The translations under genes and the position numbers were made by a program. The notes beneath the pieces were generated by a model. It saw only the letters and a program-made list of their open reading frames with translations. It was not told the origin of the DNA and made no database searches. Below are positions 1 to 64,000 of a stretch of DNA of 64,000 bases, one piece after another; within the stretch, counting starts at the first letter, position 1; each line of letters opens with the position of its first letter. This DNA comes from an uncultured Bacteroidota bacterium (GTDB taxonomy: Bacteria > Bacteroidota > Bacteroidia > UKL13-3), in contig CAIYNF010000128.1 of assembly GCA_903927505.1 (NCBI GenBank), positions 39,636 through 103,635 on the forward strand. The letters run 5' to 3'.

Positions 1-557
1 GCCGAAACCAATCTTAATGCATCTATATCCAAACCAGAATCGGTTTCGTCCATTATGCATAATTTAGGTTCTAACATGGCCATTTGAAATACTTCATTAC
101 GTTTCTTTTCTCCACCACTAAAGCCTTCATTCAATGAACGAGAAGTTAATGATTTATCCATTTCCATCTCTTCCATTTTTAATTTCATGAATTTCAAGAA
201 ATCCGTTGCTTCCATTGGGTCGAGCCCAAGGTATTTACGTTTTTCGTTGATGGCAGTTTTTAGAAAATTGGTGCTACTCACACCAGGTATTTCAACAGGG
301 TATTGAAATGCTAAGAACAATCCTTCTCTTGCACGGTCTTCGGGCGACAATGCCAATAGGTCTTTGCCCATGAAAAGGGCAGAACCATCATTTACTTCAT
401 AATCGGAACGACCAGCCAATACAGAGGATAGGGTGCTTTTGCCGGCACCATTTGGCCCCATGATGGCATGTACTTCACCTGGTTTAATGTCTAAATTAAT
501 TCCGTTTAAGATAGCTTTTCCTTCAATGGAAGCTTTTAAATTATTTATAGAAAGCAT
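1..557 (-). CDS. sufC: Fe-S cluster assembly ATPase SufC (N-terminal 185 aa; the C-terminus runs off the window edge)
   Basis: The reverse-strand translation begins MLSINNLKASIEGKAILNGINLDIKPGEVHAIMGPNGAGKSTL, an ABC ATPase Walker A motif typical of SufC. The start codon (CAT on the plus strand) is at 555-557. It lies immediately downstream of sufB on the same strand. Confidence 0.88.
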   Translation of the reverse strand, partial: MLSINNLKASIEGKAILNGINLDIKPGEVHAIMGPNGAGKSTLSSVLAGRSDYEVNDGSALFMGKDLLALSPEDRAREGLFLAFQYPVEIPGVSSTNFLKTAINEKRKYLGLDPMEATDFLKFMKLKMEEMEMDKSLTSRSLNEGFSGGEKKRNEVFQMAMLEPKLCIMDETDSGLDIDALRLVS

Positions 558-603
558 ATTTATTTTATTATTTTTATTGGTGCTTTTTTTGAGCTACCTT
601 ATA

Positions 604-2079
604 TTATCCTACCGAACCTTCAAGAGAAACTGCCAATAGTTTTTGTGCTTCTACTGCAAATTCCATTGGCAATTGGTTCAACACTTCTTTACAAAAACCA
701 TTTACAATAAGTGAAATAGCTTCTTCCAGCGCTATGCCTCTTTGGTTGCAATAAAATATTTGGTCTTCACCAATTTTACTTGTACTTGCTTCGTGTTCTA
801 AAGTGGCTGTATTGTTATTTACTTCAATATATGGGAAGGTGTGTGCGCCGCATTTATCACCAATAAGCATACTGTCGCATTGGGTGTAATTCCTTGCCAT
901 GCTTGCATTCTTGTTGATTTTTACCAAGCCTCTATAACTGTTTTGTGAGAAGCCGGCAGAGATGCCTTTTGATACAATTCTACTTTTAGTATTCTTACCA
1001 ATATGAATCATTTTTGTACCAGTGTCGGCTACTTGTCTGTTGTTTGTAACGGCAACTGAAAAGAATTCAGCAGCGCTATTATCACCTTTTAAAATGCAAC
1101 TAGGATACTTCCACGTAATGGCCGAACCGGTTTCTACTTGTGTCCAAGAAATTTTTGAAAAGGCACCTTCACAACTTCCTCGTTTGGTCACAAAATTATA
1201 AATACCTCCTTTACCATCTTTGTCGCCTGGATACCAATTTTGAACCGTAGAATATTTTATTTCTGCTTTCTCCATTGCTACCAACTCAACCACTGCTGCA
1301 TGCAATTGATTTTCATCACGCATAGGAGCGGTGCAACCTTCTAGGTAACTCACATAACTTTCGTCGTCTGCAATTATTAAAGTACGTTCAAACTGACCTG
1401 TATTCTCAGCATTGATGCGGAAATAGGTAGACAATTCCATTGGGCAACGCACCCCTTTTGGAATATATACAAATGAACCATCAGAGAATACAGCGCTGTT
1501 TAAGGCTGCATAATAATTATCAGTTGCGGGTACTACCGATCCTAAATATTTTTTTATTAATTCAGGGTGCTCATGCACAGCTTCTGAAATTGCACAAAAG
1601 ATGACTCCTTTTTCTTTGAGCTGTTCTTTAAAAGTTGTAGCAATTGAAACCGAATCAAATACAGCATCTACCGCAACACCTGTCAATCTTTTTTGTTCCA
1701 ATAAACTAATGCCTAATTTCTCAAATGTTTTTAGCAATTCTGGATCAACTTGATCCAAACTATCTAAGGTAATTTTTTGCTTAGGTGCAGCATAAAAAAT
1801 TACTTTTTGGTAATCTACTTTTGGGTAGGAGAAATTTTGCCAAGTAGGCGCTTCCATTTTCAACCAATTGCGATAGGCTTTTAATCGCCATTCTAACAAC
1901 CATTCGGGTTCATTCTTTTTTGCTGAAATAAAGCGAACAGTATCCTCGCTCAACCCAATAGGGGCTGTTTCCATTTCAATATCTGTAGAGAAACCGTATT
2001 TGTATTCTTGGCTAACAACCTGGTCTATAATGCCTATTTCTGGTTCCGACATGGGTAATGCTTCATTATTTGATGGCAA
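604..2079 (-). CDS. sufB: Fe-S cluster assembly protein SufB
   Basis: 491-aa ORF with SufB-like sequence throughout and typical SufB length, upstream of sufC in the usual sufBC order. Confidence 0.9.
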
Positions 2080-2257
2080 ATTTAAATAAAAATTAGATTT
2101 ATTTATACTAAATCTAAATAATATACAAAGCTATTGATAGAAAGTTTTAAACCCAATAAAAATAACAGGTTTAAGAGGAAAAATTAGCACTAAAATTGAC
2201 CCTAATCCGAATAATTTATTTGTTTAGTGGTGACAAACATGGGTACTTTGCGGCGGA

Positions 2258-3031
2258 ATGGAAAAAACATCTCTTCACTTCAAAGAATATGGGCAGGGCG
2301 AACCTTTATTGATTTTACATGGTTTTATGGGCTCCTTAGACAATTGGCATAGTTTTGCAACACAATTTGGCGCCAAATACCATGTTTATAACCTCGATCA
2401 AAGAAACCACGGAAAATCTCCCCACAGGGAATTTCATTCAATACCTTTAATGGTAGCAGACTTGAAGCAATTTATTGGGGAGAACAAGCTATCTAAAGTA
2501 TCTTTAATTGGGCATTCAATGGGAGGTAAGGTGGCAATGGAATTTGCCCTTCGCTACCCAGAATTAGTGAATAAACTCATAATAGTTGATATAGCTCCCA
2601 AACAATACATACGTGGCCATGACGATGTTTTTAAAGCGATTTTTGCAGTGGAGCTTAATAAAGTAATTAGCAGAAAAGATGCGGAGAATAGGATGGAACC
2701 TTTTGTGCAAGATTTTGGTACAAGGCAGTTCTTAATGAAAAACCTAGATAGGGCTGAAGATGGCAGTTACAAATGGAAAATGAATTTAAATGTATTGCAC
2801 CGCGATTACGAAGAAATCATACGATCTATAAATAGTGATACTCCTTTTTTAGGAAGTACACTGGTTATAAAAGGTGGGAATAGCAGGTATATCAATACAG
2901 AAGATGAAACAGATTTTGAACAACTTTTCCCTGCTTACCAGCTAAAAAGTATCGCAAATGTTGGGCATTGGGTGCATGCAGAAGCACCAAAAGAGTTTTA
3001 TGAAATGGTGAACAAATTTTTGGCTTCTTAA
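2258..3031 (+). CDS. alpha/beta-fold hydrolase
   Basis: 257 aa. Has the HGFMGS oxyanion region and a GHSMGG nucleophile-elbow motif. Confidence 0.7.
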   Translation: MEKTSLHFKEYGQGEPLLILHGFMGSLDNWHSFATQFGAKYHVYNLDQRNHGKSPHREFHSIPLMVADLKQFIGENKLSKVSLIGHSMGGKVAMEFALRYPELVNKLIIVDIAPKQYIRGHDDVFKAIFAVELNKVISRKDAENRMEPFVQDFGTRQFLMKNLDRAEDGSYKWKMNLNVLHRDYEEIIRSINSDTPFLGSTLVIKGGNSRYINTEDETDFEQLFPAYQLKSIANVGHWVHAEAPKEFYEMVNKFLAS

Positions 3032-3034
3032 CCT

Positions 3035-3661
3035 TTAGGGTTTGAACCCAAATTCCGTTTTTAATTGTTCTTCGGTTTTATTTAAAATATTGACATCCAT
3101 TTTTATATCAGAATAAGGCCTGTCACTGGCATTCTTTGGCATTTTAGCAATGCTATCTGCTACATGCATTCCCGCAATTATTTTACCAAAAACGGTATAG
3201 TTTTTATCTAAAAAATGGGTGCCAGCTTTGTTGGTTACAATATAAAACTGACTACCATCTGATGATTTAGCAGGGTTATTGTCGCGCGCCGCACCTACTG
3301 AACCATAATCGTGTTTAAGGCTGTCAATAAATTCTGCTGGAATCATATAGCCAGGACCACCATCGCCATCATTGGTGGTGTCTAAATCTTTAGAATTGGG
3401 ATCGCCTCCTTGTATAACAAAATTTTGAATCACTCTATGAAAGGTGGTATTGTCAAAATAATTGGTATCTGCCAAGCCTAAGAAATTAGCACGATGTAGG
3501 GGCGTTTGTTTGTATAGCCACATATACATATTCCCAAATTTGGTTTTAATCTCAATGATTTTTTCTGTGGGAACCTCAGGCGTAACTATTGGACTAGCTG
3601 CTTTTTTACATGTTAAATTGAGTAATCCTATAATGGCAAAAAACAAAAATATTTTTTTCAT
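3035..3661 (-). CDS. cyclophilin-type peptidyl-prolyl cis-trans isomerase, lipoprotein
   Basis: Cyclophilin motifs FHRVIQNFVIQGGDP and GSQFYIVT are present. The ORF track extends to 3919, but the start is placed at the internal Met of MKKIFLFFAIIGLLNLTC because that gives a lipoprotein signal peptide with a lipobox. The longer ORF would overlap the divergent fbp gene. Confidence 0.75.
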   Translation of the reverse strand: MKKIFLFFAIIGLLNLTCKKAASPIVTPEVPTEKIIEIKTKFGNMYMWLYKQTPLHRANFLGLADTNYFDNTTFHRVIQNFVIQGGDPNSKDLDTTNDGDGGPGYMIPAEFIDSLKHDYGSVGAARDNNPAKSSDGSQFYIVTNKAGTHFLDKNYTVFGKIIAGMHVADSIAKMPKNASDRPYSDIKMDVNILNKTEEQLKTEFGFKP

Positions 3662-3788
3662 ATATAGCAATATAATAAAAAGTGCGCTATTGGCCAAAAA
3701 CCAATAAAACGCTAAACCAACTTTACAAAACATTTTCTTTTGAAAATACTGCATTAATATTAGGTTTGCACCACTAATCATTCCCCGT

Positions 3789-4784
3789 ATGTCAATTACA
3801 ACCCTTGGACAATTTATTATTGAGAAGCAACAAGATTTTCCTTTTGCTAAAGGTGAATTATCGCGTTTATTAAGAGATATTGGTATCGCTGCAAAAATCA
3901 TTAGCAGAGAAGTTAACAAAGCTGGTCTAACCCAAATTTTGGGCGAATACGGTTCTGTAAATGTGCAAGGAGAAGATGTGAAGAAGCTTGATATTATTGG
4001 TAATGAGACTTTTATTTGGGCCTTAGAAAAAGGTGGTGAAGTTTGTGCAATGGCCAGTGAAGAAAACGATGATATGATTCCATTGCGCGGAGCCTATTCT
4101 AAAAATGGCAAATATGTAATTTGTATTGATCCCTTAGATGGTTCGAGCAATATTGATGTAAATGTTTCTATAGGTACTATTTTCTCTGTTTACCGCAGAA
4201 TTTCTGAGCCTGGTTCCGAACCAACTTTAAACGATGTATTGCAAGCAGGAAACAAATTAGTAGCCGCAGGTTATATTGTTTATGGTACTTCAACCATGTT
4301 GGTTTACTCAACAGGTAAAGGTGTTTCAGGCTTTACCCTCGATCCAAGTATTGGGGAGTTTTGCTTAAGTCATCCAGATATTGTTACCCCTACAGATGGA
4401 AAAGTATATTCAATAAATGAAGGTAATGCAGGAGAATTTCCACAAGGAATTACTGATTACTTAAAGTGGGTAAAAGAATCAGATAAAGCTTCGAACCGAC
4501 CTTATACAGCGCGTTATATTGGTTCAATGGTTGCCGATTTCCACAGAAACTTATTAAAAGGGGGTGTGTTTATTTACCCACCCACAGCAAAAGCGCCCAA
4601 TGGCAAATTGCGATTAATGTTTGAATGTATTCCAATGGCATTTATTGCAGAGCAAGCAGGTGGCAAAGCCACTACAGGAACAGAAAGAATATTGGATGTT
4701 GATCCATCAGAAATACATCAAAGAGTGCCAGCTATCATGGGCTCCAAAAACATGGTTGATATGGTTCTTGAGTTTATGAAATAA
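3789..4784 (+). CDS. fbp: fructose-1,6-bisphosphatase class I
   Basis: 331 aa. N-terminus [14 protein letters not shown] and length are typical of class I FBPase. Confidence 0.88.
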
Positions 4785-4819
4785 TAAAAAAGGCTGGACA
4801 ATTTGTCCAGCCTTTTTTA
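4785..4819. terminator. bidirectional rho-independent terminator between convergent fbp and hppD
   Basis: Hairpin AGGCTGGACA-att-TGTCCAGCCT (4791-4813) with an A-run on the 5' side and a T-run on the 3' side. Confidence 0.65.
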
Positions 4820-4836
4820 TTTGATATTAGTTTAAT

Positions 4837-5991
4837 TTATAAGGTGCCTCTTCTTGCTTGTTCTGCTTCTATAGATTCAAACAATGCTTGGAAATTTCCT
4901 TTGCCAAATGATTTCGCACCCTTTCTTTGAATAATTTCAAAGAACAAGGTAGGCCTGTCTTCAACAGGTTTGGTAAAGATTTGAAGCAAGTATCCTTCTT
5001 CATCTCTGTCAACCATAATTCCCCATTTTTTCAATTCATTTAAATCTTCTTCAATAATTCCAACACGCTCTTTCACTGTATCGTAATAAGAACCCGGCAC
5101 GTATAAAAATTCTACACCACGCTTACGCATTTCACTAATGGTGAAAACTATATCATTGGTAGCAACGGCAATATGTTGACAACCCGCACCTTTATAAAAA
5201 TCCAAATATTCCTCTACTTGAGATTTTTTCTTACCAATAGCTGGTTCATTAATAGGGAATTTGATATAACCATTTCCATTGGTCATAACCTTACTCATTA
5301 AGGCTGTATATTCGGTTGAGATGTCCTTATCATCAAAGGTAACCAAATTGGCAAACCCCATCACATTGGCGTAAAACTCCGACCATACATCCATGCTTCC
5401 CATTTCTACATTTCCAACCATATGATCTATATAACGCAGGCCTGTATCACCGGGATGATAAGCAGTTTCCAATTTTTCATAGCCAGGTAAAAACAAACCA
5501 GTATAGTTTTTACGCTCCACAAAAACATGTACGGTTTCGCCGTAGGTATGAATTCCACTCATGCGCACTTCGCCATTTGAATCATTTAAGGTTGTTGGTT
5601 TCATATATGATTTTGCACCGCGAGAAGTAGTTTGTTGATAGGCATCAAAAGCATCATCAACCCATAGGGCAATTACCTTTACGCCATCGCCATGCTCCCG
5701 CAAATGCCTGGCCATATCACTATCAGGAATAAAAGGAGTAGTTAAAACCAACCTAATTTTTCCTTGTTGCAAAACATAAGAAGTGCGGTCTCTTAATCCA
5801 GTTTCTAATCCCGCATATGCAAGGTCTTGAAAACCAAAAGCTGTCTTATAAAAGTGTGCTGCTTGTTTGGCATTGCCCACATATAATTCAACATAATCTG
5901 TTCCATTAATAGGTAAAAAATCCTGCGCCTTATCAAAAATTTTAGCGCCGCTGTAAGTGAAGTTTTCAACTTCAGTTAAATCGTTTTGCAT
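4837..5991 (-). CDS. hppD: 4-hydroxyphenylpyruvate dioxygenase
   Basis: 384 aa with two VOC-fold halves and an HPPD-like C-terminal FGKGNF motif. It is adjacent to homogentisate dioxygenase. Confidence 0.88.
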   Translation of the reverse strand: MQNDLTEVENFTYSGAKIFDKAQDFLPINGTDYVELYVGNAKQAAHFYKTAFGFQDLAYAGLETGLRDRTSYVLQQGKIRLVLTTPFIPDSDMARHLREHGDGVKVIALWVDDAFDAYQQTTSRGAKSYMKPTTLNDSNGEVRMSGIHTYGETVHVFVERKNYTGLFLPGYEKLETAYHPGDTGLRYIDHMVGNVEMGSMDVWSEFYANVMGFANLVTFDDKDISTEYTALMSKVMTNGNGYIKFPINEPAIGKKKSQVEEYLDFYKGAGCQHIAVATNDIVFTISEMRKRGVEFLYVPGSYYDTVKERVGIIEEDLNELKKWGIMVDRDEEGYLLQIFTKPVEDRPTLFFEIIQRKGAKSFGKGNFQALFESIEAEQARRGTL

Positions 5992-6074
5992 GGTTTAAAT
6001 TTTAGTTTTTTTGTTTGTCGCAATTTTAAAAAGCTTTATGAAATAAGCCATCCACATTGATTCGTATTTGCGTG

Positions 6075-7250
6075 TTAAACTGTTTCAGGTTTCTTGCTAA
6101 TCCAACTTTGGTAATAATCTTTCAACTCATAATCCATGGCATCTTTCGTTATTTTTACCGGATTAAATGGATCAATCATTACAGCCAATTCATTGGTTGC
6201 AGGTTTACCAATACTTCGTTCAATTGCTCCTGGGTGGGGTCCATGTGGAATGCCTCCCGGATGCAATGTGATTTGTCCTTTTTGTATATTATTCCTGCTC
6301 ATAAAATCTCCATCTACGTAATACAACAATTCATCACTGTCTATATTACTATGGTGATAGGGGGCTGGAATGGCATCTGGGTGGTAATCATATAACCTTG
6401 GCACGAATGAACAAATCACAAAATTCTTTCCTTGGAAAGTTTGGTGAATAGGAGGCGGCAGATGAATTCTACCAGTTATTGGTTCGAAATTAAAGATTGA
6501 AAATGCATATGGATAGCAATAGCCATCCCAACCAACAAGGTCAAATGGATGGTTCCCATAAATGTAAGGGTAAATCAACCCGCGTTTTTTAATTTGTATC
6601 AAAAAATCTCCCTGTTCATCAATGGTTTCAAGTCCTTGCGGCAATTTGAAATCACGTTCGCAGAAAGGTGAATGTTCTAAAAACTGGCCGTAATTATTTC
6701 TGTAGCGTGTAGGTGTTTCAATTGGACCATGAGATTCAACTATTAATAATTTATTATCCTGTGTGGTAAAATGTAATTGGTAAACTGTACCTCTTGGAAT
6801 GATAATATAATCACCATATTCAAAATTAATATGGCCATACATGGTTTTCAATGTGCCACTTCCTTTGTGAATAAATATCATTTCATCTGCATCTGCATTT
6901 TTGAAAAAATATTCTGTCAAACTCTTGCTAGGAGCGGCCAAGCCAATGGTCATATCGTCGTTTACAAAAAGGGTTTTTCTACTTTTTATATAATCAGCAT
7001 TGGGCTCAATATCATAACCCAAATAACTTCTAGCTTGCAAATTGTCTTCAATGGCTACTTCGGGTCGAACCGAATAAGCCTTGCCATGTTCTTTTACCAA
7101 GGTAGGTGGATACAAATGATATACCAAGGACGACATGCCTGCAAACCCTTCTGTTCCAAATAATTCTTCATGGTATAGATTTCCATTTGCTTGGCGGAAT
7201 ACCACATGGCGCTTGCTTGGAATTTTTCCTGCTTGTTGATAAATCGACAT
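6075..7250 (-). CDS. hmgA: homogentisate 1,2-dioxygenase
   Basis: 391 aa cupin-fold protein with HGD-like sequence. It lies upstream of hppD on the same strand, forming a tyrosine catabolism pair. Confidence 0.88.
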   Translation of the reverse strand: MSIYQQAGKIPSKRHVVFRQANGNLYHEELFGTEGFAGMSSLVYHLYPPTLVKEHGKAYSVRPEVAIEDNLQARSYLGYDIEPNADYIKSRKTLFVNDDMTIGLAAPSKSLTEYFFKNADADEMIFIHKGSGTLKTMYGHINFEYGDYIIIPRGTVYQLHFTTQDNKLLIVESHGPIETPTRYRNNYGQFLEHSPFCERDFKLPQGLETIDEQGDFLIQIKKRGLIYPYIYGNHPFDLVGWDGYCYPYAFSIFNFEPITGRIHLPPPIHQTFQGKNFVICSFVPRLYDYHPDAIPAPYHHSNIDSDELLYYVDGDFMSRNNIQKGQITLHPGGIPHGPHPGAIERSIGKPATNELAVMIDPFNPVKITKDAMDYELKDYYQSWISKKPETV

Positions 7251-7343
7251 AGGGATAATAATTAGTTCTCACAAAATTATCCGCAGACACCTCCTATGAA
7301 TATGACCTAGGTCAGTTTTTAATATGATTTAATAAAGCCGAAA

Positions 7344-8684
7344 TTAAAATGAAATCAACCCTGTTAGGTTCAAGAAGAATACTGCTAGCGTAAGTAAAGA
7401 ATAAAAAACATATTCAGTTACAGAGGTGTATTTACTTAATTGAACTCCCTCCATTTTACAATAAATTACCAATAGTATTTTTTCTACCATAAAGGAAATA
7501 ACCGTGGCATAAGCAATACCTTCAATGCCCATAAAACCTATTAACCAAAAAGATAGGATGCAGTTAATAATTAAATAATTGGTGCTTACCAAATAGAAAA
7601 TTCTATTTTTCATTAAGCCCATTATTACAGTTTGCGGAAACAACATTCTGCTAATGATGAGCAAAAGATAAATGTTAAAAATCTTATAACCCTGCACCAA
7701 ATCTTGGTTATAGGCTAATTCGAAAAAGTATTTACTTACTAAAATCAATAGGATGGTAGAAGGAAACAACCACCGCATGAGCTTGGTGGAACTCGTTTTG
7801 AGCTTTGCTAAACCTTCTTGCAATTGCCCATTTTTATTAAAATTAGCAATTTCGCCACTGTAAATATTGCTTAAAGAATTGGCTAAAATTAAAAATATGG
7901 GAAGTTCTTTGGCGCCATATCTAAATACAGCAAAGTCAATAGGAGAGAAGTAATATTCAACAATAAAACTATTGATATAATCCATGCTTCCTGCCAATAG
8001 TATTGAAAATAAAAAAGGTAAAACCTTTTTCATGAATTCTTGAATAAGCCTGGTATGAAAGGAAATAAGAGAATATTTCATCAGCAAAACAAGCGTATAA
8101 TTAAACTTAATCATACTTAAAATAACCAATAAATTAATGGCTAGGTTTAAGGTCTGACGCATGAAAATTGGCAAGCACAATAAAATAATATGTGCACCAA
8201 ATGTTACAATACCCCAAATCATTAATGATTTGTATTTGCCCTTTAAATAGAAAATATAATCTGCTATATAAGTTGGCGTATTTAGAAACACCACCAAGCC
8301 AAACATTTGAAACAAATCGGCATCTTTTGGGTATTTGTAATGTCCAACAACAGCGGTTATGATACCTGCAACAAGACTAAAAATAGTGAGGATAGCAAAA
8401 GCATTAAATAAGATGCGCTTTTGCTTTTCTTCATCCGAAGCGTGGTAAAATGGAATGAGTGTATTGGTAATACTCGATACCCAAAAGAAAGTTAAGCTGG
8501 AGCTTAATAACATCAGCATTTCATACTTGCTAATTATTAAGGTGCCAAAGCCAGAAGTAAACCTACCGTAAGTTATTTTTGCCAGTAAAATAGAAATAAG
8601 AAAAAACGTACCGAACCTCAGAAATTGAAAAAGCTGTAGGCTGTTAAACTTATTGAGTTCGAATTTTGTATTTAATTTTAACAA
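7344..8684 (-). CDS. polytopic membrane protein, polysaccharide-biosynthesis/oligosaccharide-flippase (Wzx/MOP)-like
   Basis: 446 aa with about 12 hydrophobic segments. Composition and length fit Wzx-type flippases. Confidence 0.5.
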   Translation of the reverse strand: MLKLNTKFELNKFNSLQLFQFLRFGTFFLISILLAKITYGRFTSGFGTLIISKYEMLMLLSSSLTFFWVSSITNTLIPFYHASDEEKQKRILFNAFAILTIFSLVAGIITAVVGHYKYPKDADLFQMFGLVVFLNTPTYIADYIFYLKGKYKSLMIWGIVTFGAHIILLCLPIFMRQTLNLAINLLVILSMIKFNYTLVLLMKYSLISFHTRLIQEFMKKVLPFLFSILLAGSMDYINSFIVEYYFSPIDFAVFRYGAKELPIFLILANSLSNIYSGEIANFNKNGQLQEGLAKLKTSSTKLMRWLFPSTILLILVSKYFFELAYNQDLVQGYKIFNIYLLLIISRMLFPQTVIMGLMKNRIFYLVSTNYLIINCILSFWLIGFMGIEGIAYATVISFMVEKILLVIYCKMEGVQLSKYTSVTEYVFYSLLTLAVFFLNLTGLISF

Positions 8685-8862
8685 TTCTATTTGGGCTTAT
8701 TGGGCAAATATGCGAAAAATAATCTTTTATTAGCTCTTTCTGAGCTGTAAATACCAATTTATTTGTATCCAGCTCCAATAACGTTAAGCGCTATTATTTG
8801 TTATCTATCCAAATAAATTAAGGCGTTTTTTACTTCCATAAAATCTTCATAGCTTTGAACCC

Positions 8863-10224
8863 ATGTGGAAAAAGAATATTTTAGAAACCATTGGGCAAAC
8901 TCCCTTGGTTCAAATCAATAAAATTACAAAAGACCTTCCTTGTACCGTTTTAGCTAAAATAGAAACAACCAATCCTGGTAATTCTATCAAAGACCGTATG
9001 GCGCTAAAAATGATTGAGGATGCCGAAAAAGCTGGAACCATTAAACCAGGCTATACCATTATTGAAGGTACAAGTGGCAATACAGGTATGGGCCTTGCCA
9101 TTGCAGCAGTTATAAAAGGATATAAATGTATTTTCACCACAACAGATAAACAAAGCAAAGAAAAATTTGATGCCCTCAAAGCTTTTGGTGCAGAAGTAAT
9201 TGTTTGTCCTACCGATGTGGAACCAGAAGATCCACGCTCTTATTACAGCGTTTCTAGTAGGTTAATTAAGGAAATACCAAACTCTTGGAAACCTAACCAA
9301 TACGATAACCTTTCAAATTCTGCAGCGCATTACGAAGGCACTGGCCCGGAAATTTGGGAACAAACAGAAGGTAAAATAACCCATCTGGTTGTGGGTGTTG
9401 GCACAGGTGGTACCATTTGTGGCACTGGAAAATATTTAAAAGAAAAGAATCCAAACATCAAAGTTTTGGGAATAGATACCTATGGTTCTGTGTTTAAAAA
9501 ATACAAGGAAACGGGCATCTTTGATAAGAATGAAATTTATCCATACATCACCGAAGGCATAGGAGAGGACTTCCTTCCAGCCAACGTTGATTTCTCAATT
9601 ATTGATCATTTTGAGAAGGTGACCGACCGTGATGCAGCTATGATGACCAGAAGAATTCCGCGTGAAGAGGGTATTTTTGCGGGTAACTCAGCAGGTTCGG
9701 CAATGGCGGGCTTATTGCAAATGCGTCACATGTTTAAACCAGAAGATGTGGTAGTGGTAATTTTTCACGACCATGGCACACGTTACTTGGGTAAAATGTT
9801 TAATGAAGATTGGATGCGCGACCGTGGCTTTTTATTGAACGACCAAACACGTGCCATCAATTTAATTGAAAGTCATAAACACCTTAAACTGGTAACAGCA
9901 AATGAAGACCAAACCGTTGAGTCTGCGCTGAAATTAATGCGTAAATATTTCATTTCTCAGCTGCCTGTATCCAATAGCAAAGGTGAATTTACAGGCTCAT
10001 TGAATGATACTGCCTTGTTTAGTTTGTTGTTGGAAGACCAACATGTAAAAGCCAAATTGGTAAAAGACGTAATGTTGGCGCCATTCCCTTTTGTGGCAAC
10101 AGATACAGCTATGGAAGAGGTAAGTAAAATGATTACCAAAGACAATGCAGCTGTAATGCTCAAAGATTTAATGGGCGATTACCATATTATCACCCGCCAA
10201 GATATCATAGAAGCAATTTCATAA
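8863..10224 (+). CDS. cystathionine beta-synthase-like PLP enzyme (CysK-fold domain plus C-terminal CBS pair)
   Basis: N-terminal PLP fold-type II motifs (KDRMALKMI, GTSGNTGMGLA) followed by a C-terminal region of about 120 aa consistent with tandem CBS domains. Confidence 0.78.
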   Translation: MWKKNILETIGQTPLVQINKITKDLPCTVLAKIETTNPGNSIKDRMALKMIEDAEKAGTIKPGYTIIEGTSGNTGMGLAIAAVIKGYKCIFTTTDKQSKEKFDALKAFGAEVIVCPTDVEPEDPRSYYSVSSRLIKEIPNSWKPNQYDNLSNSAAHYEGTGPEIWEQTEGKITHLVVGVGTGGTICGTGKYLKEKNPNIKVLGIDTYGSVFKKYKETGIFDKNEIYPYITEGIGEDFLPANVDFSIIDHFEKVTDRDAAMMTRRIPREEGIFAGNSAGSAMAGLLQMRHMFKPEDVVVVIFHDHGTRYLGKMFNEDWMRDRGFLLNDQTRAINLIESHKHLKLVTANEDQTVESALKLMRKYFISQLPVSNSKGEFTGSLNDTALFSLLLEDQHVKAKLVKDVMLAPFPFVATDTAMEEVSKMITKDNAAVMLKDLMGDYHIITRQDIIEAIS

Positions 10225-10247
10225 TCGCTTCTATGATAAATTAACTA

Positions 10248-11489
10248 CTATTTTTCCATACAAACCTGTAGGATATTGTAACAAACTTCCACAGCTTTTT
10301 CCATATCCTGCACACTTACATATTCTTGCTTGCTGTGAATCCCCATTTCTCCTGTAAATATATTTGGGCATGGCAATCCCATAAACGAAAGGCGCGATCC
10401 ATCTGTTCCTCCTCTGATGTTTTGAATAGAAGCCTTTAAGCCACTTAATTGGTAAGCTTCCTCTGCAAATTTCATTACATGTAGTTGCTGGTCTAATATC
10501 TCGCGCATGTTTCTATATTGCTCCTGAACGCTAATAGAATAAGTAGCTCCAGGGAATTTGGCAATAGCTGTTTTTGCAATTTCTTCCAAACGATTTTCGT
10601 ACTCGCTTAATTTTTTTGTATCAAAATCACGTACAATAAATTGCACTTTTGCTTCTTCCAATCCACCTTCCATGTGCACGGGATGCACAAAACCTTCATA
10701 GCCTGAAGTTTGCTCTGGACACCAAGAATCACTTGGTAATAAGCTAATAAAATATGCTGCTACTTTCTGTGCATTAACCATCTTATTTTTTGCATAACCT
10801 GGATGTGCGCTAATACCATTAAAAACCAAGGTACAGCCATCTGCAGAAAACGATTCACCTTCTAAGTGTCCGCGCTCTCCGCCATCTAACGTATAACCAA
10901 AATCTGCACCTAATTTCTCCATATTCACCTTGTTTACACCTCTGCCAATTTCCTCATCAGGTGTAAATAAAATGCGCACCTTACCATGCGGAATGCTAGA
11001 ATTAGCCATTAAATAATTAGCCAAATCCATAATTATGGCAACACCCGCTTTGTCATCGGCACCAAGCAATGTATGGCCAGATGCAGTGATAATATCATCA
11101 CCTATGCGCTCTTTTAAATAGCTGTGTTTTTCTTTACTAATTACAACATTTGGTTCGTTGGGTAATACAATATCCGAACCATCATAATTTTTATGAAGAA
11201 TAGGAATAACGTTTGTGCCGCTGCAATCTGGCGCTGTATCTACGTGCGCGCAAAAGCATACTACAGGCGCTTTTGAATTTCCAGTTGCTGGAATAGTTGC
11301 ATACACATATCCATATTCATCCAATTCCGCATCTGCAATTCCCATTGCTTTAAGTTCTGAAACTAAAACGGCACTTAAGTCTTTTTGCTTCATAGAGCTT
11401 GGCTGTGTCTCCGAATTTGGATCAGCAGTAGTATCAATTTGAACATAGCGCATAAAGCGTTCTGCAAGGGTGCTTTGGTAGTTATTCAT
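10248..11489 (-). CDS. pepT: peptidase T (tripeptide aminopeptidase), M20 family
   Basis: 413 aa with a PepT-like N-terminus (LAERFMRYVQIDT) and M20 metal-binding regions (HVDTAPD, GADDKAG). Confidence 0.82.
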   Translation of the reverse strand: MNNYQSTLAERFMRYVQIDTTADPNSETQPSSMKQKDLSAVLVSELKAMGIADAELDEYGYVYATIPATGNSKAPVVCFCAHVDTAPDCSGTNVIPILHKNYDGSDIVLPNEPNVVISKEKHSYLKERIGDDIITASGHTLLGADDKAGVAIIMDLANYLMANSSIPHGKVRILFTPDEEIGRGVNKVNMEKLGADFGYTLDGGERGHLEGESFSADGCTLVFNGISAHPGYAKNKMVNAQKVAAYFISLLPSDSWCPEQTSGYEGFVHPVHMEGGLEEAKVQFIVRDFDTKKLSEYENRLEEIAKTAIAKFPGATYSISVQEQYRNMREILDQQLHVMKFAEEAYQLSGLKASIQNIRGGTDGSRLSFMGLPCPNIFTGEMGIHSKQEYVSVQDMEKAVEVCYNILQVCMEK

Positions 11490-11571
11490 GTTTTGCTTTT
11501 GAAAATAAAATCAAATTAAAGCAAATTTCTAGCAAATAATTAAACGAAATTTCCGCTCAATGTTTGTAAAT

Positions 11572-11605
11572 TTTGATTGTTCTAATAATTAAATATTTAA
11601 CTTTG
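11572..11605 (+). promoter_or_regulatory. candidate Bacteroidetes sigma-A promoter (-33 TTTG / -7 TAACTTTG) for the FN3-repeat cargo gene
   Basis: TTTG at 11572-11575 and an exact TAnnTTTG -7 box (TAACTTTG) at 11598-11605. The ATG follows at 11613. Confidence 0.35.
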
Positions 11606-11612
11606 AAATTCT

Positions 11613-14234
11613 ATGAAATTTCTACTTTCTTATATACTATTGGCTTTTGTGTTTTTCGGTTCGAACCAAAGCTATGCCATCAATGCACCAGTTAATAATA
11701 GCCCTGTAAATGGATCGTCTTTCAGTAAATTTGATATTTTTATATATGTAAATGCCGTAACAGGGGCAAAGGGTTACCAATTTCAAATTGATACCCTTAG
11801 TAGTTTCAATAGTTTAGGTTTAATTAAGGATACAACCCAAAACCAGTATGTTTATTCGCCTTTATTAAAAATTGGAAAAACCTATTTTTGGCGTGCCCGT
11901 GCTTACTCCGGAGCAGATACTTCGGTATGGTCTTCCACATGGTCTTTTACTACCACAAATGCTACGCAAACTTTAAACTCTCCAGCAAACAATACCACAG
12001 GTCCAATTGTACTTTTACGGCCTATGGGCGCTAGCAGTGTGGCAAGTATAAATTATATCATAGAAGTTGATACTAACATCAATTTAAATTCACCCATCAA
12101 GGTAGTTAGAACCCAAAACAATACCAATTTTACAGATTCTGTTCTGTTTGGATATGGTAGAAATTTATACTGGCGCGCCAAATCTTACAGCAGTTTTGGC
12201 GATACCTTCCAATGGTCGGGTATATATAAATATACCATCCATACACAACCTACATTAAATGGAAACCCAAGCACCCTATTAATGGTTGACCCAAAAATAA
12301 CTCCCAATTGGACCAATGTTGGTTTGTCTAGCATTCACCTGCAGTTAGATACTACTATGAGTTACAATACTTCGCGATTAATAGACCATATTATTCCTCC
12401 AGGTTACAATGCCGATACCATTTATAATTTATTTTTTGGCAAGGATTACTTCTATCGCATTCGTTGCGAATACCAAGGAAAAGTATCAACCTGGTCGTTT
12501 AATCAACCAATTAGGGTAAAGACAAATGGGTATTTAAGTTCGCCTTCAAATGGCTCAACAGTATACGGACTAAGCACAAACTTCGGATGGAGTGCCTTAA
12601 ATGGAACAAAATACCATTTCATACTATTTGGTGATTCTGCCGAAACAATTGTGCTAAAAGATACCATTACCAATATTGGAAATTACAGCTATAAAAATGA
12701 ATTAAAGTTAAATAAATGGTACCACTATAAGGTAACGTATTTTCACGATTTAGATGCAGCAAGCACGCTCACAGCTTACTTTAAAACCTATACTGGCATG
12801 GTAAATATTGGCGCACCCTATGCCAATGCTACCAATGTTTCTGTTCGCCCTCGTTTAAATTTTAGGAAGCAAACTTGGGGCACAGGTTATATTATGGAAA
12901 TAGATACTGGTGCTGCTTTTACAAGTACTCACAGTCCTTTTTATATTCGTATTATAGATAGTTTTAATTACGACGGATCTTATTACCATTACAAGGATAC
13001 TTCTTTGTTATACGGACAAAAATATGTTTGGCGTGTAGCTGCTTTAAAAGGAACAGATACGGCCGAAGCAACAACCAATAATTTTACAACAGCGGCTTTT
13101 CCTTTTAATTATTATCCTCCTAACAATTATATTGGAACAGGAACTTCTACCAATGGTTTGGTAACTGGAATTACTGGCTCTACTTGGATTCAATGGGAAT
13201 TAGATTCATCCCTTAATTTTAATTCTCCACTTAGAATTAGTGGCACAGATCCGCATATTCCAGATGATTTTACCCCAGCCTATGTTGGGCTTAATTTTAG
13301 TCCCGACTTAAATTTTGAAACCAAATATTATTGGCATGCGCGCTGCATCAATGCTGTGGATACAGGGAATTGGGGCAATGCATTTAACTTTTTAACAACC
13401 CAACCTGTTTGGGCTATAAATCCAATAAATGGTGCAAGCAATATTGCTACCAGTGTGAATTTACAATGGGGCGTTCAAGGAAGTACATCTGAATTAGTTT
13501 TCCAATACCAAGCAAGCAAAGATTCAAATTTTGTTGGTACACCTATTATGTCGCTTGCCGCCAATGCCTCTCCAAACGCCACTATTAGCTGTCAATATGC
13601 AACTAAATACTTTTGGCGTGCCCGTGCAATTAATGAAAAGGATACCAGCAATTGGTCGCCCAATTTTAATTTCACCACACAAAATCCTCCCACCATTGCA
13701 AGGCCTCAATTGTTATTACCTGCAAATGGTGCCAGCAATGTAAAGCTAGGAAATATTACGCTGGTTTGGTCGGCAGTAAGCAATGCATTTAGTTATGATG
13801 TACAAGTTTCAGACACATCAGACTTTTCAACAATTATTGCTTCAGGAACAACGGCAGGTACCTCAAGTATTTTTACAGGAGCTACCAAACAAAAAACATA
13901 TTATTGGCGTGTGAGAGGAAAAATAGTAGATTATGCAGGGCAATGGGCATTTCCTTATTTGTTCGAAACAGGCGTTCCTATAGGAATTTCAGAAGTTAAT
14001 AAACCAATGAATGACCTAATTTTTCCAAATCCAACAAATCATCAATTTACTATTCAAAGTGCTGGAAACTTTTCGTTTCAAGTGTTTTCAAATGAGGGTA
14101 AATTGGTTTTCGGTTCGAGCCAAAACCGCGATGAAGCCATTGTTGATACTGATAATTGGGCAGCAGGACTCTATATAATTTGCATTGAAAAGGAGGGTGT
14201 AAAAAGCAAGCAAAAAATGCAAGTAATAAAATAA
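11613..14234 (+). CDS. secreted multi-repeat (fibronectin-III-like) protein with a T9SS C-terminal sorting domain
   Basis: Signal peptide MKFLLSYILLAFVFFGSNQSYA. Roughly eight ~100-aa repeats share Y(F/Y)WR(A/V)R...W..F(T)T. The C-terminal ~80 aa (FPNPTNHQFTIQ...LYIICIEKEGVKSKQKMQVIK) matches the Por/T9SS CTD pattern. Confidence 0.7.
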   Translation: MKFLLSYILLAFVFFGSNQSYAINAPVNNSPVNGSSFSKFDIFIYVNAVTGAKGYQFQIDTLSSFNSLGLIKDTTQNQYVYSPLLKIGKTYFWRARAYSGADTSVWSSTWSFTTTNATQTLNSPANNTTGPIVLLRPMGASSVASINYIIEVDTNINLNSPIKVVRTQNNTNFTDSVLFGYGRNLYWRAKSYSSFGDTFQWSGIYKYTIHTQPTLNGNPSTLLMVDPKITPNWTNVGLSSIHLQLDTTMSYNTSRLIDHIIPPGYNADTIYNLFFGKDYFYRIRCEYQGKVSTWSFNQPIRVKTNGYLSSPSNGSTVYGLSTNFGWSALNGTKYHFILFGDSAETIVLKDTITNIGNYSYKNELKLNKWYHYKVTYFHDLDAASTLTAYFKTYTGMVNIGAPYANATNVSVRPRLNFRKQTWGTGYIMEIDTGAAFTSTHSPFYIRIIDSFNYDGSYYHYKDTSLLYGQKYVWRVAALKGTDTAEATTNNFTTAAFPFNYYPPNNYIGTGTSTNGLVTGITGSTWIQWELDSSLNFNSPLRISGTDPHIPDDFTPAYVGLNFSPDLNFETKYYWHARCINAVDTGNWGNAFNFLTTQPVWAINPINGASNIATSVNLQWGVQGSTSELVFQYQASKDSNFVGTPIMSLAANASPNATISCQYATKYFWRARAINEKDTSNWSPNFNFTTQNPPTIARPQLLLPANGASNVKLGNITLVWSAVSNAFSYDVQVSDTSDFSTIIASGTTAGTSSIFTGATKQKTYYWRVRGKIVDYAGQWAFPYLFETGVPIGISEVNKPMNDLIFPNPTNHQFTIQSAGNFSFQVFSNEGKLVFGSSQNRDEAIVDTDNWAAGLYIICIEKEGVKSKQKMQVIK
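11658..11667. repeat. GGTTCGAACC palindromic decamer (exact)
   Basis: Coding, frame 1: it encodes FGSNQ in the signal peptide of the FN3-repeat cargo gene. Confidence 0.9.
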
Positions 14235-14306
14235 ACAAACACTTGTTAATACTTTCTTTTGGTGGGTAGTATTTGTTTTCCTAGATTTGCCCAAATCTAA
14301 ACTACT

Positions 14307-15407
14307 TTGAACCGATCAGTCAATAAGTTTCCGGCCACCTTGCTTCTTGCAGATGGTACGGTATTCACAGGAACCTCCATTGGGAAAATAGGTTCCACCA
14401 CAGGAGAAATTTGTTTCAATACCGGCATGACAGGCTACCAAGAGATCTTTACAGATCCCAGTTATACTGGTCAGGTTTTGGTTCAAACCAATGTGCATAT
14501 TGGTAATTATGGCATAAACCATATGGAGCAAGAATCTGATACCATTAAAATTGCAGGCCTGGTTTGTAAAAATTTCAATGTGCCTTATTCACGCAAACAA
14601 GCAGATCAATCTGTACAAGAATATTTTGCACTAAACAATGTTGTTGGTATTGCAGATATCGATACCCGCGAATTGGTTCGTCACGTGAGAAGCAAAGGAG
14701 CTATGAACGCCATTATTTCTTCTGAAAACAAAACAATAGAAGAATTAAAAGCAGAATTAGCAGCAGTTCCTTCAATGGAAGGTTTAGAATTATCAAGTAC
14801 TGTTTCTACGCAAGAAACCTATTATTTGGGCGATCCAAGCTCAGAAAAGCGGGTAGCTGTGCTAGATTTAGGTGTTAAACAAAATATTTTAAGATGTTTA
14901 ACTGAGCGTGGCGCTTACCTCGCTGTATATAATTGCAAATCTACATTCGAAGACATGATGGCATTTAAACCAAATGGTTTTATGATCAGCAATGGTCCTG
15001 GCGACCCTGCTGTGATGCCTTATGCGGTAGATACCGTTAAGAAAATTGTAGATGCAAATATTCCTTTGTTTGGAATTTGCTTAGGTCACCAAATGTTAGC
15101 AGAATCGCAAGGACTAAAAACATTTAAAATGTTTAATGGACACAGAGGTTTAAACCACCCTGTAAAAAATATAATTACGGGTAAATGTGAAGTTACTTCT
15201 CAAAACCACGGATTTGGCGTAAGCATGGACGAAACACTTAATCACCCCACCGTTGAATTAACCCATGTGAATTTAAACGACAATTCAGTGGAAGGAATTC
15301 GTATAAAAAACAAAAAAGCATTTTCTGTCCAATACCATCCTGAAGCTGCACCTGGGCCTGAAGACAGTCGCTATTTATTCGATGATTTCATTGCAATGAT
15401 GGCTTAA
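14307..15407 (+). CDS. carA: carbamoyl-phosphate synthase small (glutaminase) subunit
   Basis: CarA N-terminal domain (LLLADGTVFTG...) plus a class-I glutamine amidotransferase domain (GICLGHQ). It uses a TTG start, as the ORF track shows. Confidence 0.88.
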   Translation: MNRSVNKFPATLLLADGTVFTGTSIGKIGSTTGEICFNTGMTGYQEIFTDPSYTGQVLVQTNVHIGNYGINHMEQESDTIKIAGLVCKNFNVPYSRKQADQSVQEYFALNNVVGIADIDTRELVRHVRSKGAMNAIISSENKTIEELKAELAAVPSMEGLELSSTVSTQETYYLGDPSSEKRVAVLDLGVKQNILRCLTERGAYLAVYNCKSTFEDMMAFKPNGFMISNGPGDPAVMPYAVDTVKKIVDANIPLFGICLGHQMLAESQGLKTFKMFNGHRGLNHPVKNIITGKCEVTSQNHGFGVSMDETLNHPTVELTHVNLNDNSVEGIRIKNKKAFSVQYHPEAAPGPEDSRYLFDDFIAMMA

Positions 15408-15433
15408 TTAAATTTACCAAATTGATTCAATAA

Positions 15434-16753
<1,320 letters not shown>

Positions 16754-16758
16754 TCAAA

Positions 16759-17073
16759 ATGGCAATAAGGCTAAATCCCAAGTATATCAAAGCTGTTAGG
16801 AATAAATATTTTCTAACAGCTATGGCATTTTTGTTCTTGCTATTAGTGAATGAACGCAACAGCATTTTCGATCAAATTCAATACAGCAAAGATTTAAAAG
16901 AGGTTCAGCAGAAATACAATTACTACCAAACTGAAATTAAAAAAGTGAAGAAGGAAAAAGAGGAATTGTTTGGTAACCGAAAAAACATTGAAAAATTTGC
17001 CCGCGAAAAATACCTCATGAAAGCAGATAACGAAGATGTTTTTGTAATGATTGAAGAGGATACAGAGCAGTAA
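16759..17073 (+). CDS. septum formation initiator (FtsB/DivIC-like) protein
   Basis: 104 aa with a single TM segment followed by a coiled-coil. A gene of this kind typically sits right after eno in Bacteroidota. Confidence 0.55.
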   Translation: MAIRLNPKYIKAVRNKYFLTAMAFLFLLLVNERNSIFDQIQYSKDLKEVQQKYNYYQTEIKKVKKEKEELFGNRKNIEKFAREKYLMKADNEDVFVMIEEDTEQ

Positions 17074-17127
17074 ACTTTTTCTTATTTATTAGTTTTAATC
17101 ACTATTCAGTTTCAAATTATTGAAATA

Positions 17128-17160
17128 AAAAAAGCCCTCACTTTCGTAAGGGCTTTTTTG
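17128..17160. terminator. rho-independent terminator
   Basis: Hairpin AAGCCCT-cactttcgta-AGGGCTT followed by TTTTTT. It lies between the ftsB-like gene and the 3' end of the antisense tRNA. Confidence 0.7.
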
Positions 17161-17235
17161 GGTGGAATACCGGGCTCGAACCGGCGACCTCCTGAACCAC
17201 AATCAGGCGCTCTAACCAACTGAGCTAAAACCACC
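17161..17235 (-). tRNA. tRNA-His (anticodon GTG)
   Basis: Minus-strand cloverleaf with D-arm GCTCAGTTGGTTAGAGC, anticodon stem-loop CCTGA-TTGTGGT-TCAGG (anticodon GTG) and T-arm GCCGG-TTCGAGC-CCGGT. There is an extra 5' G(-1) opposite C73, which is the hallmark of tRNA-His. The CCA end is not fully encoded. Confidence 0.8.
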
Positions 17236-17290
17236 ATTTAAGGAGGGCAAATTTAGCAATTGGCGCGCAAAATTCAAATTAAATTTTATT

Positions 17291-18040
17291 TTACTTCAGA
17301 AGTAGCTCAATTTCATCCCAATTCACTACGTTCCAAAAGTTAGTTACGTAAGCCCCACGCTTATTTTGGTGCTTTAAATAGTAAGCATGCTCCCATAAAT
17401 CAATTCCTAAAATCACTTTTGGTATCATTTCTGGCGTTTTTCCGGCATCCATTAATGGATTGTCTTGGTTGCTAGTAGCACTAATTTTTAACTGATTATT
17501 TTGAAGGATTAACCATGCCCAACCCGAACCAAAAACACCCAATGATACCTTTTCAAATGTGCTCTTAAAAGTTTCAATGCTGCCAAATGAAGCAATAGCT
17601 AACTTAGTAAAATTTGGGCCCATTTGTGTTCCTGTTTTCATCGATTTCCAAAAGAAACTATGGTTCCAATGTCCACCACCATGGTTTCTAATAGCGGTTT
17701 TTACAGCACTTGGCAAACCAGATAGGTTCAATAATAATTCATCTAAACTCTTGCCTCTCAAGCTTGGTTCTTTATCAATTGCTTCATTTAATTTATTCAC
17801 ATAGGTTTGGTGATGCTTTGAATAATGTATCTCCATTGTTTGTGCATCAATAAAAGGTTCCAATGCATAATAATCATAGCCCAATGGAGCTAATTCAAAC
17901 CTTCCGTTGTTTGGCATAAGGCTTCCATCCAACTTTGTAAAGGTGCTAACAAATATATCTTTTGCATTTGCGCCCAAACCAAGCACTCCTAAACCTAAAA
18001 GTGTAGAGTTGCGTATAAATTCTTTTCTATTGCTTTTCAT
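17291..18040 (-). CDS. Fe/Mn superoxide dismutase with a Tat-type signal peptide
   Basis: SOD motifs HHQTYV and DLWEHAYY. N-terminus MKSNRKEFIRNSTLLGLGVLGLGANA with an RxFxR-like twin-arginine region. Confidence 0.85.
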   Translation of the reverse strand: MKSNRKEFIRNSTLLGLGVLGLGANAKDIFVSTFTKLDGSLMPNNGRFELAPLGYDYYALEPFIDAQTMEIHYSKHHQTYVNKLNEAIDKEPSLRGKSLDELLLNLSGLPSAVKTAIRNHGGGHWNHSFFWKSMKTGTQMGPNFTKLAIASFGSIETFKSTFEKVSLGVFGSGWAWLILQNNQLKISATSNQDNPLMDAGKTPEMIPKVILGIDLWEHAYYLKHQNKRGAYVTNFWNVVNWDEIELLLK

Positions 18041-18044
18041 CAGC

Positions 18045-19928
18045 TTAATTATTTTGTATGATTAATTTCTTACTCATCAAAGGTACCTCATCTAAGAGCA
18101 ATTGGTATAAATATAATCCTGTAGTAAATTGGCTTGTATTTAACTCATATTGGTGCAAGCCTTCCGCACTTTGTGGCATATCTTGTGTGTGCACCACCTT
18201 GCCATTTATGTCCCTTATTACAACTTTTACATTTTCGGTTCGAACCAATTTAAAAGCTATGGTAACACTTTCTGCTGCCGGATTTGGCCAAGCTGTGAAC
18301 AAATGATTTTTACTTTCAATGGTGTTTGTTTCAATACCAGTTGCGTATTTTAATTTCATTTGATAATAACCGCCTTTCATAGCATTTAAAGGCTTGTAAG
18401 AGGTTTTGTTATTATTGCTTTTTGCTTCCAAGTAATAATATAAGCTATCACTTCCTTGTAAATTTGCATTGGCAATATCACCAATCCAATAACCACTGCT
18501 ATCTGTTAAGTTACTTTTATTCCAAGCGCTTGCATTGTTTTTTACCCAATAACAACTGGCTTCCTTAATGCCACTTTTATTATCAATCTTTGCTATTATA
18601 TGGTAATTATTCAATGCTGGAACTATTCCATCAACACTTGGATGCCAAAAACGGATTGGATTTTCAACCGGAATTTGCATGGTAATACAATGAATGGCAC
18701 CACCCAATGGCGATAAATCTCTGCTATCAATTGGAACAATTTTATACCCAGGGAAAGTTTGCTTATAAAATGCCATTATTCTTCTGTGTTGTGCTGCATT
18801 CCCGGTAAATCCATCGTAATAGGAGGGAAAAATAAAACTACCATTTACCGTTAAGCCATTGATAAAATTACGCGCGTCATTGTTCAACTGCGCGCAACTT
18901 TTAGTGGTATGTAAGCCATTGTCGTCTGTTGGATGTTCTACTCGTATAATCCTAAAAGGCCTGTTGTACGTGCTTTTAAGGGTACTTAAATACTGGTAAT
19001 TGTCTTCAATAATCTTTTTGTCGTTAGCAGTAATTTCAGATGGATATTGCGCCACAATTAAAGATTGCTCATCTATTAATTTCACATATAAATCTATATG
19101 CCCAGTGCCGCCATCACATTTTAATGAAACTAAATTTGTAAGGTTTGGTGTATTAAATAGTTTTAACAAAGTATCATTGGTTTGTTGGGTGCTCCAAGGA
19201 CTGGTATGAACGCCAACTTCGGCGTTTATTGATGGAATTACATCACTGTAAAATAAACGTCCAAATCCATCTGCCATTAAATTTCCTCCTTCGGCATTCA
19301 AGGAAGTTTCATAGTTTTCATAACCCATAGCGGCTGCCAATTGAGAAGGGAATAAATTATCAAAATCCCTTCCAGCATAATATTTCATATCCACAAAGCC
19401 AATACTATCTAAGTTTTTCGAGTAAAATGCCATAGGGCCGTAATCCCTCGTCCACCAATCATCTCCGTTGTTTACAATGAACTTGTAATTTGTTAATGGC
19501 ATGCCACGCGTTACCATATTGTTTTTCACAAGCGTAGTATCACTGTTTTTTAAAACTTTAATCCAAACAGTACACTCTTGTTGTATGGCATTTGCCAACT
19601 GCGCAGAAACATCTGCATAAACAGATGTAAGATCCATACCAGAAGGGTTTCCGTTAATGTCGTAATCAAACGACCAGCTAATTGCCACCGCTTGAGATTC
19701 TTCAAACTCGCCAGGAGAAATAATACCTAATGGCATCATTTTATTGAGGTTTCTTTTAAATAAATTCTCGTTTTCAGCTGGGTTGCGCATGGCTTTTTCT
19801 TGCGCTGTTTGGTAAGCAGGTTTCTTTGCTGGCCTTTGGGTTTGGGCATCGCTGGAAGAACGCATTCCAAATGCCAAAAGGGAAAGGCATATACCTTTTA
19901 AAACTAATTTACTATTCATATGATACAT
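18045..19928 (-). CDS. agmatine deiminase / Porphyromonas-type peptidylarginine deiminase family enzyme with a T9SS C-terminal sorting domain
   Basis: Family signatures WWTRDYGP and C-terminal catalytic GGAIHCITMQIP. Signal peptide present. The last ~80 aa (FTAWPNPAAESVTIAFKL...LYLYQLLLDE...) match the T9SS CTD pattern. Confidence 0.72.
   Translation of the reverse strand: MYHMNSKLVLKGICLSLLAFGMRSSSDAQTQRPAKKPAYQTAQEKAMRNPAENENLFKRNLNKMMPLGIISPGEFEESQAVAISWSFDYDINGNPSGMDLTSVYADVSAQLANAIQQECTVWIKVLKNSDTTLVKNNMVTRGMPLTNYKFIVNNGDDWWTRDYGPMAFYSKNLDSIGFVDMKYYAGRDFDNLFPSQLAAAMGYENYETSLNAEGGNLMADGFGRLFYSDVIPSINAEVGVHTSPWSTQQTNDTLLKLFNTPNLTNLVSLKCDGGTGHIDLYVKLIDEQSLIVAQYPSEITANDKKIIEDNYQYLSTLKSTYNRPFRIIRVEHPTDDNGLHTTKSCAQLNNDARNFINGLTVNGSFIFPSYYDGFTGNAAQHRRIMAFYKQTFPGYKIVPIDSRDLSPLGGAIHCITMQIPVENPIRFWHPSVDGIVPALNNYHIIAKIDNKSGIKEASCYWVKNNASAWNKSNLTDSSGYWIGDIANANLQGSDSLYYYLEAKSNNNKTSYKPLNAMKGGYYQMKLKYATGIETNTIESKNHLFTAWPNPAAESVTIAFKLVRTENVKVVIRDINGKVVHTQDMPQSAEGLHQYELNTSQFTTGLYLYQLLLDEVPLMSKKLIIQNN
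18237..18246. repeat. GGTTCGAACC palindromic decamer (exact)
   Basis: Coding, minus strand: it encodes LVRTE in the T9SS CTD of the PAD-family gene. Confidence 0.9.
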
Positions 19929-19984
19929 TGATGTTAATTACTCTGTTTGAATTGCTATTTTCGCAATAAATAATATTCGAACTT

Positions 19985-20917
19985 ATGACAAGTCGGGAAA
20001 CTTTCAAAGTATACCAAAGTGGAAAATTGCCATTTATTATAAATGACCTAAAAAGGAGGGAAGAACCGCTGAAAGTATTGATGTGTAACCCCGAACATTT
20101 TGACATTATAGATGTAAAAAATATCCACATGGAAGGAATGGCTTCCTCATTGAATAAGAATAAAGCCATTCAACAATGGGATGATTTAAAATCAATATAC
20201 CAAAAACTTGTCGTTGAAGGATTGCTAAAAGAATTGAAAGTTATTGATGGGGCAAAAGGCTGTGAGGACATGGTTTTTTGTGCCAACCAGAGCTTTCCTT
20301 ATTTGACTAATAGCAACGAAAAAACAGTTTGGATGAGCAAAATGCGTCATGCATCTCGCCAGAATGAAGTGCCGTTTTTTGAGGATTTTTTTAAAAACTT
20401 GGGCTATACCCCTAAGCATTTTAAGCAAACAGATTTATTTGAAGGTATGGGCGATACCATTCCACATCCCGGAAAACAATTGCTTTATGGTGGTTATGGG
20501 CATCGCAGTAAAACAGATGCATACGAGGAATTAAGCAAAGAATTAAACGTTCCAATTATTGCCTTAGAATTAATCAACGAAAACTTTTACCACCTCGATA
20601 CTTGTTTTGTGCCACTCTCTGAAACCCAAGTAATGCTATGCAGAGAAGCATTTACTGCAGAAGGATTTGCTTTAATTCAACAATGCTTTGATGATATTTT
20701 TGAAATCCCAATGGATGAAGCCATTCAAACATTTTGTTTAAATGCCCATGTGGTAACAAATAATTATACAAATCAAAAAGCTGCAATTATCCAAGTCGGA
20801 AGCACCGCTGCCAAAGATGCTTTGGAGAAATGCGGATATAAAATTTACGAAGTGGAAACAAGTGAATTTATGAAATCTGGCGGCAGCGTATTCTGTATGA
20901 AAATGATGTATTATTAA
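19985..20917 (+). CDS. amidinotransferase-superfamily hydrolase (DDAH / CtlX-like)
   Basis: 310 aa. The C-terminal KSGGSVFCM resembles the DDAH catalytic-Cys motif (xxGG(V/S)xCM). No signal peptide. Confidence 0.55.
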   Translation: MTSRETFKVYQSGKLPFIINDLKRREEPLKVLMCNPEHFDIIDVKNIHMEGMASSLNKNKAIQQWDDLKSIYQKLVVEGLLKELKVIDGAKGCEDMVFCANQSFPYLTNSNEKTVWMSKMRHASRQNEVPFFEDFFKNLGYTPKHFKQTDLFEGMGDTIPHPGKQLLYGGYGHRSKTDAYEELSKELNVPIIALELINENFYHLDTCFVPLSETQVMLCREAFTAEGFALIQQCFDDIFEIPMDEAIQTFCLNAHVVTNNYTNQKAAIIQVGSTAAKDALEKCGYKIYEVETSEFMKSGGSVFCMKMMYY

Positions 20918-20919
20918 TT

Positions 20920-20929
20920 GGTTCGAACC
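20920..20929. repeat. GGTTCGAACC palindromic decamer (exact; TTGGTTCGAACCAA 14-mer palindrome)
   Basis: Intergenic, 3 nt after the stop of the DDAH-like gene and between convergent genes. Confidence 0.9.
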
Positions 20930-20931
20930 AA

Positions 20932-22851
20932 CTAATTATACAAACGCAAGCGCAAGCCAAAGCGCAAAGCCTTTACCGGCAGGGGATAAGAAGGGGTATA
21001 ATAATAGCCTGAATTAATCCAATCCATATTCATGTGTTCATATTTAACAAAAATAGTGGCTGTCATTACCTGCCCGGTAAAAAACACATCAAACATTGGG
21101 TAATTGCCAATGCGGGTTTGGTCTTGCAAATAAAATGCCCGCGCACTTGGGTTATAGGCATTTCCAAAATAGCTGGTATTGTAAAATAACTCAGCACCCA
21201 ATTGAAAATTCAAGGCCTTTCTAAATAAATTTCCATTGATATAATACCTCAAATTAGCACTCATTTCTGGCAAGCGCATAATAGCCAAATTGCTTTTTTG
21301 AAAGATCAATTTGTTTTCAAAATAAAACCATCCAAATTGAAATGTTTTAGCAGCCTCTAAAGTATTTATCAATAAAATATCACTGCTTTGAATAGGCTTC
21401 ACTTCTTTGCCATAATAAACCCAATTAGCTATTACATATTGGTTAAACTGCAAAGTGAAATTATGCCTAAAAGCTTTGGTACCCATACCCACACGCCATT
21501 GTGTGACATTTATTTTTGAAAACTTATTTGTCCAACTAAAGGGTGCCGATCTATAATAAGTAAAAGTATAATCTGGCTCAAAAAGTTGGTTATAAAAACC
21601 ACCAACCAAATCTAATTTCTTAAATAATATTTTGGCATCACCACCTAGTTTAAAATCATTTTGGTTATAACCACTCATGCAATAAGAACCTGCCAATTTT
21701 AAACCCAAATTATTTTCAGTTTTAGGAATGCGCTCCATTTTTGCTTCACCCCAAACATTGTTATAGGAATTGCTTAAACCCATTTGTTGCACCTGAATGT
21801 TTTTATGGGAAATAGCAAACTCAATAAAGCTTTGCTGAAACGCATTGCTCTTGGTCCAATAGGCATAGGCAAACCTATTTAAGAGTGTTTTACTTGCTAT
21901 AGAATCATAGAAAATGCCTGTGGTATCAATGTTTGCTGTTGGAAATAATATGCTATCCTTGTTGCCTTTTGGATTGTCAAAAAAGAATGCGTCTTGGTCG
22001 TAGCGAATTGTATGAGACAAGAATCCCAACCTACTCAAAACATAACTGGTGTCTTCATTTTTTACCACCGTTTCCATTTTGCCTAAATAATAATATTGCT
22101 TGGCATAAAGGGTTTGATTTTTGAACCTGCTCTGGCAATTATATAATCTTACGGGTGCTGCTTTATTAGATCCACGCAAGGTTTCAAATAAAGAATCTCC
22201 TTTTAATCCGCCACTCTCATCTAAAACGCCTCTGTTCCAAATAATATTGGCCAATATTCCATAGCGTTTGTTTTTAGATTGGTAATTGGAATTGATATTG
22301 GTAAAATAACCACTGGTGTATTGCCTAGAATAAAAGCCACCAGATGTTACCCTGTCGTAATCTACACCAATATTAAATCGCGGCGAAAAGTTCATTGCGT
22401 ATTTTGCAGAGAACAAAAGCAATTCCTTTTGTCCTTGGGTATAAGAGAAATCAGCATAGGGTTTTTTAGTTTGGTAATAGCGTGTTTCTTGTGGTGTTTT
22501 ATAATAAATCTGATAAGGATTAAAAACCAATACAAAGTCGGTATTTTTATTCCATTCAAATAACAAACTTCTTCCCGGTGTGCCAATATTTCCTAAGTCT
22601 TGAAAGACGCTATTTTTTTTATAATAAGGGTGGTATATTTCATTGCGCCTAATAACGGTATCCTCATAAACCATAGGTAAATTGCGGTCTTGCGCATATT
22701 CCGTAATATACAAACTTGGGTATTCTTTCGTTTTTATGCTATCGGTTTGCGCCAGTATTGGGTTCGAACCAAAACCGACTAATAGTAAAAGGAAATAAGA
22801 ATACTGTTTCAAATATATTTTGTTTATTGTTTCAATATTTTCTGAACCCAT
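20932..22851 (-). CDS. outer-membrane beta-barrel-like hypothetical protein
   Basis: 639 aa with a signal peptide (…YFLLLLVGFGSNPILAQ) and Tyr/Gly-rich amphipathic segments. An alternative TTG start at 22812 would give MKQYSYFLLLLVGFGSNPILAQ and remove the overlap with the upstream gene. Confidence 0.45.
   Translation of the reverse strand: MGSENIETINKIYLKQYSYFLLLLVGFGSNPILAQTDSIKTKEYPSLYITEYAQDRNLPMVYEDTVIRRNEIYHPYYKKNSVFQDLGNIGTPGRSLLFEWNKNTDFVLVFNPYQIYYKTPQETRYYQTKKPYADFSYTQGQKELLLFSAKYAMNFSPRFNIGVDYDRVTSGGFYSRQYTSGYFTNINSNYQSKNKRYGILANIIWNRGVLDESGGLKGDSLFETLRGSNKAAPVRLYNCQSRFKNQTLYAKQYYYLGKMETVVKNEDTSYVLSRLGFLSHTIRYDQDAFFFDNPKGNKDSILFPTANIDTTGIFYDSIASKTLLNRFAYAYWTKSNAFQQSFIEFAISHKNIQVQQMGLSNSYNNVWGEAKMERIPKTENNLGLKLAGSYCMSGYNQNDFKLGGDAKILFKKLDLVGGFYNQLFEPDYTFTYYRSAPFSWTNKFSKINVTQWRVGMGTKAFRHNFTLQFNQYVIANWVYYGKEVKPIQSSDILLINTLEAAKTFQFGWFYFENKLIFQKSNLAIMRLPEMSANLRYYINGNLFRKALNFQLGAELFYNTSYFGNAYNPSARAFYLQDQTRIGNYPMFDVFFTGQVMTATIFVKYEHMNMDWINSGYYYTPSYPLPVKALRFGLRLRLYN
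22761..22770. repeat. GGTTCGAACC palindromic decamer (exact)
   Basis: Coding, minus strand: it encodes GFGSNP in the signal peptide of the OM protein. Confidence 0.9.
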
Positions 22852-24236
22852 TGGAATTCGCCAGCCTGAATCAAAGCAAAATACATGCCTCCTTTCAAAA
22901 TTGCCGTTTCGGCCTCAAAGGTAGCGCCATATAAAATTTTATGCAATACCAATTCTCCATTGCTAGTATATAGTTTAAGTTCAGCTTGTTCAATTGTTTT
23001 AGGAATGTTGTTGAGGTGAATTTTGTCGTTAAATGGGTTCGGCCAAATTTCAATTTCAGGTTTTACTTCGTATCTGTGAATGCCTGTTAAGCTAGAATCT
23101 ACCTTTAACATAAATATGCCTTCACCCATGTCACTCACTGCTATATTTCCAGATGGCAAATAAGGATAAACTCCCCAACAACCTTTATAACCATCATAAG
23201 AACTAGGTGGCCAAGCAGATGTATGGTAGTACCCAGCAATACTTGGCTTACTTTTATCGCTCAAATCAAAAATATAAAAGCCATCGTGGTAATAAGACAC
23301 ATAAGCAAAATTGCCAATCCAATAAGCATTGTGCGCAGTTGCCTTTGGGTTCGACCTAAATAAACTCACCAATTTAGGTGCATTGAAATCTGAAATGTCA
23401 AATAGCTTGATGGCTAATCCTCCAGGTATTTCATCAGTGAAAATAATGTTCTTGCCTGTTGCATCTAGCATGCTGCTATGGTTGTAACCGTTTTCCGGGT
23501 ATTCTTTAATAAAATTAATAAGCCTTTGCTTTTTTAAATCTCTTAAATCAAAAATCCATAAACCTTGGTATTCTACAGAACAATAGGCCGTATCGTTTCT
23601 TACATAAGCCTCATGTACATTTCTAAAAAGCGGACCACCATCTGCATAAGTAGGAACCTCCAAACGGCCAATCCAAATGGGATGTTCCGGGTTTTCCAAT
23701 CCCATTATATCCAATGCAACTACACCGCCTAATTTCAAACGATTAATTGCCAAATACAAACGTTTACTCTTTGCATCTATAAAAATACTATGGGTATTAA
23801 CCGACATTGAATCACTGTCGTAAACCTTGTAAACAGAATCGGGGAGGTATTGCAAATCAAAAACCTGTAAGCTGCCTTTATTGCCATTATCGCTCACACA
23901 ATAGGCGTAATGGGAATAACATTCATAATCTCTATTTACAACGTTCTTGGCCTTTCCATCTGCCACATCGCAAACTTTTATTTGTGTTGGATTGCTTACA
24001 TCTAAAAAATAAATACTGTCTGTACTACCAGCAATAATATATTCCTTCTTGCTTATTGAATCATAGTAACCAGTAAGATCGTTCCAAATTTGATAGCCGT
24101 TTAATCTTGGCAACTCAGGTTTATTCCAATGTCCTAAAAGTGAAATTTTTTCAGAAATATTTTGGGTAGAACCAAGCTTGCTGAAAAATAAGAATGCAAG
24201 TAAGAGATAAAACGATATGTGTTTTTTTTGCTGCAT
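22824..24236 (-). CDS. secreted beta-propeller-like protein (LVIVD / 'choice-of-anchor B'-like) with a T9SS CTD; paralog 2
   Basis: Start taken at the internal Met (MQQKKHISFYLLLAFLFFSKLGSTQ), which makes a TAATG stop/start overlap with the upstream paralog. It shares many blocks with the neighbouring gene (IWNDLTGYYD, YxHYAYCVSD, LQ(V/I)FDLQYLPDS). C-terminal WPNPF...ILKQ matches a T9SS CTD. Confidence 0.62.
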   Translation of the reverse strand: MQQKKHISFYLLLAFLFFSKLGSTQNISEKISLLGHWNKPELPRLNGYQIWNDLTGYYDSISKKEYIIAGSTDSIYFLDVSNPTQIKVCDVADGKAKNVVNRDYECYSHYAYCVSDNGNKGSLQVFDLQYLPDSVYKVYDSDSMSVNTHSIFIDAKSKRLYLAINRLKLGGVVALDIMGLENPEHPIWIGRLEVPTYADGGPLFRNVHEAYVRNDTAYCSVEYQGLWIFDLRDLKKQRLINFIKEYPENGYNHSSMLDATGKNIIFTDEIPGGLAIKLFDISDFNAPKLVSLFRSNPKATAHNAYWIGNFAYVSYYHDGFYIFDLSDKSKPSIAGYYHTSAWPPSSYDGYKGCWGVYPYLPSGNIAVSDMGEGIFMLKVDSSLTGIHRYEVKPEIEIWPNPFNDKIHLNNIPKTIEQAELKLYTSNGELVLHKILYGATFEAETAILKGGMYFALIQAGEFQWVQKILKQ

Positions 24237-25627
24237 TAATATTTGAAAATCCTTTTTCTTAAAATCTGCCCGTCGGCGCCACACTCAATAATATAAAGGC
24301 CTTGCGGCAAATGCGACAAGTCTATTTCACTTGTATTTGCATCAACTGGCACATTTATTTGAATATCTCCCATGGTGTTCAAAAGGGTAATTGCATCTAA
24401 ATGAATTCCATCATAATTCACTTTTATTTTTCCTGAACATGGGTTTGGGTAAACAGTAATTTCTGCTTGTGGTTTTGTAATTTCTGTTGATCCAAGCAAT
24501 GCACTATCAATTTCAAAAACGAAAATTCCTGCCGTTAAATCACTTGCAATAATATGTTTGCTGGGTAGGTAGGGATAAATTCCCCAACAACCTTTAAACC
24601 CTCCATAAACCTCAGGCGAAACAGGATGTGTATCAAACCAAGCTGCCTTAATTGGATTGCTAGGATCTGTAATATCATAAACTACTACTCCGTCATGGTA
24701 TGCAGAAACGTATGCAAAATTACCATACCAATACGCATTGTGAGATGTTGTGTAGGTATTGCTGTTAAACTGACTAATAAACTTTGGATTACTAAGACTA
24801 TTGATGTCAAAAATCTTAATATCTAATCCTGCGTTCTCATCGGTAAACATAATTTTCTTACCAGTTTTGTCTAGCCAACTGCTGTGGTTGTAACCTTGAT
24901 CTGGATAGGAGTTAATACTACCAATTAATCGTTGATCTGCAAGATTTCTCAAATCAAAAATATACAAACCTGCTTCCCCACAACTTAAATAAGCCGTATC
25001 GTTTTTTGCAAACATTTCATGCACCAAGTTAAAAAGTGGAAATCCTCCCGACTTAGTAGGAACAGTTAATTCAGCCAAAAATGTAGGATGAACTGGGTCA
25101 CTGATAGAAAGAATATCCATGGCAGAAAATCCTCCTGGTTTTGAATTGCTGCTCATGTACAAGCGCGAACTAACAGAATCAATAAAAATGGTATGCGTAT
25201 AAGTTCCAAGGGCATTGCTATGGTATACTTCAGGAAATGAATCGGGGAGGTATTGCAAATCAAAAATCTGTAACGCACCTATGCCACTTCCTTGATCAGA
25301 AACACAATAAGCATAATGTTGGTAGGTTTCATAATCGCGATTTTTTGCAAAAATAGAAGCACCTGCAACCGCTGCTATTCTTTTCATGTTCACCGCATCC
25401 GTAATATCAAAAACATAAATACTATCCGTGCCTCCACAAATAATATACTCTCTGTTCTTAATAGGATCGTAATAACCCGTCAGGTCGTTCCAAATATCTG
25501 TACCGTCTACTTTGGGCAAAGAAGGATTGTTATAAGAGGCCAATTTGCGCATGCGGTATGCATCTTGCGCGTTTACGCTTAGATGCAAAAGCATAAAAAA
25601 CAAGAAGGTATAGAGAAACTTTTTCAA
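24236..25627 (-). CDS. secreted beta-propeller-like protein with a T9SS CTD; paralog 1
   Basis: The ORF track extends to 25729 and overlaps the upstream gene by 98 nt. An in-frame TTG at 25627 gives the textbook signal peptide MKKFLYTFLFFMLLHLSVNAQ. C-terminal VYPNPCSGKIKV...ILRKRIFKY matches a T9SS CTD. Confidence 0.62.
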   Translation of the reverse strand: MKKFLYTFLFFMLLHLSVNAQDAYRMRKLASYNNPSLPKVDGTDIWNDLTGYYDPIKNREYIICGGTDSIYVFDITDAVNMKRIAAVAGASIFAKNRDYETYQHYAYCVSDQGSGIGALQIFDLQYLPDSFPEVYHSNALGTYTHTIFIDSVSSRLYMSSNSKPGGFSAMDILSISDPVHPTFLAELTVPTKSGGFPLFNLVHEMFAKNDTAYLSCGEAGLYIFDLRNLADQRLIGSINSYPDQGYNHSSWLDKTGKKIMFTDENAGLDIKIFDINSLSNPKFISQFNSNTYTTSHNAYWYGNFAYVSAYHDGVVVYDITDPSNPIKAAWFDTHPVSPEVYGGFKGCWGIYPYLPSKHIIASDLTAGIFVFEIDSALLGSTEITKPQAEITVYPNPCSGKIKVNYDGIHLDAITLLNTMGDIQINVPVDANTSEIDLSHLPQGLYIIECGADGQILRKRIFKY

Positions 25628-25631
25628 TGTA

Positions 25632-26747
25632 TTAGCCTTTAAAATTGTACCGGTAAGTATAATGTATTTTTGTAGTCTTTGCGCCCAAAGCTTCAAACAA
25701 GCTGTGCATTTTGGGGTTAAAATCGCCAATCCACGACAATTCTGCTTGGGTATATTGCGGATGATTCTTTTTCATTTCTTCATAAAACTTAATAATCATT
25801 CCTGTTTCCAAACCCAAATTTTGATAGGCAGGAATAACACCAAAAACAATTCCTCGAACCCTGTTAACACCACCAAAATGGAGTAAGTACAAGAATTTTA
25901 ATTTCGACCAAATATTCATTTTTCCATTCAAATGTTTGAAAATTTGGTTTACATCCAATACATTTACTATAAAACCTGCGGGCTCATTATTTGCATAGGC
26001 AAACCAAATAGCTTCTTCAATCATAATTGGTTTTAGTGAAATTAATGTGCTCTCTATTTTATCTTTTGTAATGGCTATAAAATCTGCTCGGCTCGCCCAA
26101 GCCTTATTATAAATATGTATAAAATCTGATGCGTATTTGTCCAATTCTTTCATCTTAAAATGCTCGAACCTGTAGGCAGGATTGGCCAATACACGGGAAG
26201 AGAGTTTAAAAAAACGTTCCGACTTAAACTCATCAATGCCAATTTCTGAGGTGGTTTGTTCAAAGTTTTTTACAAAGCCATATGACTCAAACAAATGCTG
26301 GTAATAGGAGAAATTGAAATTTTCTTGGTAGGAAGGATTTTTAAATCCGGAAACCAATAAGCCCCAATATTTATCTTTTTCTCCAAAATTGATTGGGCCA
26401 TCCATATAGCTGCAATGATTGGTTCGAAGCCAATCTTCAGCTGTATTAAATAATAGATGGGCGGCATTGACCTTGTCTACGCACTCAAAAAAACCCATTC
26501 CACCTGATAGTTTGCCGGATTCATTTTTATAAAATGCAGCAATTCTGCCAATAGTTTTTTCTTCTGAAATTAATAACCAACGCTTGGCATCGCCCAAATC
26601 ATAAAATTTATTTTGATTTGGATCAAAAACAGTTTCAATATCTTTATCCAATGGGCAAATCCAATCTGGATGATTGGCATACAATCGCTTTGGAAAATCA
26701 ATGAATTCCTTTTGCTCTTTTTTACTAAATACTTCTTTGACTTGCAT
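25632..26747 (-). CDS. hypothetical protein, possibly a GNAT/FemAB-fold acyltransferase-like protein
   Basis: 371-aa cytoplasmic ORF. The family assignment rests on overall pattern only. Confidence 0.3.
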   Translation of the reverse strand: MQVKEVFSKKEQKEFIDFPKRLYANHPDWICPLDKDIETVFDPNQNKFYDLGDAKRWLLISEEKTIGRIAAFYKNESGKLSGGMGFFECVDKVNAAHLLFNTAEDWLRTNHCSYMDGPINFGEKDKYWGLLVSGFKNPSYQENFNFSYYQHLFESYGFVKNFEQTTSEIGIDEFKSERFFKLSSRVLANPAYRFEHFKMKELDKYASDFIHIYNKAWASRADFIAITKDKIESTLISLKPIMIEEAIWFAYANNEPAGFIVNVLDVNQIFKHLNGKMNIWSKLKFLYLLHFGGVNRVRGIVFGVIPAYQNLGLETGMIIKFYEEMKKNHPQYTQAELSWIGDFNPKMHSLFEALGAKTTKIHYTYRYNFKG

Positions 26748-26845
26748 TTGCAGCGAATTTCAGCAATGATTATGGATTACGCAAGTAAGTATTTTGTTGT
26801 ATTCAATGCAATTTGCTAATTTGCAACACAAATACAATACAATAT

Positions 26846-27385
26846 ATGTTACAGATAGGCGATAAATTACCAGATTTTAAATTAATAGGTTACGATGGCA
26901 AAACATATACACACTTCGATTTTGCTGATAAATACGCCTTAGTTGTAATATTTACTTGCAATGATTCCCCAATTACAAAATCATATAGCAATAGGTTAAT
27001 TAAATTGTTTGAACGCTACGAGGAAGACAATTTGGCAATTATTGCAATCAATTCAAACGACTCCATTCAATCTCCATTAGATGATTTTAAGCACCTGCAA
27101 TTAATTGCAGATCGCTTTAAATTAGAAGAATTACATTTCTTATATTTAAAAGACGAATCTCAAGATGTTGCCAAGAAATTTGGTGCAGAACAGAATCCTG
27201 AAGTATTCTTATTTAACCGCAAACGTGAACTATCCTATAAAGGCGCTATCGACGATTGTTGGGAAAATGAAGCAATGGTTACCACCGTTTATTTAGAGGA
27301 TGCCATTGAAGAAACTTTAGATGGAATGGATATAGATTTTCCTGAAACAGAAGTGGTGGGCACGCCTATTATTTGGAAAGCATAA
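26846..27385 (+). CDS. thioredoxin-fold redoxin (AhpC/TSA-like) protein
   Basis: Start set at the internal Met MLQIGDKLPDFKL, the typical peroxiredoxin N-terminus. The ORF track begins at 26813. Confidence 0.5.
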   Translation: MLQIGDKLPDFKLIGYDGKTYTHFDFADKYALVVIFTCNDSPITKSYSNRLIKLFERYEEDNLAIIAINSNDSIQSPLDDFKHLQLIADRFKLEELHFLYLKDESQDVAKKFGAEQNPEVFLFNRKRELSYKGAIDDCWENEAMVTTVYLEDAIEETLDGMDIDFPETEVVGTPIIWKA

Positions 27386-27417
27386 AAATGTTTAAGCCTT
27401 TTATTAGTCTTTAATAC

Positions 27418-28230
27418 ATGCCATTAAAAGGAAAAACTATAATAATTACAGGTGCTTCATCTGGCATTGGTGAAGCCTGTGCCTTTGCATTTGCTGAGCT
27501 TCATGCCAATATTGTTATTGCTGCAAGAAATATTGAAAAACTAAAAGCTATAGAAGCTTGCCTTACACAAAAAGGAATACAAGTTTTAAGTGTTCAATGT
27601 GATGTGAGCAAAGAAGACAATTGCAAGATTTTAATTCAACAATCCATAGAAAAATTTAATAGGGTAGATGTGCTCATAAATAATGCAGGTATTAGTATGC
27701 GTGCTTTATTTCAAGACATGGATTTAAAAGTAATGGAAGCCCTAATGCAAACTAATTTTTGGGGCGCAGTTTATTGCACCAAACATGCTTTACCTTATTT
27801 GTTAAAAGAAAAAGGAAGTGTTGTCGCAGTAAACTCATGGGCTGGTTTTACAGGACTTCCAGCCCGAACTGCTTATTCGGCGTCAAAATTCGCCTTGCTT
27901 GGTTTTATGGAATCTCTTAGGGTAGAAAATTTAAAAACAGGCCTTCATGTAGGTAGTATTTTTCCAGGTTACACAGAAAGTAATATTCGTCGTGCCGCAT
28001 TAAATAAAGATGGAATTTCTCAGGAAGAAAGTCCGCTCAATGAAGCCTCTTTAATGAAAGCAGATGAGGTGGCCAATTACATCGTTCAAATGGTATTGAA
28101 AAGAAAAAAATACCAAGTAATTACCCTTACAGGAAAGTTAATGTATTGGATCAATAAAATATTTCCCAACTACATCGATCAGCAAGTTTATAAAGTAATA
28201 GCTGCCGAAAAGAATTCTCCTTTCAAATAA
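27418..28230 (+). CDS. short-chain dehydrogenase/reductase (SDR) family oxidoreductase
   Basis: TGASSGIG NAD(P)-binding motif, NNAG motif and the catalytic YxxxK (YSASK). Confidence 0.85.
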   Translation: MPLKGKTIIITGASSGIGEACAFAFAELHANIVIAARNIEKLKAIEACLTQKGIQVLSVQCDVSKEDNCKILIQQSIEKFNRVDVLINNAGISMRALFQDMDLKVMEALMQTNFWGAVYCTKHALPYLLKEKGSVVAVNSWAGFTGLPARTAYSASKFALLGFMESLRVENLKTGLHVGSIFPGYTESNIRRAALNKDGISQEESPLNEASLMKADEVANYIVQMVLKRKKYQVITLTGKLMYWINKIFPNYIDQQVYKVIAAEKNSPFK

Positions 28231-28237
28231 TTAATGC

Positions 28238-28320
28238 AAAAAGTCCCACACCTTGCGGTGCAGGACTTTCTAATATAAACAACCTTTCGGTTATTTCCTT
28301 CCCCCATCGTTTGTGGGGGT
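28238..28320. terminator. convergent terminator region (two hairpins) between the SDR gene and gyrB
   Basis: Hairpin AAGTCCCACACC-ttgc-GGTGCAGGACTT (28241-28269) and hairpin CCCCCA-tcgtttg-TGGGGG (28301-28319). Both U-tracts are weak. Confidence 0.45.
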
Positions 28321-28331
28321 ACACAGGAAAT

Positions 28332-30302
<1,971 letters not shown>

Positions 30303-30329
30303 TTAAAGCGTAAAAATACGTTAAAAGGC

Positions 30330-30339
30330 GGTTCGAACC
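30330..30339. repeat. GGTTCGAACC palindromic decamer (exact)
   Basis: Intergenic, about 40 nt upstream of the gyrB start. Confidence 0.9.
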
Positions 30340-30395
30340 AAATAATTCAAGGCTTTATCTCACTTGTTTTTCCACAAGTTTTCCCGATTAATTTA

Positions 30396-31424
30396 TTACT
30401 TGAAATTCAAGCCGAAAGGAGCAAACAATTCAGCCTTCACAGAAATTTCTCCCGTATATAGTTTGTTGAAGTTCTTTAATTCCTCTGTGGCATAATGATG
30501 TAGCGTAATCAAATGTTCTTTGCTAAACAAGCCAGAAGCCTCTACCATGGCTTGTGCCACATTGTATTGGGGTAACATTTTGCCATCGTCTATTTTAATA
30601 CAAACACCCAATTTTTGTTCAGGAAAGCCCATGCAAAAAACGCCTTCAGCACCTGTCTTTCCAATTATTTGTGGTGCGCATAGCTCCATTAAATCAGTAC
30701 AATAGCGCTTTGAACCGGCCACCATAAATGGATATTTACCTAAAGCAGCCATTAAGGTTTTACAAGCCACTTGTTCATTTTCGCCAAAATTTACCGGATT
30801 TACCAAGTTCATAAAACACAAAGCTTGGTTATAAACAGGAATGGAATAAACTGGAGCAGAACAACCATCTAAGGCACAAACCATTTTTTCAATGGGATAA
30901 GCATAAAACTTAGAAACGTATTCTAAAATCAACAATTGTATGGGGTGTTTGGGGGCTAAATAATCAGTGGTAGAATGTCCCAATAATTTGCACAAAGCCA
31001 ACATTCCTGCATGCTTGCCGCTACAATTGTTATGTACGGCACTTGGCTTGGTATCGGTTCGAACCAACTGATCTGCGTCTTTTTTATGAGTGGGATACTG
31101 TGCGCCACAATTCAAATCTTGTTCTGTTGAACCTATTTTATGTAATATGCTGCGCACTACCTCTAAATGACGAGATTCGCCATTGTGGGAGCCACAAAAA
31201 ATAGCAATTTCTTCTTCTGTAAATCCAAACTTTTCAACGCCACCCATAGCAATTAATGGAATAGCCTGCACAAATTTCATGGCAGAGCGTGGGTAGCATA
31301 TTTGCTGGGGATTACCCAATTGAAAAACAATTTCTCCTTCCTCATTCACCACGCATATACTTCCACGGTGAAAACTTTCTAATACACCACCTCTAAATAC
31401 TTCAACCAATATAGGATTTTCCAT
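30396..31424 (-). CDS. L-asparaginase II family (PF06089-like) protein
   Basis: VEVFRGGVLESFHRG matches the VWRGxFLESxHRG signature of that family. Start taken at the internal Met MENPILVEV; the ORF track extends to a TTG at 31547. Confidence 0.55.
   Translation of the reverse strand: MENPILVEVFRGGVLESFHRGSICVVNEEGEIVFQLGNPQQICYPRSAMKFVQAIPLIAMGGVEKFGFTEEEIAIFCGSHNGESRHLEVVRSILHKIGSTEQDLNCGAQYPTHKKDADQLVRTDTKPSAVHNNCSGKHAGMLALCKLLGHSTTDYLAPKHPIQLLILEYVSKFYAYPIEKMVCALDGCSAPVYSIPVYNQALCFMNLVNPVNFGENEQVACKTLMAALGKYPFMVAGSKRYCTDLMELCAPQIIGKTGAEGVFCMGFPEQKLGVCIKIDDGKMLPQYNVAQAMVEASGLFSKEHLITLHHYATEELKNFNKLYTGEISVKAELFAPFGLNFK
31056..31065. repeat. GGTTCGAACC palindromic decamer (exact)
   Basis: Coding, minus strand: it encodes LVRTD inside the asparaginase-II-family gene. 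Confidence 0.9.
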
Positions 31425-31639
31425 GCCCACAAAGATGCATTTTCTTGTGGGATTTGAAAAACAACGCACTATTTTGAATAGCATTTTTGCCGTATAAAAA
31501 CATTTGCAAAATTTGCAAAAGAAAATGAAGGCGCTTGCATCAATCAATTATTACAGGCAATTCAAATGGCCTATTTTTGCCTCATTACTTGCATATTAGC
31601 AAATTTTAATACTATCTTTATACCCGTAACAATACAATC

Positions 31640-32614
31640 ATGAAAAAATTAATTCTTCTACCATTGGTTATTTTCTGTTTAATACCTTTCATAGGTAAAG
31701 CACAAGACGTAATGATCTTAAGATTTAAGGCCGATTCACTCAAAGTGAAAATCATTGAAATTGGTACTGATGAAATTAAATACAAGCTTTGGCCAGTTGA
31801 AGAAAGTATGCCAATAATGGTTGAAAGCAAAGACCGCGTAAAACGTATTATTCTTGCCAATGGAACTGTAATGCGTTTCTCTGAAAATGAATTTATGAAC
31901 GCCAATAATTACAGCAGCCAACGCAAAATGGCTGTTAAAATAGATATGTTCTCATTTTTATATGGAAGTACTTCTGTTGCCTTTGAGCAATCAATTGAAC
32001 CAGGCAGAAGTTGGGAAGTGGGTGTTGGCTTTATTGGCATGGGGTCAAACCTAAATAATGGTGGCGATTACAATTCTCGTTCTGGCGCATTCTTTAAAGG
32101 TGGATACAAGTTTATTAACCAACCAGATTATTATTTAAAAGGCATGCGTTACGCGCATGTAATGAAGGGCGCTTATATAAGACCTGAATTGGCTGTTAAT
32201 TTTTACAATACCATTGTAACAGGTACTTCTTATTCTTCAAGTCTCAATACAACTACAAATATGTATGATATTGTTAAAGAAAATAGAGAAACCAAGTATA
32301 GAAATTCAGCATTTGCCTTTTTATTGAATTTTGGCAAGCAATGGGTGTTTTCAGATATTTTCTTAGTAGATGCTTTTGCAGGAATTGGTCTAGGAATTGG
32401 AGATGAGAAAAAAGTTTCTTCAACTGTTACATCTATAACTAAAAGCTCCTCTCAATACAATCCATATTATTATGGTAGTGGCTCTTCTTACGATTATAAC
32501 CATTACAACCCAACTGGAACAGGATTTGCAACCAGCACGGATGGCACAGTTTATTTGGCCGGTTCTTGTGGATTAAAATTAGGCATCCTTATTGGTGCTA
32601 AAAAAATGGATTAG
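31640..32614 (+). CDS. secreted hypothetical protein, paralog A1 (N-terminal ~70-aa domain plus a putative OM beta-barrel)
   Basis: Signal peptide MKKLILLPLVIFCLIPFIGKAQD. Shares conserved blocks with the next two genes (QRKMA(V/I)K(I/M)DM, YYLKGMRYAH, FGKQWVFS). Confidence 0.5.
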   Translation: MKKLILLPLVIFCLIPFIGKAQDVMILRFKADSLKVKIIEIGTDEIKYKLWPVEESMPIMVESKDRVKRIILANGTVMRFSENEFMNANNYSSQRKMAVKIDMFSFLYGSTSVAFEQSIEPGRSWEVGVGFIGMGSNLNNGGDYNSRSGAFFKGGYKFINQPDYYLKGMRYAHVMKGAYIRPELAVNFYNTIVTGTSYSSSLNTTTNMYDIVKENRETKYRNSAFAFLLNFGKQWVFSDIFLVDAFAGIGLGIGDEKKVSSTVTSITKSSSQYNPYYYGSGSSYDYNHYNPTGTGFATSTDGTVYLAGSCGLKLGILIGAKKMD

Positions 32615-32627
32615 TTTCTTGTAAAGC

Positions 32628-33545
32628 ATGAAAAAACAATATATTCTTTTCTTCTTTTTTATTGCTCTTTTTGCTGCAAATAGTCAAGCGCAAGATAAAA
32701 TGGTATTGCGTGGAAGTGTTGATACACTTCAGGTTAAAGTAATTGAATTAGGGGTAAATGATATTCGATACAAAACTTGGCCTGTAGACGATAACATGCC
32801 CATGATGGTGGAGAAAAAGGAGAGAATTAAAAAGATTATTTTTGAAAATGGCACCATCATGAAATTTGCTGAGGACGAATTTTCTAACCAAGAAAATTAT
32901 GTAAACCAGCGCAAAATGGCCATTAAAATGGATATGTTAAGTCCTGTGCGTAAAGTGTTTTCAGGTTCATTTGAATATTCGCTTAAACCTGGTATGAGCG
33001 CAGAAATAGGAGTAGGAGTGATTGGTATTTCTTCTTATGATAATTTCTTTTACTCCTTCTCAGAATCAGATGGTGGATTTATACGTTTGGGACTAAAATT
33101 AATACGTACACCAGATTATTACCTCAAAGGAATGCGCTATGCGCATATATTAAAAGGTGGTTACCTACGACCAGAATTAATCTTTTTACGCCACGATAAT
33201 TTTGGATATAGCAGAGATTATTGGGGCAATGGCAGTGCACCTGATAAACAAGTGATAAAAGTTACCGGCTACGCCTTTATGCTCAACTTTGGCAAGCAAT
33301 GGGTTTTCTCCAATATCTTTTGCGTAGACCTTTTTACAGGTATTGGTATTGGCAAAAAGAAATGGGACTATTACTACAACGGTAATTTGGTTCCTAGCTC
33401 AGGTAACAATTATTTGGGATCATTAACTGGATTCGACGTAGGTGGCTTTGGCTTTGCAAATTTCTCCCCAGAAAGCAATAGCGTTGCGCTTTCTTATCAA
33501 GCAGGTTTAAAAATTGGTTTGTTAATTGGCGGACAAGCCAAATAA
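32628..33545 (+). CDS. secreted hypothetical protein, paralog A2
   Basis: Signal peptide MKKQYILFFFFIALFAANSQAQD and the same conserved blocks as A1. Confidence 0.5.
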   Translation: MKKQYILFFFFIALFAANSQAQDKMVLRGSVDTLQVKVIELGVNDIRYKTWPVDDNMPMMVEKKERIKKIIFENGTIMKFAEDEFSNQENYVNQRKMAIKMDMLSPVRKVFSGSFEYSLKPGMSAEIGVGVIGISSYDNFFYSFSESDGGFIRLGLKLIRTPDYYLKGMRYAHILKGGYLRPELIFLRHDNFGYSRDYWGNGSAPDKQVIKVTGYAFMLNFGKQWVFSNIFCVDLFTGIGIGKKKWDYYYNGNLVPSSGNNYLGSLTGFDVGGFGFANFSPESNSVALSYQAGLKIGLLIGGQAK

Positions 33546-33589
33546 TTTAATTCAATTTCATTTTTCAAATATTTCTTTATCTTTCCATA

Positions 33590-34534
33590 GTGAAACAGGT
33601 AAAGATTGGTTTCTTATTTTTCTTTCTATTGCTTACCCAATCCTCTTGGGCGCAAGACCTCATTATCCTTCATCCAAACAGAGATACCCTGCACGTTAAA
33701 GTACTACAAATTGCTGCACGTGAGGTTTATTACACCACTACAGATAGCCAAAGTCGGTTCGACCCAAAACAGATTAAAACAGATTTAGTAGCCAGAATTG
33801 TATATGCAAACGGTACTGTAATTAGGTTAATGGAAGGACAAACAATTGAAGCTAACTTTTTAGGAAACAGAAATTTTGCCATAAAAATAGATCCTTTCAT
33901 CCCTTTATATGGCAGTACCTATTTAGCCATTGAAAGTAGTTTAGCTGCCAGGAGAAGCATGGAAATTGGCATTGGTGTTATTGGTGCTGGTTTGGCGCAA
34001 GATGCATACCTAAATAGGAAAGGGGCGTTTGCGCGTTTTGCCTATACCTTTTATTTAACCACTTTTAGACCCAAGCTTATATTAAAGCAACATCTTTTAA
34101 GTGGTTGGTATTTGCGACCATCAATTATTGCCAATTATTTTGAACTCAATGAAGTTTTTTTTAATACCAGCGCTTATCAATACATCAACGGGCAATCAAA
34201 ATACACCATTAGAAATATGGATAAACGTTTTGCTCGGGGAAGTGCCGGAGTGCTTTTGAGTTTAGGAAAACAATGGGTATTTAAGAACAGAATTTCTCTG
34301 GATTTGAGCTACGGATTAGGCCTGGGATATGGCTATCAAAAAGTAATCAATGAAACCATTTCTTATACAGAATATTTAGGCTATGGTTGGCAGGATAAAA
34401 TAGTGGAAGTTTATGACGTGGGCGCGGGAACCGGCATTCATATTAACCACAATAATAAATTTGCTTTTGCCATGGAAGGTGGCGTAAGAATGGGGTTTTT
34501 AATTCACCGCAATAAAAAAGCAAAGGCCTTCTAA
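33590..34534 (+). CDS. secreted hypothetical protein, paralog A3 (more divergent)
   Basis: Signal peptide plus ANGTVIRL and LGKQWVFKN blocks that line up with A1 and A2. Confidence 0.45.
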   Translation: MKQVKIGFLFFFLLLTQSSWAQDLIILHPNRDTLHVKVLQIAAREVYYTTTDSQSRFDPKQIKTDLVARIVYANGTVIRLMEGQTIEANFLGNRNFAIKIDPFIPLYGSTYLAIESSLAARRSMEIGIGVIGAGLAQDAYLNRKGAFARFAYTFYLTTFRPKLILKQHLLSGWYLRPSIIANYFELNEVFFNTSAYQYINGQSKYTIRNMDKRFARGSAGVLLSLGKQWVFKNRISLDLSYGLGLGYGYQKVINETISYTEYLGYGWQDKIVEVYDVGAGTGIHINHNNKFAFAMEGGVRMGFLIHRNKKAKAF

Positions 34535-34573
34535 AATGTATAAATAATTGGTGTACCTTGCTGTAACAAAACA

Positions 34574-35035
34574 ATGAATAAAATACTGCTCCTACTTTTT
34601 TCTCTTGTATTACTCTCCTCCTGTGGTGGAGGCGGTGATGGCTGTTATACCTATTATATTTATTCTACCGATATAAAATTTGCCGATACCAATGAAGTAA
34701 TTCATGTAATCACCTATCCAGATGTAAATATTACAGATACCATTGAAGCCAAAATTGCTAAGTTGAGAATCTCGGGAACCTTGCCAAGCAGAGCCATTGT
34801 TAGGAGCAGTAACCATGAATATGCCTTTACTTTTATGATGCAATTTTCTGTGAAGGCCGCAAGCAATGAAGACCCAACAGAGAACAATTATATCAAAACG
34901 TATAATGGGATTGAAATTAGAGAGAGCAACGCCATTTCTGCTAAAGTAAATACAACAACAGAATATGATTATTCTACTGGTTCTAGTTGCTGGGGTAGTA
35001 AGTATTTAGTTAAAGACCATGTGGTAGTGGAATGA
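34574..35035 (+). CDS. small lipoprotein, hypothetical
   Basis: MNKILLLLFSLVLLSSCGGGG, a lipobox followed by a Gly-rich linker. Confidence 0.45.
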   Translation: MNKILLLLFSLVLLSSCGGGGDGCYTYYIYSTDIKFADTNEVIHVITYPDVNITDTIEAKIAKLRISGTLPSRAIVRSSNHEYAFTFMMQFSVKAASNEDPTENNYIKTYNGIEIRESNAISAKVNTTTEYDYSTGSSCWGSKYLVKDHVVVE

Positions 35036-35691
35036 AAAAACTATTCCTACATATCTTAATTTTACAACTTGCTTGTTTTTCTGGCAGCGCACAATCCTTG
35101 CTATTGGAAGAGCCGGGTAATTTTATTGGCATACATGTCATTAGCAATTGGAACGCCCCGCTATTTGGCTCCTATTACCATATAAAAAAAGATGCTATTG
35201 GCTTTGGCATAAAAGCTGGACTTGGCGCTAAAAATGATGAGGGTTACGTGTATGAAGAGCCCTATAACAATACTTTAGGCTGGTCTGTGCTAAAATTTAA
35301 TTCAAGCTATTATTACCTTACGCCTGTTTTTATTCCAAGGGTTTTTAACAGAGAAAGTAAATTGTTTTTCTTAAGCATTGGTCTTCCAACAGGTTATTCA
35401 AAAGATCAGTTAATTATGAAAACCTCCAGCGATCCATTGTATGGTTCCATAACAAATACTTACCAGGAAACACATTTTTACCAAGGTGTGGAAGTAGAGT
35501 TACAATATTGGTTCGACATTGGACCCAGGCTTACATGGACAACGGGCATCAATACTGGAAAGTGCTTAATTGGTAAAGCGCCCTTTCAAGCGCAATTGTA
35601 TAATGGCAATGCATCAAACGTTTATTTTCCTGGTATGTCAAAGGGAATATATATCAACTTGCACCTTGGCTTAAGCTTTAAAATTAATTAA
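35032..35691 (+). CDS. secreted hypothetical protein (OM beta-barrel-like)
   Basis: Signal peptide MKKLFLHILILQLACFSGSAQS. The ATGA junction gives a 4-nt overlap with the upstream gene. Confidence 0.45.
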   Translation: MKKLFLHILILQLACFSGSAQSLLLEEPGNFIGIHVISNWNAPLFGSYYHIKKDAIGFGIKAGLGAKNDEGYVYEEPYNNTLGWSVLKFNSSYYYLTPVFIPRVFNRESKLFFLSIGLPTGYSKDQLIMKTSSDPLYGSITNTYQETHFYQGVEVELQYWFDIGPRLTWTTGINTGKCLIGKAPFQAQLYNGNASNVYFPGMSKGIYINLHLGLSFKIN

Positions 35692-35692
35692 G

Positions 35693-36184
35693 ATGACTAG
35701 GAAAAGCATATTCTTTCTGGTCTTTTTATTTTGGTCAATTGGACACCTAGCAGCGCAGGTGCTTATTATGGAAAATAAGAATATCAATAAAGTTTATTCC
35801 CTAAAACCGGGCAGGGCATTTTTTGTTCAAACCCTTGATGATCCTGCAGGGTATAGTACCAAAGTTATTTTCCTTTCCTATAAAAATGATACCATAAATG
35901 TAAAAGCACCAGGTAGAAAAGGAAAGGTAATACACTTGCCCTTATCGCATATTGCGGCCTTTTACGTGCAAAAACCTATTGCCTATAAATTACTTCGATT
36001 GGGAGTGATTGCCTATGGCATTATTTTTACCATTACCGCTGTGGTAGATGCCATAGATGATGAATATTATGCCTTACCGGGTGTTTTTGTTTCATTGCCG
36101 CTTATAAAAATTGGTATTGATATGAAAACAAAAGACCGCATTAATATTTCCAATTACGATTTTTTTAATGTGCCGCTAAATTGA
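35693..36184 (+). CDS. hypothetical protein D1 (signal peptide plus C-terminal hydrophobic helices)
   Basis: Starts 2 nt after the previous stop. Similar architecture to D2. Confidence 0.4.
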   Translation: MTRKSIFFLVFLFWSIGHLAAQVLIMENKNINKVYSLKPGRAFFVQTLDDPAGYSTKVIFLSYKNDTINVKAPGRKGKVIHLPLSHIAAFYVQKPIAYKLLRLGVIAYGIIFTITAVVDAIDDEYYALPGVFVSLPLIKIGIDMKTKDRINISNYDFFNVPLN

Positions 36185-36744
36185 GAGCTTTATTTTTCAT
36201 ATTGATTATGTATAGTTTGCCGCTCATGGCGCAGAATATGGAGAAACCCCAAGTGTTTTTTACCAATAAAAACTTTGGCACCACCAGAGGCTATGCCATG
36301 CACAGAACTTGTGTGGTGAAATTAAAATCTAAGCCCAATCAAACAAATGTATTTCCAAAGGCAATAGACAAATCAGGATTACTATTTAACCTGCGCCTCA
36401 CACAACAAAATGGATTGGAATTGGTGTTTAACGACAGCATTCACCTACAATACAATGAAATAGAATACTTGGTTTTTCAGGACAGAAAAAACAGCAATAA
36501 ATCCTTGTTGGCAGCAAGTATGATAGTTGCATTGGGTTATGGCATGGCCTATTCTAAAGGAACAGCCTTAATTGTTGGATTGGTTGTTGGTGTGGTTCCC
36601 ATCATCTTCTTAGCACAAATAAAAAGAGAGCGTATTTATACCCAAGATTGGAATTTAGACTTACAACATACACCGCAGTTGTATTACCCCAATAACCAAC
36701 ATTTATATTATAAATATTGGCCAGATTTGTTTGAACGGTATTAA
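36181..36744 (+). CDS. hypothetical protein D2 (signal peptide plus C-terminal hydrophobic helices)
   Basis: 4-nt overlap with D1. It is the last gene of the co-directional cluster. Confidence 0.4.
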   Translation: MRALFFILIMYSLPLMAQNMEKPQVFFTNKNFGTTRGYAMHRTCVVKLKSKPNQTNVFPKAIDKSGLLFNLRLTQQNGLELVFNDSIHLQYNEIEYLVFQDRKNSNKSLLAASMIVALGYGMAYSKGTALIVGLVVGVVPIIFLAQIKRERIYTQDWNLDLQHTPQLYYPNNQHLYYKYWPDLFERY

Positions 36745-36745
36745 A

Positions 36746-37360
36746 TTAATCGTTTAAATTTCCTTTTCCTTCGCGCACAATGATAGGTTCATCGTTGCTA
36801 CAATCAATAATGGTTGAAGGAGTTGTATCGCCCGCACCACCATCAATAACAAGGTCTACCAGGTGTTCAAATTTCTCATGAATTTCTTCTGGATCGGTCA
36901 TGTATTCTATAATAACATCCTCATGGTGAATACTGCTTACCACCAATGGCGAATCCAATTCTTTGATAATGGTTTGCGCAATGGCATTGTCTGGCACCCT
37001 AATACCAATTGTTTTTCTATTGCCAGCAAAGAGTTTGCTTACATGGTTATTGGCCTTTAAAATAAAAGTAAAAGCACCTGGTAAATTGTTTTTAAGCAAG
37101 CGGAAAATATGCTTGTCAATAGGAGCGGTGAGGTCGGAGATATGCGTTAAATCTGCACACAAGAGCGAATAGTTTACTTTCTCGGCCTTCTTTCCCATAA
37201 TTTTACTCATGCGTTCAATTCCTTTTTTCGAATCCATTTTGCAGGCCATGGCATAAATGGTATCGGTAGGAATAATAATTACCCCATCACGGTTTAATAC
37301 GTCAAGCACCTTTTTCAGCTCACGCGGATTGGGATTTTTAGGATGCAGTTCAAGTAGCAT
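36746..37360 (-). CDS. tsaC: L-threonylcarbamoyladenylate synthase (YrdC/Sua5 family)
   Basis: 204 aa with YrdC-domain features (IIIPTDTIYAM..., GIRVPD...). Confidence 0.72.
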   Translation of the reverse strand: MLLELHPKNPNPRELKKVLDVLNRDGVIIIPTDTIYAMACKMDSKKGIERMSKIMGKKAEKVNYSLLCADLTHISDLTAPIDKHIFRLLKNNLPGAFTFILKANNHVSKLFAGNRKTIGIRVPDNAIAQTIIKELDSPLVVSSIHHEDVIIEYMTDPEEIHEKFEHLVDLVIDGGAGDTTPSTIIDCSNDEPIIVREGKGNLND

Positions 37361-37482
37361 TTTTAATTATTTAGGGTCGAACCAAAAAAGAAACAGGTTT
37401 CAAATTTAAGGTAATATAACTTGTATTACCGAAAACTTGAAACCTGCATATAAAACAAGCCTTTGAGGCTTTTAGTTTAGAA

Positions 37483-38703
37483 CTATAAAGTACCAGCTAC
37501 TGCTTTTTGAACCAGATCTGCAGCTTCTTTCAATACAATTGCAGAGTATACTTGTAAGCCCGACTCATCAATTAATAATTTAGCTGCTTCTGCATTGGTT
37601 CCTTGTAAACGAACAATAATTGGAACAGGAATATTACCAATGCTTTTGTATGCATCAACAACACCTTGCGCCACACGGTCGCAACGAACAATACCACCAA
37701 AAATATTAATCAAGATCGCTTTCACATTTGGATCTTTTAAAATAATACGGAAACCTGCTTCTACTGTTTTAGCATTTGCAGAACCGCCTACATCTAAGAA
37801 GTTAGCAGGATCGCCACCAGACAATTTAATAATATCCATGGTTGCCATTGCTAATCCAGCACCGTTTACCATACAACCAACGTTACCATCTAATTTAACA
37901 AAATTCAAGTTGTATTCTGCTGCTTCTACTTCTGTAGCATCTTCTTCTGAAGTATCGCGCATGGCTTCGTAATCTGGGTGACGGTACAATGCGTTATCAT
38001 CAATATTTACTTTGCCATCTACAGCAATAATTTTATTGTCTGAGGTGCGCAAAACGGGGTTAATTTCAAACATGGCTGAATCAGATTTGTCGTATGCTTT
38101 ATATAAAGCAGTAGCAAATTTCACCATTTGTTTGAAAGCTTCACCTTCGCAACCTAGGGTAAAAGCAATTTTTCTAGCTTGAAAACCTTGTAAACCCACA
38201 TTAGGATCAACGGTTTCTTTGTGAATTAAATGAGGGGTATGTTCAGCAACATGTTCAATATCCATACCACCTTCAGTAGAATAAACAATAATGTTTTTGC
38301 TTTGACCTCTGTCAAGCATAACACTCATGTAATATTCTTTAGGTTCGTTAGCACCTGGATAGTATACGTCTTGGGCAACCAAAACTTTGCTTACCAATTT
38401 ACCTTTAGGACCAGTTTGAATGGTTACAAGTGTGCCACCAATAATATTACCTGCTATTTCTTTTGCTTTGTCAGCATTTTTAGCAACGGCAACACCACGT
38501 TGTTCTTTTCCAATAATATTACCTTTTCCACGGCCACCCGCATGAATTTGGGCTTTAACCACCACAAAATCACTTCCAAATTGTTCTTTCAATTTCAATG
38601 CAGCAGCATGGGCTTCATCGGCAGTCTCGGCAACTATGCCTTCCTGAACGGCAACGCCAAATGATTTTAAAATCTGCTTGGCTTGGTATTCATGAATATT
38701 CAT
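37483..38703 (-). CDS. sucC: succinate--CoA ligase [ADP-forming] beta subunit
   Basis: N-terminus MNIHEYQAKQILKSFGV on an ATP-grasp fold. Confidence 0.92.
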   Translation of the reverse strand: MNIHEYQAKQILKSFGVAVQEGIVAETADEAHAAALKLKEQFGSDFVVVKAQIHAGGRGKGNIIGKEQRGVAVAKNADKAKEIAGNIIGGTLVTIQTGPKGKLVSKVLVAQDVYYPGANEPKEYYMSVMLDRGQSKNIIVYSTEGGMDIEHVAEHTPHLIHKETVDPNVGLQGFQARKIAFTLGCEGEAFKQMVKFATALYKAYDKSDSAMFEINPVLRTSDNKIIAVDGKVNIDDNALYRHPDYEAMRDTSEEDATEVEAAEYNLNFVKLDGNVGCMVNGAGLAMATMDIIKLSGGDPANFLDVGGSANAKTVEAGFRIILKDPNVKAILINIFGGIVRCDRVAQGVVDAYKSIGNIPVPIIVRLQGTNAEAAKLLIDESGLQVYSAIVLKEAADLVQKAVAGTL

Positions 38704-38809
38704 TATTTATAAAATTTGTTGCGAAAATACGCTTTCAAACAACATTTGAAAGTATTTCTCTGCTATTGTGCAAAACACTTTTGTCTTTCTTACCTTCGGA
38801 TTTACAAAA

Positions 38810-40225
38810 ATGAAAACAGCTTTTCTTTTAACTCCCACAAAATCATGGATTTTACTCTTAATCCTTGGCTTTTTTGCCTTTTTCTTTCAATTGCAAAATC
38901 CTGTGGTAAGAGAATGGGATGAGGCCACTTATGGTATAAATGCCTACGAAATGAGTCAGAGCCACCATCCAATTGTGGTTACTTTTATGGGTAATTCCGA
39001 TGTTTATAATTCAAAACCACCCATGGGGTTGTGGTTTATGGCAATTTCAACAAAAGTTTTTGGCGTAAATACTTTTGCATTAAGGTTTCCATCTGCCTTG
39101 TTTAGTTTTCTGTTATGCCTATTTTTATTTTATTTTATACAAAAACGCTTTCAAAATATTTATTGGGCTTTTTATGCTGCCTTAATTCTTATGGCCAGTA
39201 TTGGCTTCACCGGTTGGCACGAGGCGCGCAGTGGCGATTTTGATGCCATGGTTGCCGTTGCCATTTGTGTCTATGTTTTGTTTTTTACCAGGGCTTTGCA
39301 CGATAAAATAGCAAGCGACATTAATTGGGCGTTTTTATTTGTAAGCATGGCCTGCTTGATAAAAGGCATATATGGCATTGTTGCCTTACCAGGTCTATTT
39401 ATATTTATGTTTTTCCAAGAAGATTGGAGATGGGCATTTAAACAAAGACAATTATACCTGGGTTTATTGTCGTTTTTATCTGTATTTATTGGCTATTACG
39501 CCTTACGTGAATATTTAAGTCCTGGTTATTTGCAAGCCGTTTTACAAAATGAAATAGGGGAGCGCGTGTTTTTAGAAACCAATATTCACAAAGAAGAAAT
39601 TCCTTTCTACTACCATAGCTACAAATTATTAGCTTATAGGTTTCAGCCATTCATATTGTTCATTCCTTTTGCTTTGGCTATGTTTTGGTTCGAACCGAAA
39701 GGAAAGCAAAAGCATTTCATAAGCGGCATTTTAGCAGCGGCTTTAAGTATTTGGTGCATCATCTCCTTTTCTAAAACAAAACTGGTTTGGTATGATGGAA
39801 GTCTTTATCCTTTGTTTGCAATTTTTATTGCATGGTGGCTTGCAAGAAAATCAATTCAATGGCAAAAATATATCAGCGCAGCAATCATCAGTATGGTAAT
39901 TTTTGTGGTTTATTTAAATGTACAGGAGAAAGATAGTTTTCAATTTCCACAGTTTTTAAAATCGGTTCGAACCGAAAAAAACACAGACAAAACCATTTTT
40001 GTGATGAGTAAAAATTTTGAACATCCTATACGCTATTGTTTGCTGCAGGATAGTTTAGCGGGCTGTAAAAATTATTTCAACAAACCTATAGATGCACTGC
40101 AAATAGGCAGTTTGGTGCTTGTGCGACAAGAAGAATTTGAAAAAGAATTGTCGGAGAAATTTGAATTGGAAGTAATAGCTTCTTTGGGTTCGGAAAAGCT
40201 AATTGAGTTGCTGGATAGAAAATAA
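38810..40225 (+). CDS. GT-C-fold glycosyltransferase, family 39 (ArnT/PMT-like) membrane protein
   Basis: Polytopic membrane protein with motifs resembling the ArnT/PMT family (DEATYG, PMGLWFMAIS...RFPSAL). Start at the internal ATG MKTAFLL. Confidence 0.6.
   Translation: MKTAFLLTPTKSWILLLILGFFAFFFQLQNPVVREWDEATYGINAYEMSQSHHPIVVTFMGNSDVYNSKPPMGLWFMAISTKVFGVNTFALRFPSALFSFLLCLFLFYFIQKRFQNIYWAFYAALILMASIGFTGWHEARSGDFDAMVAVAICVYVLFFTRALHDKIASDINWAFLFVSMACLIKGIYGIVALPGLFIFMFFQEDWRWAFKQRQLYLGLLSFLSVFIGYYALREYLSPGYLQAVLQNEIGERVFLETNIHKEEIPFYYHSYKLLAYRFQPFILFIPFALAMFWFEPKGKQKHFISGILAAALSIWCIISFSKTKLVWYDGSLYPLFAIFIAWWLARKSIQWQKYISAAIISMVIFVVYLNVQEKDSFQFPQFLKSVRTEKNTDKTIFVMSKNFEHPIRYCLLQDSLAGCKNYFNKPIDALQIGSLVLVRQEEFEKELSEKFELEVIASLGSEKLIELLDRK
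39687..39696. repeat. GGTTCGAACC palindromic decamer (exact)
   Basis: Coding: it encodes WFEP in the GT39-like gene. Confidence 0.9.
39964..39973. repeat. GGTTCGAACC palindromic decamer (exact; TCGGTTCGAACCGA 14-mer palindrome)
   Basis: Coding: it encodes SVRTE in the same GT39-like gene, 277 nt from the previous copy. Confidence 0.9.
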
Positions 40226-40235
40226 AAGCAAAAAA

Positions 40236-40733
40236 TTATTCGCTCGCATTTTCTGCTGAAGAACTTCTGTGAGTTTTACGGTGCCTTCTTTTCGATTTTG
40301 ATTCGCTGCTTGCAACTTCAGATCCAAGCGCCGTATCATCAGGTAAAAAACCTTTGAAGAAAAGCAATAACCAACCGCTAATAAAACAAACACCACCAAG
40401 TGGGGTAATAGCTCCAAGAATTCTGTATGAATCGTCGCCCCAAATGTTTCTAGTGGCCAATAAATATAAACTGCCAGAAAAAATCATAATGCCGGCAATA
40501 AATAAACCTAGCGACACGTCTAATTTAGTTTCTTCAAATTTTCTATGGCTCAATGACAAAATAATAATAGCCAAGGCATGGTACATTTGATAGCGAACCC
40601 CAATATCAAAGGTATTGAGCTCTGCTTCTCCAATCATTTCCTTCAAAATATGTGAGCCAAATGCGCCTAAAACAACAGCAAATGCTGCCAATAAAAAGCC
40701 TAATCGTGTATATATTCTATGTGTATGTTTCAT
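40236..40733 (-). CDS. DUF423 (YgdD/TMEM256-like) membrane protein
   Basis: LGAFGSH...YQMYHALA...FSGSLYLLA...PLGGVCFISGW aligns with E. coli YgdD. Start at the internal Met MKHTHRIY. Confidence 0.6.
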   Translation of the reverse strand: MKHTHRIYTRLGFLLAAFAVVLGAFGSHILKEMIGEAELNTFDIGVRYQMYHALAIIILSLSHRKFEETKLDVSLGLFIAGIMIFSGSLYLLATRNIWGDDSYRILGAITPLGGVCFISGWLLLFFKGFLPDDTALGSEVASSESKSKRRHRKTHRSSSAENASE

Positions 40734-40807
40734 GAACAAAGGGTGTGAACTTGTGAACAAGTTAAATGTAACAAGTGATTTTGTCAAATTAATTTTGACC
40801 ATTCATT

Positions 40808-43546
40808 ATGAACAAGCAGTTATTGAGCATTTTAAGCGTGGTTTTCTCAATTGTCCTAGCACTAGGTATATACCTATATTTCGCCCAAATTGAAGATAAA
40901 AACATTAAGCCAATATATATTGTTCCAGACAATGCGGCTATCATTTTAGAATCAAAAAATAGCAGCGAGGATTTAAGGAGTTTATGCGATGCAGCTTTTA
41001 TTCAAAACCTTTTAGCTAATGAAAAAATTGCGTCATTCTATCAACAATTGGCATTTTACGACAGCCTAATTAAAACCAATGAAACCATGTCGGATTGGTT
41101 CAGCAATGGGCAAGCCACATATTCATTTCATACTTTTAACAATAAAACGCTTGCCTTTTTAATGGCTGTTCAAACGCAAAAGGATGTTGATCCGGCCAAT
41201 GTATTGGCTTTTTTTCAAATGCATTTTCCCAATAGGTTCAAAATAACCAAAAGGAAATTCATGAGCCAAGAATTATTTGATTTTACCGACTTTAAAGAAG
41301 GAGATCATTTTACCTTAGCATTTAAAAGTAAGCTAATGCTCTTTTCTCCAGATGGCAGTTTAGTGGAGATGGCACTATTAAAGATAGCCAAGCACAGCAA
41401 TGAAATTATAAAAGAAGACAAACTCTCTTTTGTTAAAAATAGTGGCGCTGGATTGAATGTATATTGTAATTATAAAAATTTAAGTAATCTCATTCAAAGC
41501 ACTTGTGCAGAACCCTACCAAAATGCATTTTCAATTTTACAGAATTTTGCTGAAAGGGCTGTATATACAATTAGCTACAACGATGAAGAAGTTCTTTTAA
41601 AAGGTGCAGCCCAAACACATGAAACAAATTTCCAATACCTCGATTTGTTAAATAGCCAAGCGCCAATAGAAAATAATTTACGACCAATTTTGCCCGATGG
41701 AATTCATTTTGCCTACACAATTGGATATAATGGATATAGCTCTTTTTATAAAAATGTAAATGAATATCTTTTAAATGAAAAATTATATTCACCCTATAAA
41801 GCTTATATAGACAGCTTGGAAAAGGCTGTTCAAATGCCATTTGCCGAAAAGTTGGCAAGCAAATTTGGTAACCATGCAGCTTTATTAGCTATTGATGAGC
41901 CTGGTTTATGGAAAGACAGTTGTTATGTAACGGCTATTGAATGCGCTGATGAAACTGGGTTTAGACAACTTTTGCAAGAAATGGAACGCGCCATACAAAG
42001 AAAAAAGGATTCGGATACTACTGCGCAAATAGTGGATAGCACCTCAATAAACACAGGAATAGAAAAAGCCTATTTAGGAGATGCATTTAAATTTTATTTC
42101 ACAGACTTGTTTGAAGGAATGGAAGCACGTTATTATATCAACTACCAAGGCTATTATTTCTTTGCCAATAATCCACAAATATTAAGCGTATTAAAAAATC
42201 GTTGGGCTGCACAAAAGTTATTGAGTAAGCAAGCCAATTACAATGAATTTGAGAATAAACTTTCTCCTAATTCCAATTTGGAAATTTTGGTTATGAACGA
42301 CCATGCACCCAAATTTGCTTTGAATTTTTTAAATAACAATTGGTTTAGTTTGATCAACCAAAATATCGGTTCGTATAAGCGTGCGCAGCGCATGGCTATT
42401 CAATTTGCTGGCAGCAACGATAAAATATTTGCCACACAAATTCTAATTAAATTTAATATCTCTAAACCAGAAAAAACAGAACAAGTTTGGGCAATTCCTC
42501 TAGATACTTGCCTTATGGCAACACCACAAGTGATGTATAACTATGGATTAGGTACACATGTTATTTTGGCCCAAGATGCAAAATCACAATTATATATGAT
42601 TGATAGGGAAGGCAAAGTGCTTTGGAAAAACAAATTGGATGGAAAAATCATTTCTAGCATTGAAGAACTGGATTTGTTTAACAATGGAAAACGCCAATGG
42701 CTATTCAATACCAATCACCAAATTTACCTCATAGATGAAAATGGTAAAAACATAGCAGGATGGCCCGTTTGGATACCTACAGGCACCAATTACACGGTTC
42801 CTGTTTTTGATCCAAATAAGGATAGAAATTACCAGATTTTCGCAACTGGCATTTACTATAAAGTTTCAGCCTATACTAGTCAGGGCCGCTTATTGCCATC
42901 ATGGAATCCAAAAGAAGTATTTCCAAACTTTAAATCATCAGTTGGAACATTTAATTACAATGGCGCACAAGTTTATTGGGCACTGAATGAAAAGGGTAAA
43001 ATTAACTTCCTAAACACCCAAGCCAAAGTCTTTGATAAAATAAAAATTGATAGCACATTGTCGTTTATTGATGTAAAAATTACATCAATAGATACGGGCG
43101 CTTTCCTTGTAACAGCAATAGATTCGAACCAATTATACCAAATATATTATTCAAGTTCAAAACCTATACAAACCAAAACATTTGCGGCACCATACTTCAA
43201 CCATGTGCAAAGCATTTCAAATGGAATAAACAAAAATGCAACTTTACTTTATAGCAATTCGCATGTGGAAATTCGTGATGAAAATGGCAAACAATTGCTC
43301 AATAGAAATATCCAATTGGCAGTTGATACTAAACCACAATGGCTTTTAGTTGGCAATACCTATGAGCTGGTTTATACCGACCCGAGTAATAATTTAAAAA
43401 TTGAAAATGAAAAGAGTGAGGCCTACAAACCTTTCCCAATGCAGGTTTACGGCCCATACGCATTTGGAAATCTATTTAATGAAGCAGACAATTGGCTGCT
43501 ATTTTCGGATGGTACCTATAAATTAAACTTGTACCGCATTAAGTAA
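40808..43546 (+). CDS. large N-terminally membrane-anchored hypothetical protein (912 aa)
   Basis: A single N-terminal TM helix, then a long Asn/Tyr-rich region likely to be beta-rich. No recognisable catalytic motif. Confidence 0.4.
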   Translation: MNKQLLSILSVVFSIVLALGIYLYFAQIEDKNIKPIYIVPDNAAIILESKNSSEDLRSLCDAAFIQNLLANEKIASFYQQLAFYDSLIKTNETMSDWFSNGQATYSFHTFNNKTLAFLMAVQTQKDVDPANVLAFFQMHFPNRFKITKRKFMSQELFDFTDFKEGDHFTLAFKSKLMLFSPDGSLVEMALLKIAKHSNEIIKEDKLSFVKNSGAGLNVYCNYKNLSNLIQSTCAEPYQNAFSILQNFAERAVYTISYNDEEVLLKGAAQTHETNFQYLDLLNSQAPIENNLRPILPDGIHFAYTIGYNGYSSFYKNVNEYLLNEKLYSPYKAYIDSLEKAVQMPFAEKLASKFGNHAALLAIDEPGLWKDSCYVTAIECADETGFRQLLQEMERAIQRKKDSDTTAQIVDSTSINTGIEKAYLGDAFKFYFTDLFEGMEARYYINYQGYYFFANNPQILSVLKNRWAAQKLLSKQANYNEFENKLSPNSNLEILVMNDHAPKFALNFLNNNWFSLINQNIGSYKRAQRMAIQFAGSNDKIFATQILIKFNISKPEKTEQVWAIPLDTCLMATPQVMYNYGLGTHVILAQDAKSQLYMIDREGKVLWKNKLDGKIISSIEELDLFNNGKRQWLFNTNHQIYLIDENGKNIAGWPVWIPTGTNYTVPVFDPNKDRNYQIFATGIYYKVSAYTSQGRLLPSWNPKEVFPNFKSSVGTFNYNGAQVYWALNEKGKINFLNTQAKVFDKIKIDSTLSFIDVKITSIDTGAFLVTAIDSNQLYQIYYSSSKPIQTKTFAAPYFNHVQSISNGINKNATLLYSNSHVEIRDENGKQLLNRNIQLAVDTKPQWLLVGNTYELVYTDPSNNLKIENEKSEAYKPFPMQVYGPYAFGNLFNEADNWLLFSDGTYKLNLYRIK

Positions 43547-43547
43547 A

Positions 43548-44528
43548 ATGGTTTCCAAACGTCTTGTTATTTGGCAGTCCATATTGTTTGCCCTTCTGGG
43601 TATTGTACTCTTGTATTTTAGTTTTAGAAAAACAGATTTTAATGCACTATGGCAAGTTATTCAACAAGGAAACCATTGGGTAATTTTACCCGTATTTTTT
43701 GTTTCAGTTTGGGTAATGGTGGCAAGAAGTTTGCGTTGGAAAATTCTCTATAAAGGGGCAAATGTACATGTTCCTTTTAATGTCTTATTTGCATCACTTG
43801 CAAGTGGCTATTTGGTTAATTTTGTAGTACCCCGCTTAGGTGAAATTACGCGTGCATTAATTGTAAAGCGCGCGCTTAATGTACCAGTAAATACAAGCCT
43901 AAGCACAATTTTGTTTGAGCGCATTACCGACCTTATTTGCTTGGCTATGCTCCTTGCACTTGCCTTTGGTTTTGAATTTATAAACCATGGTACTTTATTG
44001 GCTCATTTTACCCATGGCGTAAATCTACTCAGTGCTAACAAAATATTGCTATTCTTTGTGTTTGTTCTGTGTTTTGCTGCCTTCTATTTCTGGTTAAAAA
44101 AACGCAATGATAAAATAAGTACCTGGATCAAATCATTAATTGAAACAAGCATTCAACTCACGCAAATGAAAAATAAATGGCAATTTGTTTTTCATACCAG
44201 CAGCATTTGGATTGGCTTTTACTTAATGACCTACTTGTGGTTTTTTATGTTTGAAGATGCCGCCCAATTAAGTGCCTACGATGCCTTTCTGATTATGGCA
44301 TTAGGAGTGGTGGCGCGTACTTTGCCCATACAAGCGGGTTCTGCAGGGGCCTATCATTTTGTGGTAAGTCAAGCCTTAGCGCTACTTGGAATAAACCTAC
44401 TTACCGGCAATGCCTTGGCCATTGTTATCCATGGTTTTCAGACAATTTTAACGCTGCTATTTGGATTTTGCGCTTATCTTTGGCTACTTTATTATAACAA
44501 ACAAAATGCAGAAAAGATCCTTGTTTAG
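43548..44528 (+). CDS. lysylphosphatidylglycerol-synthase-TM-region-like (flippase-like, UPF0104) membrane protein
   Basis: 326-aa polytopic protein whose N-terminal pattern (…SLRWKILY…) resembles PF03706 proteins. Starts 2 nt after the previous stop. Confidence 0.5.
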   Translation: MVSKRLVIWQSILFALLGIVLLYFSFRKTDFNALWQVIQQGNHWVILPVFFVSVWVMVARSLRWKILYKGANVHVPFNVLFASLASGYLVNFVVPRLGEITRALIVKRALNVPVNTSLSTILFERITDLICLAMLLALAFGFEFINHGTLLAHFTHGVNLLSANKILLFFVFVLCFAAFYFWLKKRNDKISTWIKSLIETSIQLTQMKNKWQFVFHTSSIWIGFYLMTYLWFFMFEDAAQLSAYDAFLIMALGVVARTLPIQAGSAGAYHFVVSQALALLGINLLTGNALAIVIHGFQTILTLLFGFCAYLWLLYYNKQNAEKILV

Positions 44529-45699
44529 TGCCCATAAATGCTTCTTATTGTTTTTTTTAATTTTCGGTTCGAACCAATTATTTGCCCAAAATTTCCCGAA
44601 ATTAGGTAACGATACTTTACTGGATATTGCCAATTGGAATATTGAATGGTTTGGCGATGTAACCAATGGCCCAAGTGATGAAGCCACGCAATTTGCTAAT
44701 GTAAAAGCCTTGTTAGACAAAACAGAAATGGATGTTTTTGCATTGGAGGAAATTAGTGAAGCAAGTGCTTACGCAAATTTGAGCACGCAATTAGCCGCTA
44801 AATACGATGCCTATATTTCTTCTTTTTCGCAAACGCAAAAAACAGGCATCTATTGGCGTAAAAGCATGTTCTCTGTAATACCAAATTTATCATACAACCT
44901 AAACGTAACTTCTGGCGACAATTATTTTTATGCCTCTCGTCCGCCTTTACAAGTTTGCTTACAAACCATTGGGGGAACCAAAATAGATACATTGTATTTC
45001 TTGGTAATTCACCTCAAAGCATACGCAGATGTAGATTCTTACAATAGAAGGATAGGCGCCTCCGCAGCTTTAAAAACTTATATAGAAGGCACCCTCACAG
45101 GCAAGAAAGTAATTGTGTTAGGTGATTGGAACGATCAATTAAGCGCCTCTATTTATAATTCAGCGGAGAGTCCTTTTAAAAATTTACTCACAGCCAATTA
45201 TACTTTCCCAAGTAAAGAATTAGAAGATGCTGGCAAATCATCTTATGCTTTTAAAAATAGCATGATAGACCACCAATTAATTAGCCACGCACTCGATTCA
45301 TTTTACTACAAAGGTTCGGCAAAAGTATTCAGTGATGCGCCAACTTATTGCAGCGGTTTTAGCAACAATACCTCCGATCATTTTCCAATTTACTCTTGCT
45401 TTAACTGGAAAAAATTAACAACAAGAATTATTCCTGAAGGAGTAGAGGAGGAGTTGAATAAAATAAACATAACAATTGCGCCAAACCCAACAAATACAAG
45501 CATTACAGTTCAATGCGACAAGCAAATAGATGTAGTAAAAATTATAGACTTACAAGGCAGAATAGTAATTGAAAAAGCAAATAATTTAAGCAAAGAATGG
45601 CAAGCGCAAATAGACTTAAGCAATTTAGAAGCGGGTATTTATTTTGTGCAAATTGAGAGCCAAGGAAAACAATTGTGCAGGCAAATTGTGAAGCAATAA
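44506..45699 (+). CDS. endonuclease/exonuclease/phosphatase (EEP) family protein with a T9SS C-terminal sorting domain
   Basis: Signal peptide MQKRSLFSAHKCFLLFFLIFGSNQLFAQ. EEP motifs NWNIEWFG...FALEE...SDHFPIY. The C-terminal ~80 aa match the T9SS CTD pattern. Confidence 0.68.
   Translation: MQKRSLFSAHKCFLLFFLIFGSNQLFAQNFPKLGNDTLLDIANWNIEWFGDVTNGPSDEATQFANVKALLDKTEMDVFALEEISEASAYANLSTQLAAKYDAYISSFSQTQKTGIYWRKSMFSVIPNLSYNLNVTSGDNYFYASRPPLQVCLQTIGGTKIDTLYFLVIHLKAYADVDSYNRRIGASAALKTYIEGTLTGKKVIVLGDWNDQLSASIYNSAESPFKNLLTANYTFPSKELEDAGKSSYAFKNSMIDHQLISHALDSFYYKGSAKVFSDAPTYCSGFSNNTSDHFPIYSCFNWKKLTTRIIPEGVEEELNKINITIAPNPTNTSITVQCDKQIDVVKIIDLQGRIVIEKANNLSKEWQAQIDLSNLEAGIYFVQIESQGKQLCRQIVKQ
44566..44575. 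repeat. GGTTCGAACC palindromic decamer (exact)
   Basis: Coding: it encodes FGSNQ in the signal peptide of the EEP T9SS cargo gene. Confidence 0.9.
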
Positions 45700-45720
45700 T
45701 TTACAGAAAGTATTCAAAAC

Positions 45721-45747
45721 AAAAAGCAGCCCTAGAGCTGCTTTTTT
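45721..45747. terminator. bidirectional rho-independent terminator
   Basis: AAAAAGCAGC-cctaga-GCTGCTTTTTT, between the convergent EEP gene and the repressor gene. Confidence 0.7.
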
Positions 45748-45772
45748 GCTGTAATCAATCAGATTGAAATCA

Positions 45773-46486
45773 TCAATCTAATGTCCTGCTATGATCCATC
45801 ACATATTTCCAGATCTCTAATACATCTTCAATATTTATATCATAGGGTTTATAAATAGGGTTGTTTGAAACCAAAGCAATTTTTCTGCTTTTGGCTATAT
45901 CGTTGTAAACGCGTTTAAACACAATGCCATCTTCTTTGGTAAGAATAACATAGCAAAGGCCATCTTTTAAGCTACTCCAATCTTCTACATACTCGCAGGT
46001 AACATAGGTTTTATCTTGAATAGGAAGCATAGAATCTCCGCTAATTTGAAAGCTGCGGTACTTCTTGCGCTTGTCTAAGAAAGGCAAACTAAATTGCGGT
46101 AATTCAGAAATAAATTGAATATCTGTATAGCCAGCAGTATAACCGGCACGCGCCTTTTCAGAAACCAATTCTATATTATCTATATTGTCTGAATTGGTAG
46201 TTGTAGCAATAATACGCAGGTATTTCCCTTTGATATAATCTTCTAAACCGCGCTCTAGCTCGCCCACTTTTGATTCTGGCAAACGTGTTAAATCAATGCG
46301 CAATAAGGTGTCTAAACTAATTCTAAAATAATCAGAAATACGCACCGCCATATCAATTGGTGGCGAGGCAATATTGTTCTCATAGCTGTTCAAAACAGAG
46401 CGCTTCGACTCTAAAGCCATAGCCATTTCTTCCTGACTAAAGTTTTTTCGTTTCCTTAGAAACTTAATGTTGGTTGAGAGGTACAT
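45773..46486 (-). CDS. LexA-like SOS-type repressor (XRE-family HTH plus S24 self-cleaving peptidase domain)
   Basis: N-terminal HTH (LRKRKNFSQEEMAMAL). C-terminal S24 region with SGDSM, which contains the catalytic Ser and has a Lys downstream. Confidence 0.72.
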   Translation of the reverse strand: MYLSTNIKFLRKRKNFSQEEMAMALESKRSVLNSYENNIASPPIDMAVRISDYFRISLDTLLRIDLTRLPESKVGELERGLEDYIKGKYLRIIATTTNSDNIDNIELVSEKARAGYTAGYTDIQFISELPQFSLPFLDKRKKYRSFQISGDSMLPIQDKTYVTCEYVEDWSSLKDGLCYVILTKEDGIVFKRVYNDIAKSRKIALVSNNPIYKPYDINIEDVLEIWKYVMDHSRTLD

Positions 46487-46587
46487 ATTGTTTATTGTTA
46501 GCTACATAAAGAAACAAACGCAATTGAATTGGCTGTTTCTAAATGCCTCCGCAAGATAAACAATGTTAGTTAGATTGTCAAGTATGT

Positions 46588-46602
46588 GTTAATCATATTA
46601 AC
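46588..46602. promoter_or_regulatory. candidate operator GTTAATcatATTAAC (GTTAAT-N3-ATTAAC) upstream of the repressor gene
   Basis: Perfect 6+3+6 inverted repeat about 100 nt upstream of the repressor ATG. It has the same arms as the sites in front of the dinB-like and dnaE2-like genes. Confidence 0.5.
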
Positions 46603-46670
46603 AATAAAAACACCCTTATTCCAACAACAAATCAGTATTGGTGGGCATTTAAAGGCGTAAAAAATATTTT

Positions 46671-47681
46671 CTAGAATTCTAAAATAGCACGTTCCATTAT
46701 ATTATCTATTCCATTTACGGCTTGGCTCGTGCTAAATTGTACTGGAATTTCTGGTGGCACACCATCTTCCCAATTATTGCCATTGATATCTAAGGTGCGG
46801 GTAATAGAAAACCTATAAGTCCAACCATTGGGCAATTGTCCGCCGTTAGGCATACCCATGCCACCTCCAGTTGTATCTCCTAATAAAACCATTGAGTCTA
46901 TTGCTTTGGTAGCAGTACTGGTAAAACTTCCTGCGCTATAGGTGCCTCTATCTGTTAGCACAATTACCTTTTTTAAATACAAGGTTCCTTTACTGGGTTC
47001 TATAAAACAATCTTCAGCAGTGGTAAAATCATCAAGCCCAGCACCACTTTTAATAGAGGTATGGTAGAGCAATGTTTTGGTGCTAACAAAATGACTTAAT
47101 ATTTTAAAGATATCGCTGGCAGCCCCGCCACCATTGGCACGCAAATCCAAAATAATGCCTTTGGTATCTTTGTACCTATCCAACATAAAATTCATTTGGT
47201 TATCGGTAACAGTACCTGTAAACGCTTTTAAACGAATGTAACCAATAGCGGCATGGTCCTTTACAAAATCATGCATAAACGGACCTGTGGTATAATAATT
47301 TGAGCTCAAATAATGCTCTTTCACAACGCGTTCATCAATGCCTTTTGGACCTAATAAACTCACATCAAAATGTGAAATATTAAATGAAGAAATGAGATTA
47401 ACATGTCCATCCCTGAGCTCATTGAGCATTTGCGCCAATACTGTAAACAACTGATCATTGCTCATAGAATTAGAAACTTGTGCCGCGTATTTGGCTTTCA
47501 CACTGGTCCAATCAATATGCTTGTAGCTCATAAATGCATATTTTTTATCACATTCATTCCAGAGGTATTCAAAGTTTTTTTGCGGCGTTTTATCTACAGA
47601 AGATTCTTCCATAAATGCCTTTTCACAAGAGCTCAAGAAAAAGGGAAAAGACAAGAAAAGGGTATAAAATATTTTTCTCAT
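46671..47681 (-). CDS. S41-family (C-terminal processing/tricorn-core-like) peptidase, lipoprotein
   Basis: Lipoprotein signal FFLSSC. DLRANGGG and Ser-rich GTYSAGSF motifs. Confidence 0.65.
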   Translation of the reverse strand: MRKIFYTLFLSFPFFLSSCEKAFMEESSVDKTPQKNFEYLWNECDKKYAFMSYKHIDWTSVKAKYAAQVSNSMSNDQLFTVLAQMLNELRDGHVNLISSFNISHFDVSLLGPKGIDERVVKEHYLSSNYYTTGPFMHDFVKDHAAIGYIRLKAFTGTVTDNQMNFMLDRYKDTKGIILDLRANGGGAASDIFKILSHFVSTKTLLYHTSIKSGAGLDDFTTAEDCFIEPSKGTLYLKKVIVLTDRGTYSAGSFTSTATKAIDSMVLLGDTTGGGMGMPNGGQLPNGWTYRFSITRTLDINGNNWEDGVPPEIPVQFSTSQAVNGIDNIMERAILEF

Positions 47682-47689
47682 GTGAGGTT

Positions 47690-48547
47690 CTAATTTGTTT
47701 TAAACAATAAAGCCAATTGAAAATAATGATGTGCCATTTGAAAGCGATCAAAATCGCCAGCAGTGCGGTAAGCTTCCCAATTATAACCCAAGCGCAGGAT
47801 ATTGCCATTGGGGTAATACAAATCGTAATGAAGCGCAGAACTCATCCTAAAACCAGAAAAAGCATGGTATTGATACCCATCGGTGAGCCGTGTTTGGTTG
47901 CTAATGGTACTGGCATTGGTGTAGGCATACCCATTTCTATAAGTATTGTTCATGAGCGGCAAATTCAATTGGTATGAAAGAATGCGCGTTTTAGGCTTTA
48001 AGTGGTAAGAAATAAGTAAAAAGCGCCCTTGCTTCTCTTTTTTTCTGCTTATATCGTAGCTCATTTTGGCCGAACCAAACAAGGTATTGAACATCTCTAA
48101 ACCAAAGGCATTGTTTTGTAAACCGGGGTTCATACGCATATTGCCTGTGATATCTAGACTACCACCCAATTTAAAATTCCATTTTTCTCCCAGCTTGAGC
48201 GGAACTTGGTACAAGCGGGTATAAGCCAAATAAGGCGTGTTTACGGTGCTGCCAAATGTTTGTTGATCGGCAACAAGTTTAAAGGTAGCAGATGAAAAGC
48301 CAAAATACATTTTTGTTTCTCTGCGTGCCGAGCTCCTTAAGAAAGCAAGGTCAAAACGCATAGCCGATGTTGAATAGGGCAGTGCCGAGGTGGCAAAATC
48401 TGTAAAGTATGCATTGTCGAACCCAGCGCCAACTTGAATAAATTTGGTTTTGGAAGTGCTGGCAACATTGGTTTGCGTAGCTATTGGCGCCTGGCTATAA
48501 AGCAGGCAGGGCAACAAAGTACACAGGGTAAAAAAGATGTTTCTCAT
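47690..48547 (-). CDS. hypothetical outer-membrane beta-barrel-like protein
   Basis: Signal peptide MRNIFFTLCTLLPCLLYSQA. Alternating aromatic/hydrophilic strands, C-terminal ...LLFKTN. Confidence 0.4.
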   Translation of the reverse strand: MRNIFFTLCTLLPCLLYSQAPIATQTNVASTSKTKFIQVGAGFDNAYFTDFATSALPYSTSAMRFDLAFLRSSARRETKMYFGFSSATFKLVADQQTFGSTVNTPYLAYTRLYQVPLKLGEKWNFKLGGSLDITGNMRMNPGLQNNAFGLEMFNTLFGSAKMSYDISRKKEKQGRFLLISYHLKPKTRILSYQLNLPLMNNTYRNGYAYTNASTISNQTRLTDGYQYHAFSGFRMSSALHYDLYYPNGNILRLGYNWEAYRTAGDFDRFQMAHHYFQLALLFKTN

Positions 48548-48714
48548 CTACTTATAAATTATTGGTTCAATAATATACAAAAAAGAAAAACTTCCCCCTT
48601 TACAAGAACAGATTTTGCAAAAAATGCAAAAATTACATCGCCTTCATTGTCTGCATGCTGCAAAAAAAACTTGCCATTCTATTTTTATTTGGTTAATATA
48701 AATGACCAATAAAA

Positions 48715-48729
48715 GTTAATTAAATTAAC
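48715..48729. promoter_or_regulatory. candidate operator GTTAATtaaATTAAC immediately upstream of the dinB-like ATG
   Basis: 15-bp palindrome inside a 24-nt block (AATAAAAGTTAATTAAATTAACAA) that is identical to the block upstream of the dnaE2-like gene. Confidence 0.55.
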
Positions 48730-48731
48730 AA

Positions 48732-49877
48732 ATGCAATCACTTATCGCACATATGGATCTCGATAGCTTTTTTGTTTCGGTGGAGCGCCTAGAAAATTCA
48801 GCCCTCAAGGGGAAGCCTGTCATTATTGGCGGTTTCTCCGACCGGGGTGTTGTGGCCAGTTGCAGTTACGAGGCGCGCTCCTTTGGGGTACATGCGGCCA
48901 TGCCCACCAAACTAGCGCGGCGCTTATGTCCGCAAGCAATTTGGATACGTGGCGATATGGACAAATACAGCAAACTCTCACATACCGTAACAGAAATTAT
49001 TGAAGAAGCGGCGCCCTTGGTAGAAAAGGCGTCTATAGATGAACATTACTTAGATGTAACGGGCTTAGACCGCTTTTTTGGCACCTACAAATGGATGCAT
49101 GAATTGCGGCAACGCATTATCAACGAATCTGGTTTGCCCATTTCATTTGGTTTATCTGTAAACAAAACCGTTTCTAAAATTGCCACCGGAGAAGCCAAGC
49201 CCAATGGCGAAAAAGAAGTGCAGGAAGCTTTTGTAAAACCTTTTCTGTTTCCGCTTTCCATTAAAAAAATACCCGGGATTGGAGATAAATCATACCATAC
49301 CCTGCGCGATATGGGCATTGTATACATTGAAACCTTGGCCAATATGCCCATTGAATTGCTGGGAAAAGTAATGGGCGAAAACGGCAAAGTAATTTGGGAG
49401 AAAGCCAATGGGATCGACAATAGACCTGTGGAGCCTTACCACGAACAAAAGTCAATTGGTTCGGAACGAACCTTTGAAACAGATACCACAGACATGAAAT
49501 TACTCCAACATACCTTGGCAAAAATGGTACAAGATATTTGCTTTGATATGCGCAAACAAAACAAGCTCTGCGCCACAGTAACCGTTAAAATTCGCTACTC
49601 AGATTTTCAAACGCATACCATGCAAAAAAGCATTCCGTATACGGCTTACGACCATGTAATCTTACAAGCCGCAAAAGAATTGCTGGCTAAAGTGTACGAC
49701 CGCCGCTTGCTCATTCGGCTCATTGGTGTAAAGCTAAGCAAGCTGGTGTATGGCGCCCAACAAATAGATCTTTTTGAAGACAGCGAAGAATTAGTAAAAC
49801 TCTACCAAGCCTTAGACCAAATTAAATTTTGGTACGGGAAAAAAGCGGTAGGAAAGGGGATAGATCACCGTAAATAA
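48732..49877 (+). CDS. dinB: Y-family DNA polymerase IV (DinB-like; catalytic residues present)
   Basis: MDLDSFFVSVE and SIDEHYLD motifs, which contain the catalytic D/DE residues. Length of 381 aa is typical. Confidence 0.85.
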   Translation: MQSLIAHMDLDSFFVSVERLENSALKGKPVIIGGFSDRGVVASCSYEARSFGVHAAMPTKLARRLCPQAIWIRGDMDKYSKLSHTVTEIIEEAAPLVEKASIDEHYLDVTGLDRFFGTYKWMHELRQRIINESGLPISFGLSVNKTVSKIATGEAKPNGEKEVQEAFVKPFLFPLSIKKIPGIGDKSYHTLRDMGIVYIETLANMPIELLGKVMGENGKVIWEKANGIDNRPVEPYHEQKSIGSERTFETDTTDMKLLQHTLAKMVQDICFDMRKQNKLCATVTVKIRYSDFQTHTMQKSIPYTAYDHVILQAAKELLAKVYDRRLLIRLIGVKLSKLVYGAQQIDLFEDSEELVKLYQALDQIKFWYGKKAVGKGIDHRK

Positions 49878-49945
49878 ATGCATGATAATGTCTAAAGTTT
49901 ATCTTGCTTGCATTTAAAGCCCCTGCAGCAAATGGCATAACTATT

Positions 49946-51070
49946 TTACTCTAAATCCTTATTCAATTTGGTGAGTCGTATTTTCATAATATTATTCTCG
50001 TCATGAAAACTACTTGCAAAAATCCAGGTATCTGGGCCGGCAGGTCCAAAACTTTGATTAACTCCATTTTCATATGGAATTGGATATTTTTTTAGCACTT
50101 TATAATCCTTGCTCAAATTACAAACATATCCTCTATTTAGATTATTTTGAGAAGAACTAAAAACAGTATAACCATTCAGCTGGTTAATGAAAATTTGGTT
50201 AGCATAAATACCTAAATATTTGGTGGTATTATCTTCCAAAACAAGACTCATTCCGGGTAGTGCGTATAAGTTAGAATCCAATAATTTGAAATAAAAACCA
50301 CCTGCATATTGTGATTCGAGAAGTTCTTCATATAGAGTGGATCCTCCCCATTGATATATTTTCCGGTAGCTCTTTGAAACACTTACATTAATTACATTAA
50401 ATCCCCAAACAAAAAGTTTTTTATTACAATAACCAATAGCAGTTACACAATCTGGTCCTCCACCCATTTGTAAAGTATCAACCACCCATAAAGGATTAGT
50501 TATATCTTGCCCGTAGGCAGCAAGAACAAATTTAGTGATACCACCTATTTTACCATTTGCAGCAAATAAAATTGTTTGATCCGGCCCAAGACATGTTTCG
50601 GAATTAACATAGTATGAATTATCAAAACCTATGTTTTTTTCAATGTTCACATTAATTTTTACCAATTCCAATGATGAATTTATTTCATATAGTGCTTCTC
50701 CCATTGTAAAATAAAACTTTTCTCCTCTTACAAAGGCACCAGGATTAAAATATGAATCACTTTCAAAAATTGCTGAATCCAACAGGTTTAAATCTTGGTC
50801 GTATTTTAGTAAATAAAGTTTTTTTGAATTGTCATATCTTCCAAAAATGACAAAACTTTGGTCAGGAAGAGTTATAAATTCATTTGGATATAAAATTAAA
50901 CCAACATAAGGTAAAACGATTGATTTAATTGGGTCTGGAGGGTTGTTAAATAAAGTTGGCCTTTTGCAGGAAATATTGATAATGATTGTAAGGCAAATTA
51001 TTAGTGCCAATTTTTTAAAATAAAAAAATTGCATAATAATGGATTTTGATTTGTCTAAATAATATTTCAT
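49946..51070 (-). CDS. hypothetical lipoprotein
   Basis: A hydrophobic leader ends in ...IINISC (a lipobox-like Cys). Tyr/Asn-rich, beta-propeller-like composition. Confidence 0.4.
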   Translation of the reverse strand: MKYYLDKSKSIIMQFFYFKKLALIICLTIIINISCKRPTLFNNPPDPIKSIVLPYVGLILYPNEFITLPDQSFVIFGRYDNSKKLYLLKYDQDLNLLDSAIFESDSYFNPGAFVRGEKFYFTMGEALYEINSSLELVKINVNIEKNIGFDNSYYVNSETCLGPDQTILFAANGKIGGITKFVLAAYGQDITNPLWVVDTLQMGGGPDCVTAIGYCNKKLFVWGFNVINVSVSKSYRKIYQWGGSTLYEELLESQYAGGFYFKLLDSNLYALPGMSLVLEDNTTKYLGIYANQIFINQLNGYTVFSSSQNNLNRGYVCNLSKDYKVLKKYPIPYENGVNQSFGPAGPDTWIFASSFHDENNIMKIRLTKLNKDLE

Positions 51071-51110
51071 TCTTGTTTTTTTTAGTAAAATATTTCAAAC
51101 ATATTTTTAT

Positions 51111-52673
51111 TTATAATTTATTTATTTTAAAACTAATTTGATTGATTGGATTAATATCAAGACCAAATAAATCAGATCCAATAATATTCGCTTCTGCGCA
51201 TTTAATTACAAAAGTATTATTAAACACCCCGTTTACATTAATTCTATCAATTTTACTAACGCAACCAATAACATTTACTGTTTTTGAATTAGATGGTAAG
51301 TTTGGACTTAAGTCTATTTTAACACCAAAATGTAATTTATTAATTTTGGTATATTTATTATTAGCAGCTATAAAAGTATTTCCAATTAGATTTATTAATA
51401 ATTGATCATTGGTTTCATAATGGCAATAAATAGAATACCCCAAATTGGCTTCAAACCATGACTTTGAAATGTTTATTACATCTGTAATTGGCAGATCTGG
51501 ATTTTCGGGTGGTGGTGGTGGTGCAGAATTTCTCGGATAAATTCTCAACGCTCCAGTATTTGGGTCGCCATCTACCGGAACATATTTAGTAGTTTCAGAA
51601 TTAGTTAAATACCATCCATTTACTTCAAAAGTGCAATTCTCAATATGTAACATGGAGCCCTTGGAATATTGCAATCCCCAATTCCTACACCAAACAATTC
51701 TAGATTCAAATATAGAAATTTGGTTTGCAGAATAAGACGCAGAGCTATCTAATATTATTCCGTTGAAACACGCTTGACTTGGGTTGTAAAACGTGTGTTC
51801 CTGAGGATCTGGATCAGAAGTATCAGTCCATTCATTTTCTCCGCCAATAACGCAATTGTTTATATTGGATGTAAGTACTCCTTTAAAATTTATTGCAGTT
51901 TGGCATGACCTAACAAAAACTCGTTCAATGTTTAGGAAAGCACAATTTTCGGCATAAATTCCTATAAATTCATATCCTGGTCCATAATAAAATGGTGGCG
52001 CTATTTCTAAGTTATTATGATAATACGAACCCTCGATTAAAGGACTTCCGGCAATTCCGAAATCTTTTAAATTTGTGTATGGGTTAAATACTTCAATTAA
52101 ATTTCTTGTTGTAATAATTGATGAAGCAATTGGTTCTTCCTCGGAGGGGAAATAAGATGTGTTTCCCACAAATATAGTTGATAGCATTCCACTTCCTACC
52201 AGGTTTACTCTTAATGTTTCTCCCCTCCATTTTATTTGAGCTGAAGAGTTATCTGCTTTTATAGAAATAGTATCAATAAGGTAAAATCCTGCTGGGAAAA
52301 ATAAGCCACCAGAACTTTCAGAAATAGTTTGATTGGCAGCATTTGGATATGCATTAGAATAATATTTCTGCATAGAATCTATTGCATTTTGGATATTTGT
52401 TGTATCATTTGTGGGCGTTAAATTGTCTGGAAAAGCATCGCCTTTCACTCCAAACCACTTTACGTTAATCAATCCATCAAATATTCGTTTTAATCTTGAG
52501 CCATTAAAAGTAACTATTACAATTCCAGTATTATCAGCACTTACTGTATCGTGCAAATCATATCGCCAAAATCCTTCTTGCCCAATATCTGTAGTATAAT
52601 ATAAATCAGATAATAAAGGTAAAAAAGTGGGGTCGTTTCTTAAGTATGAAATTGAATAATTAAATGTTGCCAT
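51111..52673 (-). CDS. right-handed parallel beta-helix (pectate-lyase superfamily, PF12708-like) protein
   Basis: INVKWFGVKGDA...NIQNAIDS resembles the N-terminal signature of Pectate_lyase_3 / tailspike-like proteins. Asn/Gly/Ile-rich repeats. Confidence 0.45.
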   Translation of the reverse strand: MATFNYSISYLRNDPTFLPLLSDLYYTTDIGQEGFWRYDLHDTVSADNTGIVIVTFNGSRLKRIFDGLINVKWFGVKGDAFPDNLTPTNDTTNIQNAIDSMQKYYSNAYPNAANQTISESSGGLFFPAGFYLIDTISIKADNSSAQIKWRGETLRVNLVGSGMLSTIFVGNTSYFPSEEEPIASSIITTRNLIEVFNPYTNLKDFGIAGSPLIEGSYYHNNLEIAPPFYYGPGYEFIGIYAENCAFLNIERVFVRSCQTAINFKGVLTSNINNCVIGGENEWTDTSDPDPQEHTFYNPSQACFNGIILDSSASYSANQISIFESRIVWCRNWGLQYSKGSMLHIENCTFEVNGWYLTNSETTKYVPVDGDPNTGALRIYPRNSAPPPPPENPDLPITDVINISKSWFEANLGYSIYCHYETNDQLLINLIGNTFIAANNKYTKINKLHFGVKIDLSPNLPSNSKTVNVIGCVSKIDRINVNGVFNNTFVIKCAEANIIGSDLFGLDINPINQISFKINKL

Positions 52674-52842
52674 GAAGCAGTATTGTTTAATATTAACACA
52701 ATCAAATATAGTGCATTATGTTCATTTTTTGACGTACAATCATAAAACATATTTCTGATTCATTATGAGGACAAAAGTGCATCAAAAACAAAAAAATATT
52801 GGATGTTAAATTTATTTTTGTTATTTTAATTAGCTAATAAAA

Positions 52843-52857
52843 GTTAATTAAATTAAC
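52843..52857. promoter_or_regulatory. candidate operator GTTAATtaaATTAAC upstream of the dnaE2-like gene
   Basis: Identical to the dinB site, including 9 nt of 5' flank. It sits 9 nt before the TTG start. Confidence 0.55.
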
Positions 52858-52865
52858 AATATGCT

Positions 52866-55800
52866 TTGGAACACACACACACCTATTATAGCCTGCGTTA
52901 TGGCACTTTTTCTGTAGAAGAATTGGTTTTGCAAGCCAAGCAACTTGGATTACAATCACTGGGTATTACAGATATCAATTGCTCCACGGGTATTTTTGAA
53001 TTTGTAAAATGCTGCGAAAAACATGGGATCAAACCAATTGCTGGCATTGAATTTAGAGAAGAAAACAGGGTGCTTTTTACTGCTGTAGCTAAGAATACCG
53101 CTGGTATTGCAGAAATAAATAAACTCTTATCTGATTATAATTTATACGGAAAACCCTACGCCCCGCAACTCAAACAACTGCAAAATAGCTATGTGGTTTA
53201 CCCTTTAGCCAATTACCCAAGCGTTTTGCTCGACCACGAATTGATTGGGGTTCGCTTTTCTGAATTTGCTAAACTGGCACGAAAAGACATGAGTAATACC
53301 AAACATAAACTCATTCTACAACAACCCGTAACTTTTCTCAATGCCGCTAGTTACGCGCTACACATGCACCTGCGTGCCATAGACAATAATATATTGCTAA
53401 GTAGGCTCGATACCAACAACAATGCTGCCGCGCCAGATGAATACCTCTTGTCTGAACCCGATATTATTCATACCTGCCGCTACCACCATTATATCTTAAG
53501 CAATACCATTGCCTTCATGGACCGTTGTAGTGTGCACTTCGATTTTAAAACACATAAAAATAAAAAAGTATATTCTTCTTCGGCCTACGACGATAAGCAA
53601 CTCCTCGAAACCCTTGCTTATGATGGCCTGGCATACCGTTATGGCGCCAACAATACCGTGGCCAAACAAAGGGTGCAAAAAGAATTAGACATCATAGACA
53701 AACTTGGCTTCTCTGCCTATTTTCTTATTACCTGGGACATTATCAGGTATTCTATGTCGAGAGGATTTTACCATGTAGGCAGAGGAAGCGGTGCCAATAG
53801 TGTGGTGGCTTATTGCTTGCGCATCACAGATGTTGACCCCATTGAATTGAACCTGTATTTTGAACGTTTTTTAAACCCTAAAAGAACCTCTCCACCCGAT
53901 TTTGATATTGACTACAGCTGGAAAGAACGGCCGCAAGTACATGCCTATATCTTTAAGCGCTATGGGCGTGATCATACGGCATTGTTGGGCACCATCTCTA
54001 CTTTTAGAAGCAGCTCTATCTACCGTGAATTAGGCAAAGTATATGGCTTGCCCAAAAGAGAAATAGATATGCTCGCCGATTATCCAGAAAAAGCAGACCG
54101 CAATTCGCCCTTAATATCACAGATAATGAGCATAGGGGAGCAGTTGCAAGATTTTCCCAATCACCGTTCTATTCATGCAGGTGGTGTGCTTATTTCTGAA
54201 GAACCCATTTACCAATATTCTGCCCTTGATTTACCTCCCGTGGGTTTACCTACCGTGCAATGGGATATGCATATTTCGGAAGATATTGGCTTTGAAAAAT
54301 TTGACATTTTGTCGCAACGCGGAATAGGCCATATCAAAGATGCGGCTGAACTGGTTTGGCAAAACAAACGCATTAAAGTAGATGTGCATGAAGTGCAAAA
54401 ATTTAAAACAGACCCGCGCATCAAACAAGAACTCAAAAACGCAAACAGCATCGGTTGTTTTTATATTGAAAGTCCTGCCATGCGCGGCCTATTGAAAAAA
54501 CTCAAGTGCGACACCTACATTCATCTAGTTGCAGCCAGCTCTATTATTCGTCCGGGCGTGGCAAAATCTGGTATGATGAAAGCATATATCCATAATTTTC
54601 ACCACCAAAAAGAAGTAAAATATTTACACCCTGTAATGAAAGAACAGCTGGAAGAAACTTTTGGCGTAATGGTCTTTCAAGAAGATGTACTGAAAGTTTG
54701 TCATCACTTTGCTGGCTTAGACCTTGCCGATGCAGATGTATTGCGCAGGGCCATGAGCGGCAAATACCGTTCTAAAGCAGAGTTTCAAAGAATCATGGAT
54801 AAGTTCTTTCTCAATTGCAAAGAAAAAGGTCATTCAGATGAATTGAGCAAAGAGGTGTGGCGACAAATGGAAAGCTTTGCGGGTTACTCTTTTAACAAAG
54901 CACACTCTGCTTCTTTTGCAGTAGAGAGCTTCCAAAGTTTGTTTCTCAAAACCTATTATCCAATGGAGTTTATGGTGGCCGTTATCAATAATTTTGGAGG
55001 CTTTTACCGCACTTGGGTATATGTAAATGAGCTAATAAAAACAGGGGCAAAGGTGCTGTTACCCTGCGTTAACGAATCAGAACTGCTTACCAATATCAAA
55101 GGCGAAAATGTATACCTTGGCTTTACCCATATTGAAAGCATTGAACACAAAACAATTGAAGCTATTTTAGAAGAACGCGCACTAAATGGCCCCTTTTCAA
55201 GCTTTGTAGATTTTACCAACAGGGTACCCATTAGTGTTACGCAAATCAAAATTCTCATTAAAGTTGGGGCCTTTAGGTTTTGTGGTGTAGGAAAGAAAAA
55301 CTTAATGTGGCAAGCCTATACCAACCTGGGAGAACGCGCCCAACACGCAGAAATGGCCTATGTAAATAAAAGCAGTAAAAATAGCATCGAACCAAAGGCA
55401 ATGCAACACTTGGTACAAGAAACCATGCAGTCTATTTTGTTTACAAAAGCCCCTAAAGAATTTAACTTGCCCGCACTGGTACACAACAGCATAGAAGATG
55501 CCTACGATGAAATTGAACTGCTGGGATTTCCTATAAGCATCAATGATTTTGACTTGCTACAAACAAACTATAGGGGAGATGTAATGGCCCAAGATATCAG
55601 CAAATATTTGGGTCGAACCGTTAAAATGCTTGGAAATTATGTAACAACTAAATCTATTAAAACAATACGTGGCGACTATATGGCTTTTGGTACTTTTTAC
55701 GATGTGCATACCCAATTCTTTGACACCACACACTTTGCGCAAAGCCTCGCTAAATACCCATTTGCAGGCAGAGGCGTATACCTAATTGAAGGAAAAGTAG

Positions 55801-55877
55801 TAGAAGAATTTGGCTTTTATACCTTAGAAGTGAGCAAAATGGCCAAGTTAGCTACCAAACCCGATCCGCGCTATTGA
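52866..55877 (+). CDS. dnaE2: error-prone DNA polymerase III alpha-like subunit (DnaE2/ImuC-like)
   Basis: 1003 aa. Has an N-terminal PHP domain (EHTHTYYSLRYG), the Pol IIIalpha core, and a length and context (with dinB and a LexA-like repressor) typical of DnaE2. TTG start. Confidence 0.78.
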   Translation: MEHTHTYYSLRYGTFSVEELVLQAKQLGLQSLGITDINCSTGIFEFVKCCEKHGIKPIAGIEFREENRVLFTAVAKNTAGIAEINKLLSDYNLYGKPYAPQLKQLQNSYVVYPLANYPSVLLDHELIGVRFSEFAKLARKDMSNTKHKLILQQPVTFLNAASYALHMHLRAIDNNILLSRLDTNNNAAAPDEYLLSEPDIIHTCRYHHYILSNTIAFMDRCSVHFDFKTHKNKKVYSSSAYDDKQLLETLAYDGLAYRYGANNTVAKQRVQKELDIIDKLGFSAYFLITWDIIRYSMSRGFYHVGRGSGANSVVAYCLRITDVDPIELNLYFERFLNPKRTSPPDFDIDYSWKERPQVHAYIFKRYGRDHTALLGTISTFRSSSIYRELGKVYGLPKREIDMLADYPEKADRNSPLISQIMSIGEQLQDFPNHRSIHAGGVLISEEPIYQYSALDLPPVGLPTVQWDMHISEDIGFEKFDILSQRGIGHIKDAAELVWQNKRIKVDVHEVQKFKTDPRIKQELKNANSIGCFYIESPAMRGLLKKLKCDTYIHLVAASSIIRPGVAKSGMMKAYIHNFHHQKEVKYLHPVMKEQLEETFGVMVFQEDVLKVCHHFAGLDLADADVLRRAMSGKYRSKAEFQRIMDKFFLNCKEKGHSDELSKEVWRQMESFAGYSFNKAHSASFAVESFQSLFLKTYYPMEFMVAVINNFGGFYRTWVYVNELIKTGAKVLLPCVNESELLTNIKGENVYLGFTHIESIEHKTIEAILEERALNGPFSSFVDFTNRVPISVTQIKILIKVGAFRFCGVGKKNLMWQAYTNLGERAQHAEMAYVNKSSKNSIEPKAMQHLVQETMQSILFTKAPKEFNLPALVHNSIEDAYDEIELLGFPISINDFDLLQTNYRGDVMAQDISKYLGRTVKMLGNYVTTKSIKTIRGDYMAFGTFYDVHTQFFDTTHFAQSLAKYPFAGRGVYLIEGKVVEEFGFYTLEVSKMAKLATKPDPRY

Positions 55878-55946
55878 TACCCCTTTCAAGAAATTGAAAA
55901 TTGCTATAGTAATTTTAGAATAAATTTCGGTTCTTGCTCCTAAATA

Positions 55947-58481
55947 TTGTTAACTATGAAAAAAATCTTGCTACTTGCACTCAGTGCTTCTTTTGTATTT
56001 GGTGCCTGTATGAGCGCCAAAGCAAAGAAAAAACCTAGCACAAGCGCTGCCCCAACAAACAAAACGGCAAGCATTGCCGATAAAACAAAAGCCAGCAAAA
56101 AACTAGATGGCCTGTTTCCATTGTTTCAAGATAGCACCAGCGGCAATGTGATGATGCTCATTAAAAAAGACCAACTTGAAAAGGAATATATTTATTTCTC
56201 GTATACCGTTGATGGCGTAGTAGCTGCAGGGCATTTTAGAGGTAGTTTCCGCGACAATAAACTCTTTACCATTAAACGCTATTTTGATAGAATTGAGTTT
56301 ACGGTAATTAATACAGGGTTTTATTTCGACCCAAGCAATCCCGTTAGCAAAGCAGCCACAGCAAATATTAGCAATGCCATCCTAAGCAGCCAAAAAATTA
56401 TTGCAGAAGACAATAAAAAAGGCGAAATACTTATTGATGCAAGTGCCTTGTTTTTAAGTGAGAATTTGCAACAAATAAAACCTTCGGCAATGCCTGGTTC
56501 TATGGGCTTTCAGCTTGGTTCGTTGAGCAAAGACAAAACCAAATTCATTAGCTTAAGAAACTACGAAAAGAATACAGATTTAATAGTAGAATATGTATAT
56601 GATAACCCTTCTCCAGTATATGGTGGTGGCAAAGAAATTGCCGACGATAGAGCAGTGAGTATTACCGTTCAGCATACCCTCATTGAAGCACCTAAAAACA
56701 ATTTTAAACCGCGTTTTGACGATCCACGTATTGGTTATTTTTCTGAGCAAGAAGAAGACATGACCAGCACCAATCCTGTTGCTTACCACGATTTTATTCA
56801 CCGTTGGAACCTAGAGAAAAAAGATACCAATGCCGATTTGTCTGAACCCATTGAACCAATTGTATGGTGGATTGAAAATACAACCCCATTGGAATTTAGA
56901 GCAACCATTAAAGAAGCGGGAGAAAAATGGAATTTGGCATTTGAAAAAGCAGGATTTAAAAACGCTGTAATTATCAAAGAACAACCTGATACCGCAACCT
57001 GGGATGCTGGAGATATTAGGTACAATGTATTAAGATGGACAAGCTCGCCGCAACCGCCATTTGGTGGCTATGGCCCTAGTTTTGTTGATCCTAGAACTGG
57101 TCAGATTTTAGGTGCAGATATTATGTTTGAATACATTTTTGTTACCAACCGTTTGCGTCAAGAGAAATTATTTGTAACAGAAAATAGCACCGAATTGCCT
57201 AGCAATGGAAAATTGAAAAATTTCTGTAATGCCCAAGATTATTTGCATCAAACCACCTTGTTTGGCGGACAGGTTTTAGACATCCAAGGAATTGGCGAAA
57301 TAGAAAAACGCGATTACATGAAGCAATCGCTATACTATTTGGTATTGCACGAAATGGGGCATACCATGGGACTAAACCATAACATGAAAGCCAGTCAGAT
57401 GTTAAAGCCAAACCAAATTAATGATAAAAGCATTACACGTACTTATGGTTTAACAGCTTCTGTTATGGACTATCCGGCTGCAAACGTAGCTTTAGATAAA
57501 AGTAAACAAGGTGATTATTTCACTACGCGTCCGGGGCCTTACGACCTTTGGGCAATTGAGTTTGGTTATGCACCTTCACTTAATAACAGCAAATCTGAAG
57601 AAGAGAGAATGTTGGCATTGCTCTCAAAAGCAAATGATACACTCTTAATTTTTGGTAATGATGCAGATGACATGCGTGGGGTAGGAAGTGGTATTGATCC
57701 TAGAGTAAACGTAAATGATTTATCTGGTGATGCCATTGGATATGGCATTGAACGCATGCAATTGAGCCTTCAATTAATGGGTAAATTAAAAGAGAAATAC
57801 AGCAAGCCAAACCAAAGCTATCAAGAATTAAGACAAGCTTATAATGTAGTTCAAAATGAATATTTCCAAGCCAGCAATGTAATTGTAAAATACATTGGTG
57901 GTGTTTATGTAAACAGGGCATTTATTGCGCAGCCAGGTGCTGGAAAAGCTTATACACCGGTTCCTCTGGCAGAACAAAAACGTGCCATGAAAGCATTGTC
58001 GCAATATGCATTTGCGGCCAATTCATTTGGGGTTCAAACAAATTTGTTCCCATACTTACAAATGCAAAGACGTGGATTTAATTTCTTTGGAAGCAATGAA
58101 GATCCTAAAATCAATGAGCGTGTTTTAGGTTACCAAAAAACATTATTGGCACACCTCACCAATGTAACTGTATTGAAACGTTTATCTGATAGTCGTAATT
58201 ATGGCAACAGCTATTCTGTAGTAAATATGATGAATGATTTAACGGAGGCAATTTTTAAAGGCGATAATGGCGCCATTCCAACTTTTAGGTATAATTTACA
58301 AGTTGCCTATTTAGATAGGTTGATTTCTATTGTTAATAGCAATAACTACGATGGCATTTCGCAAGCAGCAGCATTGGCACAAATTAAAGCCATTGAAAAA
58401 ATAGCATTTGGCGCAAGCGAAGAAGCCAAAGCGCATGCTGTTTTGATTGCCTTGAAAATTAAGCAAGGACTAGAGAAATAA
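55947..58481 (+). CDS. zinc-dependent metalloprotease (Bacteroidetes DUF5117/DUF5118-type), lipoprotein
   Basis: Lipoprotein signal ...SFVFGAC and HEMGHTMGLNHN zinc-binding motif, 844 aa. Confidence 0.68.
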   Translation: MLTMKKILLLALSASFVFGACMSAKAKKKPSTSAAPTNKTASIADKTKASKKLDGLFPLFQDSTSGNVMMLIKKDQLEKEYIYFSYTVDGVVAAGHFRGSFRDNKLFTIKRYFDRIEFTVINTGFYFDPSNPVSKAATANISNAILSSQKIIAEDNKKGEILIDASALFLSENLQQIKPSAMPGSMGFQLGSLSKDKTKFISLRNYEKNTDLIVEYVYDNPSPVYGGGKEIADDRAVSITVQHTLIEAPKNNFKPRFDDPRIGYFSEQEEDMTSTNPVAYHDFIHRWNLEKKDTNADLSEPIEPIVWWIENTTPLEFRATIKEAGEKWNLAFEKAGFKNAVIIKEQPDTATWDAGDIRYNVLRWTSSPQPPFGGYGPSFVDPRTGQILGADIMFEYIFVTNRLRQEKLFVTENSTELPSNGKLKNFCNAQDYLHQTTLFGGQVLDIQGIGEIEKRDYMKQSLYYLVLHEMGHTMGLNHNMKASQMLKPNQINDKSITRTYGLTASVMDYPAANVALDKSKQGDYFTTRPGPYDLWAIEFGYAPSLNNSKSEEERMLALLSKANDTLLIFGNDADDMRGVGSGIDPRVNVNDLSGDAIGYGIERMQLSLQLMGKLKEKYSKPNQSYQELRQAYNVVQNEYFQASNVIVKYIGGVYVNRAFIAQPGAGKAYTPVPLAEQKRAMKALSQYAFAANSFGVQTNLFPYLQMQRRGFNFFGSNEDPKINERVLGYQKTLLAHLTNVTVLKRLSDSRNYGNSYSVVNMMNDLTEAIFKGDNGAIPTFRYNLQVAYLDRLISIVNSNNYDGISQAAALAQIKAIEKIAFGASEEAKAHAVLIALKIKQGLEK

Positions 58482-58490
58482 GCAAATTAG

Positions 58491-58552
58491 GGCGTCAAGG
58501 CTTCCAATCGGGCGATTTATTCGTTAGATTTGAAGCCTTGGCGCCTTTCTAT
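58491..58552 (+). terminator. long hairpin (14-bp stem, 27-nt loop) plus a U-rich tail downstream of the metalloprotease
   Basis: GGCGTCAAGGCTTC ... GAAGCCTTGGCGCC (one G-U pair) followed by CTTTCTATTT. Confidence 0.5.
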
Positions 58553-58717
58553 TTAACACTAAATGAGTTAATTAGCTAAAATATTAGGTTTTGGGTTGAA
58601 TTTCCTTCAATCCACCTTACATTTGCATTCCGATTTTTTTGCTTAAATAGGATGAATTGCGTCCCTACAGCAAAATTGATCTGGAAACTTTGCTTCAAAC
58701 CATATAATATTTAATAA

Positions 58718-59764
58718 ATGAAATTATCTCAGTTCAAATTTGCCTTTAACGAAAGCTTGATAGCTAAGCATCCAACCGATGCGCGTGACGAATCAAAATT
58801 AATGGTTATTAACCGCGAAAAAGGCAAAATAGAGCACAAGAAATTCTCAGATATTTTAGGCATGTTCAACGACAGAGACGTGATGGTGCTTAACAATACT
58901 AAGGTTTTTCCTGCGCGTTTATATGGTAGCAAAGAAAAAACAGGTGCTAAAATTGAAGTTTTCTTGTTGCGTGAATTAAACAAGGAAATGAAATTATGGG
59001 ACGTGTTGGTTGATCCAGCCCGTAAAATTCGTGTAGGTAATAAATTGTATTTTGGAAACGATGATTTAGTTGCTGAAGTAGTTGATAATACTACCAGTCG
59101 TGGAAGAACCATCCGTTTCTTATTTGATGGTACCGACGAAGAATTGCGCAAGTTAATTGACAAGTTAGGTGAAATGCCTATCCCAAAATACATGGGCAGA
59201 GATGTAGATAAAAACGACAAAGAGCGTTTCAATACTATTTTTGCTAAAAACGTAGGTGCTGTAATTCCTCCAACTGCTGGTTTACATTTTAGTCGTGAAC
59301 TAATGATGCGCCTAGAAATTAAAGGTATTCGTTTCCCCGAACTTACCTTGCACAATGGTTTAGGATCTTTTAGAACAGTAGAAGTAGAAGACCTTACCAA
59401 ACATAAAATGGATTCTGAGTTCTATGAAATTCCTAGAGAAACAACAGAAATAGTTAATACCGCTATTGTAGAAAAAAGAAAGATTGTAGCGGTTGGTAAT
59501 TCAGTTATGCGTGCTTTGGAATCGTCAGTATCATCTGCAGATAGGTTAAATCCATTGAGTGGCTGGACAGACAAATTCCTTTTTCCGCCGCATGAATTTA
59601 AAATTGCCAATGTTTTGATTTCTAATTTTCATCCGCCAGAGTCTACTTTATTAATGGCAAGTGCAGCGTTTGCTGGATTTGAATTATTAGAAGAAGCATA
59701 CAACGAAGCCATTAAAAAGAAATACCGTTTCTTGGCCTACGGTGATGCAATGATTATTATCTAA
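58718..59764 (+). CDS. queA: S-adenosylmethionine:tRNA ribosyltransferase-isomerase
   Basis: 348 aa with a QueA-like N-terminus ([18 protein letters not shown]...KLMV). Confidence 0.9.
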
Positions 59765-59808
59765 GGCTTTCCAAAGCCCATTTTCTCAATTTCAATTACT
59801 CTATTCTT

Positions 59809-60471
59809 ATGAAGAAATATGCTTTAATTGTTGCAGGTGGAAAGGGCTTACGAATGGGAGCAGATTTACCCAAACAATTTATTGAGCTTTCTGGATTGCC
59901 TGTATTAATGCATACATTAAAGGCATTTCGGCAGGTAGATGATATTCATATTACACTGGTATTACCGGAAGATCATATGGAGTATTGGTCCTCATTATGC
60001 AAATCGCATCAATTCAGTATACCACATCAATTGGCTGTAGGGGGGGATTCTAGATTTCAATCTGTAAAAAATGGTTTGGCAAGTATTCCAGAAGATGCCT
60101 TGGTTGCCATTCATGATGGGGTAAGACCATTGGTTTCGACCCAAGTAATCAATGAAGCATTTTTAATTGCAGAAGAAAAAGGAAATGCCATTGCTGTTGT
60201 TCCTCTGAAAGACTCTCTCCGGAAACAAGAATTAGAAAAGAATTTTGCCGTAAACAGAGCCAATTACTTCTTGGTTCAAACACCCCAGGCATTTCAAAGT
60301 AAAATCATTCAAGATGCATACACTGCTGCGTTAGACGATAATTTCACGGATGATGCAAGTGTGTTAGAAGCACAGAATATTGAGATTAATCTCATTGCAG
60401 GAGATTATAGAAATATTAAAATTACCACACCAGAAGATTTATTGATTGCAGAAGCTTTTCTACGCAATTAA
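59809..60471 (+). CDS. ispD: 2-C-methyl-D-erythritol 4-phosphate cytidylyltransferase
   Basis: ALIVAGGKGLRMG...PKQF N-terminal motif, 220 aa. Confidence 0.88.
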   Translation: MKKYALIVAGGKGLRMGADLPKQFIELSGLPVLMHTLKAFRQVDDIHITLVLPEDHMEYWSSLCKSHQFSIPHQLAVGGDSRFQSVKNGLASIPEDALVAIHDGVRPLVSTQVINEAFLIAEEKGNAIAVVPLKDSLRKQELEKNFAVNRANYFLVQTPQAFQSKIIQDAYTAALDDNFTDDASVLEAQNIEINLIAGDYRNIKITTPEDLLIAEAFLRN

Positions 60472-60644
60472 AATATCCCTTTGGCAATAAGGTAGGGCAC
60501 AATTAGCCAAAGTATTCCTTTGATAAGGAAGAATACAAATCCCATCAAACCTAGGCGTTTAACAACGGCTTTAAACTTGCTGCGCCCAGTTGGACTAACA
60601 GGGCATTCTAATGGTTTATCTTGAGCTTTATCTAGGATTTTCAT
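60468..60644 (-). CDS. small (58 aa) putative membrane protein, absent from the ORF track
   Basis: ATG..TAA ORF that translates to MKILDKAQDKPLECPVSPTGRSKFKAVVKRLGLMGFVFFLIKGILWLIVPYLIAKGIF. It has a clear C-terminal TM helix, starts 49 nt downstream of the preceding minus-strand gene, and its stop overlaps the ispD stop. Confidence 0.3.
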   Translation of the reverse strand: MKILDKAQDKPLECPVSPTGRSKFKAVVKRLGLMGFVFFLIKGILWLIVPYLIAKGIF

Positions 60645-60693
60645 ATAAGAAGGCGCAAAAGTAGTATTGTTTTTTGGAACTGCAAGTGTAAAC

Positions 60694-62046
60694 TTATTTC
60701 TTGGTAAACCTGTATATGGCTACTTGATTTACATTAATATTACCATCGCGCACAATAGCCAATTCATTTCCGCTTGGATCAATGTCAATGTCTAATACCT
60801 CACAGGTGCTTTTATCGCAATAGGGTTTAAGTATAGTAGCTATTTGAAGTTTCTTAATTCTGCTATACAATTCATCATTGTCTACGCAAAATCCATCCAA
60901 ATTTAAGCCCTCAAAATTGCCCATTTGAATGGCGTTCATAGCTAAATTACCATTGGCATCAAATAAACACAACTGGTTAATGGCTTCCTCCTGTAAATTG
61001 GTTCGCCCTTTTACAATGCTTACCTGAATTTGCTGACCATTCTGTATAATAACTGGTGGATTTGGAACAGATATTCCATCATTCTCAATGAGGTGATACT
61101 TCTCGTTTTGAAGTATATTTAACTCCTTATACCAAAACAAGCGCATCACATTAGAATTGAGTTCCATACCATAATTGGCAACCATAAAACCAGGTTTGTC
61201 ATCTCTATTAATTAGTCCACTAACCACAAAGGATTGCAAACTTGTATTTAGACTTAGGGTAGCTTCTTTTCCTATTAAATTTGTATTTGGTAATAAAAAA
61301 TTATCCAAAAGCAATTCCCTAAATAGCCCAAAATTCTCGTCATAAAAGGCAATATGATAGGCAATTGCACTTGGATCATATTCCGAATTAGAACCTTTTC
61401 TGGCAAGGATAAAGTACCCCATACTCTCACCCAAAAATGTCCAATTACCTGTAAAAGCCATTTTTTCCAATGGATTGGCACTTGGCAAGGCAATGTCAAT
61501 CTCTGTTAAAATATCCTCTTTTTGCTCAATTAAATGAATTTGATAAATGTGCAACTGTTGGCGACCATCATAAACTTCAAAAATCATTTGACCCATAGAG
61601 GTGAAATAAATTTTGCTTATTAAGTCTTGGTTCAAACCAATTTGTTCTAAATCAAATTTCTTATTGGCAATTTCTTTTCCAGCATAATCCAAAACCCTTA
61701 CATGGTATTTTGTGCTTAATCTGTCTACCACAAAAATATTATTTTTTGAAGCATGCAAACTAAAATTACCTGTACTGGTTACTTTAAAATTAGCACGTTT
61801 AACTAGGTCTTTACTGTAGTAATAGACATTGTTAAGGATGCTTGCGCTGCTACCAGCACCAGCATCTGCATCCTTATCTTTATTAAAAACTAGGGCAAAT
61901 CCATTTTCATCTAAATCAAAATATTGATTGCAATAACCACCTGCAGAATGTTTATCTAAAATTATTTTTGATTGTGCAAATACATTTGAAAAAATTGACA
62001 AAAATGCCAATAGTAAAAGAGCTTGGGGTAGAAATTTGTTTTTCAT
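60694..62046 (-). CDS. secreted hypothetical protein
   Basis: Signal peptide MKNKFLPQALLLLAFLSIFSNVFAQ. The ORF track starts at a TTG at 62061; the ATG at 62046 is preferred. Confidence 0.45.
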   Translation of the reverse strand: MKNKFLPQALLLLAFLSIFSNVFAQSKIILDKHSAGGYCNQYFDLDENGFALVFNKDKDADAGAGSSASILNNVYYYSKDLVKRANFKVTSTGNFSLHASKNNIFVVDRLSTKYHVRVLDYAGKEIANKKFDLEQIGLNQDLISKIYFTSMGQMIFEVYDGRQQLHIYQIHLIEQKEDILTEIDIALPSANPLEKMAFTGNWTFLGESMGYFILARKGSNSEYDPSAIAYHIAFYDENFGLFRELLLDNFLLPNTNLIGKEATLSLNTSLQSFVVSGLINRDDKPGFMVANYGMELNSNVMRLFWYKELNILQNEKYHLIENDGISVPNPPVIIQNGQQIQVSIVKGRTNLQEEAINQLCLFDANGNLAMNAIQMGNFEGLNLDGFCVDNDELYSRIKKLQIATILKPYCDKSTCEVLDIDIDPSGNELAIVRDGNINVNQVAIYRFTKK

Positions 62047-62061
62047 AAGGTCTACATACAA

Positions 62062-63540
62062 TTAGTTTTTACGTTTCAACTGCCAATTACTGCCAGCGTT
62101 TTCAATTGGCTTGGCTATATTGGCTTCTTGTTGAAAGAAGATTCCTCCTGCGCTATAAGCTGCTGCAGCACTAATTTCAGGCAAATGTTTTTTAAGAAGT
62201 TCAGGACTAAAATAGTTTTCAATAAATTTGGTGTCAAATTTACCTTTTACAAAAGCTTCATGGTGCATGGCAAAATTTCCAAAGCTCAATGTTGTTTCAA
62301 TACCGCTAATTTGATAATCGGCAATAGCTCTAATCATACGCTGAATAGCTTCTTCACGTGTTGCTCCAAAAACAATTAACTTAGCAATCATAGGGTCGTA
62401 TTGAATTGGAATTTCCATTCCTGCTTCAAAACTATCATCAACCCGCACACCATAACCTTGAGGTGTTTTATAGCTAATTAATTTACCAATATCTGGTAAA
62501 AAATTATTCATTGGATCCTCTGCACATACGCGCAATTCAATAGCATGGCCTTTTATACTTAAATCTTCTTGCGCATATCCCAATGTTTCACCACGCGCAA
62601 TGCGAATTTGCTCTTTCACCAAGTCTAAGCCAACAATTTGTTCTGTAACTGGATGTTCCACTTGCAAACGGGTATTCATTTCTAGGAAATAAAAGTTCAA
62701 GCTTTCATCCACTAAAAACTCCACAGTTCCAGCTCCGTAATAATTTGAAGCTTTTGCAACATTAACTGCTGCCTCGCCCATTTGTTTTCTTACTTCAGGC
62801 GTTAAGCAACTAGATGGTGCTTCCTCAATTAGTTTTTGATGTCTTCGTTGAATACTGCACTCACGCTCAAAAAGGTAAACAATATTACCATGTTGATCGC
62901 CCAAAATTTGTATTTCAATATGCTTAGGCGAACCAACATATTTCTCAATAAATACGCTATCGTCACCAAAAGAAGTGAGGGCCTCAGATTGAGCCAAACG
63001 AATGGCTTCTTCAAATTCACTTTCAGCATTTACCACACGCATTCCTTTACCACCGCCGCCTGCAGAGGCTTTCACCAAAACAGGATAACCAATGTTATTG
63101 GCAATTTTCTTTGCTTCGGTAACATCTCTTAAAGCCTCCTGCGTGCCAGGAACCAATGGAACATTGAATTTTGAGACCGCTTGTTTGGCCCCAATTTTAC
63201 TGCCCATCACCTCCATGCTTTCGGCAGAAGGCCCAATAAAAATCAATCCTGCCTCTTTTACTTTGCGGGCAAAATTTGCGTTCTCACTTAAAAAACCATA
63301 TCCCGGATGAATGGCGTCTGCGCCTGTTTCTAAGGCAACAGAAATAATTTTATCACCTAATAAATAACTTTGAGCGCTAGGAGGTGGGCCTATACAAACA
63401 GCTTCATCAGCATAGCGCACATGCAAAGCTTTACGATCGGCTTCACTAAAAACAGCTACGGTTTTAATACCCATTTCTTTGGCAGTGCGCATAACACGCA
63501 AAGCAATTTCACCTCTATTGGCTATTAATATTTTCTTCAT
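62062..63540 (-). CDS. accC: acetyl-CoA carboxylase biotin carboxylase subunit
   Basis: MKKILIANRGEIALRV and the ATP-grasp biotin carboxylase motifs. Confidence 0.9.
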   Translation of the reverse strand: MKKILIANRGEIALRVMRTAKEMGIKTVAVFSEADRKALHVRYADEAVCIGPPPSAQSYLLGDKIISVALETGADAIHPGYGFLSENANFARKVKEAGLIFIGPSAESMEVMGSKIGAKQAVSKFNVPLVPGTQEALRDVTEAKKIANNIGYPVLVKASAGGGGKGMRVVNAESEFEEAIRLAQSEALTSFGDDSVFIEKYVGSPKHIEIQILGDQHGNIVYLFERECSIQRRHQKLIEEAPSSCLTPEVRKQMGEAAVNVAKASNYYGAGTVEFLVDESLNFYFLEMNTRLQVEHPVTEQIVGLDLVKEQIRIARGETLGYAQEDLSIKGHAIELRVCAEDPMNNFLPDIGKLISYKTPQGYGVRVDDSFEAGMEIPIQYDPMIAKLIVFGATREEAIQRMIRAIADYQISGIETTLSFGNFAMHHEAFVKGKFDTKFIENYFSPELLKKHLPEISAAAAYSAGGIFFQQEANIAKPIENAGSNWQLKRKN

Positions 63541-63742
63541 GGTATTTCAATCTAAAAAACAAAATTAGTATAATTTATTTAGAGGCATGTATATTCCAAT
63601 AACTAGTAGTTAACATTTAGACCGCCATATGTAAAGAAAAAACTATTTATCATGATGTTTATTATTTGTTAATGCGAATAAACTACATTCCCAACTAATT
63701 TAATATAAGCCTTAGTAAGCTTATGCATATAATTAAACAACT

Positions 63743-64000
63743 ATGAAACTAATCAAATTTCACAGCGAGGAAATTCATCAAAAAGATTTTGCCAAAGAGC
63801 TTCGCGCCAATGTAAATGCATATTTTAAAGATAATAACCTTTCACCAAAAGGTAATTATATGATGGTAATAAAAACTATTTCAGTTTATGCTTTATATGT
63901 TTTGCCTATTTTAGCTATTTACTACTTTCAGTTATCTTTTCTTTGGACCTTATTAATGTTTATACTAGCTGGGATAGGAACTGCAGGGGTGGGCATGAGT
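63743..64000 (+). CDS. putative fatty-acid desaturase family membrane protein (5' fragment; runs off the window)
   Basis: An N-terminal cytoplasmic region followed by hydrophobic helices (YALYVLPILAIYYF...). The annotation is tentative. Confidence 0.35.
   Translation, partial: MKLIKFHSEEIHQKDFAKELRANVNAYFKDNNLSPKGNYMMVIKTISVYALYVLPILAIYYFQLSFLWTLLMFILAGIGTAGVGMS

Follow-up and report, generated by a model that had tools for sequence, protein, structure and literature searches.

An iterated palindromic word resembling HIP1 in a genus-level clade of uncultured freshwater Bacteroidota

The window, by which we mean the whole stretch of 64,000 nucleotides analysed, carries among other genes several T9SS substrates, a Porin_10 protein, gyrB, asparaginase II and a PMT_2 glycosyltransferase, and scattered through genes and spacers is the palindromic decamer GGTTCGAACC. 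A first-pass annotation had listed nine exact and seven one-mismatch copies; all nine were found where it had placed them and all seven are real, as are the GTTCGAAC core at 15715 and a one-insertion copy at 4212 (GGTTCCGAACC). Five further one-mismatch copies lie at 3039, 4488, 14480, 61629 and 17173; the last does not belong to the phenomenon, being the T-arm of a minus-strand tRNA-His gene (17160-17234). The peptides that had been read from the copies (FGSNQ, GSNP, WFEP and VRTE/LVRT) are correct, and so is the placement of three copies in signal peptides (aa 16, 28 and 36 of their ORFs) and of one in a T9SS C-terminal domain (aa 561). The sites are as follows, the exact copies being given as 14-mers.

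11656..11669: exact, TCGGTTCGAACCAA; an 873-aa T9SS substrate, signal peptide (aa 16, VFFGSNQSYA), in frame GGT-TCG-AAC
18235..18248: exact, TCGGTTCGAACCAA; a peptidyl-arginine-deiminase-like protein encoded on the minus strand, T9SS C-terminal sorting domain (Por_Secre_tail 547-624; aa 561/627, LVRTE)
20918..20931: exact, TTGGTTCGAACCAA, palindromic over all 14 bases; takes up the whole 14-bp gap between two convergent genes, which stop at 20917 and 20932
22759..22772: exact, TGGGTTCGAACCAA; a Porin_10 protein encoded on the minus strand, signal peptide (aa 28, GFGSNPILAQ)
30328..30341: exact, GCGGTTCGAACCAA; in the spacer ahead of gyrB, 43-52 bp before its start codon
31054..31067: exact; asparaginase II (aa 161, LVRT)
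39685..39698: exact copy, TTGGTTCGAACCGA, in the PMT_2 glycosyltransferase (aa 307, WFEP)
39962..39975: exact, TCGGTTCGAACCGA, palindromic over all 14 bases; the same PMT_2 protein (aa 399, SVRTE)
44564..44577: exact, TCGGTTCGAACCAA; an endonuclease/exonuclease/phosphatase T9SS substrate, signal peptide (IFGSNQLFAQ)
3039..3048: one mismatch, GGTTTGAACC, a central-CpG transition
4488..4497: one mismatch, GCTTCGAACC, in fructose-1,6-bisphosphatase
7062..7071: one mismatch, GGGTCGAACC
14112..14121: one mismatch, GGTTCGAGCC, flanked in full by TTTTC...AAAA; encodes LVFGSSQ in the 873-aa protein, within its T9SS C-terminal domain
14480..14489: one mismatch, GGTTCAAACC, a central-CpG transition
26421..26430: one mismatch, GGTTCGAAGC
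33756..33765: one mismatch, GGTTCGACCC
37374..37383: one mismatch, GGGTCGAACC, intergenic, 14 bp upstream of a Sua5/YrdC-family gene; exact in the relative L084
43121..43130: one mismatch, GATTCGAACC, encoding DSNQ in a 912-aa protein; relatives L082-L084 have the same variant
55610..55619: one mismatch, GGGTCGAACC, in a DnaE2-like polymerase
61629..61638: one mismatch, GGTTCAAACC, a central-CpG transition

Nine exact copies compare with 0.02 expected from 100 dinucleotide-preserving shuffles of the window, none of which reached nine, and with 0.019 expected under a third-order Markov model; the excess, which had been put at hundreds-fold, is about 470-fold. With up to one mismatch allowed, there are 21 sites against 0.58 expected. 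Among the palindromic 8- and 10-mers tested this word is the sole outlier, its core GTTCGAAC occurring 10 times against 0.23 expected. The enrichment is not a local fluke: the next 9.5 kb past the end of the window, in the same species, hold three more copies (P = 4e-9), and the word is also enriched in a second, unlinked region of relatives. Nor is the word an assembly artefact: assemblies made independently and taken from ENA, Logan and NCBI have identical copies at the orthologous positions.

The motif extends beyond the decamer and is the 14-mer T-Y-GGTTCGAACC-R-A. Over the 12 copies of the window species (nine in the window and three beyond), position -2 is T in 11 (P = 2.5e-5) and position +2 is A in 11 (P = 3e-5), while position -1 is a pyrimidine in 10 and position +1 a purine in 11. 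The flanking consensus proposed earlier is therefore correct and significant, and the two perfect 14-mer palindromes reported with it lie at 20918-20931 and 39962-39975. Such a dyad-symmetric preference fits recognition of duplex DNA by a dimer. Beyond two to four bases, the flanks of the copies are unrelated to one another.

Copies fall in all three reading frames, on both gene strands and in spacers, although only two of the 12 are intergenic. When synonymous codons were shuffled, 0.17 coding copies were expected in the window against seven observed, and none of 1000 shuffles reached seven; the codons that the word requires are rare ones (CGA 6%, TCG 8%, CCG 9%, TTC 20%). The codon shuffle, the rare codons and the use of three frames all agree with the earlier suggestion that the force acts on the DNA word itself rather than on a protein motif.

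Enrichment is limited to one genus-level clade of uncultured freshwater Bacteroidota. Every sampled relative with GyrB identity of at least 95% has it, the next relatives outside the clade having at most 88%; within the clade it is carried by two contigs of 'Bacteroidetes bacterium B1(2017)', and the second, unlinked region (around tyrS) carries the word as well, both in B1(2017), where it lies on a different contig, and in three further lineages. Density is graded, at about 90-300 copies per Mb: 141-314 in the window species, 270 in L084, and about 93 in B1(2017), L087 and L500. Sister lineages range from about 300 per Mb to nearly zero, and the word-rich genomes include GCA_040403785.1 and GCA_002256395.1. 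In 80 other Bacteroidota species a single copy was found in 1.49 Mb (0.7 per Mb), and the phage contigs examined show no enrichment. Pontibacter populi has a different iterated palindrome, AACTATAGTT.

Orthologue alignments, which the first-pass annotation had proposed, show how copies come and go. Only point substitutions, and no indels, are seen at word sites, in agreement with the earlier argument that the copies are not parts of one repeated element. Copies arise base by base through ordinary point substitution where the protein tolerates change, that is, in signal peptides, T9SS tails, variable loops and spacers, and they do so in spite of codon preference, in some cases with a change in the amino acids encoded. 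In a graded series of relatives, the sites at 39964, 33756 and 44566 come step by step closer to the consensus. The SVRTE copy of the PMT_2 protein was built along the lineage from KLRYE through ELRTQ and SLRTE to SVRTE; the position orthologous to 44564..44577 differs from the word at one base in L087 and at four in L089. At 33756, L084 has the exact, perfect 14-mer TCGGTTCGAACCGA and the sequence of L087 and L089 is unrelated, and thus the site first appeared in the common ancestor that L084 shares with the window species.

A copy may persist for long after it has formed. L087, whose syntenic proteins are 71.5% identical to those of the window species, keeps two sites codon-for-codon. The asparaginase II copy has the codons TTG GTT CGA ACC in the window species, in L084 and in the distant L087, amid changed flanking codons, and the WFEP copy is exact in L082/83, L084, L086 and L087, with GGTTTGAACC in L089. 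At these LVRT and WFEP sites all 7 of 7 degenerate codons are identical between window and L087, against a background same-codon fraction of 0.517 (P = 0.01), and the chance that the rare codons arose independently is 4e-4. At the position of the copy upstream of gyrB, L084 departs from the word by one base and L087 by two. Over the shorter distance to L084 (90% nucleotide identity), two of four exact copies in the window are also exact; this is no better than neutral, and individual sites are therefore not strongly constrained.

Copies are lost chiefly when the central CpG undergoes a transition, C to T or G to A. Such variants make up 13 of 29 one-mismatch sites within the clade but 5 of 32 among unrelated genomes (P = 0.02), and in L503, L089 and L091 the decayed variant occurs six times against 0.2 expected. 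At one site B1(2017) has CG, L500 has CA and L503 has TG; a CG ancestor is the only one from which either CA or TG can be reached by one change. The lineage of GCA_034439755.1, nested among word-bearing lineages, has TG or CA at every orthologous site with the other eight bases kept. Four sites that are exact elsewhere were all lost in it, which is a weak test given a background CpG retention of about 40% (P = 0.13); more telling is just the fact that all four changes are transitions (P = 0.002). From this substitution pattern the central cytosine appears to be methylated, but the pattern partly reflects coding constraint, because the observed CpG transitions are synonymous in two of three frames.

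The earlier annotation had offered four analogies for the word (a HIP1-like palindrome, an uptake signal, a binding or nicking site, and a methyltransferase target), and the present data narrow them only in part. We lean, with somewhat less than even confidence, toward a lineage-specific palindrome of the HIP1 type that is read by a clade-specific, probably dimeric protein, most likely linked to methylation. Such a protein would recognize the 14-bp dyad-symmetric site T-Y-GGTTCGAACC-R-A as duplex DNA and would most likely be part or partner of a DNA-methylation system acting on the central TTCGAA/CpG. The directional force would be selection or molecular drive for genome-wide copy density, not for the function of each site, and the favored property may be a mark of 'self' DNA for recombination or transformation, or chromosome organization. 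Counting against a methyltransferase site, the sites of typical Type II methyltransferases have fewer than 14 specified positions. A search for cognate methyltransferase or competence genes, also suggested earlier, found no methyltransferase, restriction, Vsr-like, competence or obvious nucleoid-protein gene in 74 kb of the window species or in the annotated loci of relatives.

HIP1 (GCGATCGC) is over-represented 15- to 300-fold and conserved within and between ORFs, and two methylases recognize it (PMC5861425; PMC4390886); in some cyanobacteria it is extended to ggCGATCGcc, and its density is 300-2700 per Mb (PMC4390886). Its function is still debated (PMC4390886; PMC5861425; bioRxiv 10.64898/2026.06.24.733823). 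Both words are short perfect palindromes whose core is a Type II-like 6-mer centred on CG or GATC, both exceed expectation hundreds-fold in spacers and in all frames of coding DNA, both are conserved between genomes beyond codon expectation, and for both there are lineages that have lost or replaced the word. They also share the layout of GG, a 6-bp palindrome and CC (ggCGATCGcc and GG-TTCGAA-CC), to which T-Y...R-A is added here. The differences are the sequence itself, the phylum (cyanobacteria versus Bacteroidota), a specified length of 8 versus 10-14 bp, the lower density here (about 1 per 6 kb), and the known HIP1 methylases, whereas our word has no cognate methyltransferase in the 74 kb. 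The analogy stands for the iterated palindrome but not for the near-universal spread of HIP1 through its phylum, as the present word is confined to one genus-level clade; a word resembling HIP1 is now seen in a new phylum, at a younger stage.

An unlikely alternative is a DNA-uptake signal, in which naturally transformable cells prefer word-bearing DNA and recombination spreads word-creating mutations by molecular drive. Coding copies in several frames at weakly conserved residues, formed by point mutation after gene placement, are also typical of the 9-12-bp USS of Pasteurellaceae and DUS of Neisseria, which build up within sets of related species and likewise shift tripeptide usage (PMC2817400), and clade restriction with graded density fits a recently gained uptake specificity. 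However, USS frames track preferred codons (PMC2817400), whereas our word uses rare ones. No competence gene lies in the 74 kb. The characterized Neisseria and Pasteurellaceae sequences lack dyad symmetry, are spaced at about one per kb and frequently form inverted pairs in terminators; ours is a perfect palindrome, about six times sparser and seldom intergenic. We know of no sequence-specific uptake in Bacteroidota, and a literature search also found none. HIP1 has itself been proposed as a methylation-dependent uptake or recombination signal (bioRxiv 10.64898/2026.06.24.733823; 10.1101/2024.09.10.611283), and on this view uptake and the methylation-linked palindrome that we prefer may be two sides of one mechanism.

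It is likewise doubtful that the copies are sites of a chromosome-organizing protein, jointly positioning or compacting the nucleoid as do the NBS of Noc, SBS of SlmA, matS of MatP and parS of ParB. A 14-bp dyad-symmetric site with a strong core is what such dimers bind; the known sites, of 12-16 bp, are also scattered inside genes, where ours lie irrespective of frame or strand, and their collective distribution outweighs any single site, as would that of our word. Here single sites turn over while density is kept. Known systems, however, have about 5-25 sites per Mb, roughly ten-fold fewer than the 90-300 of our word; they are confined to or excluded from one macrodomain, whereas our copies lie in two unlinked regions and contigs; and they are conserved across orders or phyla, far more widely than a word absent at GyrB identity of 88% or lower. 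The annotated stretches of genome have no ParB-, Noc- or SlmA-like gene. A role in nucleoid structure was argued for HIP1 by Xu et al. (PMC5861425).

More improbable is a useless by-product of biased repair, in which a Vsr-type endonuclease acting with an m5C methyltransferase turns T:G into C:G. Exchange of central CG with TG or CA is indeed the commonest difference among orthologous sites and near-copies, and loss of repair would explain the lineage in which the CpG is gone at every orthologous site. The E. coli Dcm/Vsr system, like the putative one here, has a methylated hot-spot cytosine in a palindrome (CCWGG), with C/T exchange dominant; its effect on related words is modest and restricted to the methylated position, whereas our word is enriched about 470-fold with directional change at all ten to fourteen positions. 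Repair of the central C alone leaves the outer changes at 39964, 33756 and 44566, the -2/+2 preference and the two sites conserved codon-for-codon at all positions over a large divergence unexplained. A repair-linked origin was proposed for HIP1 by Elhai (PMC4390886), but its conservation has been taken as selection, not repair bias (PMC5861425).

Very improbable is an RNA-level element, a hairpin or T-arm mimic affecting translation, secretion targeting or RNA processing. Four of the 10 coding copies of the window species lie in signal peptides, all in frame F-G-S-N, and a palindrome yields the same RNA from either strand; but an excess of this kind would follow if G-S-N is simply tolerated where constraint is weak, and other copies are found in the gap between convergent genes, ahead of gyrB and well inside enzymes. 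Predicted hairpins are weak (-1.6 to -5.2 kcal/mol) and no better than those of shuffles (z = 0.03 to -1.7), and no Rfam match was found except to tRNA. The resemblance to a tRNA T-arm pointed out earlier is superficial, as the hairpin is weak and the sole tRNA-related copy is the tRNA gene itself; a 6-nt loop also fails to mimic the 7-nt T-loop.

Chance, paralogy, mobile-element remnants or an assembly artefact can be dismissed almost entirely: the FGSN copies in several signal peptides could hint at shared ancestry, as had been cautioned, but the shuffles, the unrelated flanks, the three frames, the stepwise point changes without indels in the signal-peptide orthologues and the recurrence in independent assemblies all argue otherwise. 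True cases of paralogy that we met, a phage tail-fibre tandem repeat and tRNA arrays, look different.

The 64-kb window holds nine copies of the palindromic decamer GGTTCGAACC, each exactly where the first-pass annotation had placed it, and the over-representation claimed there is borne out: a third-order Markov model (Markov-3) predicts 0.019 copies, making the excess about 470-fold, and dinucleotide-preserving shuffles of the window give 0.02 against the 9 found. Among the palindromic 8- and 10-mers of the window this word is the sole outlier; its 8-mer core, GTTCGAAC, is found 10 times (0.23 expected), and sites with at most one mismatch to the decamer number 21 (0.58 expected). The G+C content is 35-38% along the whole length. 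When a contig of the same species that runs past the right end of the window (L212) is included, the species has 12 exact copies in 73.5 kb, 10 of them coding and 2 intergenic. The biased flanks reported earlier were recovered over these copies, with T at -2 and A at +2 in 11/12 each (P ~3e-5 for either), a pyrimidine at -1 in 10/12 and a purine at +1 in 11/12. Because the significant flanks are dyad-symmetric, the unit is a 14-bp dyad, T-Y-GGTTCGAACC-R-A, with perfect 14-mers at 20918 and 39962.

Several simple sources of such a repeat can be set aside. The flanks are unrelated beyond a few bases, 10/12 copies are coding, and the orthologous sequences are gap-free across every site; thus, no mobile-element insertion (REP, MITE or another mobile short repeat) accounts for the copies, and the view that they are not parts of one repeated element stands. 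Assemblies made independently from other samples carry these copies too (L001 at 99.96%, L212 at 99.93% and L082/83 at 97% identity), so the copies are not assembly artefacts. An RNA hairpin or terminator role is rejected on folding: at -1.6 to -5.2 kcal/mol the 14-mer folds are weak, and they do not surpass those of shuffled sequence. A tRNA T-arm origin is likewise rejected, as only 17173-17182, one of the 21 sites, lies in a tRNA (the T-arm of tRNA-His, unrelated to the phenomenon) and the remaining copies fold weakly; a search of the copies against Rfam gave no match except this tRNA-His.

The window also contains an SOS-type gene group at 45773-55877, which suggested a LexA operator as a candidate.

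Annotated genes in the window
604-2079: SufB-family protein, looked up for a leftward extension of the window and absent from the records
45773-46486, minus strand: HTH_3/Peptidase_S24 LexA-like repressor
48732-49877: Y-family polymerase
52866-55877: DnaE2-like polymerase, 1003 aa, with a one-mismatch copy of the word inside

LexA-like operators in Bacteroidetes have the form GGA-N5-TCC or CTAA-N5-TTAG and lie upstream of SOS genes (PMC8565304). The candidate was rejected, since these motifs differ from the word and the copies are mostly intragenic.

The 10 coding copies are split 5/4/1 over the three reading frames and lie in unrelated genes, in agreement with the first-pass annotation.

Reading frames of the coding copies
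GGT-TCG-AAC: peptide G-S-N, 5 coding copies
xxG-GTT-CGA-ACC: peptide V-R-T, 4 coding copies
xGG-TTC-GAA-CCx: peptide F-E-P, 1 coding copy

The word-bearing genes are on both strands and are ordinary chromosomal genes, encoding T9SS substrates, a porin, asparaginase II, a PMT_2 glycosyltransferase and an S8 peptidase. When synonymous codons were shuffled within each gene, with the protein and codon usage kept, 0.17 coding copies were expected against 7 observed, and 0/1000 shuffles reached 7. The codons that the word requires are rare ones: CGA (6% of Arg), TCG (8% of Ser), CCG (9% of Pro) and TTC (20% of Phe). Signal peptides hold 4/10 coding copies (window 11658, 22761 and 44566, and L212 5974), all of which read F-G-S-N just ahead of the ...AQ cleavage region; further coding copies are in T9SS C-terminal domains and variable loops. 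The word is placed where proteins tolerate change, and we attribute its concentration in signal peptides to weak constraint, with the possibility that these copies may have a role tied to genes for secreted proteins.

The organism of the window is a freshwater member of the Bacteroidota, uncultured and known from a MAG. Outside the window, the distribution of the word is narrow. In 80 gyrB loci from other Bacteroidota species (GyrB at most 88% identical), 1,489,314 nt contain 1 copy, or 0.7 per Mb; with a single copy in 1.49 Mb of 80 species, the word is not a phylum trait. These loci are those of the 80 top GyrB matches that the genome collection gave, the first at 88% identity, and neither the genome of the window nor its genus is among them. 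Closer relatives were found via homologues of the PMT_2 protein.

Exact copies of the word in loci of relatives found through PMT_2
L082/83: 97% nucleotide identity to the window, 9.0 and 6.9 kb, every window copy in the span kept
L084 (GCA_040403785.1): 90% nucleotide identity, 14.8 kb, 4 exact
L086 ('Bacteroidetes bacterium B1(2017)', GCA_002256395.1): 78% nucleotide identity, 21 kb, 2 exact
L087: 71.5% amino-acid identity, syntenic genes, 21 kb, 2 exact
L089: PMT_2 55% identical, 16 kb, 0 exact
L091: PMT_2 50% identical, 21 kb, 0 exact

The L087 and window GyrB proteins share 95% identity, and enrichment was seen only where GyrB identity is ~95%, which corresponds to a genus-level clade lying outside the best 80 GyrB matches. 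Within this clade, the word is not restricted to one region. The exact copies in the window occupy only 11.6-44.6 kb, and both a local cluster and the local fluke that the first-pass annotation had allowed for are contradicted by copies elsewhere. The 9.5 kb of L212 beyond the right end of the window has 3 exact and 1 one-mismatch copies (0.003 expected, P = 4e-9). The tyrS region, unlinked to the window region, has 2 exact and 3 one-mismatch copies in 21 kb of B1(2017), on a contig other than L086, and 2 exact copies per locus (18-21 kb) in another lineage (L500-L502, including GCA_964544835.1), with P = 2e-5 for each copy pair. A metagenome contig, L200, has 2 copies in 3.3 kb and belongs to the clade by its TyrS, which shares 88% identity with the B1(2017) protein. 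The copies in L212 and the tyrS region make the enrichment genome-wide as far as sampled, at ~90-300 copies per Mb.

The history of individual sites can be followed in a codon-level table of orthologues, in which copies are seen to arise by point mutation. Site 39964 is an example.

Orthologous codons and peptides at site 39964
L087: AAATTGAGGTACGAG, KLRYE
L086: GAATTGCGAACACAA, ELRTQ
L084: TCGCTTCGAACCGAA, SLRTE
Window: TCGGTTCGAACCGAA, SVRTE, perfect 14-mer

At site 44566 the mismatches number 4 in L089, 1 in L087 and 0 in the window, and at site 33756, where L087 and L089 have unrelated sequence, L084 has a perfect 14-mer and the window is one step off. Between the window and L084, the 'exact' and 'one mismatch' states are swapped at 4 sites, in both directions; thus, the one-mismatch copies are not noise but orthologues of exact copies, arriving or departing. 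Two sites, LVRT in asparaginase II (TTG GTT CGA ACC) and WFEP in PMT_2 (TGG TTC GAA CCG), are the same codon for codon in the window and L087, while neighbouring codons differ. The same codon is used at 51.7% of identical amino acids between these two genomes, and the 7/7 matching codons of the two sites have P = 0.01 (4e-4 for an independent origin of those rare codons). Against L084 (90% nucleotide identity), 2/4 exact copies are shared, a retention not above the neutral level, so the constraint on any single site is weak.

Loss of the word can be seen as well. In the PMT_2 tree as in the TyrS tree, the GCA_034439755.1 lineage (L089, L090 and L503) is nested among lineages that bear the word, and it has 0 exact copies in an unbiased sample of 37.6 kb; one exact copy persists in L102, a contig of this lineage that was chosen through the word itself. 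In a comparison of L089, L090 and L503 with L498, L500, L200 and L087, every site that is exact or near-exact in the sisters has the central CG changed to TG or CA, and at most of them the other eight bases are intact. The decayed variant, GGTTTGAACC/GGTTCAAACC, has 6 copies in L503, L089 and L091 against 0.2 expected (P = 7e-8). In L091 (GCA_040960315.1), the TG/CA variant is the only form present. One site has CG in B1(2017), CA in L500 and TG in L503, and CG is the only ancestral state from which both CA and TG are a single step away. CpG transitions make up 13/29 of the one-mismatch copies in the clade versus 5/32 in unrelated genomes (P = 0.02); among background CpGs between the genomes compared for this lineage, ~40% are kept and only 22% have become TG or CA. 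This looks like a lineage-wide decay of the word via CpG transitions. The pattern is what would be expected from a methylated, hypermutable cytosine, although the sites are few and, in 2/3 frames, the transitions seen are also the synonymous ones.

In one clade, all 10-14 positions of the word are under a directional force at the DNA level; copies come and go at individual sites, and they are most vulnerable at the CpG. In our reading, a dimeric protein would read the 14-bp dyad, the central cytosine would be methylated, and the density of copies would be favoured, as with uptake sequences and the Highly Iterated Palindrome 1 of cyanobacteria (HIP1, GCGATCGC). In the ~74 kb of the species and the loci of relatives, no methyltransferase, restriction, competence or partition genes were found, and a literature search for TTCGAA methylation in Bacteroidota or the Lake Biwa methylome gave nothing usable.

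HIP1 is the closest known parallel. This palindrome exceeds expectation 15- to 300-fold, is conserved both inside ORFs and between them, and is recognised by methylases (PMC5861425, PMC4390886); some genomes have an extended form, ggCGATCGcc (PMC4390886), and its function is still unsettled after more than two decades of work (PMC5861425; bioRxiv 10.64898/2026.06.24.733823). The word is similar in its strong excess and in its occurrence in coding and non-coding DNA. It is, however, neither GCGATCGC nor a direct derivative such as TCGATCGA, and the two have just their layout in common, a 6-bp palindrome between GG and CC; it is confined to the clade with GyrB ~95% identical, whereas HIP1 extends across most of its phylum; and the methylases that recognise HIP1 have no counterpart in the sequence sampled here. 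Periodic spacing of 10-90 kb along the chromosome is another feature of HIP1; the word is known from 74 kb of contiguous sequence. Thus, the word is not HIP1 (by sequence, by its absence from the phylum at large and with no cognate methylase known), but we class it as a variant of the HIP1 kind, having the same general features. A literature search found neither GGTTCGAACC nor GTTCGAAC in the context of bacterial genomes, and no link between highly iterated palindromes and Bacteroidetes.

Other known systems offer alternative explanations. The DNA uptake sequences of Neisseria and Pasteurellaceae (DUS/USS) have an asymmetric core, a density of about one copy per kb and frequent inverted pairs in terminators. 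The word resembles them in that its coding copies are at poorly conserved residues (signal peptides, T9SS tails and variable loops) and arise by stepwise point mutation without indels. Spread of the word by uptake-driven molecular drive would fit this evolutionary signature (PMC2817400), and such drive is now proposed for HIP1 too (bioRxiv 10.64898/2026.06.24.733823). We nevertheless consider it doubtful, because the characterised uptake sequences are asymmetric and denser, whereas the word is a perfect palindrome with a weak hairpin. Binding sites of the Noc, SlmA, MatP and ParB proteins number tens per genome and are confined to, or excluded from, one chromosomal domain. The dyad would suit a nucleoid-organising protein of this type, T-Y-GGTTCGAACC-R-A being within the 12-16-bp dyad-symmetric form of such sites, but neither the narrow phylogenetic range nor the density (90-300 per Mb, with copies in two regions that are unlinked and, in B1(2017), on two contigs) fits, and this role is rather unlikely. 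That a repair bias alone (VSP, Dcm/Vsr type) created the word is very improbable: frequent CpG exchanges at its centre would be explained, but the Dcm/Vsr type is limited to C/T at the methylated cytosine, and here the outer positions and flanks have directional substitutions too.

A further iterated decamer, AACTATAGTT, also a palindrome, is present in Pontibacter populi HYL7-15, at its gyrB locus (L050, NZ_JBEOKT010000007.1 216385-236506). At positions 2569-14787 of this 20.1-kb locus there are 9 dispersed exact and 8 one-mismatch copies, with 0.21 expected under Markov-3; their flanks are unrelated and they use more than one reading frame. The decamer is absent from the locus of Pontibacter mangrovi (L039). 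This may be another case of an iterated palindrome in Bacteroidota, independent of the first and this time in a cultured strain, and lineage-specific iterated palindromes may therefore recur in the phylum. As a tentative reading, it is possible that palindromes of the HIP1 kind are a recurrent, convergent genome-wide 'self' tag beyond the cyanobacteria, arising when a genome gains a sequence-specific recognition or methylation factor, and that the freshwater genus of the window is at a young stage, with some sister lineages building the word and others having lost it by CpG decay.

If so, comparing word-rich and word-decayed sister genomes would reveal the causal factor and make HIP1-like function testable. 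Few non-coding signals in bacterial genomes are as strong as short words of very high abundance, which also skew the usage of codons and the composition of peptides. Because HIP1 is old and almost its whole phylum has it, it offers few contrasts to exploit. The present word, in one genus-level clade, goes from ~300 per Mb to almost zero between sisters, with gain and loss caught at single sites, and thus provides a natural comparative experiment. Phylogenetic profiling of a few MAGs should indicate the responsible protein, long-read metagenomes of the same lakes could reveal methylation of the word, and the cultured Pontibacter populi is an organism for bench tests of such a word. The word of the window is also a very specific marker for binning contigs of its clade, as with L200, which was picked for its 2 copies and confirmed by TyrS.

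Searches of larger collections gave further matches. In 2.9 million viral contigs scanned with three 14-mers (TCGGTTCGAACCAA, with its reverse complement included, TTGGTTCGAACCAA and TCGGTTCGAACCGA), no phage had dispersed enrichment that would suggest a phage origin. The matches are single except in tRNA arrays (L319, L326), a tail-fibre tandem repeat (L410, L433, L440) and a T9SS gene (L286). In the phage tail-fibre gene (L433 2597-3317, L410 and L440, from IMG/VR), the word is in some units of a 27-aa tandem repeat, NWNASYSVLTANSASWFEPTNVTSNTA, a true case of paralogy and a useful contrast. L286 (IMG/VR UViG_3300038391_000041, G+C 0.45) has 4 exact copies of GGTTCGAACC within 1.4 kb (12552-13920) of a single M4-peptidase/PKD/CHU_C gene, in three reading frames, and 0 in the other 12 kb; this stretch comes from a member of the Bacteroidota with another base composition, and its contig carries a viral label. 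A scan of metagenome contigs with the 16-mer TTTCGGTTCGAACCAA was chance-like in most of the matches listed, among which the low-GC contigs L117, L170 and L200 have extra copies. In a high-GC soil contig (L096), the decamer is at 10297 and 11007, ~708 bp apart, flanking rplJ on both sides in the rplKAJL-rpoB operon, and ten other such contigs (L114, L115, L138, L163, L167, L183, L185, L196, L197 and L204) have the same flanks and spacing; these copies probably belong to a conserved leader or an intergenic stretch and have nothing to do with the Bacteroidota case.

In the gyrB set, the sole exact copy and a copy of the GTTCGAAC core are in Cytophagales bacterium SYC-11 (L059, 899 and 2267), in two near-identical repeats (gaagtctgggctttGGTTCGAAC...) 1.4 kb apart that point to local duplication. 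Five MAG records (L002, L004, L005, L063 and L069) have a Bacteroidota-type GyrB, 73-87% identical, under the labels Bifidobacteriaceae, Agrobacterium, Burkholderiales, Rhizobium and Akkermansia, and are evidently mislabelled submissions. Finally, for seven genes that follow one another on the same strand of the window (31640-36744), Pfam gave nothing significant beyond a weak DUF3575 hit and a lipoprotein signal. L084 keeps this block in synteny; in L086, L087 and L089 it is largely replaced.

Follow-up and report, generated by a model that had tools for sequence, protein, structure and literature searches.

Recurrent divergent pairing of a T9SS-tagged PAD_porph-family protein with an ArgZ-like hydrolase in environmental Bacteroidota points to a role in arginine catabolism

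Within the window, the 64,000-nucleotide stretch of DNA from an uncultured Bacteroidota bacterium analyzed here (GCA_903927505.1, CAIYNF010000128.1:39636-103635), two divergently transcribed genes encode a 627-amino-acid (aa) protein of the PAD_porph family with a type IX secretion (T9SS) C-terminal sorting domain (CTD) and a 310-aa ArgZ-like protein (Table 1). The explanation that we favor, and hold at about even confidence, is that they form a conserved pair of guanidino-group hydrolases, predicted to be active, that would act on arginine in different cellular compartments, in a pairing that probably serves arginine-nitrogen salvage. Most likely, the exported enzyme would deiminate, at the cell surface, an arginine moiety with a free alpha-carboxylate (candidate substrates being free L-Arg, C-terminal Arg, or side-chain-linked Arg), yielding NH3 and a citrulline moiety. 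The 310-aa enzyme would most likely convert imported arginine and/or citrulline in the cytoplasm to ornithine, NH3, and CO2, and this ornithine would feed the ornithine-to-glutamate route. The evidence consists of the domain architecture, the conserved catalytic residues, the placement of the proteins in clades, and the repeated linkage of the genes.

Table 1. Features of the divergent locus, with positions counted from the first letter of the window
Feature	Position	Strand	Basis or remark
T9SS-sorted PAD_porph-family guanidino-group deiminase gene, 627 aa	18045..19928	-	ORF, Pfam, NCBIfam, PDB, AF2/Foldseek
Predicted Sec signal peptide, aa 1-28, cleavage between SDA and QTQ	19845..19928	-	Sequence inspection and model
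Catalytic domain, aa 66-425	18654..19733	-	Alignments to PPAD
Ig-like beta-sandwich domain, aa 426-530, homologous to PPAD IgLF	18339..18653	-	PPAD alignment, HMM, model
Type-A T9SS C-terminal sorting domain, aa 547-627	18048..18290	-	PF18962, TIGR04183, motifs
Divergent intergenic spacer, 56 nt	19929..19984	.	ORF boundaries
ATTGC-N7-GCAAT inverted repeat	19951..19967	.	Present; statistically unremarkable, not conserved
ArgZ/AgrE arginine dihydrolase domain homologue gene, 310 aa, cytoplasmic, stand-alone	19985..20917	+	ORF, PDB, AF2/Foldseek

RESULTS

Domain plan of the exported protein

Both genes are real and intact, and the open reading frames, motifs, domains, and spacer described in an earlier sequence-only reading of this stretch were all recovered where it had placed them. 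The 627-aa protein carries the signatures WWTRDYGP (aa 158-165) and GGAIHCITMQIP (aa 409-420). PAD_porph (PF04371) is recognized over aa 72-420 (E = 4.7e-37), and two models exceed their cut-offs at the C terminus: Por_Secre_tail (PF18962; aa 547-624) with 45.7 bits (cut-off, 27) and TIGR04183 with 34.6 bits (cut-off, 23). The CTD contains the motifs PNP, D-x-x-GK, G-x-Y, and KKLII; residues P548, N549, P550, G576, G604, and Y606 are invariant across the alignment of the PAD-like family, whose profile also matches the solved CTD 8glj_D. By inspection, the N terminus reads as a Sec signal peptide, MYHMNSKLVLKGICLSLLAFGMRSSSDA, followed by QTQ, with the hydrophobic core LVLKGICLSLLAFG preceding an A-to-Q junction; the Sec signal peptide expected of T9SS cargo is recognized, by inspection only, as MNSKLVLKGICLSLLAFGMRSSSDA before Gln. 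The AF2 model of the protein (pLDDT 79) places a helix at aa 6 to 23 and, after it, a disordered linker that reaches about aa 62. PF18962 occurs in five further open reading frames of the window (including 11613-14234, 22824-24284, 24236-25729, and 44461-45699), on which basis the host uses T9SS; genes for the T9SS machinery itself were not seen within the window. Taken as sequence features, the signal peptide and CTD suggest that the 627-aa protein is exported by Sec and T9SS.

The region between the catalytic domain and the CTD is modeled as all-beta (pLDDT 80 to 93), and an HMM built from it alone matched PPAD (41 bits, E = 2.8e-13) and returned zero matches among agmatine deiminase (AguA)-type proteins. 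PPAD is both the best sequence match of the 627-aa protein in the PDB and the top Foldseek match of its model (TMt of 0.82 over the catalytic and Ig-like domains, about 470 columns), and the PAD-like family profile scores PPAD at 147 bits over these two domains, versus at most 68 bits for AguA-type chains. The Ig-like domain, the CTD, the profile scores, and the structural match thus bear out the earlier proposal that the protein has the domain plan of PPAD and not that of a cytoplasmic AguA.

Clade placement and distribution

An unrooted tree, which does not establish PPAD over AguA as the sister group, resolves three clades: the window family (recovered in 298 of 300 bootstraps), PPAD (300 of 300), and AguA. 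Catalytic-domain identity of the window clade averages 24% to the PPAD clade and 23% to AguA-type proteins, and scores of an HMM restricted to the catalytic domain overlap (83 to 111 bits for the PPAD clade and 54 to 92 bits for AguA-type proteins). In the comparison with PPAD and AguA clades that the sequence-only reading had suggested, the 627-aa protein falls outside the PPAD clade and outside AguA as well. We rejected it as a PPAD orthologue on the grounds of its separate clade, the 24% identity, and the lack of equivalents of Arg152, Tyr233, and Ile234.

The window's PAD-like clade, which by sequence comparison is separate from PPAD proper and from AguA, is large and uncharacterized; it includes at least 552 species-level genomes and comes from environmental Bacteroidota and Kapabacteria. 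A search with PPAD gave 5,009 matches, and the best 120 of these are nearly all PAD_porph proteins of about 50% identity, most of them T9SS-tagged; the source-named proteins among these 120 come from environmental Bacteroidales or Bacteroidota MAGs. Because T9SS-tagged homologues of about 50% identity number in the thousands in environmental Bacteroidales, PPAD-like enzymes outside Porphyromonas are not rare, and these matches, along with the size of the window family, weaken the earlier suggestion that such an enzyme would be notable.

Active site of the exported protein

The catalytic pentad D162, H277, D279, N357, and C414 corresponds to PPAD Asp130, His236, Asp238, Asn297, and Cys351 and, together with R187 (the equivalent of PPAD Arg154), is invariant in 118 of 118 PAD-like family members. 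In PPAD, Arg152 is the main binder of the C-terminal carboxylate of the substrate and Arg154 the second, Tyr233 and Ile234 are grouped with Arg152 among the main specificity residues, and an alanine mutant of Arg152 has significantly reduced activity (PMC4893104). Comparison of these substrate-binding residues, a check that the sequence-only reading had put forward, gives a divided answer: the Arg154 equivalent is retained, but A185 occupies the position of Arg152, and Tyr233 and Ile234 are replaced by G274 and T275. Within the true PPAD clade, Arg152 is present in 25 of 25 proteins, Tyr233 in 19 of 25, and Ile234 in 22 of 25; position 185 of the window family is D in 72 members, P in 13, S in 11, E in 11, and A in 7, and is never R or K among the 118. 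This position is variable and its residue shows no correlation with the presence of the gene pairing, so substrate inference from the pocket is weak. Conservation of the full Cys-His-Asp-Asp-Asn machinery and of the Arg154 equivalent makes an arginine moiety with a free carboxylate the most likely substrate.

These residues bear on whether the protein is a genuine PPAD-type peptidyl-arginine deiminase that citrullinates proteins and peptides at their C-terminal Arg, the bacterium's own surface proteins among them, as in Porphyromonas gingivalis. The common domain plan, the structural match to PPAD, the conserved pentad and Arg154 equivalent, and the tail-specific protease encoded directly downstream in 18 related loci speak for such an enzyme, yet we consider it improbable given the separate clade with its 24% identity, the absence of the Arg152, Tyr233, and Ile234 that are conserved in the true PPAD clade, and the two PPAD-clade loci inspected, at which there is neither an ArgZ-like nor an arginine deiminase (ADI) neighbor.

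A secreted agmatine deiminase, which would make N-carbamoylputrescine outside the cell and which the database name "agmatine deiminase family protein" implies, is very unlikely. Membership in PF04371, the AguA-like N-terminal PGEFEESQAV-x-SW and DGGTGHID-type motifs, and an identity to AguA-type proteins about equal to that to the PPAD clade are compatible with it, but the protein falls far below the AguA equivalog cut-offs (63.4 versus 381.8 bits for TIGR03380 and 62.7 versus 483 bits for NF010070). Moreover, the invariant R187 is W, F, or S in AguA-type proteins, none of them basic, which argues for a carboxylate-bearing substrate; neither the window ORFs scanned nor the 25 most frequent neighbor clusters contained aguB or another CN-hydrolase gene, and the genes are linked instead to enzymes of arginine and ornithine.

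The ArgZ-like partner

The 310-aa protein bears the motif GGSVFCM near its C terminus (aa 299-305) and matches PF19420 (44.6 bits against a cut-off of 23) and PF02274. Its best sequence match in the PDB is 6jv0 (ArgZ/AgrE; E = 4e-40), and the top Foldseek match of its AF2 model (pLDDT 88.5) is ArgZ (TMt of 0.89, 31% identity), compared with 13 to 17% identity to DDAH. Its key residues are D40, N101, H203, D205, and C304, of which N101 and C304 are the equivalents of ArgZ Asn71 and Cys264; HLD is retained, and the alignment of the ArgZ-like family shows no variation at these two equivalents or in the HLD and FD motifs. The homologues are 291 to 346 aa long. On this sequence and model evidence, the closest relative of the protein is the arginine dihydrolase domain of ArgZ/AgrE, although its scores fall short of the equivalog cut-offs (167.5 versus 450 bits for NF052232 and 163.2 versus 1,025 bits for NF052231).

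The label DDAH/CtlX-like, given to this protein from sequence alone, has to be revised accordingly. CtlX carries Asn at both guanidino-binding Asp positions, in the motifs FPNN and HTN (PMC9007349). Because both Asp residues are retained in the 310-aa protein (D40 in HFD and D205 in HLD, invariant in the family), we rejected its identification as CtlX; no NCBIfam CtlX model is among its matches. We likewise rejected classical DDAH, since the protein misses all three DDAH equivalog cut-offs (152.3 versus 300 bits for NF045659, 30.6 versus 340 for NF045660, and 27.9 versus 450 for NF045658) and has only 13 to 17% identity. Both members of the pair miss the NCBIfam equivalog cut-offs for every named function, and neither enzyme properly belongs to the families suggested for them at first.

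With both guanidino-binding Asp residues kept, the 310-aa enzyme may take arginine and not citrulline, such that the two enzymes would work in parallel and not in sequence. By this alternative, which is possible but which we would not expect to hold, the 310-aa protein would carry out the whole arginine dihydrolase reaction (Arg to Orn, 2 NH3, and CO2) on arginine brought into the cell. The surface enzyme would separately release NH3 from arginine or arginyl termini outside the cell, either to scavenge nitrogen or to modify peptides or surface proteins, and the genes would adjoin only through a common arginine-responsive regulation. The retained Asp residues and Asn71 equivalent, the Asn residues at those Asp sites in CtlX-type citrulline enzymes, and the standing of ArgZ as the closest characterized relative all agree with parallel action. 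The adjacency of ArgZ-like genes to a separate deiminase gene in 9 of 10 loci, including 4 with a cytoplasmic ArcA-like ADI, would be unexpected if one enzyme sufficed.

The intergenic spacer

Both promoters must lie inside the 56-nt spacer, and the genes may be co-regulated. The GC content of the spacer is 25%. Orthologous pairs are separated by 29 to 250 nt, except that the gap widens to approximately 620 to 690 nt where an ORF of about 170 aa intervenes. The inverted repeat noted earlier in the spacer is indeed there, but it does not exceed chance expectation: inverted repeats with arms of at least 5 bp arose in 64% of shuffled 56-nt spacers (n = 5,000 shuffles), and the window as a whole contains 116 perfect 5-N7-5 inverted repeats. 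Among orthologous spacers, it is kept only in the locus from the same species (L001), the remainder having short palindromes of different sequence. A role for it as an operator is therefore not supported. No conserved transporter or regulator adjoins the pair, as judged from the window ORFs and the neighbor clusters of related loci.

Gene linkage across genomes

The ArgZ-like gene is the commonest neighbor of the PAD-like gene: 26 of 80 species-level loci have it, in each case upstream and in divergent orientation, and the pairing spans PAD-like identities of 96% down to 39%. Clustering of the loci at 60% identity gave 8 clusters with only paired loci, 16 with only unpaired loci, and 0 mixed clusters. 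About 60% of assessable PAD-like loci lack the pairing, which is thus not obligatory. Viewed from the other gene, in a reverse look-up of 10 ArgZ-like homologues (55 to 61% identity), 9 adjoin a deiminase gene: 5 lie beside a PAD_porph gene with a CTD (4 divergent, 1 tandem) and 4 beside an ArcA-like ADI gene; the remaining one adjoins neither. That the ArgZ-like enzyme is almost always encoded beside one or the other deiminase points to a shared pathway. Conserved synteny in both directions thereby favors the functional link between the two genes that the sequence-only reading had drawn, and this genomic evidence supports a coupling of the pair in arginine catabolism.

It is highly improbable that the adjacency lacks functional meaning and reflects only gene order inherited among related freshwater Bacteroidota. 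Such inheritance would fit the absence of the pairing from most lineages and other neighbors, such as superoxide dismutase (SOD) and the porin, that are kept only among close relatives, but the pair persists to 39% PAD-like identity while all other neighbors change, one tandem arrangement exists, and the ArgZ-like partner switches between two types of deiminase.

Other genes recur near the PAD-like gene. In 10 loci that lack the pair, the gene immediately upstream of the PAD-like gene, in the same orientation, encodes L-glutamate gamma-semialdehyde dehydrogenase (TIGR01236, 792 bits). The downstream protease of the 18 related loci is a C-terminal processing enzyme. One ArgZ-like gene is clustered with Peptidase_S51, transporter, Asparaginase_2, and ADI-like genes, and one Peptidase_S51 copy in this cluster has a T9SS CTD; the cluster looks like one for cyanophycin/arginine utilization.

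DISCUSSION

To our knowledge, PPAD has been studied almost exclusively as a virulence factor tied to rheumatoid arthritis. Reviews still describe PPAD as a citrullinating enzyme known from Porphyromonas species only (PMC13539308), but T9SS-tagged enzymes that share its domain plan occur widely among free-living Bacteroidota and Kapabacteria. The large clade represented in the window is genomically tied to arginine catabolism, which offers a testable environmental function for this class of enzymes, extracellular arginine-nitrogen salvage, and an evolutionary context for PPAD; its ArgZ-like partner is a candidate for a missing aerobic citrulline/arginine-to-ornithine step in Bacteroidota. Should the link prove merely regulatory, the locus would be an ordinary arginine-catabolic gene pair with generic annotations.

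A bolder proposal, which we advance tentatively and regard as somewhat unlikely, is that freshwater Bacteroidota split an arginine dihydrolase route between two compartments, with a T9SS-displayed deiminase acting first and an intracellular ArgZ-like hydrolytic citrullinase second. Outside the cell, the deiminase, with its PPAD architecture, would act on arginine moieties whose alpha-carboxylate is free; candidate substrates are free Arg, Arg-terminated peptides, or the side-chain arginines of cyanophycin and beta-Asp-Arg released by cyanobacteria. In some lineages, the exported PAD-like enzyme would replace a cytoplasmic ArcA-like deiminase as the first step, and the PPAD of Porphyromonas would have branched off, with adaptation to a host, from an ancient class of environmental enzymes that scavenge nutrients.

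Comparison with known systems

The two proteins resemble and differ from characterized enzymes as follows.

(i) PPAD (P. gingivalis; PDB 4YT9, 5AK7, and 6I0X) has in common with the 627-aa protein a signal peptide, PF04371, an Ig-like domain, and a type-A CTD, along with the D, H, D, N, C pentad, W127, and R154. It differs in sequence (identity of about 19 to 24%); the 627-aa protein belongs to a free-living freshwater bacterium and its gene is paired with an ArgZ-like gene, unlike those of the two PPAD-clade loci.

(ii) AguA (TIGR03380; PDB 2JER, 3HVM, and 1VKP) shares with the 627-aa protein the Pfam family, the catalytic fold, and similar N-terminal and GH-I-D motifs, but is a cytoplasmic, single-domain enzyme of about 340 to 380 aa that lacks the Ig-like domain and CTD and is typically encoded near aguB or a putrescine pathway, unlike the window locus as scanned.

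(iii) The N-terminal domain of ArgZ (Sll1336) and AgrE (Alr4995) (PDB 6JUY, 6JV0, and 6LRF) has the nucleophilic Cys, HLD, FD, and Asn71 in common with the 310-aa protein, which lacks their fused C-terminal ornithine-cyclodeaminase-like domain. ArgZ and AgrE are cyanobacterial, whereas the 310-aa protein is bacteroidotal and its gene habitually adjoins a separate deiminase gene.

(iv) The putative citrullinase CtlX (Price et al. 2022, PMC9007349) belongs, like the 310-aa protein, to the PF02274 superfamily and has a proposed role after arginine/citrulline, and its pathway logic (citrulline to ornithine) matches the pathway proposed in the sequence-only reading; the 310-aa protein has HFD/HLD in place of FPNN/HTN. 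DDAH resembles the 310-aa protein at the domain level (PF19420), in fold, and in the C-terminal Cys motif, but its Foldseek E-values against the 310-aa model are 10 orders of magnitude weaker than those of ArgZ.

(v) The ADI pathway (ArcA, ArcB, and ArcC) differs in that arcB and arcC do not lie beside the ArgZ-like or PAD-like genes in the loci seen and in that the deiminase partner in the window is an exported PAD_porph enzyme and not ArcA. Yet in 4 of the 10 loci sampled from the ArgZ-like side, an ArcA-like deiminase gene is the alternative neighbor, which suggests the logic of a deiminase plus a second enzyme.

A predicted exported deiminase with the architecture of PPAD

The divergent genes of the pair, separated by a spacer of 56 nt, lie exactly where the sequence-only reading had placed them. 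The larger product matches Pfam PAD_porph over aa 72-420 (E 4.7e-37) and Por_Secre_tail over aa 547-624 (45.7 bits against a cut-off of 27), and its N terminus, by inspection only, reads as a Sec signal peptide with cleavage between A and Q. In a single-sequence search of solved structures, its best match is the peptidylarginine deiminase of Porphyromonas gingivalis (PPAD; E 1.4e-17), in an alignment that extends across the Ig-like domain of PPAD, versus 2e-9 to 3e-4 for chains of the agmatine deiminase (AguA) type. A profile built from 23 family members scores PPAD at 147 bits (E 6.6e-42) and AguA-type chains at no more than 68 bits. Similarly, the AlphaFold model (pLDDT 79) aligns with PPAD over some 470 columns covering the catalytic and Ig-like domains (target-normalised TM 0.82), and AguA structures match over the catalytic domain only. 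Because sequence, profile, and model all match PPAD over both domains, the earlier claim of a PPAD architecture is correct, with signal peptide, catalytic domain, Ig-like domain, and T9SS C-terminal sorting domain (CTD) all in place. Membership of the NCBIfam agmatine deiminase equivalogs is ruled out by a score of 63 bits against cut-offs of 382 and 483.

Features of the pair, its surroundings in the window, and loci around homologues in other genomes (L numbers)
Feature	Location	Strand	Remarks
PAD-like exported protein, 627 aa	18045-19928	-	WWTRDYGP at aa 158-165; GGAIHCITMQIP at aa 409-420
Domain order, 627-aa protein			signal peptide; disordered linker; catalytic, aa ~66-425; Ig-like, aa ~426-530; type-A CTD, aa 547-627
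ArgZ-like partner, 310 aa	19985-20917	+	GGSVFCM at aa 299-305
Inverted repeat	19951-19967		ATTGC-N7-GCAAT, in the spacer
Mn/Fe superoxide dismutase	17291-18040	-	~45-aa N-terminal extension (MKSNRKEFIRNSTLLGLGVLGLGANA...)
Porin_10 (PF14121) outer-membrane protein	20932-22851	-	convergent with the ArgZ-like gene
Two tandem paralogous 'choice-of-anchor B' T9SS-CTD proteins	22824-25729	-	486 and 497 aa; follow Porin_10; ORFs overlap their neighbours
T9SS-CTD protein, 873 aa	11613-14234	+	many tandem ~85-aa Ig-like modules
ORFs of 912, 374, 520, 324, 305, and 314 aa	40808-43546; 49946-52673; 31640-34534	+; -; +	no Pfam match at E <= 1e-4
Cluster with ArgZ-like gene	L096:1-8053		GCA_013297755.1, JAAFIH010000006.1; co-directional
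~165-177-aa intervening ORF	L081:5492-6004; L084:5471-6004; L094:4501-4995; L049:7373-7876		same position in L043, L047, L050-L052
L-glutamate gamma-semialdehyde dehydrogenase	L038:3212-4840		~135 nt upstream of the PAD-like gene, here and in 9 other loci
Tail-specific protease	L018:9887-11884		~26 nt downstream of the PAD-like gene

A widespread clade separate from PPAD

To place the exported protein, we constructed a neighbor-joining tree of catalytic domains, to which AguA-type outgroup sequences recovered from plasmids were added. The tree resolves three clades, among which it is unrooted: the window family (298/300 bootstraps), the PPAD clade (300/300), and the AguA-type group (300/300). 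The phylogenetic check proposed earlier, PPAD against AguA, thus has neither outcome, and the assignment to PPAD itself fails: the window family forms its own clade, with a mean identity of 24% to the PPAD clade and 23% to AguA. Catalytic-domain HMM scores overlap between the PPAD clade (83-111 bits) and the AguA-type proteins (54-92 bits); the Ig-like domain HMM matches PPAD (41 bits, E 2.8e-13), and this domain is absent from AguA. Since the tree is unrooted and the HMM scores overlap, the putative sisterhood of the window family with PPAD draws solely on the common Ig-like domain and CTD. Judged by its sequence, the 627-aa protein is not a PPAD orthologue.

A search with the window family returned 722 matches at E <= 1e-5 among 8000 candidates scored. 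PF04371 and PF18962 are present in each of the best 120, most of which are full-length (~600-640 aa) and a few truncated; where the source gives a name, it is "agmatine deiminase family protein" or something similar. With one genome scanned per species, the family occupies at least 552 loci, the majority in freshwater or engineered-system MAGs, and most of its hosts are Chitinophagales-like Bacteroidota, Cytophagales, Cryomorphaceae, and Kapabacteria/Chlorobiota. The closest locus, L001 (96% identical), is in a MAG labelled "Bacteroidetes bacterium Jr-11may16-3" and has in common with the window the gene order carA, enolase, small ORF, superoxide dismutase, PAD-like, ArgZ-like.

A PPAD-like enzyme outside Porphyromonas had been deemed notable, and a 2026 review names PPAD homologues in Porphyromonas species only (PMC13539308). 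That claim of rarity does not survive the numbers for the window family or a search with PPAD itself (the query reconstructed from a structure-database alignment), which gave 5009 matches. Among the best 120 of these, almost every entry is a PAD_porph protein ~50% identical to PPAD and about 560-690 aa long, mostly with a T9SS tag, and the source-named entries are environmental Bacteroidales/Bacteroidota MAGs. Those listed as PPAD homologues (P0241-P0360) are typically about 670-690 aa long and keep R152, R154, and Y233.

Conserved catalytic residues in a different substrate pocket

The catalytic residues of PPAD, Asp130, His236, Asp238, Asn297, and Cys351 (PMC4893104), align to D162, H277, D279, N357, and C414 of the 627-aa protein. 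All five are invariant across 118 homologues, as are W159 (PPAD W127) and R187 (PPAD R154). PPAD Arg152 binds the C-terminal carboxylate of the substrate, and its replacement by Ala significantly reduces activity (PMC4893104); this residue aligns without gaps to A185, in a column that is never basic in the family (D 72, P 13, S 11, E 11, and A 7 of 118) and whose residue shows no correlation with pairing. PPAD Tyr233 and Ile234 are replaced by G274 and T275, both invariant in the family. Within the PPAD clade, by comparison, all 25 sequences have R152, 22 have R154, 22 have I234, and 19 have Y233. Of the PPAD-specific residues whose inspection had been suggested, then, the R154 equivalent is kept and R152, Y233, and I234 are not. 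Since the R154 position is W, F, or S in AguA-type proteins, the strongest clue at hand to a substrate that may carry an alpha-carboxylate, i.e., arginine rather than agmatine, is the invariant R187.

The partner resembles the arginine dihydrolases ArgZ and AgrE

The 310-aa protein, which has no hydrophobic N terminus, matches Pfam DDAH_eukar and ADI and belongs to a family with 2662 matches of 291-346 aa. Among solved structures, it is closest to ArgZ (Sll1336) and AgrE (Alr4995), whose N-terminal arginine dihydrolase domains match at E 4e-40 to 3e-37, versus about 2e-3 for DDAH; its AlphaFold model (pLDDT 88.5) agrees with ArgZ-N (TMt 0.89, 31% identity), and identity to DDAHs is 13-17%. The top NCBIfam model is Arg_dihydro, at 167.5 bits against a cut-off of 450, with the Mycobacterium-type dimethylargininase close behind (152 bits against 300). 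ArgZ Asn71 and Cys264, positions read from PDB entry titles and the N71S and C264S mutant chains, correspond to N101 and C304, which together with HFD (D40) and HLD (H203, D205) are invariant in 25 homologues.

The protein had been labelled DDAH/CtlX-like. The defining feature of CtlX is Asn at each of the two guanidino-binding Asp positions (PMC9007349); both Asp are retained here, so the second half of the label falls away, and no NCBIfam CtlX model gives a match. The first half applies at superfamily level only.

Recurrent linkage of the two genes

Across 80 species-level loci of the PAD-like gene, the ArgZ-like gene is the commonest neighbour (26 loci), and in every one of the 26 it is upstream and divergent. 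Pairing covers PAD-like identities of 96-51% and again 46-39%, and at 60% identity the PAD-like proteins fall into 8 clusters that are always paired and 16 that never are, no cluster being mixed. In the converse survey, of ten ArgZ-like homologues (55-61% identity), five adjoin a PAD_porph gene with a CTD (four divergent, some with a ~170-aa signal-peptide ORF between the genes, and one tandem), four adjoin an ArcA-like arginine deiminase of 411-423 aa, and one adjoins neither. The ArcA-like neighbours score 261-272 bits with TIGR01078, align over their full length to solved ADIs, and retain the FTRD, H-x-D, and HCM motifs. The coupling of the two genes proposed earlier therefore holds as a recurrent linkage, found at 26 of 80 PAD-like loci and, counting any deiminase, at 9 of 10 ArgZ-like loci. 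The true PPAD clade has no ArgZ-like or ADI-type neighbour in the two loci examined (L099 and L100), both of which have a PorZ-like T9SS component and recO within 2-4 kb.

Unpaired PAD-like loci have neighbours of their own. Ten of them carry, immediately upstream and in the same orientation, a gene for L-glutamate gamma-semialdehyde dehydrogenase (TIGR01236, 792 bits against a cut-off of 614); in 18 (L016-L042), a tail-specific (C-terminal processing) protease is encoded immediately downstream, again in the same orientation. The ORF between the paired genes is conserved in one Chitinophagales-like clade; its N terminus is signal-peptide-like, and neither Pfam nor NCBIfam gives a match. In L081 and L084 this ORF runs 4 nt into the start of the ArgZ-like gene; the window lacks it.

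The inverted repeat reported in the spacer is present, but arms of at least 5 bp occur in 64% of shuffles of this AT-rich sequence, and the window holds 116 perfect 5-N7-5 repeats. It is kept only in the same-species locus L001, other orthologous spacers containing unrelated short palindromes, and we reject it as an operator. Of the features described in the sequence-only reading, it alone is at chance level; the others are real.

Surroundings of the pair

Pfam scans of 30 further ORFs across the window turned up nothing but housekeeping genes and additional T9SS cargo; beside the pair there is no regulator, transporter, or other arginine gene, and no regulator or transporter is conserved there. 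The superoxide dismutase, whose N-terminal extension is reminiscent of an export signal of the Tat or Sec type, begins 4 nt past the PAD-like stop codon and is therefore probably co-transcribed with the PAD-like gene; this arrangement is conserved in the closest relatives, L001-L004, only. The modules of the 873-aa protein have a recurring Y-x-W-R-(A/V)-R/K motif, and its sole Pfam match besides the CTD is weak (Ig_Rha78A_N, 32.6 bits).

DISCUSSION

The evidence best supports a reading in which both genes serve a single process of arginine-nitrogen salvage, for which we infer secretion, substrates, and co-regulation alike: at the cell surface, a deiminase would act on arginine moieties whose carboxylate is free, and in the cytoplasm the ArgZ-like hydrolase would yield ornithine. 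Because a separate deiminase almost always adjoins the ArgZ-like gene, linkage favours a sequential scheme, in effect that of the sequence-only reading, in which citrulline formed by the deiminase is hydrolysed by the ArgZ-like enzyme. A parallel scheme, in which the ArgZ-like enzyme takes arginine directly, is equally allowed, its guanidino-binding Asp residues being retained; the computed evidence does not separate the two.

A single ArgZ-like locus, L096, has the look of a route from cyanophycin through beta-Asp-Arg to arginine, apparently T9SS dependent and extracellular. Upstream of its ArgZ-like gene, which begins 2 nt past the preceding stop, are genes for a T9SS-tagged Peptidase_S51, two more Peptidase_S51 proteins, a DcuC-type transporter, and an Asparaginase_2 of the isoaspartyl-peptidase type; an ArcA-like ADI gene follows about 870 nt beyond it. 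Neither the window nor the 80 PAD-like loci contain Peptidase_S51, Asparaginase_2, or ArcA-like ADI genes.

The first interpretation was thus partly right, in architecture and coupling, and wrong in its family assignments and its claim of rarity. Set against known systems, the partner has its best sequence and fold relatives in ArgZ and AgrE, although it misses the Arg_dihydro cut-off, and is kin to DDAH at superfamily level only. The exported protein represents an uncharacterised clade that combines the architecture of PPAD with a substrate pocket unlike that of PPAD; its gene recurs beside that of a stand-alone ArgZ-like enzyme, which in other loci has an ArcA-like deiminase as its partner.

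Follow-up and report, generated by a model that had tools for sequence, protein, structure and literature searches.

Two adjacent units of envelope genes, a barrel-protein pair and a five-gene cassette, in an uncultured freshwater Bacteroidota lineage

DUF3575 (PF12099) is an uncharacterised family of Bacteroidota outer-membrane proteins. Its members are detected in outer-membrane vesicles, in OMV proteomes of P. gingivalis (PMC12937337), and a gene table of B. thetaiotaomicron lists DUF3575 beside DUF3868 genes, with a fimbrilin gene of the Mfa1 type a short distance away (BT4227-BT4236; PMC10434189). Small outer-membrane barrels are represented by CarO, OprF (N-domain), TtoA of Thermus, and OmpA, in which the barrel is followed by a C-terminal, peptidoglycan-binding OmpA_C domain. 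Complexes of a barrel with a surface lipoprotein (Sus-like, BtuBG and BamF-J of BAM) are called a Bacteroidetes hallmark in a preprint (bioRxiv 10.1101/2025.01.31.636011). Tol-Pal and OmpA/Lpp-type tethers form a further group of envelope systems. The locus described here comes from an uncultured freshwater Bacteroidota lineage and lies at 31640-36744 of the window, that is, the whole stretch of 64,000 nucleotides analysed (GCA_903927505.1 CAIYNF010000128.1:39636-103635). Its seven genes, in the order A1-A2-A3-D-E-F-G, are as follows.

31640 to 32614, plus strand: A1, 324 aa; signal peptide, SH3-like domain and 8-stranded outer-membrane β-barrel (predicted)
32628 to 33545, plus strand: A2, 305 aa; A1 paralog with the same predicted two-domain architecture
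33590 to 34534, plus strand: A3, 314 aa, GTG start; divergent A paralog, first gene of the five-gene cassette
34574 to 35035, plus strand: D, 153 aa; lipoprotein by its lipobox, followed by a Gly-rich linker; second cassette gene
35032 to 35691, plus strand: E, 219 aa; signal peptide, Gly/aromatic-rich, putative second small outer-membrane barrel
35693 to 36184, plus strand: F, 163 aa; signal peptide, domain of about 75 aa, hydrophobic helices, short tail
36181 to 36744, plus strand: G, 187 aa, TTG start; signal peptide, domain of about 85 aa, hydrophobic hairpin, tail

The seven ORFs are all on the plus strand, and their junctions are, in order, +13, +44, +39, -4, +1 and -4 nt, in agreement with the packing of -4 to +44 nt given in a preliminary description of this DNA. 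The Sua5 gene converges on the block, and its stop codon is 1 nt from that of G. Compared with the 95% identical strain L006, each of the seven frames shows purifying selection, with dN/dS values of 0.05-0.20 (0.06 for D). They are genuine genes and not ORFs that occur by chance. All seven translations carry export signals, namely six A↓Q signal-peptidase I sites (the arrow marks cleavage) and one lipobox, and the encoded products are envelope-located. A1, A2, A3, E, F and G have Gln at +1 after the cleavage site, as in the Q-rule described for Bacteroidota Sec/SPI substrates (PMC5837995).

Upstream of A1, an intergenic region of 215 nt (31425 to 31639) separates this gene from a divergent asparaginase gene; this length depends on the asparaginase start, for which the 342-aa version chosen by gene callers was used. 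The region had been described as regulatory, with palindromes ahead of the block, and two elements were located in it.

31503 to 31519, no strand assigned: tandem palindrome TTTGCAAA-A-TTTGCAAA, exact match; candidate operator
31572 to 31579, plus strand: TATTTTTG (TAnnTTTG), candidate Bacteroidota-type -7 promoter box of the A1 transcription unit

TAnnTTTG is the -7 consensus of Bacteroidota promoters. It occurs only once in the 215-nt region, where some 60 nt separate it from the ATG of A1. In the related loci L003, L004, L009, L010 and L011, variants of the palindrome precede the first A gene, and in these five and the window the distance from the palindrome centre to the TAnnTTTG box is exactly 65 nt. 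In L017 there is a variant with three mismatches, and no TAnnTTTG box was found downstream of it.

The seven genes are two adjacent units, A1-A2 and A3-D-E-F-G, and not the single unit that had been proposed. In the synteny survey, for which 15 related loci were fetched, the 15 syntenic loci contain one to three A genes without D-G between gyrB/asparaginase and Sua5. The whole seven-gene block was seen only in the species of the window (L001, L006). A1-A2 is an ancient tandem pair, retained in the fetched loci between gyrB and Sua5: A1-type orthologues are found across the clade, and those of the A2 type are located downstream of A1-type genes in related genomes. The A1-type, A2-type and cassette (A3-type) clades are separate in a neighbour-joining tree, and the A3 clade includes the cassette gene of L086 and a gene of L090. 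Furthermore, A3-D-E-F-G is collinear in no fewer than three other lineages (L086/L087, L089 and L091/L088) and keeps the same -4 overlaps there. In L086/L087 it occupies a second genomic site, between glnS and a CBS gene, and the same MAG also has a gyrB locus (L008) with three A genes. In L089 the cassette adjoins Sua5, as in the window. The A3-type gene of L090 is after G, not before D, so the composition of the cassette is not fixed. It should be mentioned that the cassettes come from a handful of uncultured lineages, which makes the conservation statistics thin. Conservation of neighbourhood was therefore found for the two sub-clusters, and not for the whole block.

We consider it somewhat probable that the cassette and the A1-A2 pair are two envelope units side by side that serve in a structural or tethering assembly, not as a transporter. 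The slot between gyrB/asparaginase II and Sua5/sucC is variable in its outer-membrane-protein content, and might be a gene-turnover hotspot, that is, a permissive insertion site for functionally independent outer-membrane or surface proteins where the cassette genes hitch-hike. The changing number of A genes (one to three) fits such a site. The position taken by A2 in most relatives is occupied in L010 by an unrelated OMP-like gene of 272 aa, an A gene of L030 is without the N-domain, and over 60 further loci of Bacteroidota contain solitary A homologues with no conserved neighbours. On the other hand, the D-E-F-G order and the 4-nt overlaps are kept at 29-47% protein identity and at two genomic sites. 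Unless the block is under selection, this is difficult to account for, and a turnover hotspot seems an unlikely explanation.

A1 is 44% identical to A2 (E 1e-80) and 32% identical to A3 (E 6e-40), so that at the sequence level the three are true paralogs, as had been stated. The blocks quoted as common to all three, QRKMA.K.DM, YYLKGMRYAH and FGKQWVFS, are exact in A1 and A2 but not in A3, where the counterparts are NRNFAIKIDP, FRPKLILKQH and LGKQWVFK. The A3 clade has the signature H(I/L)L(N/S)GWYLRP. A1 has 135 homologues. Read from the translations, the signal peptides end at KA↓QD (..GKA↓QD) in A1, QA↓QD in A2 and WA↓QD in A3, and Q22 is invariant in 44 of 44 A-family members.

The AF2 model of A1 (pLDDT 84.9, pTM 0.72) has six short strands followed by eight long ones, and agrees with the two-domain architecture proposed earlier. 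The short strands form an SH3-like small β-barrel of about 60 aa (about residues 22-80). Residues 97-318 form the predicted outer-membrane barrel with long hairpins, the strands of which are 97-102, 110-120, 123-132, 145-161, 177-203, 208-237, 241-270 and 305-318. With eight antiparallel strands and a preceding signal peptide, A1 is in this model an 8-stranded outer-membrane β-barrel; A2 and A3 are assigned the same fold by homology. The best true-fold matches in Foldseek are 8-stranded barrels, namely CarO (probability 0.99, TMt 0.47), the OmpA transmembrane domain, the OprF N-domain and TtoA (probability 0.72-0.99 and TMt 0.4-0.5 for the set). The topology is common to them, at identities of 5-13% and non-significant E-values (0.017 or higher). 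A1 shares with CarO a sizeable, predicted extracellular extension. Like OmpA, it couples a barrel to a predicted periplasmic domain, but in reversed order: the soluble domain of A1 is N-terminal and SH3-like. No Pfam or NCBIfam match to OmpA_membrane or C-terminal OmpA domains was found in the seven proteins at E≤1.

The N-domain of A1 was also modelled alone (pLDDT 83.7). Its Foldseek matches, with probability up to 1.0, TM 0.52-0.65 and rmsd 1.8 Å, are Hfq/Sm, the N-terminal SH3-like domain of myosin, SHD1 of Sla1 and an SH3 barrel designed de novo. It superposes on Methanococcus Hfq with an rmsd of 1.8 Å over 49 residues (TM 0.52/0.64, values also given, at a Foldseek probability of 1.00, for 2qtx). 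The identity to SH3/Sm barrels is 10-23%, with E-values of at least 0.13 and no SH3b or Sm Pfam match. As modelled, the domain is thus an SH3-like small β-barrel at the level of fold (E-value 0.13).

Three of the eight strands of A1 are very long (27-30 residues), and the long hairpins vary between strains. All of the A1 differences between strains (25 of 25) are in residues 137-141, 192-215 and 253-292, which correspond to the predicted extracellular halves. In addition, dS against L006 is about 0.27-0.29 for A1 and A2, with indels, and 0.06-0.15 for A3 to G. These features would suit surface-variation, adhesin or phage-receptor proteins whose hairpins are diversified by phages or grazers, with the paralog array serving antigenic or receptor diversity. 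However, the low dN/dS (0.15-0.20) means that positive selection is not shown, and no matches were found in PADLOC, PHROGs or viral contigs. The conserved motifs PDYYLKGMRYAH and FGKQWVF, which the model places at periplasmic turns, and the cassette partners are left unexplained by surface variation. As a main explanation it seems quite unlikely; it is compatible with the structural assembly proposed above, and the two are not exclusive.

The other cassette products matched no family in Pfam, NCBIfam, PADLOC or PHROG and no PDB sequence, and no known system fits, as had been suggested. D was described as a Gly-linker lipoprotein of 153 aa. Its lipobox, L-S-S↓C at residues 14-17, together with a weak LPAM_1 match, identifies it by sequence as a lipoprotein (an SPII substrate), and the lipid Cys is invariant in four homologues. 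The homologues are 36% (L086), 46-47% (L091) and 35% (L030, partial) identical to it. The sequence starting with this Cys is CGGGGDG in the window, CGQGDDG in L086, CGGYDDG in L091 and CTSADEYD in L030. An acidic pair is thus found at +5/+6 in three homologues, and a single Asp in D of the window. The lipoprotein export signal of surface-exposed Bacteroidota lipoproteins has a polar residue or Lys with two or more acidic residues behind it, at about +3 to +5 from the Cys, and the optimum determined by experiment is C-X-K-(D/E)2, at +3 to +5 (PMC5080379). The acidic pair of the homologues, which is shifted relative to this, loosely resembles it.

E has a signal peptide (..GSA↓QS) and ends in a β-signal-like strand, HLGLSFKI. 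From such sequence features, E is a putative second outer-membrane barrel of small size. Among the cassette proteins E is conserved best (47% identity in L086, 36% in L089 and 41% in L091). The signal peptide of F (..LAA↓QV) is followed by a domain of about 75 aa, a hydrophobic helix at about 100-118, a second, weaker one, and a tail with a RIY-type motif; homologues in L086, L089 and L091 are 32-35% identical. In G, a signal peptide (..LMA↓QN) precedes a domain of about 85 aa, a hydrophobic hairpin at about 108-147 and, at the C-terminus, the conserved tail WPDLFERY. Its four relatives found by phmmer are all aligned from residue 1. This alignment, and the signal peptide restored, support the TTG start. 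F and G had been described as related signal-peptide proteins with transmembrane helices. By hydropathy they do share an architecture of signal peptide, domain of about 75-85 aa, hydrophobic hairpin and tail, but they are not demonstrable paralogs (BLASTP E 0.83; HHalign profile-profile probability 28% over 70 in-register columns).

D and E are translationally coupled in every cassette (in the window, the D stop and the E start overlap by 4 nt), which recalls the barrel and surface-lipoprotein complexes. E is, however, small and unrelated to TonB-dependent transporters, and the TonB_dep_Rec, Plug, CarboxypepD_reg and SusD families of Sus-like systems were absent from the seven proteins in Pfam and NCBIfam. 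This bears on the idea that all seven genes form one operon for envelope transport or uptake, with the barrels as channels to which the lipoprotein and the proteins of the inner membrane are accessory. All of the genes point the same way and lie close together behind a single promoter-like architecture, no terminator-like signal above chance was found between them, and all products are exported. Nevertheless, the block is confined to L001 and L006, while relatives have A genes alone or the cassette elsewhere. The 8-stranded barrel class (OmpA, OmpX, PagP, CarO) is not known to have an open pore, and the A barrel is modelled with eight strands. Furthermore, the seven proteins gave no match to families of TonB-dependent transporters, SusD-like proteins, permeases, ATPases or periplasmic binding proteins. 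The strand number and the lack of transporter families make a transport role unlikely, and the single-operon version of it is highly doubtful. Of the envelope or transport module proposed before, the envelope location is supported and the transport part is not.

DUF3575 is the sole Pfam signal in the A proteins and falls in the barrel region. The scores (A1, 17.0; A2, 15.4; A3, 16.2 bits) are all under the gathering cut-off of 21.1. In the A family, 10 of 44 members reach E≤0.01 while below threshold, with a best E-value of 1.8e-4. The cassette A protein of L086, which shares 35% identity with A3 and groups with it in the neighbour-joining tree, passes the cut-off (22.8 bits, E 6.4e-5, profile positions 15-158 of 177). 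Membership of DUF3575 is thus transitive, through this orthologue, and marginal, and the A barrels appear to be distant relatives of the family. The A proteins differ from DUF3575 in the additional SH3-like domain, in far longer strands and loops, and in length (270-325 aa against a Pfam model of 177 positions). Their genes also have none of the DUF3868 and fimbrilin neighbours that are listed for B. thetaiotaomicron. It had been anticipated that the proteins might be ordinary members of a known family with no conserved clustering; the first part is distantly true of the A barrels, and the two sub-clusters are conserved elsewhere. An accessory role in a surface fibre, such as a pilus of type V (FimA/Mfa1-like), by analogy with the Bacteroides and P. 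gingivalis DUF3575 proteins mentioned above, is extremely improbable: the relationship itself is marginal, mature D (about 135 aa) is far below the size of known fimbrilins, and no fimbrilin (FimA/Mfa1 lipoprotein family), DUF3868 or T9SS-CTD match was found in the seven proteins or the cassette orthologues.

We return to the structural assembly. In the predicted topology, the SH3-like domain of A1 and A2 would be periplasmic, since it is placed before strand 1 of a barrel with an even number of strands. A1 and A2 would then be anchored in the membrane as structural or surface proteins, with an interaction module in the periplasm, like small barrels of the OmpA/OmpX class, and would not be channels. 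The five cassette products most probably act together, because the block has been inherited and relocated with its translationally coupled junctions. Its lack of cytoplasmic, enzymatic and energy-coupling components argues for a structural envelope assembly. The parts list (barrels, a lipoprotein and inner-membrane-anchored periplasmic proteins, with no enzymes) is similar to that of Tol-Pal or OmpA/Lpp-type tethers. There is, however, no sequence or fold relation to TolA/B/Q/R, Pal or Lpp, and no component that would couple to the proton-motive force, so that the analogy with a Tol-Pal/Lpp tether is speculative. In each of F and G, a cleavable signal peptide would precede a domain in the periplasm and a hairpin in the membrane. 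If the products form a complex, the cassette may link outer-membrane components (A3, E and D) to these inner-membrane-anchored periplasmic proteins and so act as a tether in the envelope.

Seven open reading frames on the plus strand were confirmed where the preliminary description had placed them, with junctions of +13, +44, +39, -4, +1, and -4 nt. The genes and their flanks are as follows.

upstream flank, minus strand: gyrB and the asparaginase II gene
31640-32614, plus strand: A1
32628-33545, plus strand: A2
33590-34534, plus strand: A3
34574-35035, plus strand: D, a small lipoprotein
35032-35691, plus strand: E
35693-36184, plus strand: F
36181-36744, plus strand: G
downstream flank, minus strand: Sua5/YrdC and sucC

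Comparison with L006, a 95%-identical strain of the window species, gave dN/dS values of 0.05-0.20 for each of the seven genes, which are therefore considered to be genuine coding genes. All seven products carry the N-terminal signal sequence that had been ascribed to them. In six, this sequence ends in A/Q at the cleavage site (KA/QD, QA/QD, WA/QD, SA/QS, AA/QV, and MA/QN), which is in line with the "Q-rule" of Bacteroidota for substrates of signal-peptidase I (PMC5837995), and D has the lipobox LSS/C. As had been noted, there is no catalytic motif in any product; neither is there a cytoplasmic domain or an energy-coupling element. The C-terminal sorting tail of the type IX secretion system (T9SS) is absent from all seven. 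It should be mentioned that a conserved block lies approximately 10 kb upstream of A1 in the 84-kb contig and also in the related contig L003. It includes a Porin_10 protein, two Por_Secre_tail proteins (T9SS C-terminal sorting tails), and a 371-aa protein without a family. The presence of the Por_Secre_tail proteins near A1 means that the organism has a T9SS.

The TTG codon at 36181, chosen originally as the start of G, was retained. Homologues align from residue 1, and this start gives back the signal peptide and the -4 overlap known from other cassettes. G is 178 aa long from an ATG (36208) in public gene calls and 187 aa long from the upstream TTG. Only 1 nt separates the stop codon of G on the plus strand from that of the convergent Sua5/YrdC gene on the minus strand (36742-36748), so that there is no intergenic room for terminators; the same abutment is found in the related locus L089. 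The first observation on these genes was thus essentially right, two corrections aside. The sequence blocks quoted as common to A1, A2, and A3 are exact in A1 and A2 but not in A3. F and G, described as paralogs, do have a common architecture, but their paralogy could not be demonstrated (BLASTP E-value of 0.83; profile-profile probability of 28% over 70 in-register columns).

The view of the seven genes as a single module with a transport role was only partly right: they form two units. In addition, the barrels are small and transporter families are absent, and a transporter role is unlikely for these reasons. In all of the 15 fetched loci sharing the flanks of the site, one to three A genes lie between gyrB/asparaginase and Sua5, and D-G are found in none of them. 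The gyrB genes of these loci are 87-97% identical where the contig extends to gyrB. At more than 60 other loci, solitary A homologues have no conserved neighbours, and neighbour clustering of 81 A-family loci gave no conserved partner beyond local synteny.

The relatives of D-G are few. Word-indexed searches with E and F returned their own clusters alone (97-99% identity). The idea that these genes are species-restricted orphans was overturned by an exhaustive phmmer search with G, which found four relatives. A metagenome scan with the G alignment gave one locus, and the same scan with the E alignment gave no match. In L086/L087, a related locus, genes of 322, 154, 222, 163, and 188 aa are collinear with A3-D-E-F-G and have identical -4 overlaps, with identities of 35, 36, 47, 35, and 42%, respectively. 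This copy is located between glnS and a CBS gene, and the gyrB locus of the same MAG (L008) holds three A genes. L089 has D'-E-F-G adjoining Sua5, like the window, and L091/L088 has D-E-F-G. In L090 (195-1060), the order of the window is reversed, with an A3-type gene coming after a G homologue; tandem cassettes or some other arrangement are suggested by this short contig. In a neighbour-joining tree, A3 groups with the cassette gene of L086 and the gene of L090 in a clade distinct from those of the A1-type and A2-type genes; both of the latter clades comprise orthologues across the syntenic loci. Judged from these sequence comparisons, A1-A2 are an old resident pair in the gyrB-Sua5 slot, and A3-D-E-F-G is a separately conserved, relocatable cassette that lies beside A1-A2 by happenstance in the window species.

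A rival explanation takes the site as a hotspot of independent outer-membrane protein (OMP) genes. In L010 (11009-11827), the slot held by A2 in most relatives is taken by an OMP-like gene of 272 aa that is unrelated and ends in SLRF, and L030 (713-1522) encodes an A-type barrel that lacks the SH3-like domain and has another N-terminus. L030 also has a D-like lipoprotein gene after two A genes. The slot content varies among relatives. The conserved gene order and coupled junctions of the cassette stand on the other side. L015 and L070 are Bacteroidota-like contigs with A genes that were deposited as MAGs of "Vulcanococcus limneticus" and "Chitinophaga pinensis" (a cyanobacterial and a Chitinophaga name, respectively). 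The gyrB synteny is present in L015 and absent in L070; at least for L015, the species name is probably a binning or labelling error in public records.

The paralogy of A1-A3 was borne out, with identities of 44% for A1/A2 and 32% for A1/A3. The AlphaFold2 model of A1, made with a 44-sequence alignment, is confident (pLDDT of 84.9; pTM of 0.72). It shows six short strands at residues 23-79, followed by a linker and eight long strands at 97-318, and strands 5-7 are each 27-30 residues long. In a Foldseek search of the PDB, no match of this model reached a significant E-value, and the only coherent fold matches were 8-stranded outer-membrane barrels: CarO, at a probability of 0.99, and the OmpA transmembrane domain, OprF-N, and TtoA. 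A separate model of the N-domain (pLDDT of 83.7) can be superposed on small barrels of the Sm/Hfq and SH3-like types with an rmsd of 1.8 Å and TM values of 0.52-0.65.

DUF3575 is the sole family giving any sequence signal for the A proteins. A1-A3 score 15-17 bits, under the Pfam cut-off of 21.1, and sub-cut-off matches are also found in 10 of 44 A relatives; the L086 orthologue of A3 scores 22.8 bits, over the cut-off. Because of the sub-cut-off signal in A1-A3 and the signal above the cut-off in this orthologue, the A family appears to be a divergent, domain-extended branch of DUF3575. DUF3575 is itself uncharacterised; in the literature covered, it appears only in expression and OMV-proteome tables, in one case near fimbrial genes. 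A function as pilus accessory proteins is a rival reading, to be set beside this one case. The two-domain architecture is widespread: it is represented by 135 protein clusters and by 199 genomic loci, which belong to Marinilabiliales, Lentimicrobiaceae, Prolixibacteraceae, Saprospiraceae, and freshwater Bacteroidia, and short A relatives (approximately 270 aa) retain the N-domain too. This family, composed of an SH3-like domain and a DUF3575-like 8-stranded barrel, ranges over Bacteroidales/Marinilabiliales and the other groups named and has been missed by curated libraries.

The even number of strands places both barrel ends in the periplasm in the model, and therefore the SH3-like domain should be periplasmic. 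On this predicted topology, the best-conserved A motifs, PDYYLKGMRYAH at 162-173 and FGKQWVF at 231-237, sit at periplasmic turns. All 25 differences in A1 between the window and L006 are at 137-141, 192-215, and 253-292, which are the predicted extracellular halves. Such a pattern is typical of an anchor protein that is exposed at the surface and conserved on its periplasmic side. In the same comparison, dS was approximately 0.27-0.29 for A1 and A2, with indels in addition, versus 0.06-0.15 for A3 to G. The stronger divergence of A1/A2 between the strains could be due to surface diversification or recombination. Surface-variation or receptor proteins form another rival reading, which concerns the same extracellular halves of A1; the conserved motifs at the periplasmic turns belong to the anchor reading.

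D, E, F, G, and their orthologues have no match in Pfam, NCBIfam, PADLOC, PHROGs, or PDB sequences, and their profiles gave nothing below an E-value of 0.07 against PDB sequences. Since PADLOC and PHROGs gave no meaningful match and no relatives of E or A were found in viral contigs, a phage, defence-island, or moron origin was rejected. When D, E, F, and G, in single-sequence or in profile form, were compared by HHalign with the profiles of the A N-domain and barrel, the probabilities were at most 6%, one signal-peptide match excepted; E is not detectable as an A-type barrel by HHalign or sequence comparison. Gly and aromatic residues abound in E; its invariant blocks are NAP, YYY.TP..IP, DP..G, E.E..YW, APFQ, and YPGM, and its last strand, HLGLSFKI, is beta-signal-like. 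E is probably a second small barrel. D is translationally coupled to E. F and G each have a domain of 75-85 aa followed by one strongly hydrophobic and one weaker helix, and the C-terminal tail of G (WPDLFERY) is conserved. The cassette consists exclusively of exported proteins, four of the five without any family.

The TGCAAA-type palindromes described upstream of A1 are real. The elements concerned, and those around a second motif copy, are as follows.

31503-31519: tandem palindrome, TTTGCAAA-A-TTTGCAAA
31572-31579: candidate -7 box (TAnnTTTG)
47690-48547, minus strand: 285-aa signal-peptide OMP-like gene without a Pfam match
48614-48630: second motif copy, TTTGCAAAAAATGCAAA, identical to the L009 version
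48732-49877: dinB, divergent from the OMP-like gene

Variants of the form TTTGCAAA-N-(W)WTGCAAA precede the first A gene in L003, L004, L009, L010, and L011. In these five loci and the window, the palindrome centre is exactly 65 nt upstream of the centre of the TAnnTTTG box, and the intervening sequence has diverged. L017 has a variant with three mismatches and no TAnnTTTG box downstream. The conserved palindrome and the 65-nt spacing support a conserved, regulated promoter reading into A1, and in combination with TAnnTTTG they point to an activator or operator site that has been conserved along with a promoter of the A genes. The 48614-48630 copy may belong to the same regulon. Terminator-like hairpins and sigma-70-type promoters in the cluster were at chance level in scans, and Rfam gave no RNA element in or near it, the sole match being a tRNA at 17161-17234. 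The lowest GC content of the window is at 49946-52673 (0.307 for 50-52 kb versus approximately 0.36 elsewhere), where a 374-aa lipoprotein-like ORF and a 520-aa ORF are located.

From the export of all products, the domain model of A1, and the block inheritance with coupled junctions, we infer that the cassette products might assemble into a structural envelope complex. An adaptor domain in the periplasm and an 8-stranded barrel, modelled for A1, would be present in A3 by homology. The complex would join the outer-membrane components (A3, E, and D) to inner-membrane-anchored periplasmic proteins (F and G). Its parts would be two small outer-membrane barrels, one with the periplasmic SH3-like adaptor domain, a lipoprotein that is possibly surface-exposed, and two proteins that each have an inner-membrane hairpin and a periplasmic domain. 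It is a tentative and rather doubtful proposal that A3-D-E-F-G is an undescribed energy-independent trans-envelope complex confined to a clade of freshwater Bacteroidia, with the A family as phylum-wide anchors in the outer membrane, to whose conserved periplasmic side partners in the periplasm would dock. Nothing at the locus demonstrates a surprising mechanism.

The envelopes of Bacteroidota depart from the proteobacterial model in many respects, for instance by following the Q-rule, by bearing surface lipoproteins, and by having an expanded BAM complex. Many of their outer-membrane proteins are without an assigned role. The gain in knowledge is modest and does not solve a long-standing problem. 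New here are an undescribed five-gene envelope cassette and a domain-extended variant of an OMP family that, although known, is uncharacterised. The locus defines a two-domain OMP family, a block-conserved cassette of five exported proteins, and an operator-to-promoter geometry upstream of the A genes, and cultured relatives such as Carboxylicivirga, Draconibacterium, Labilibaculum, and Marinifilum exist for an A-family knockout. Should the cassette products form a complex, this would be an envelope assembly of a new kind; otherwise, several families of "hypothetical proteins" would still have gained a clean annotation.
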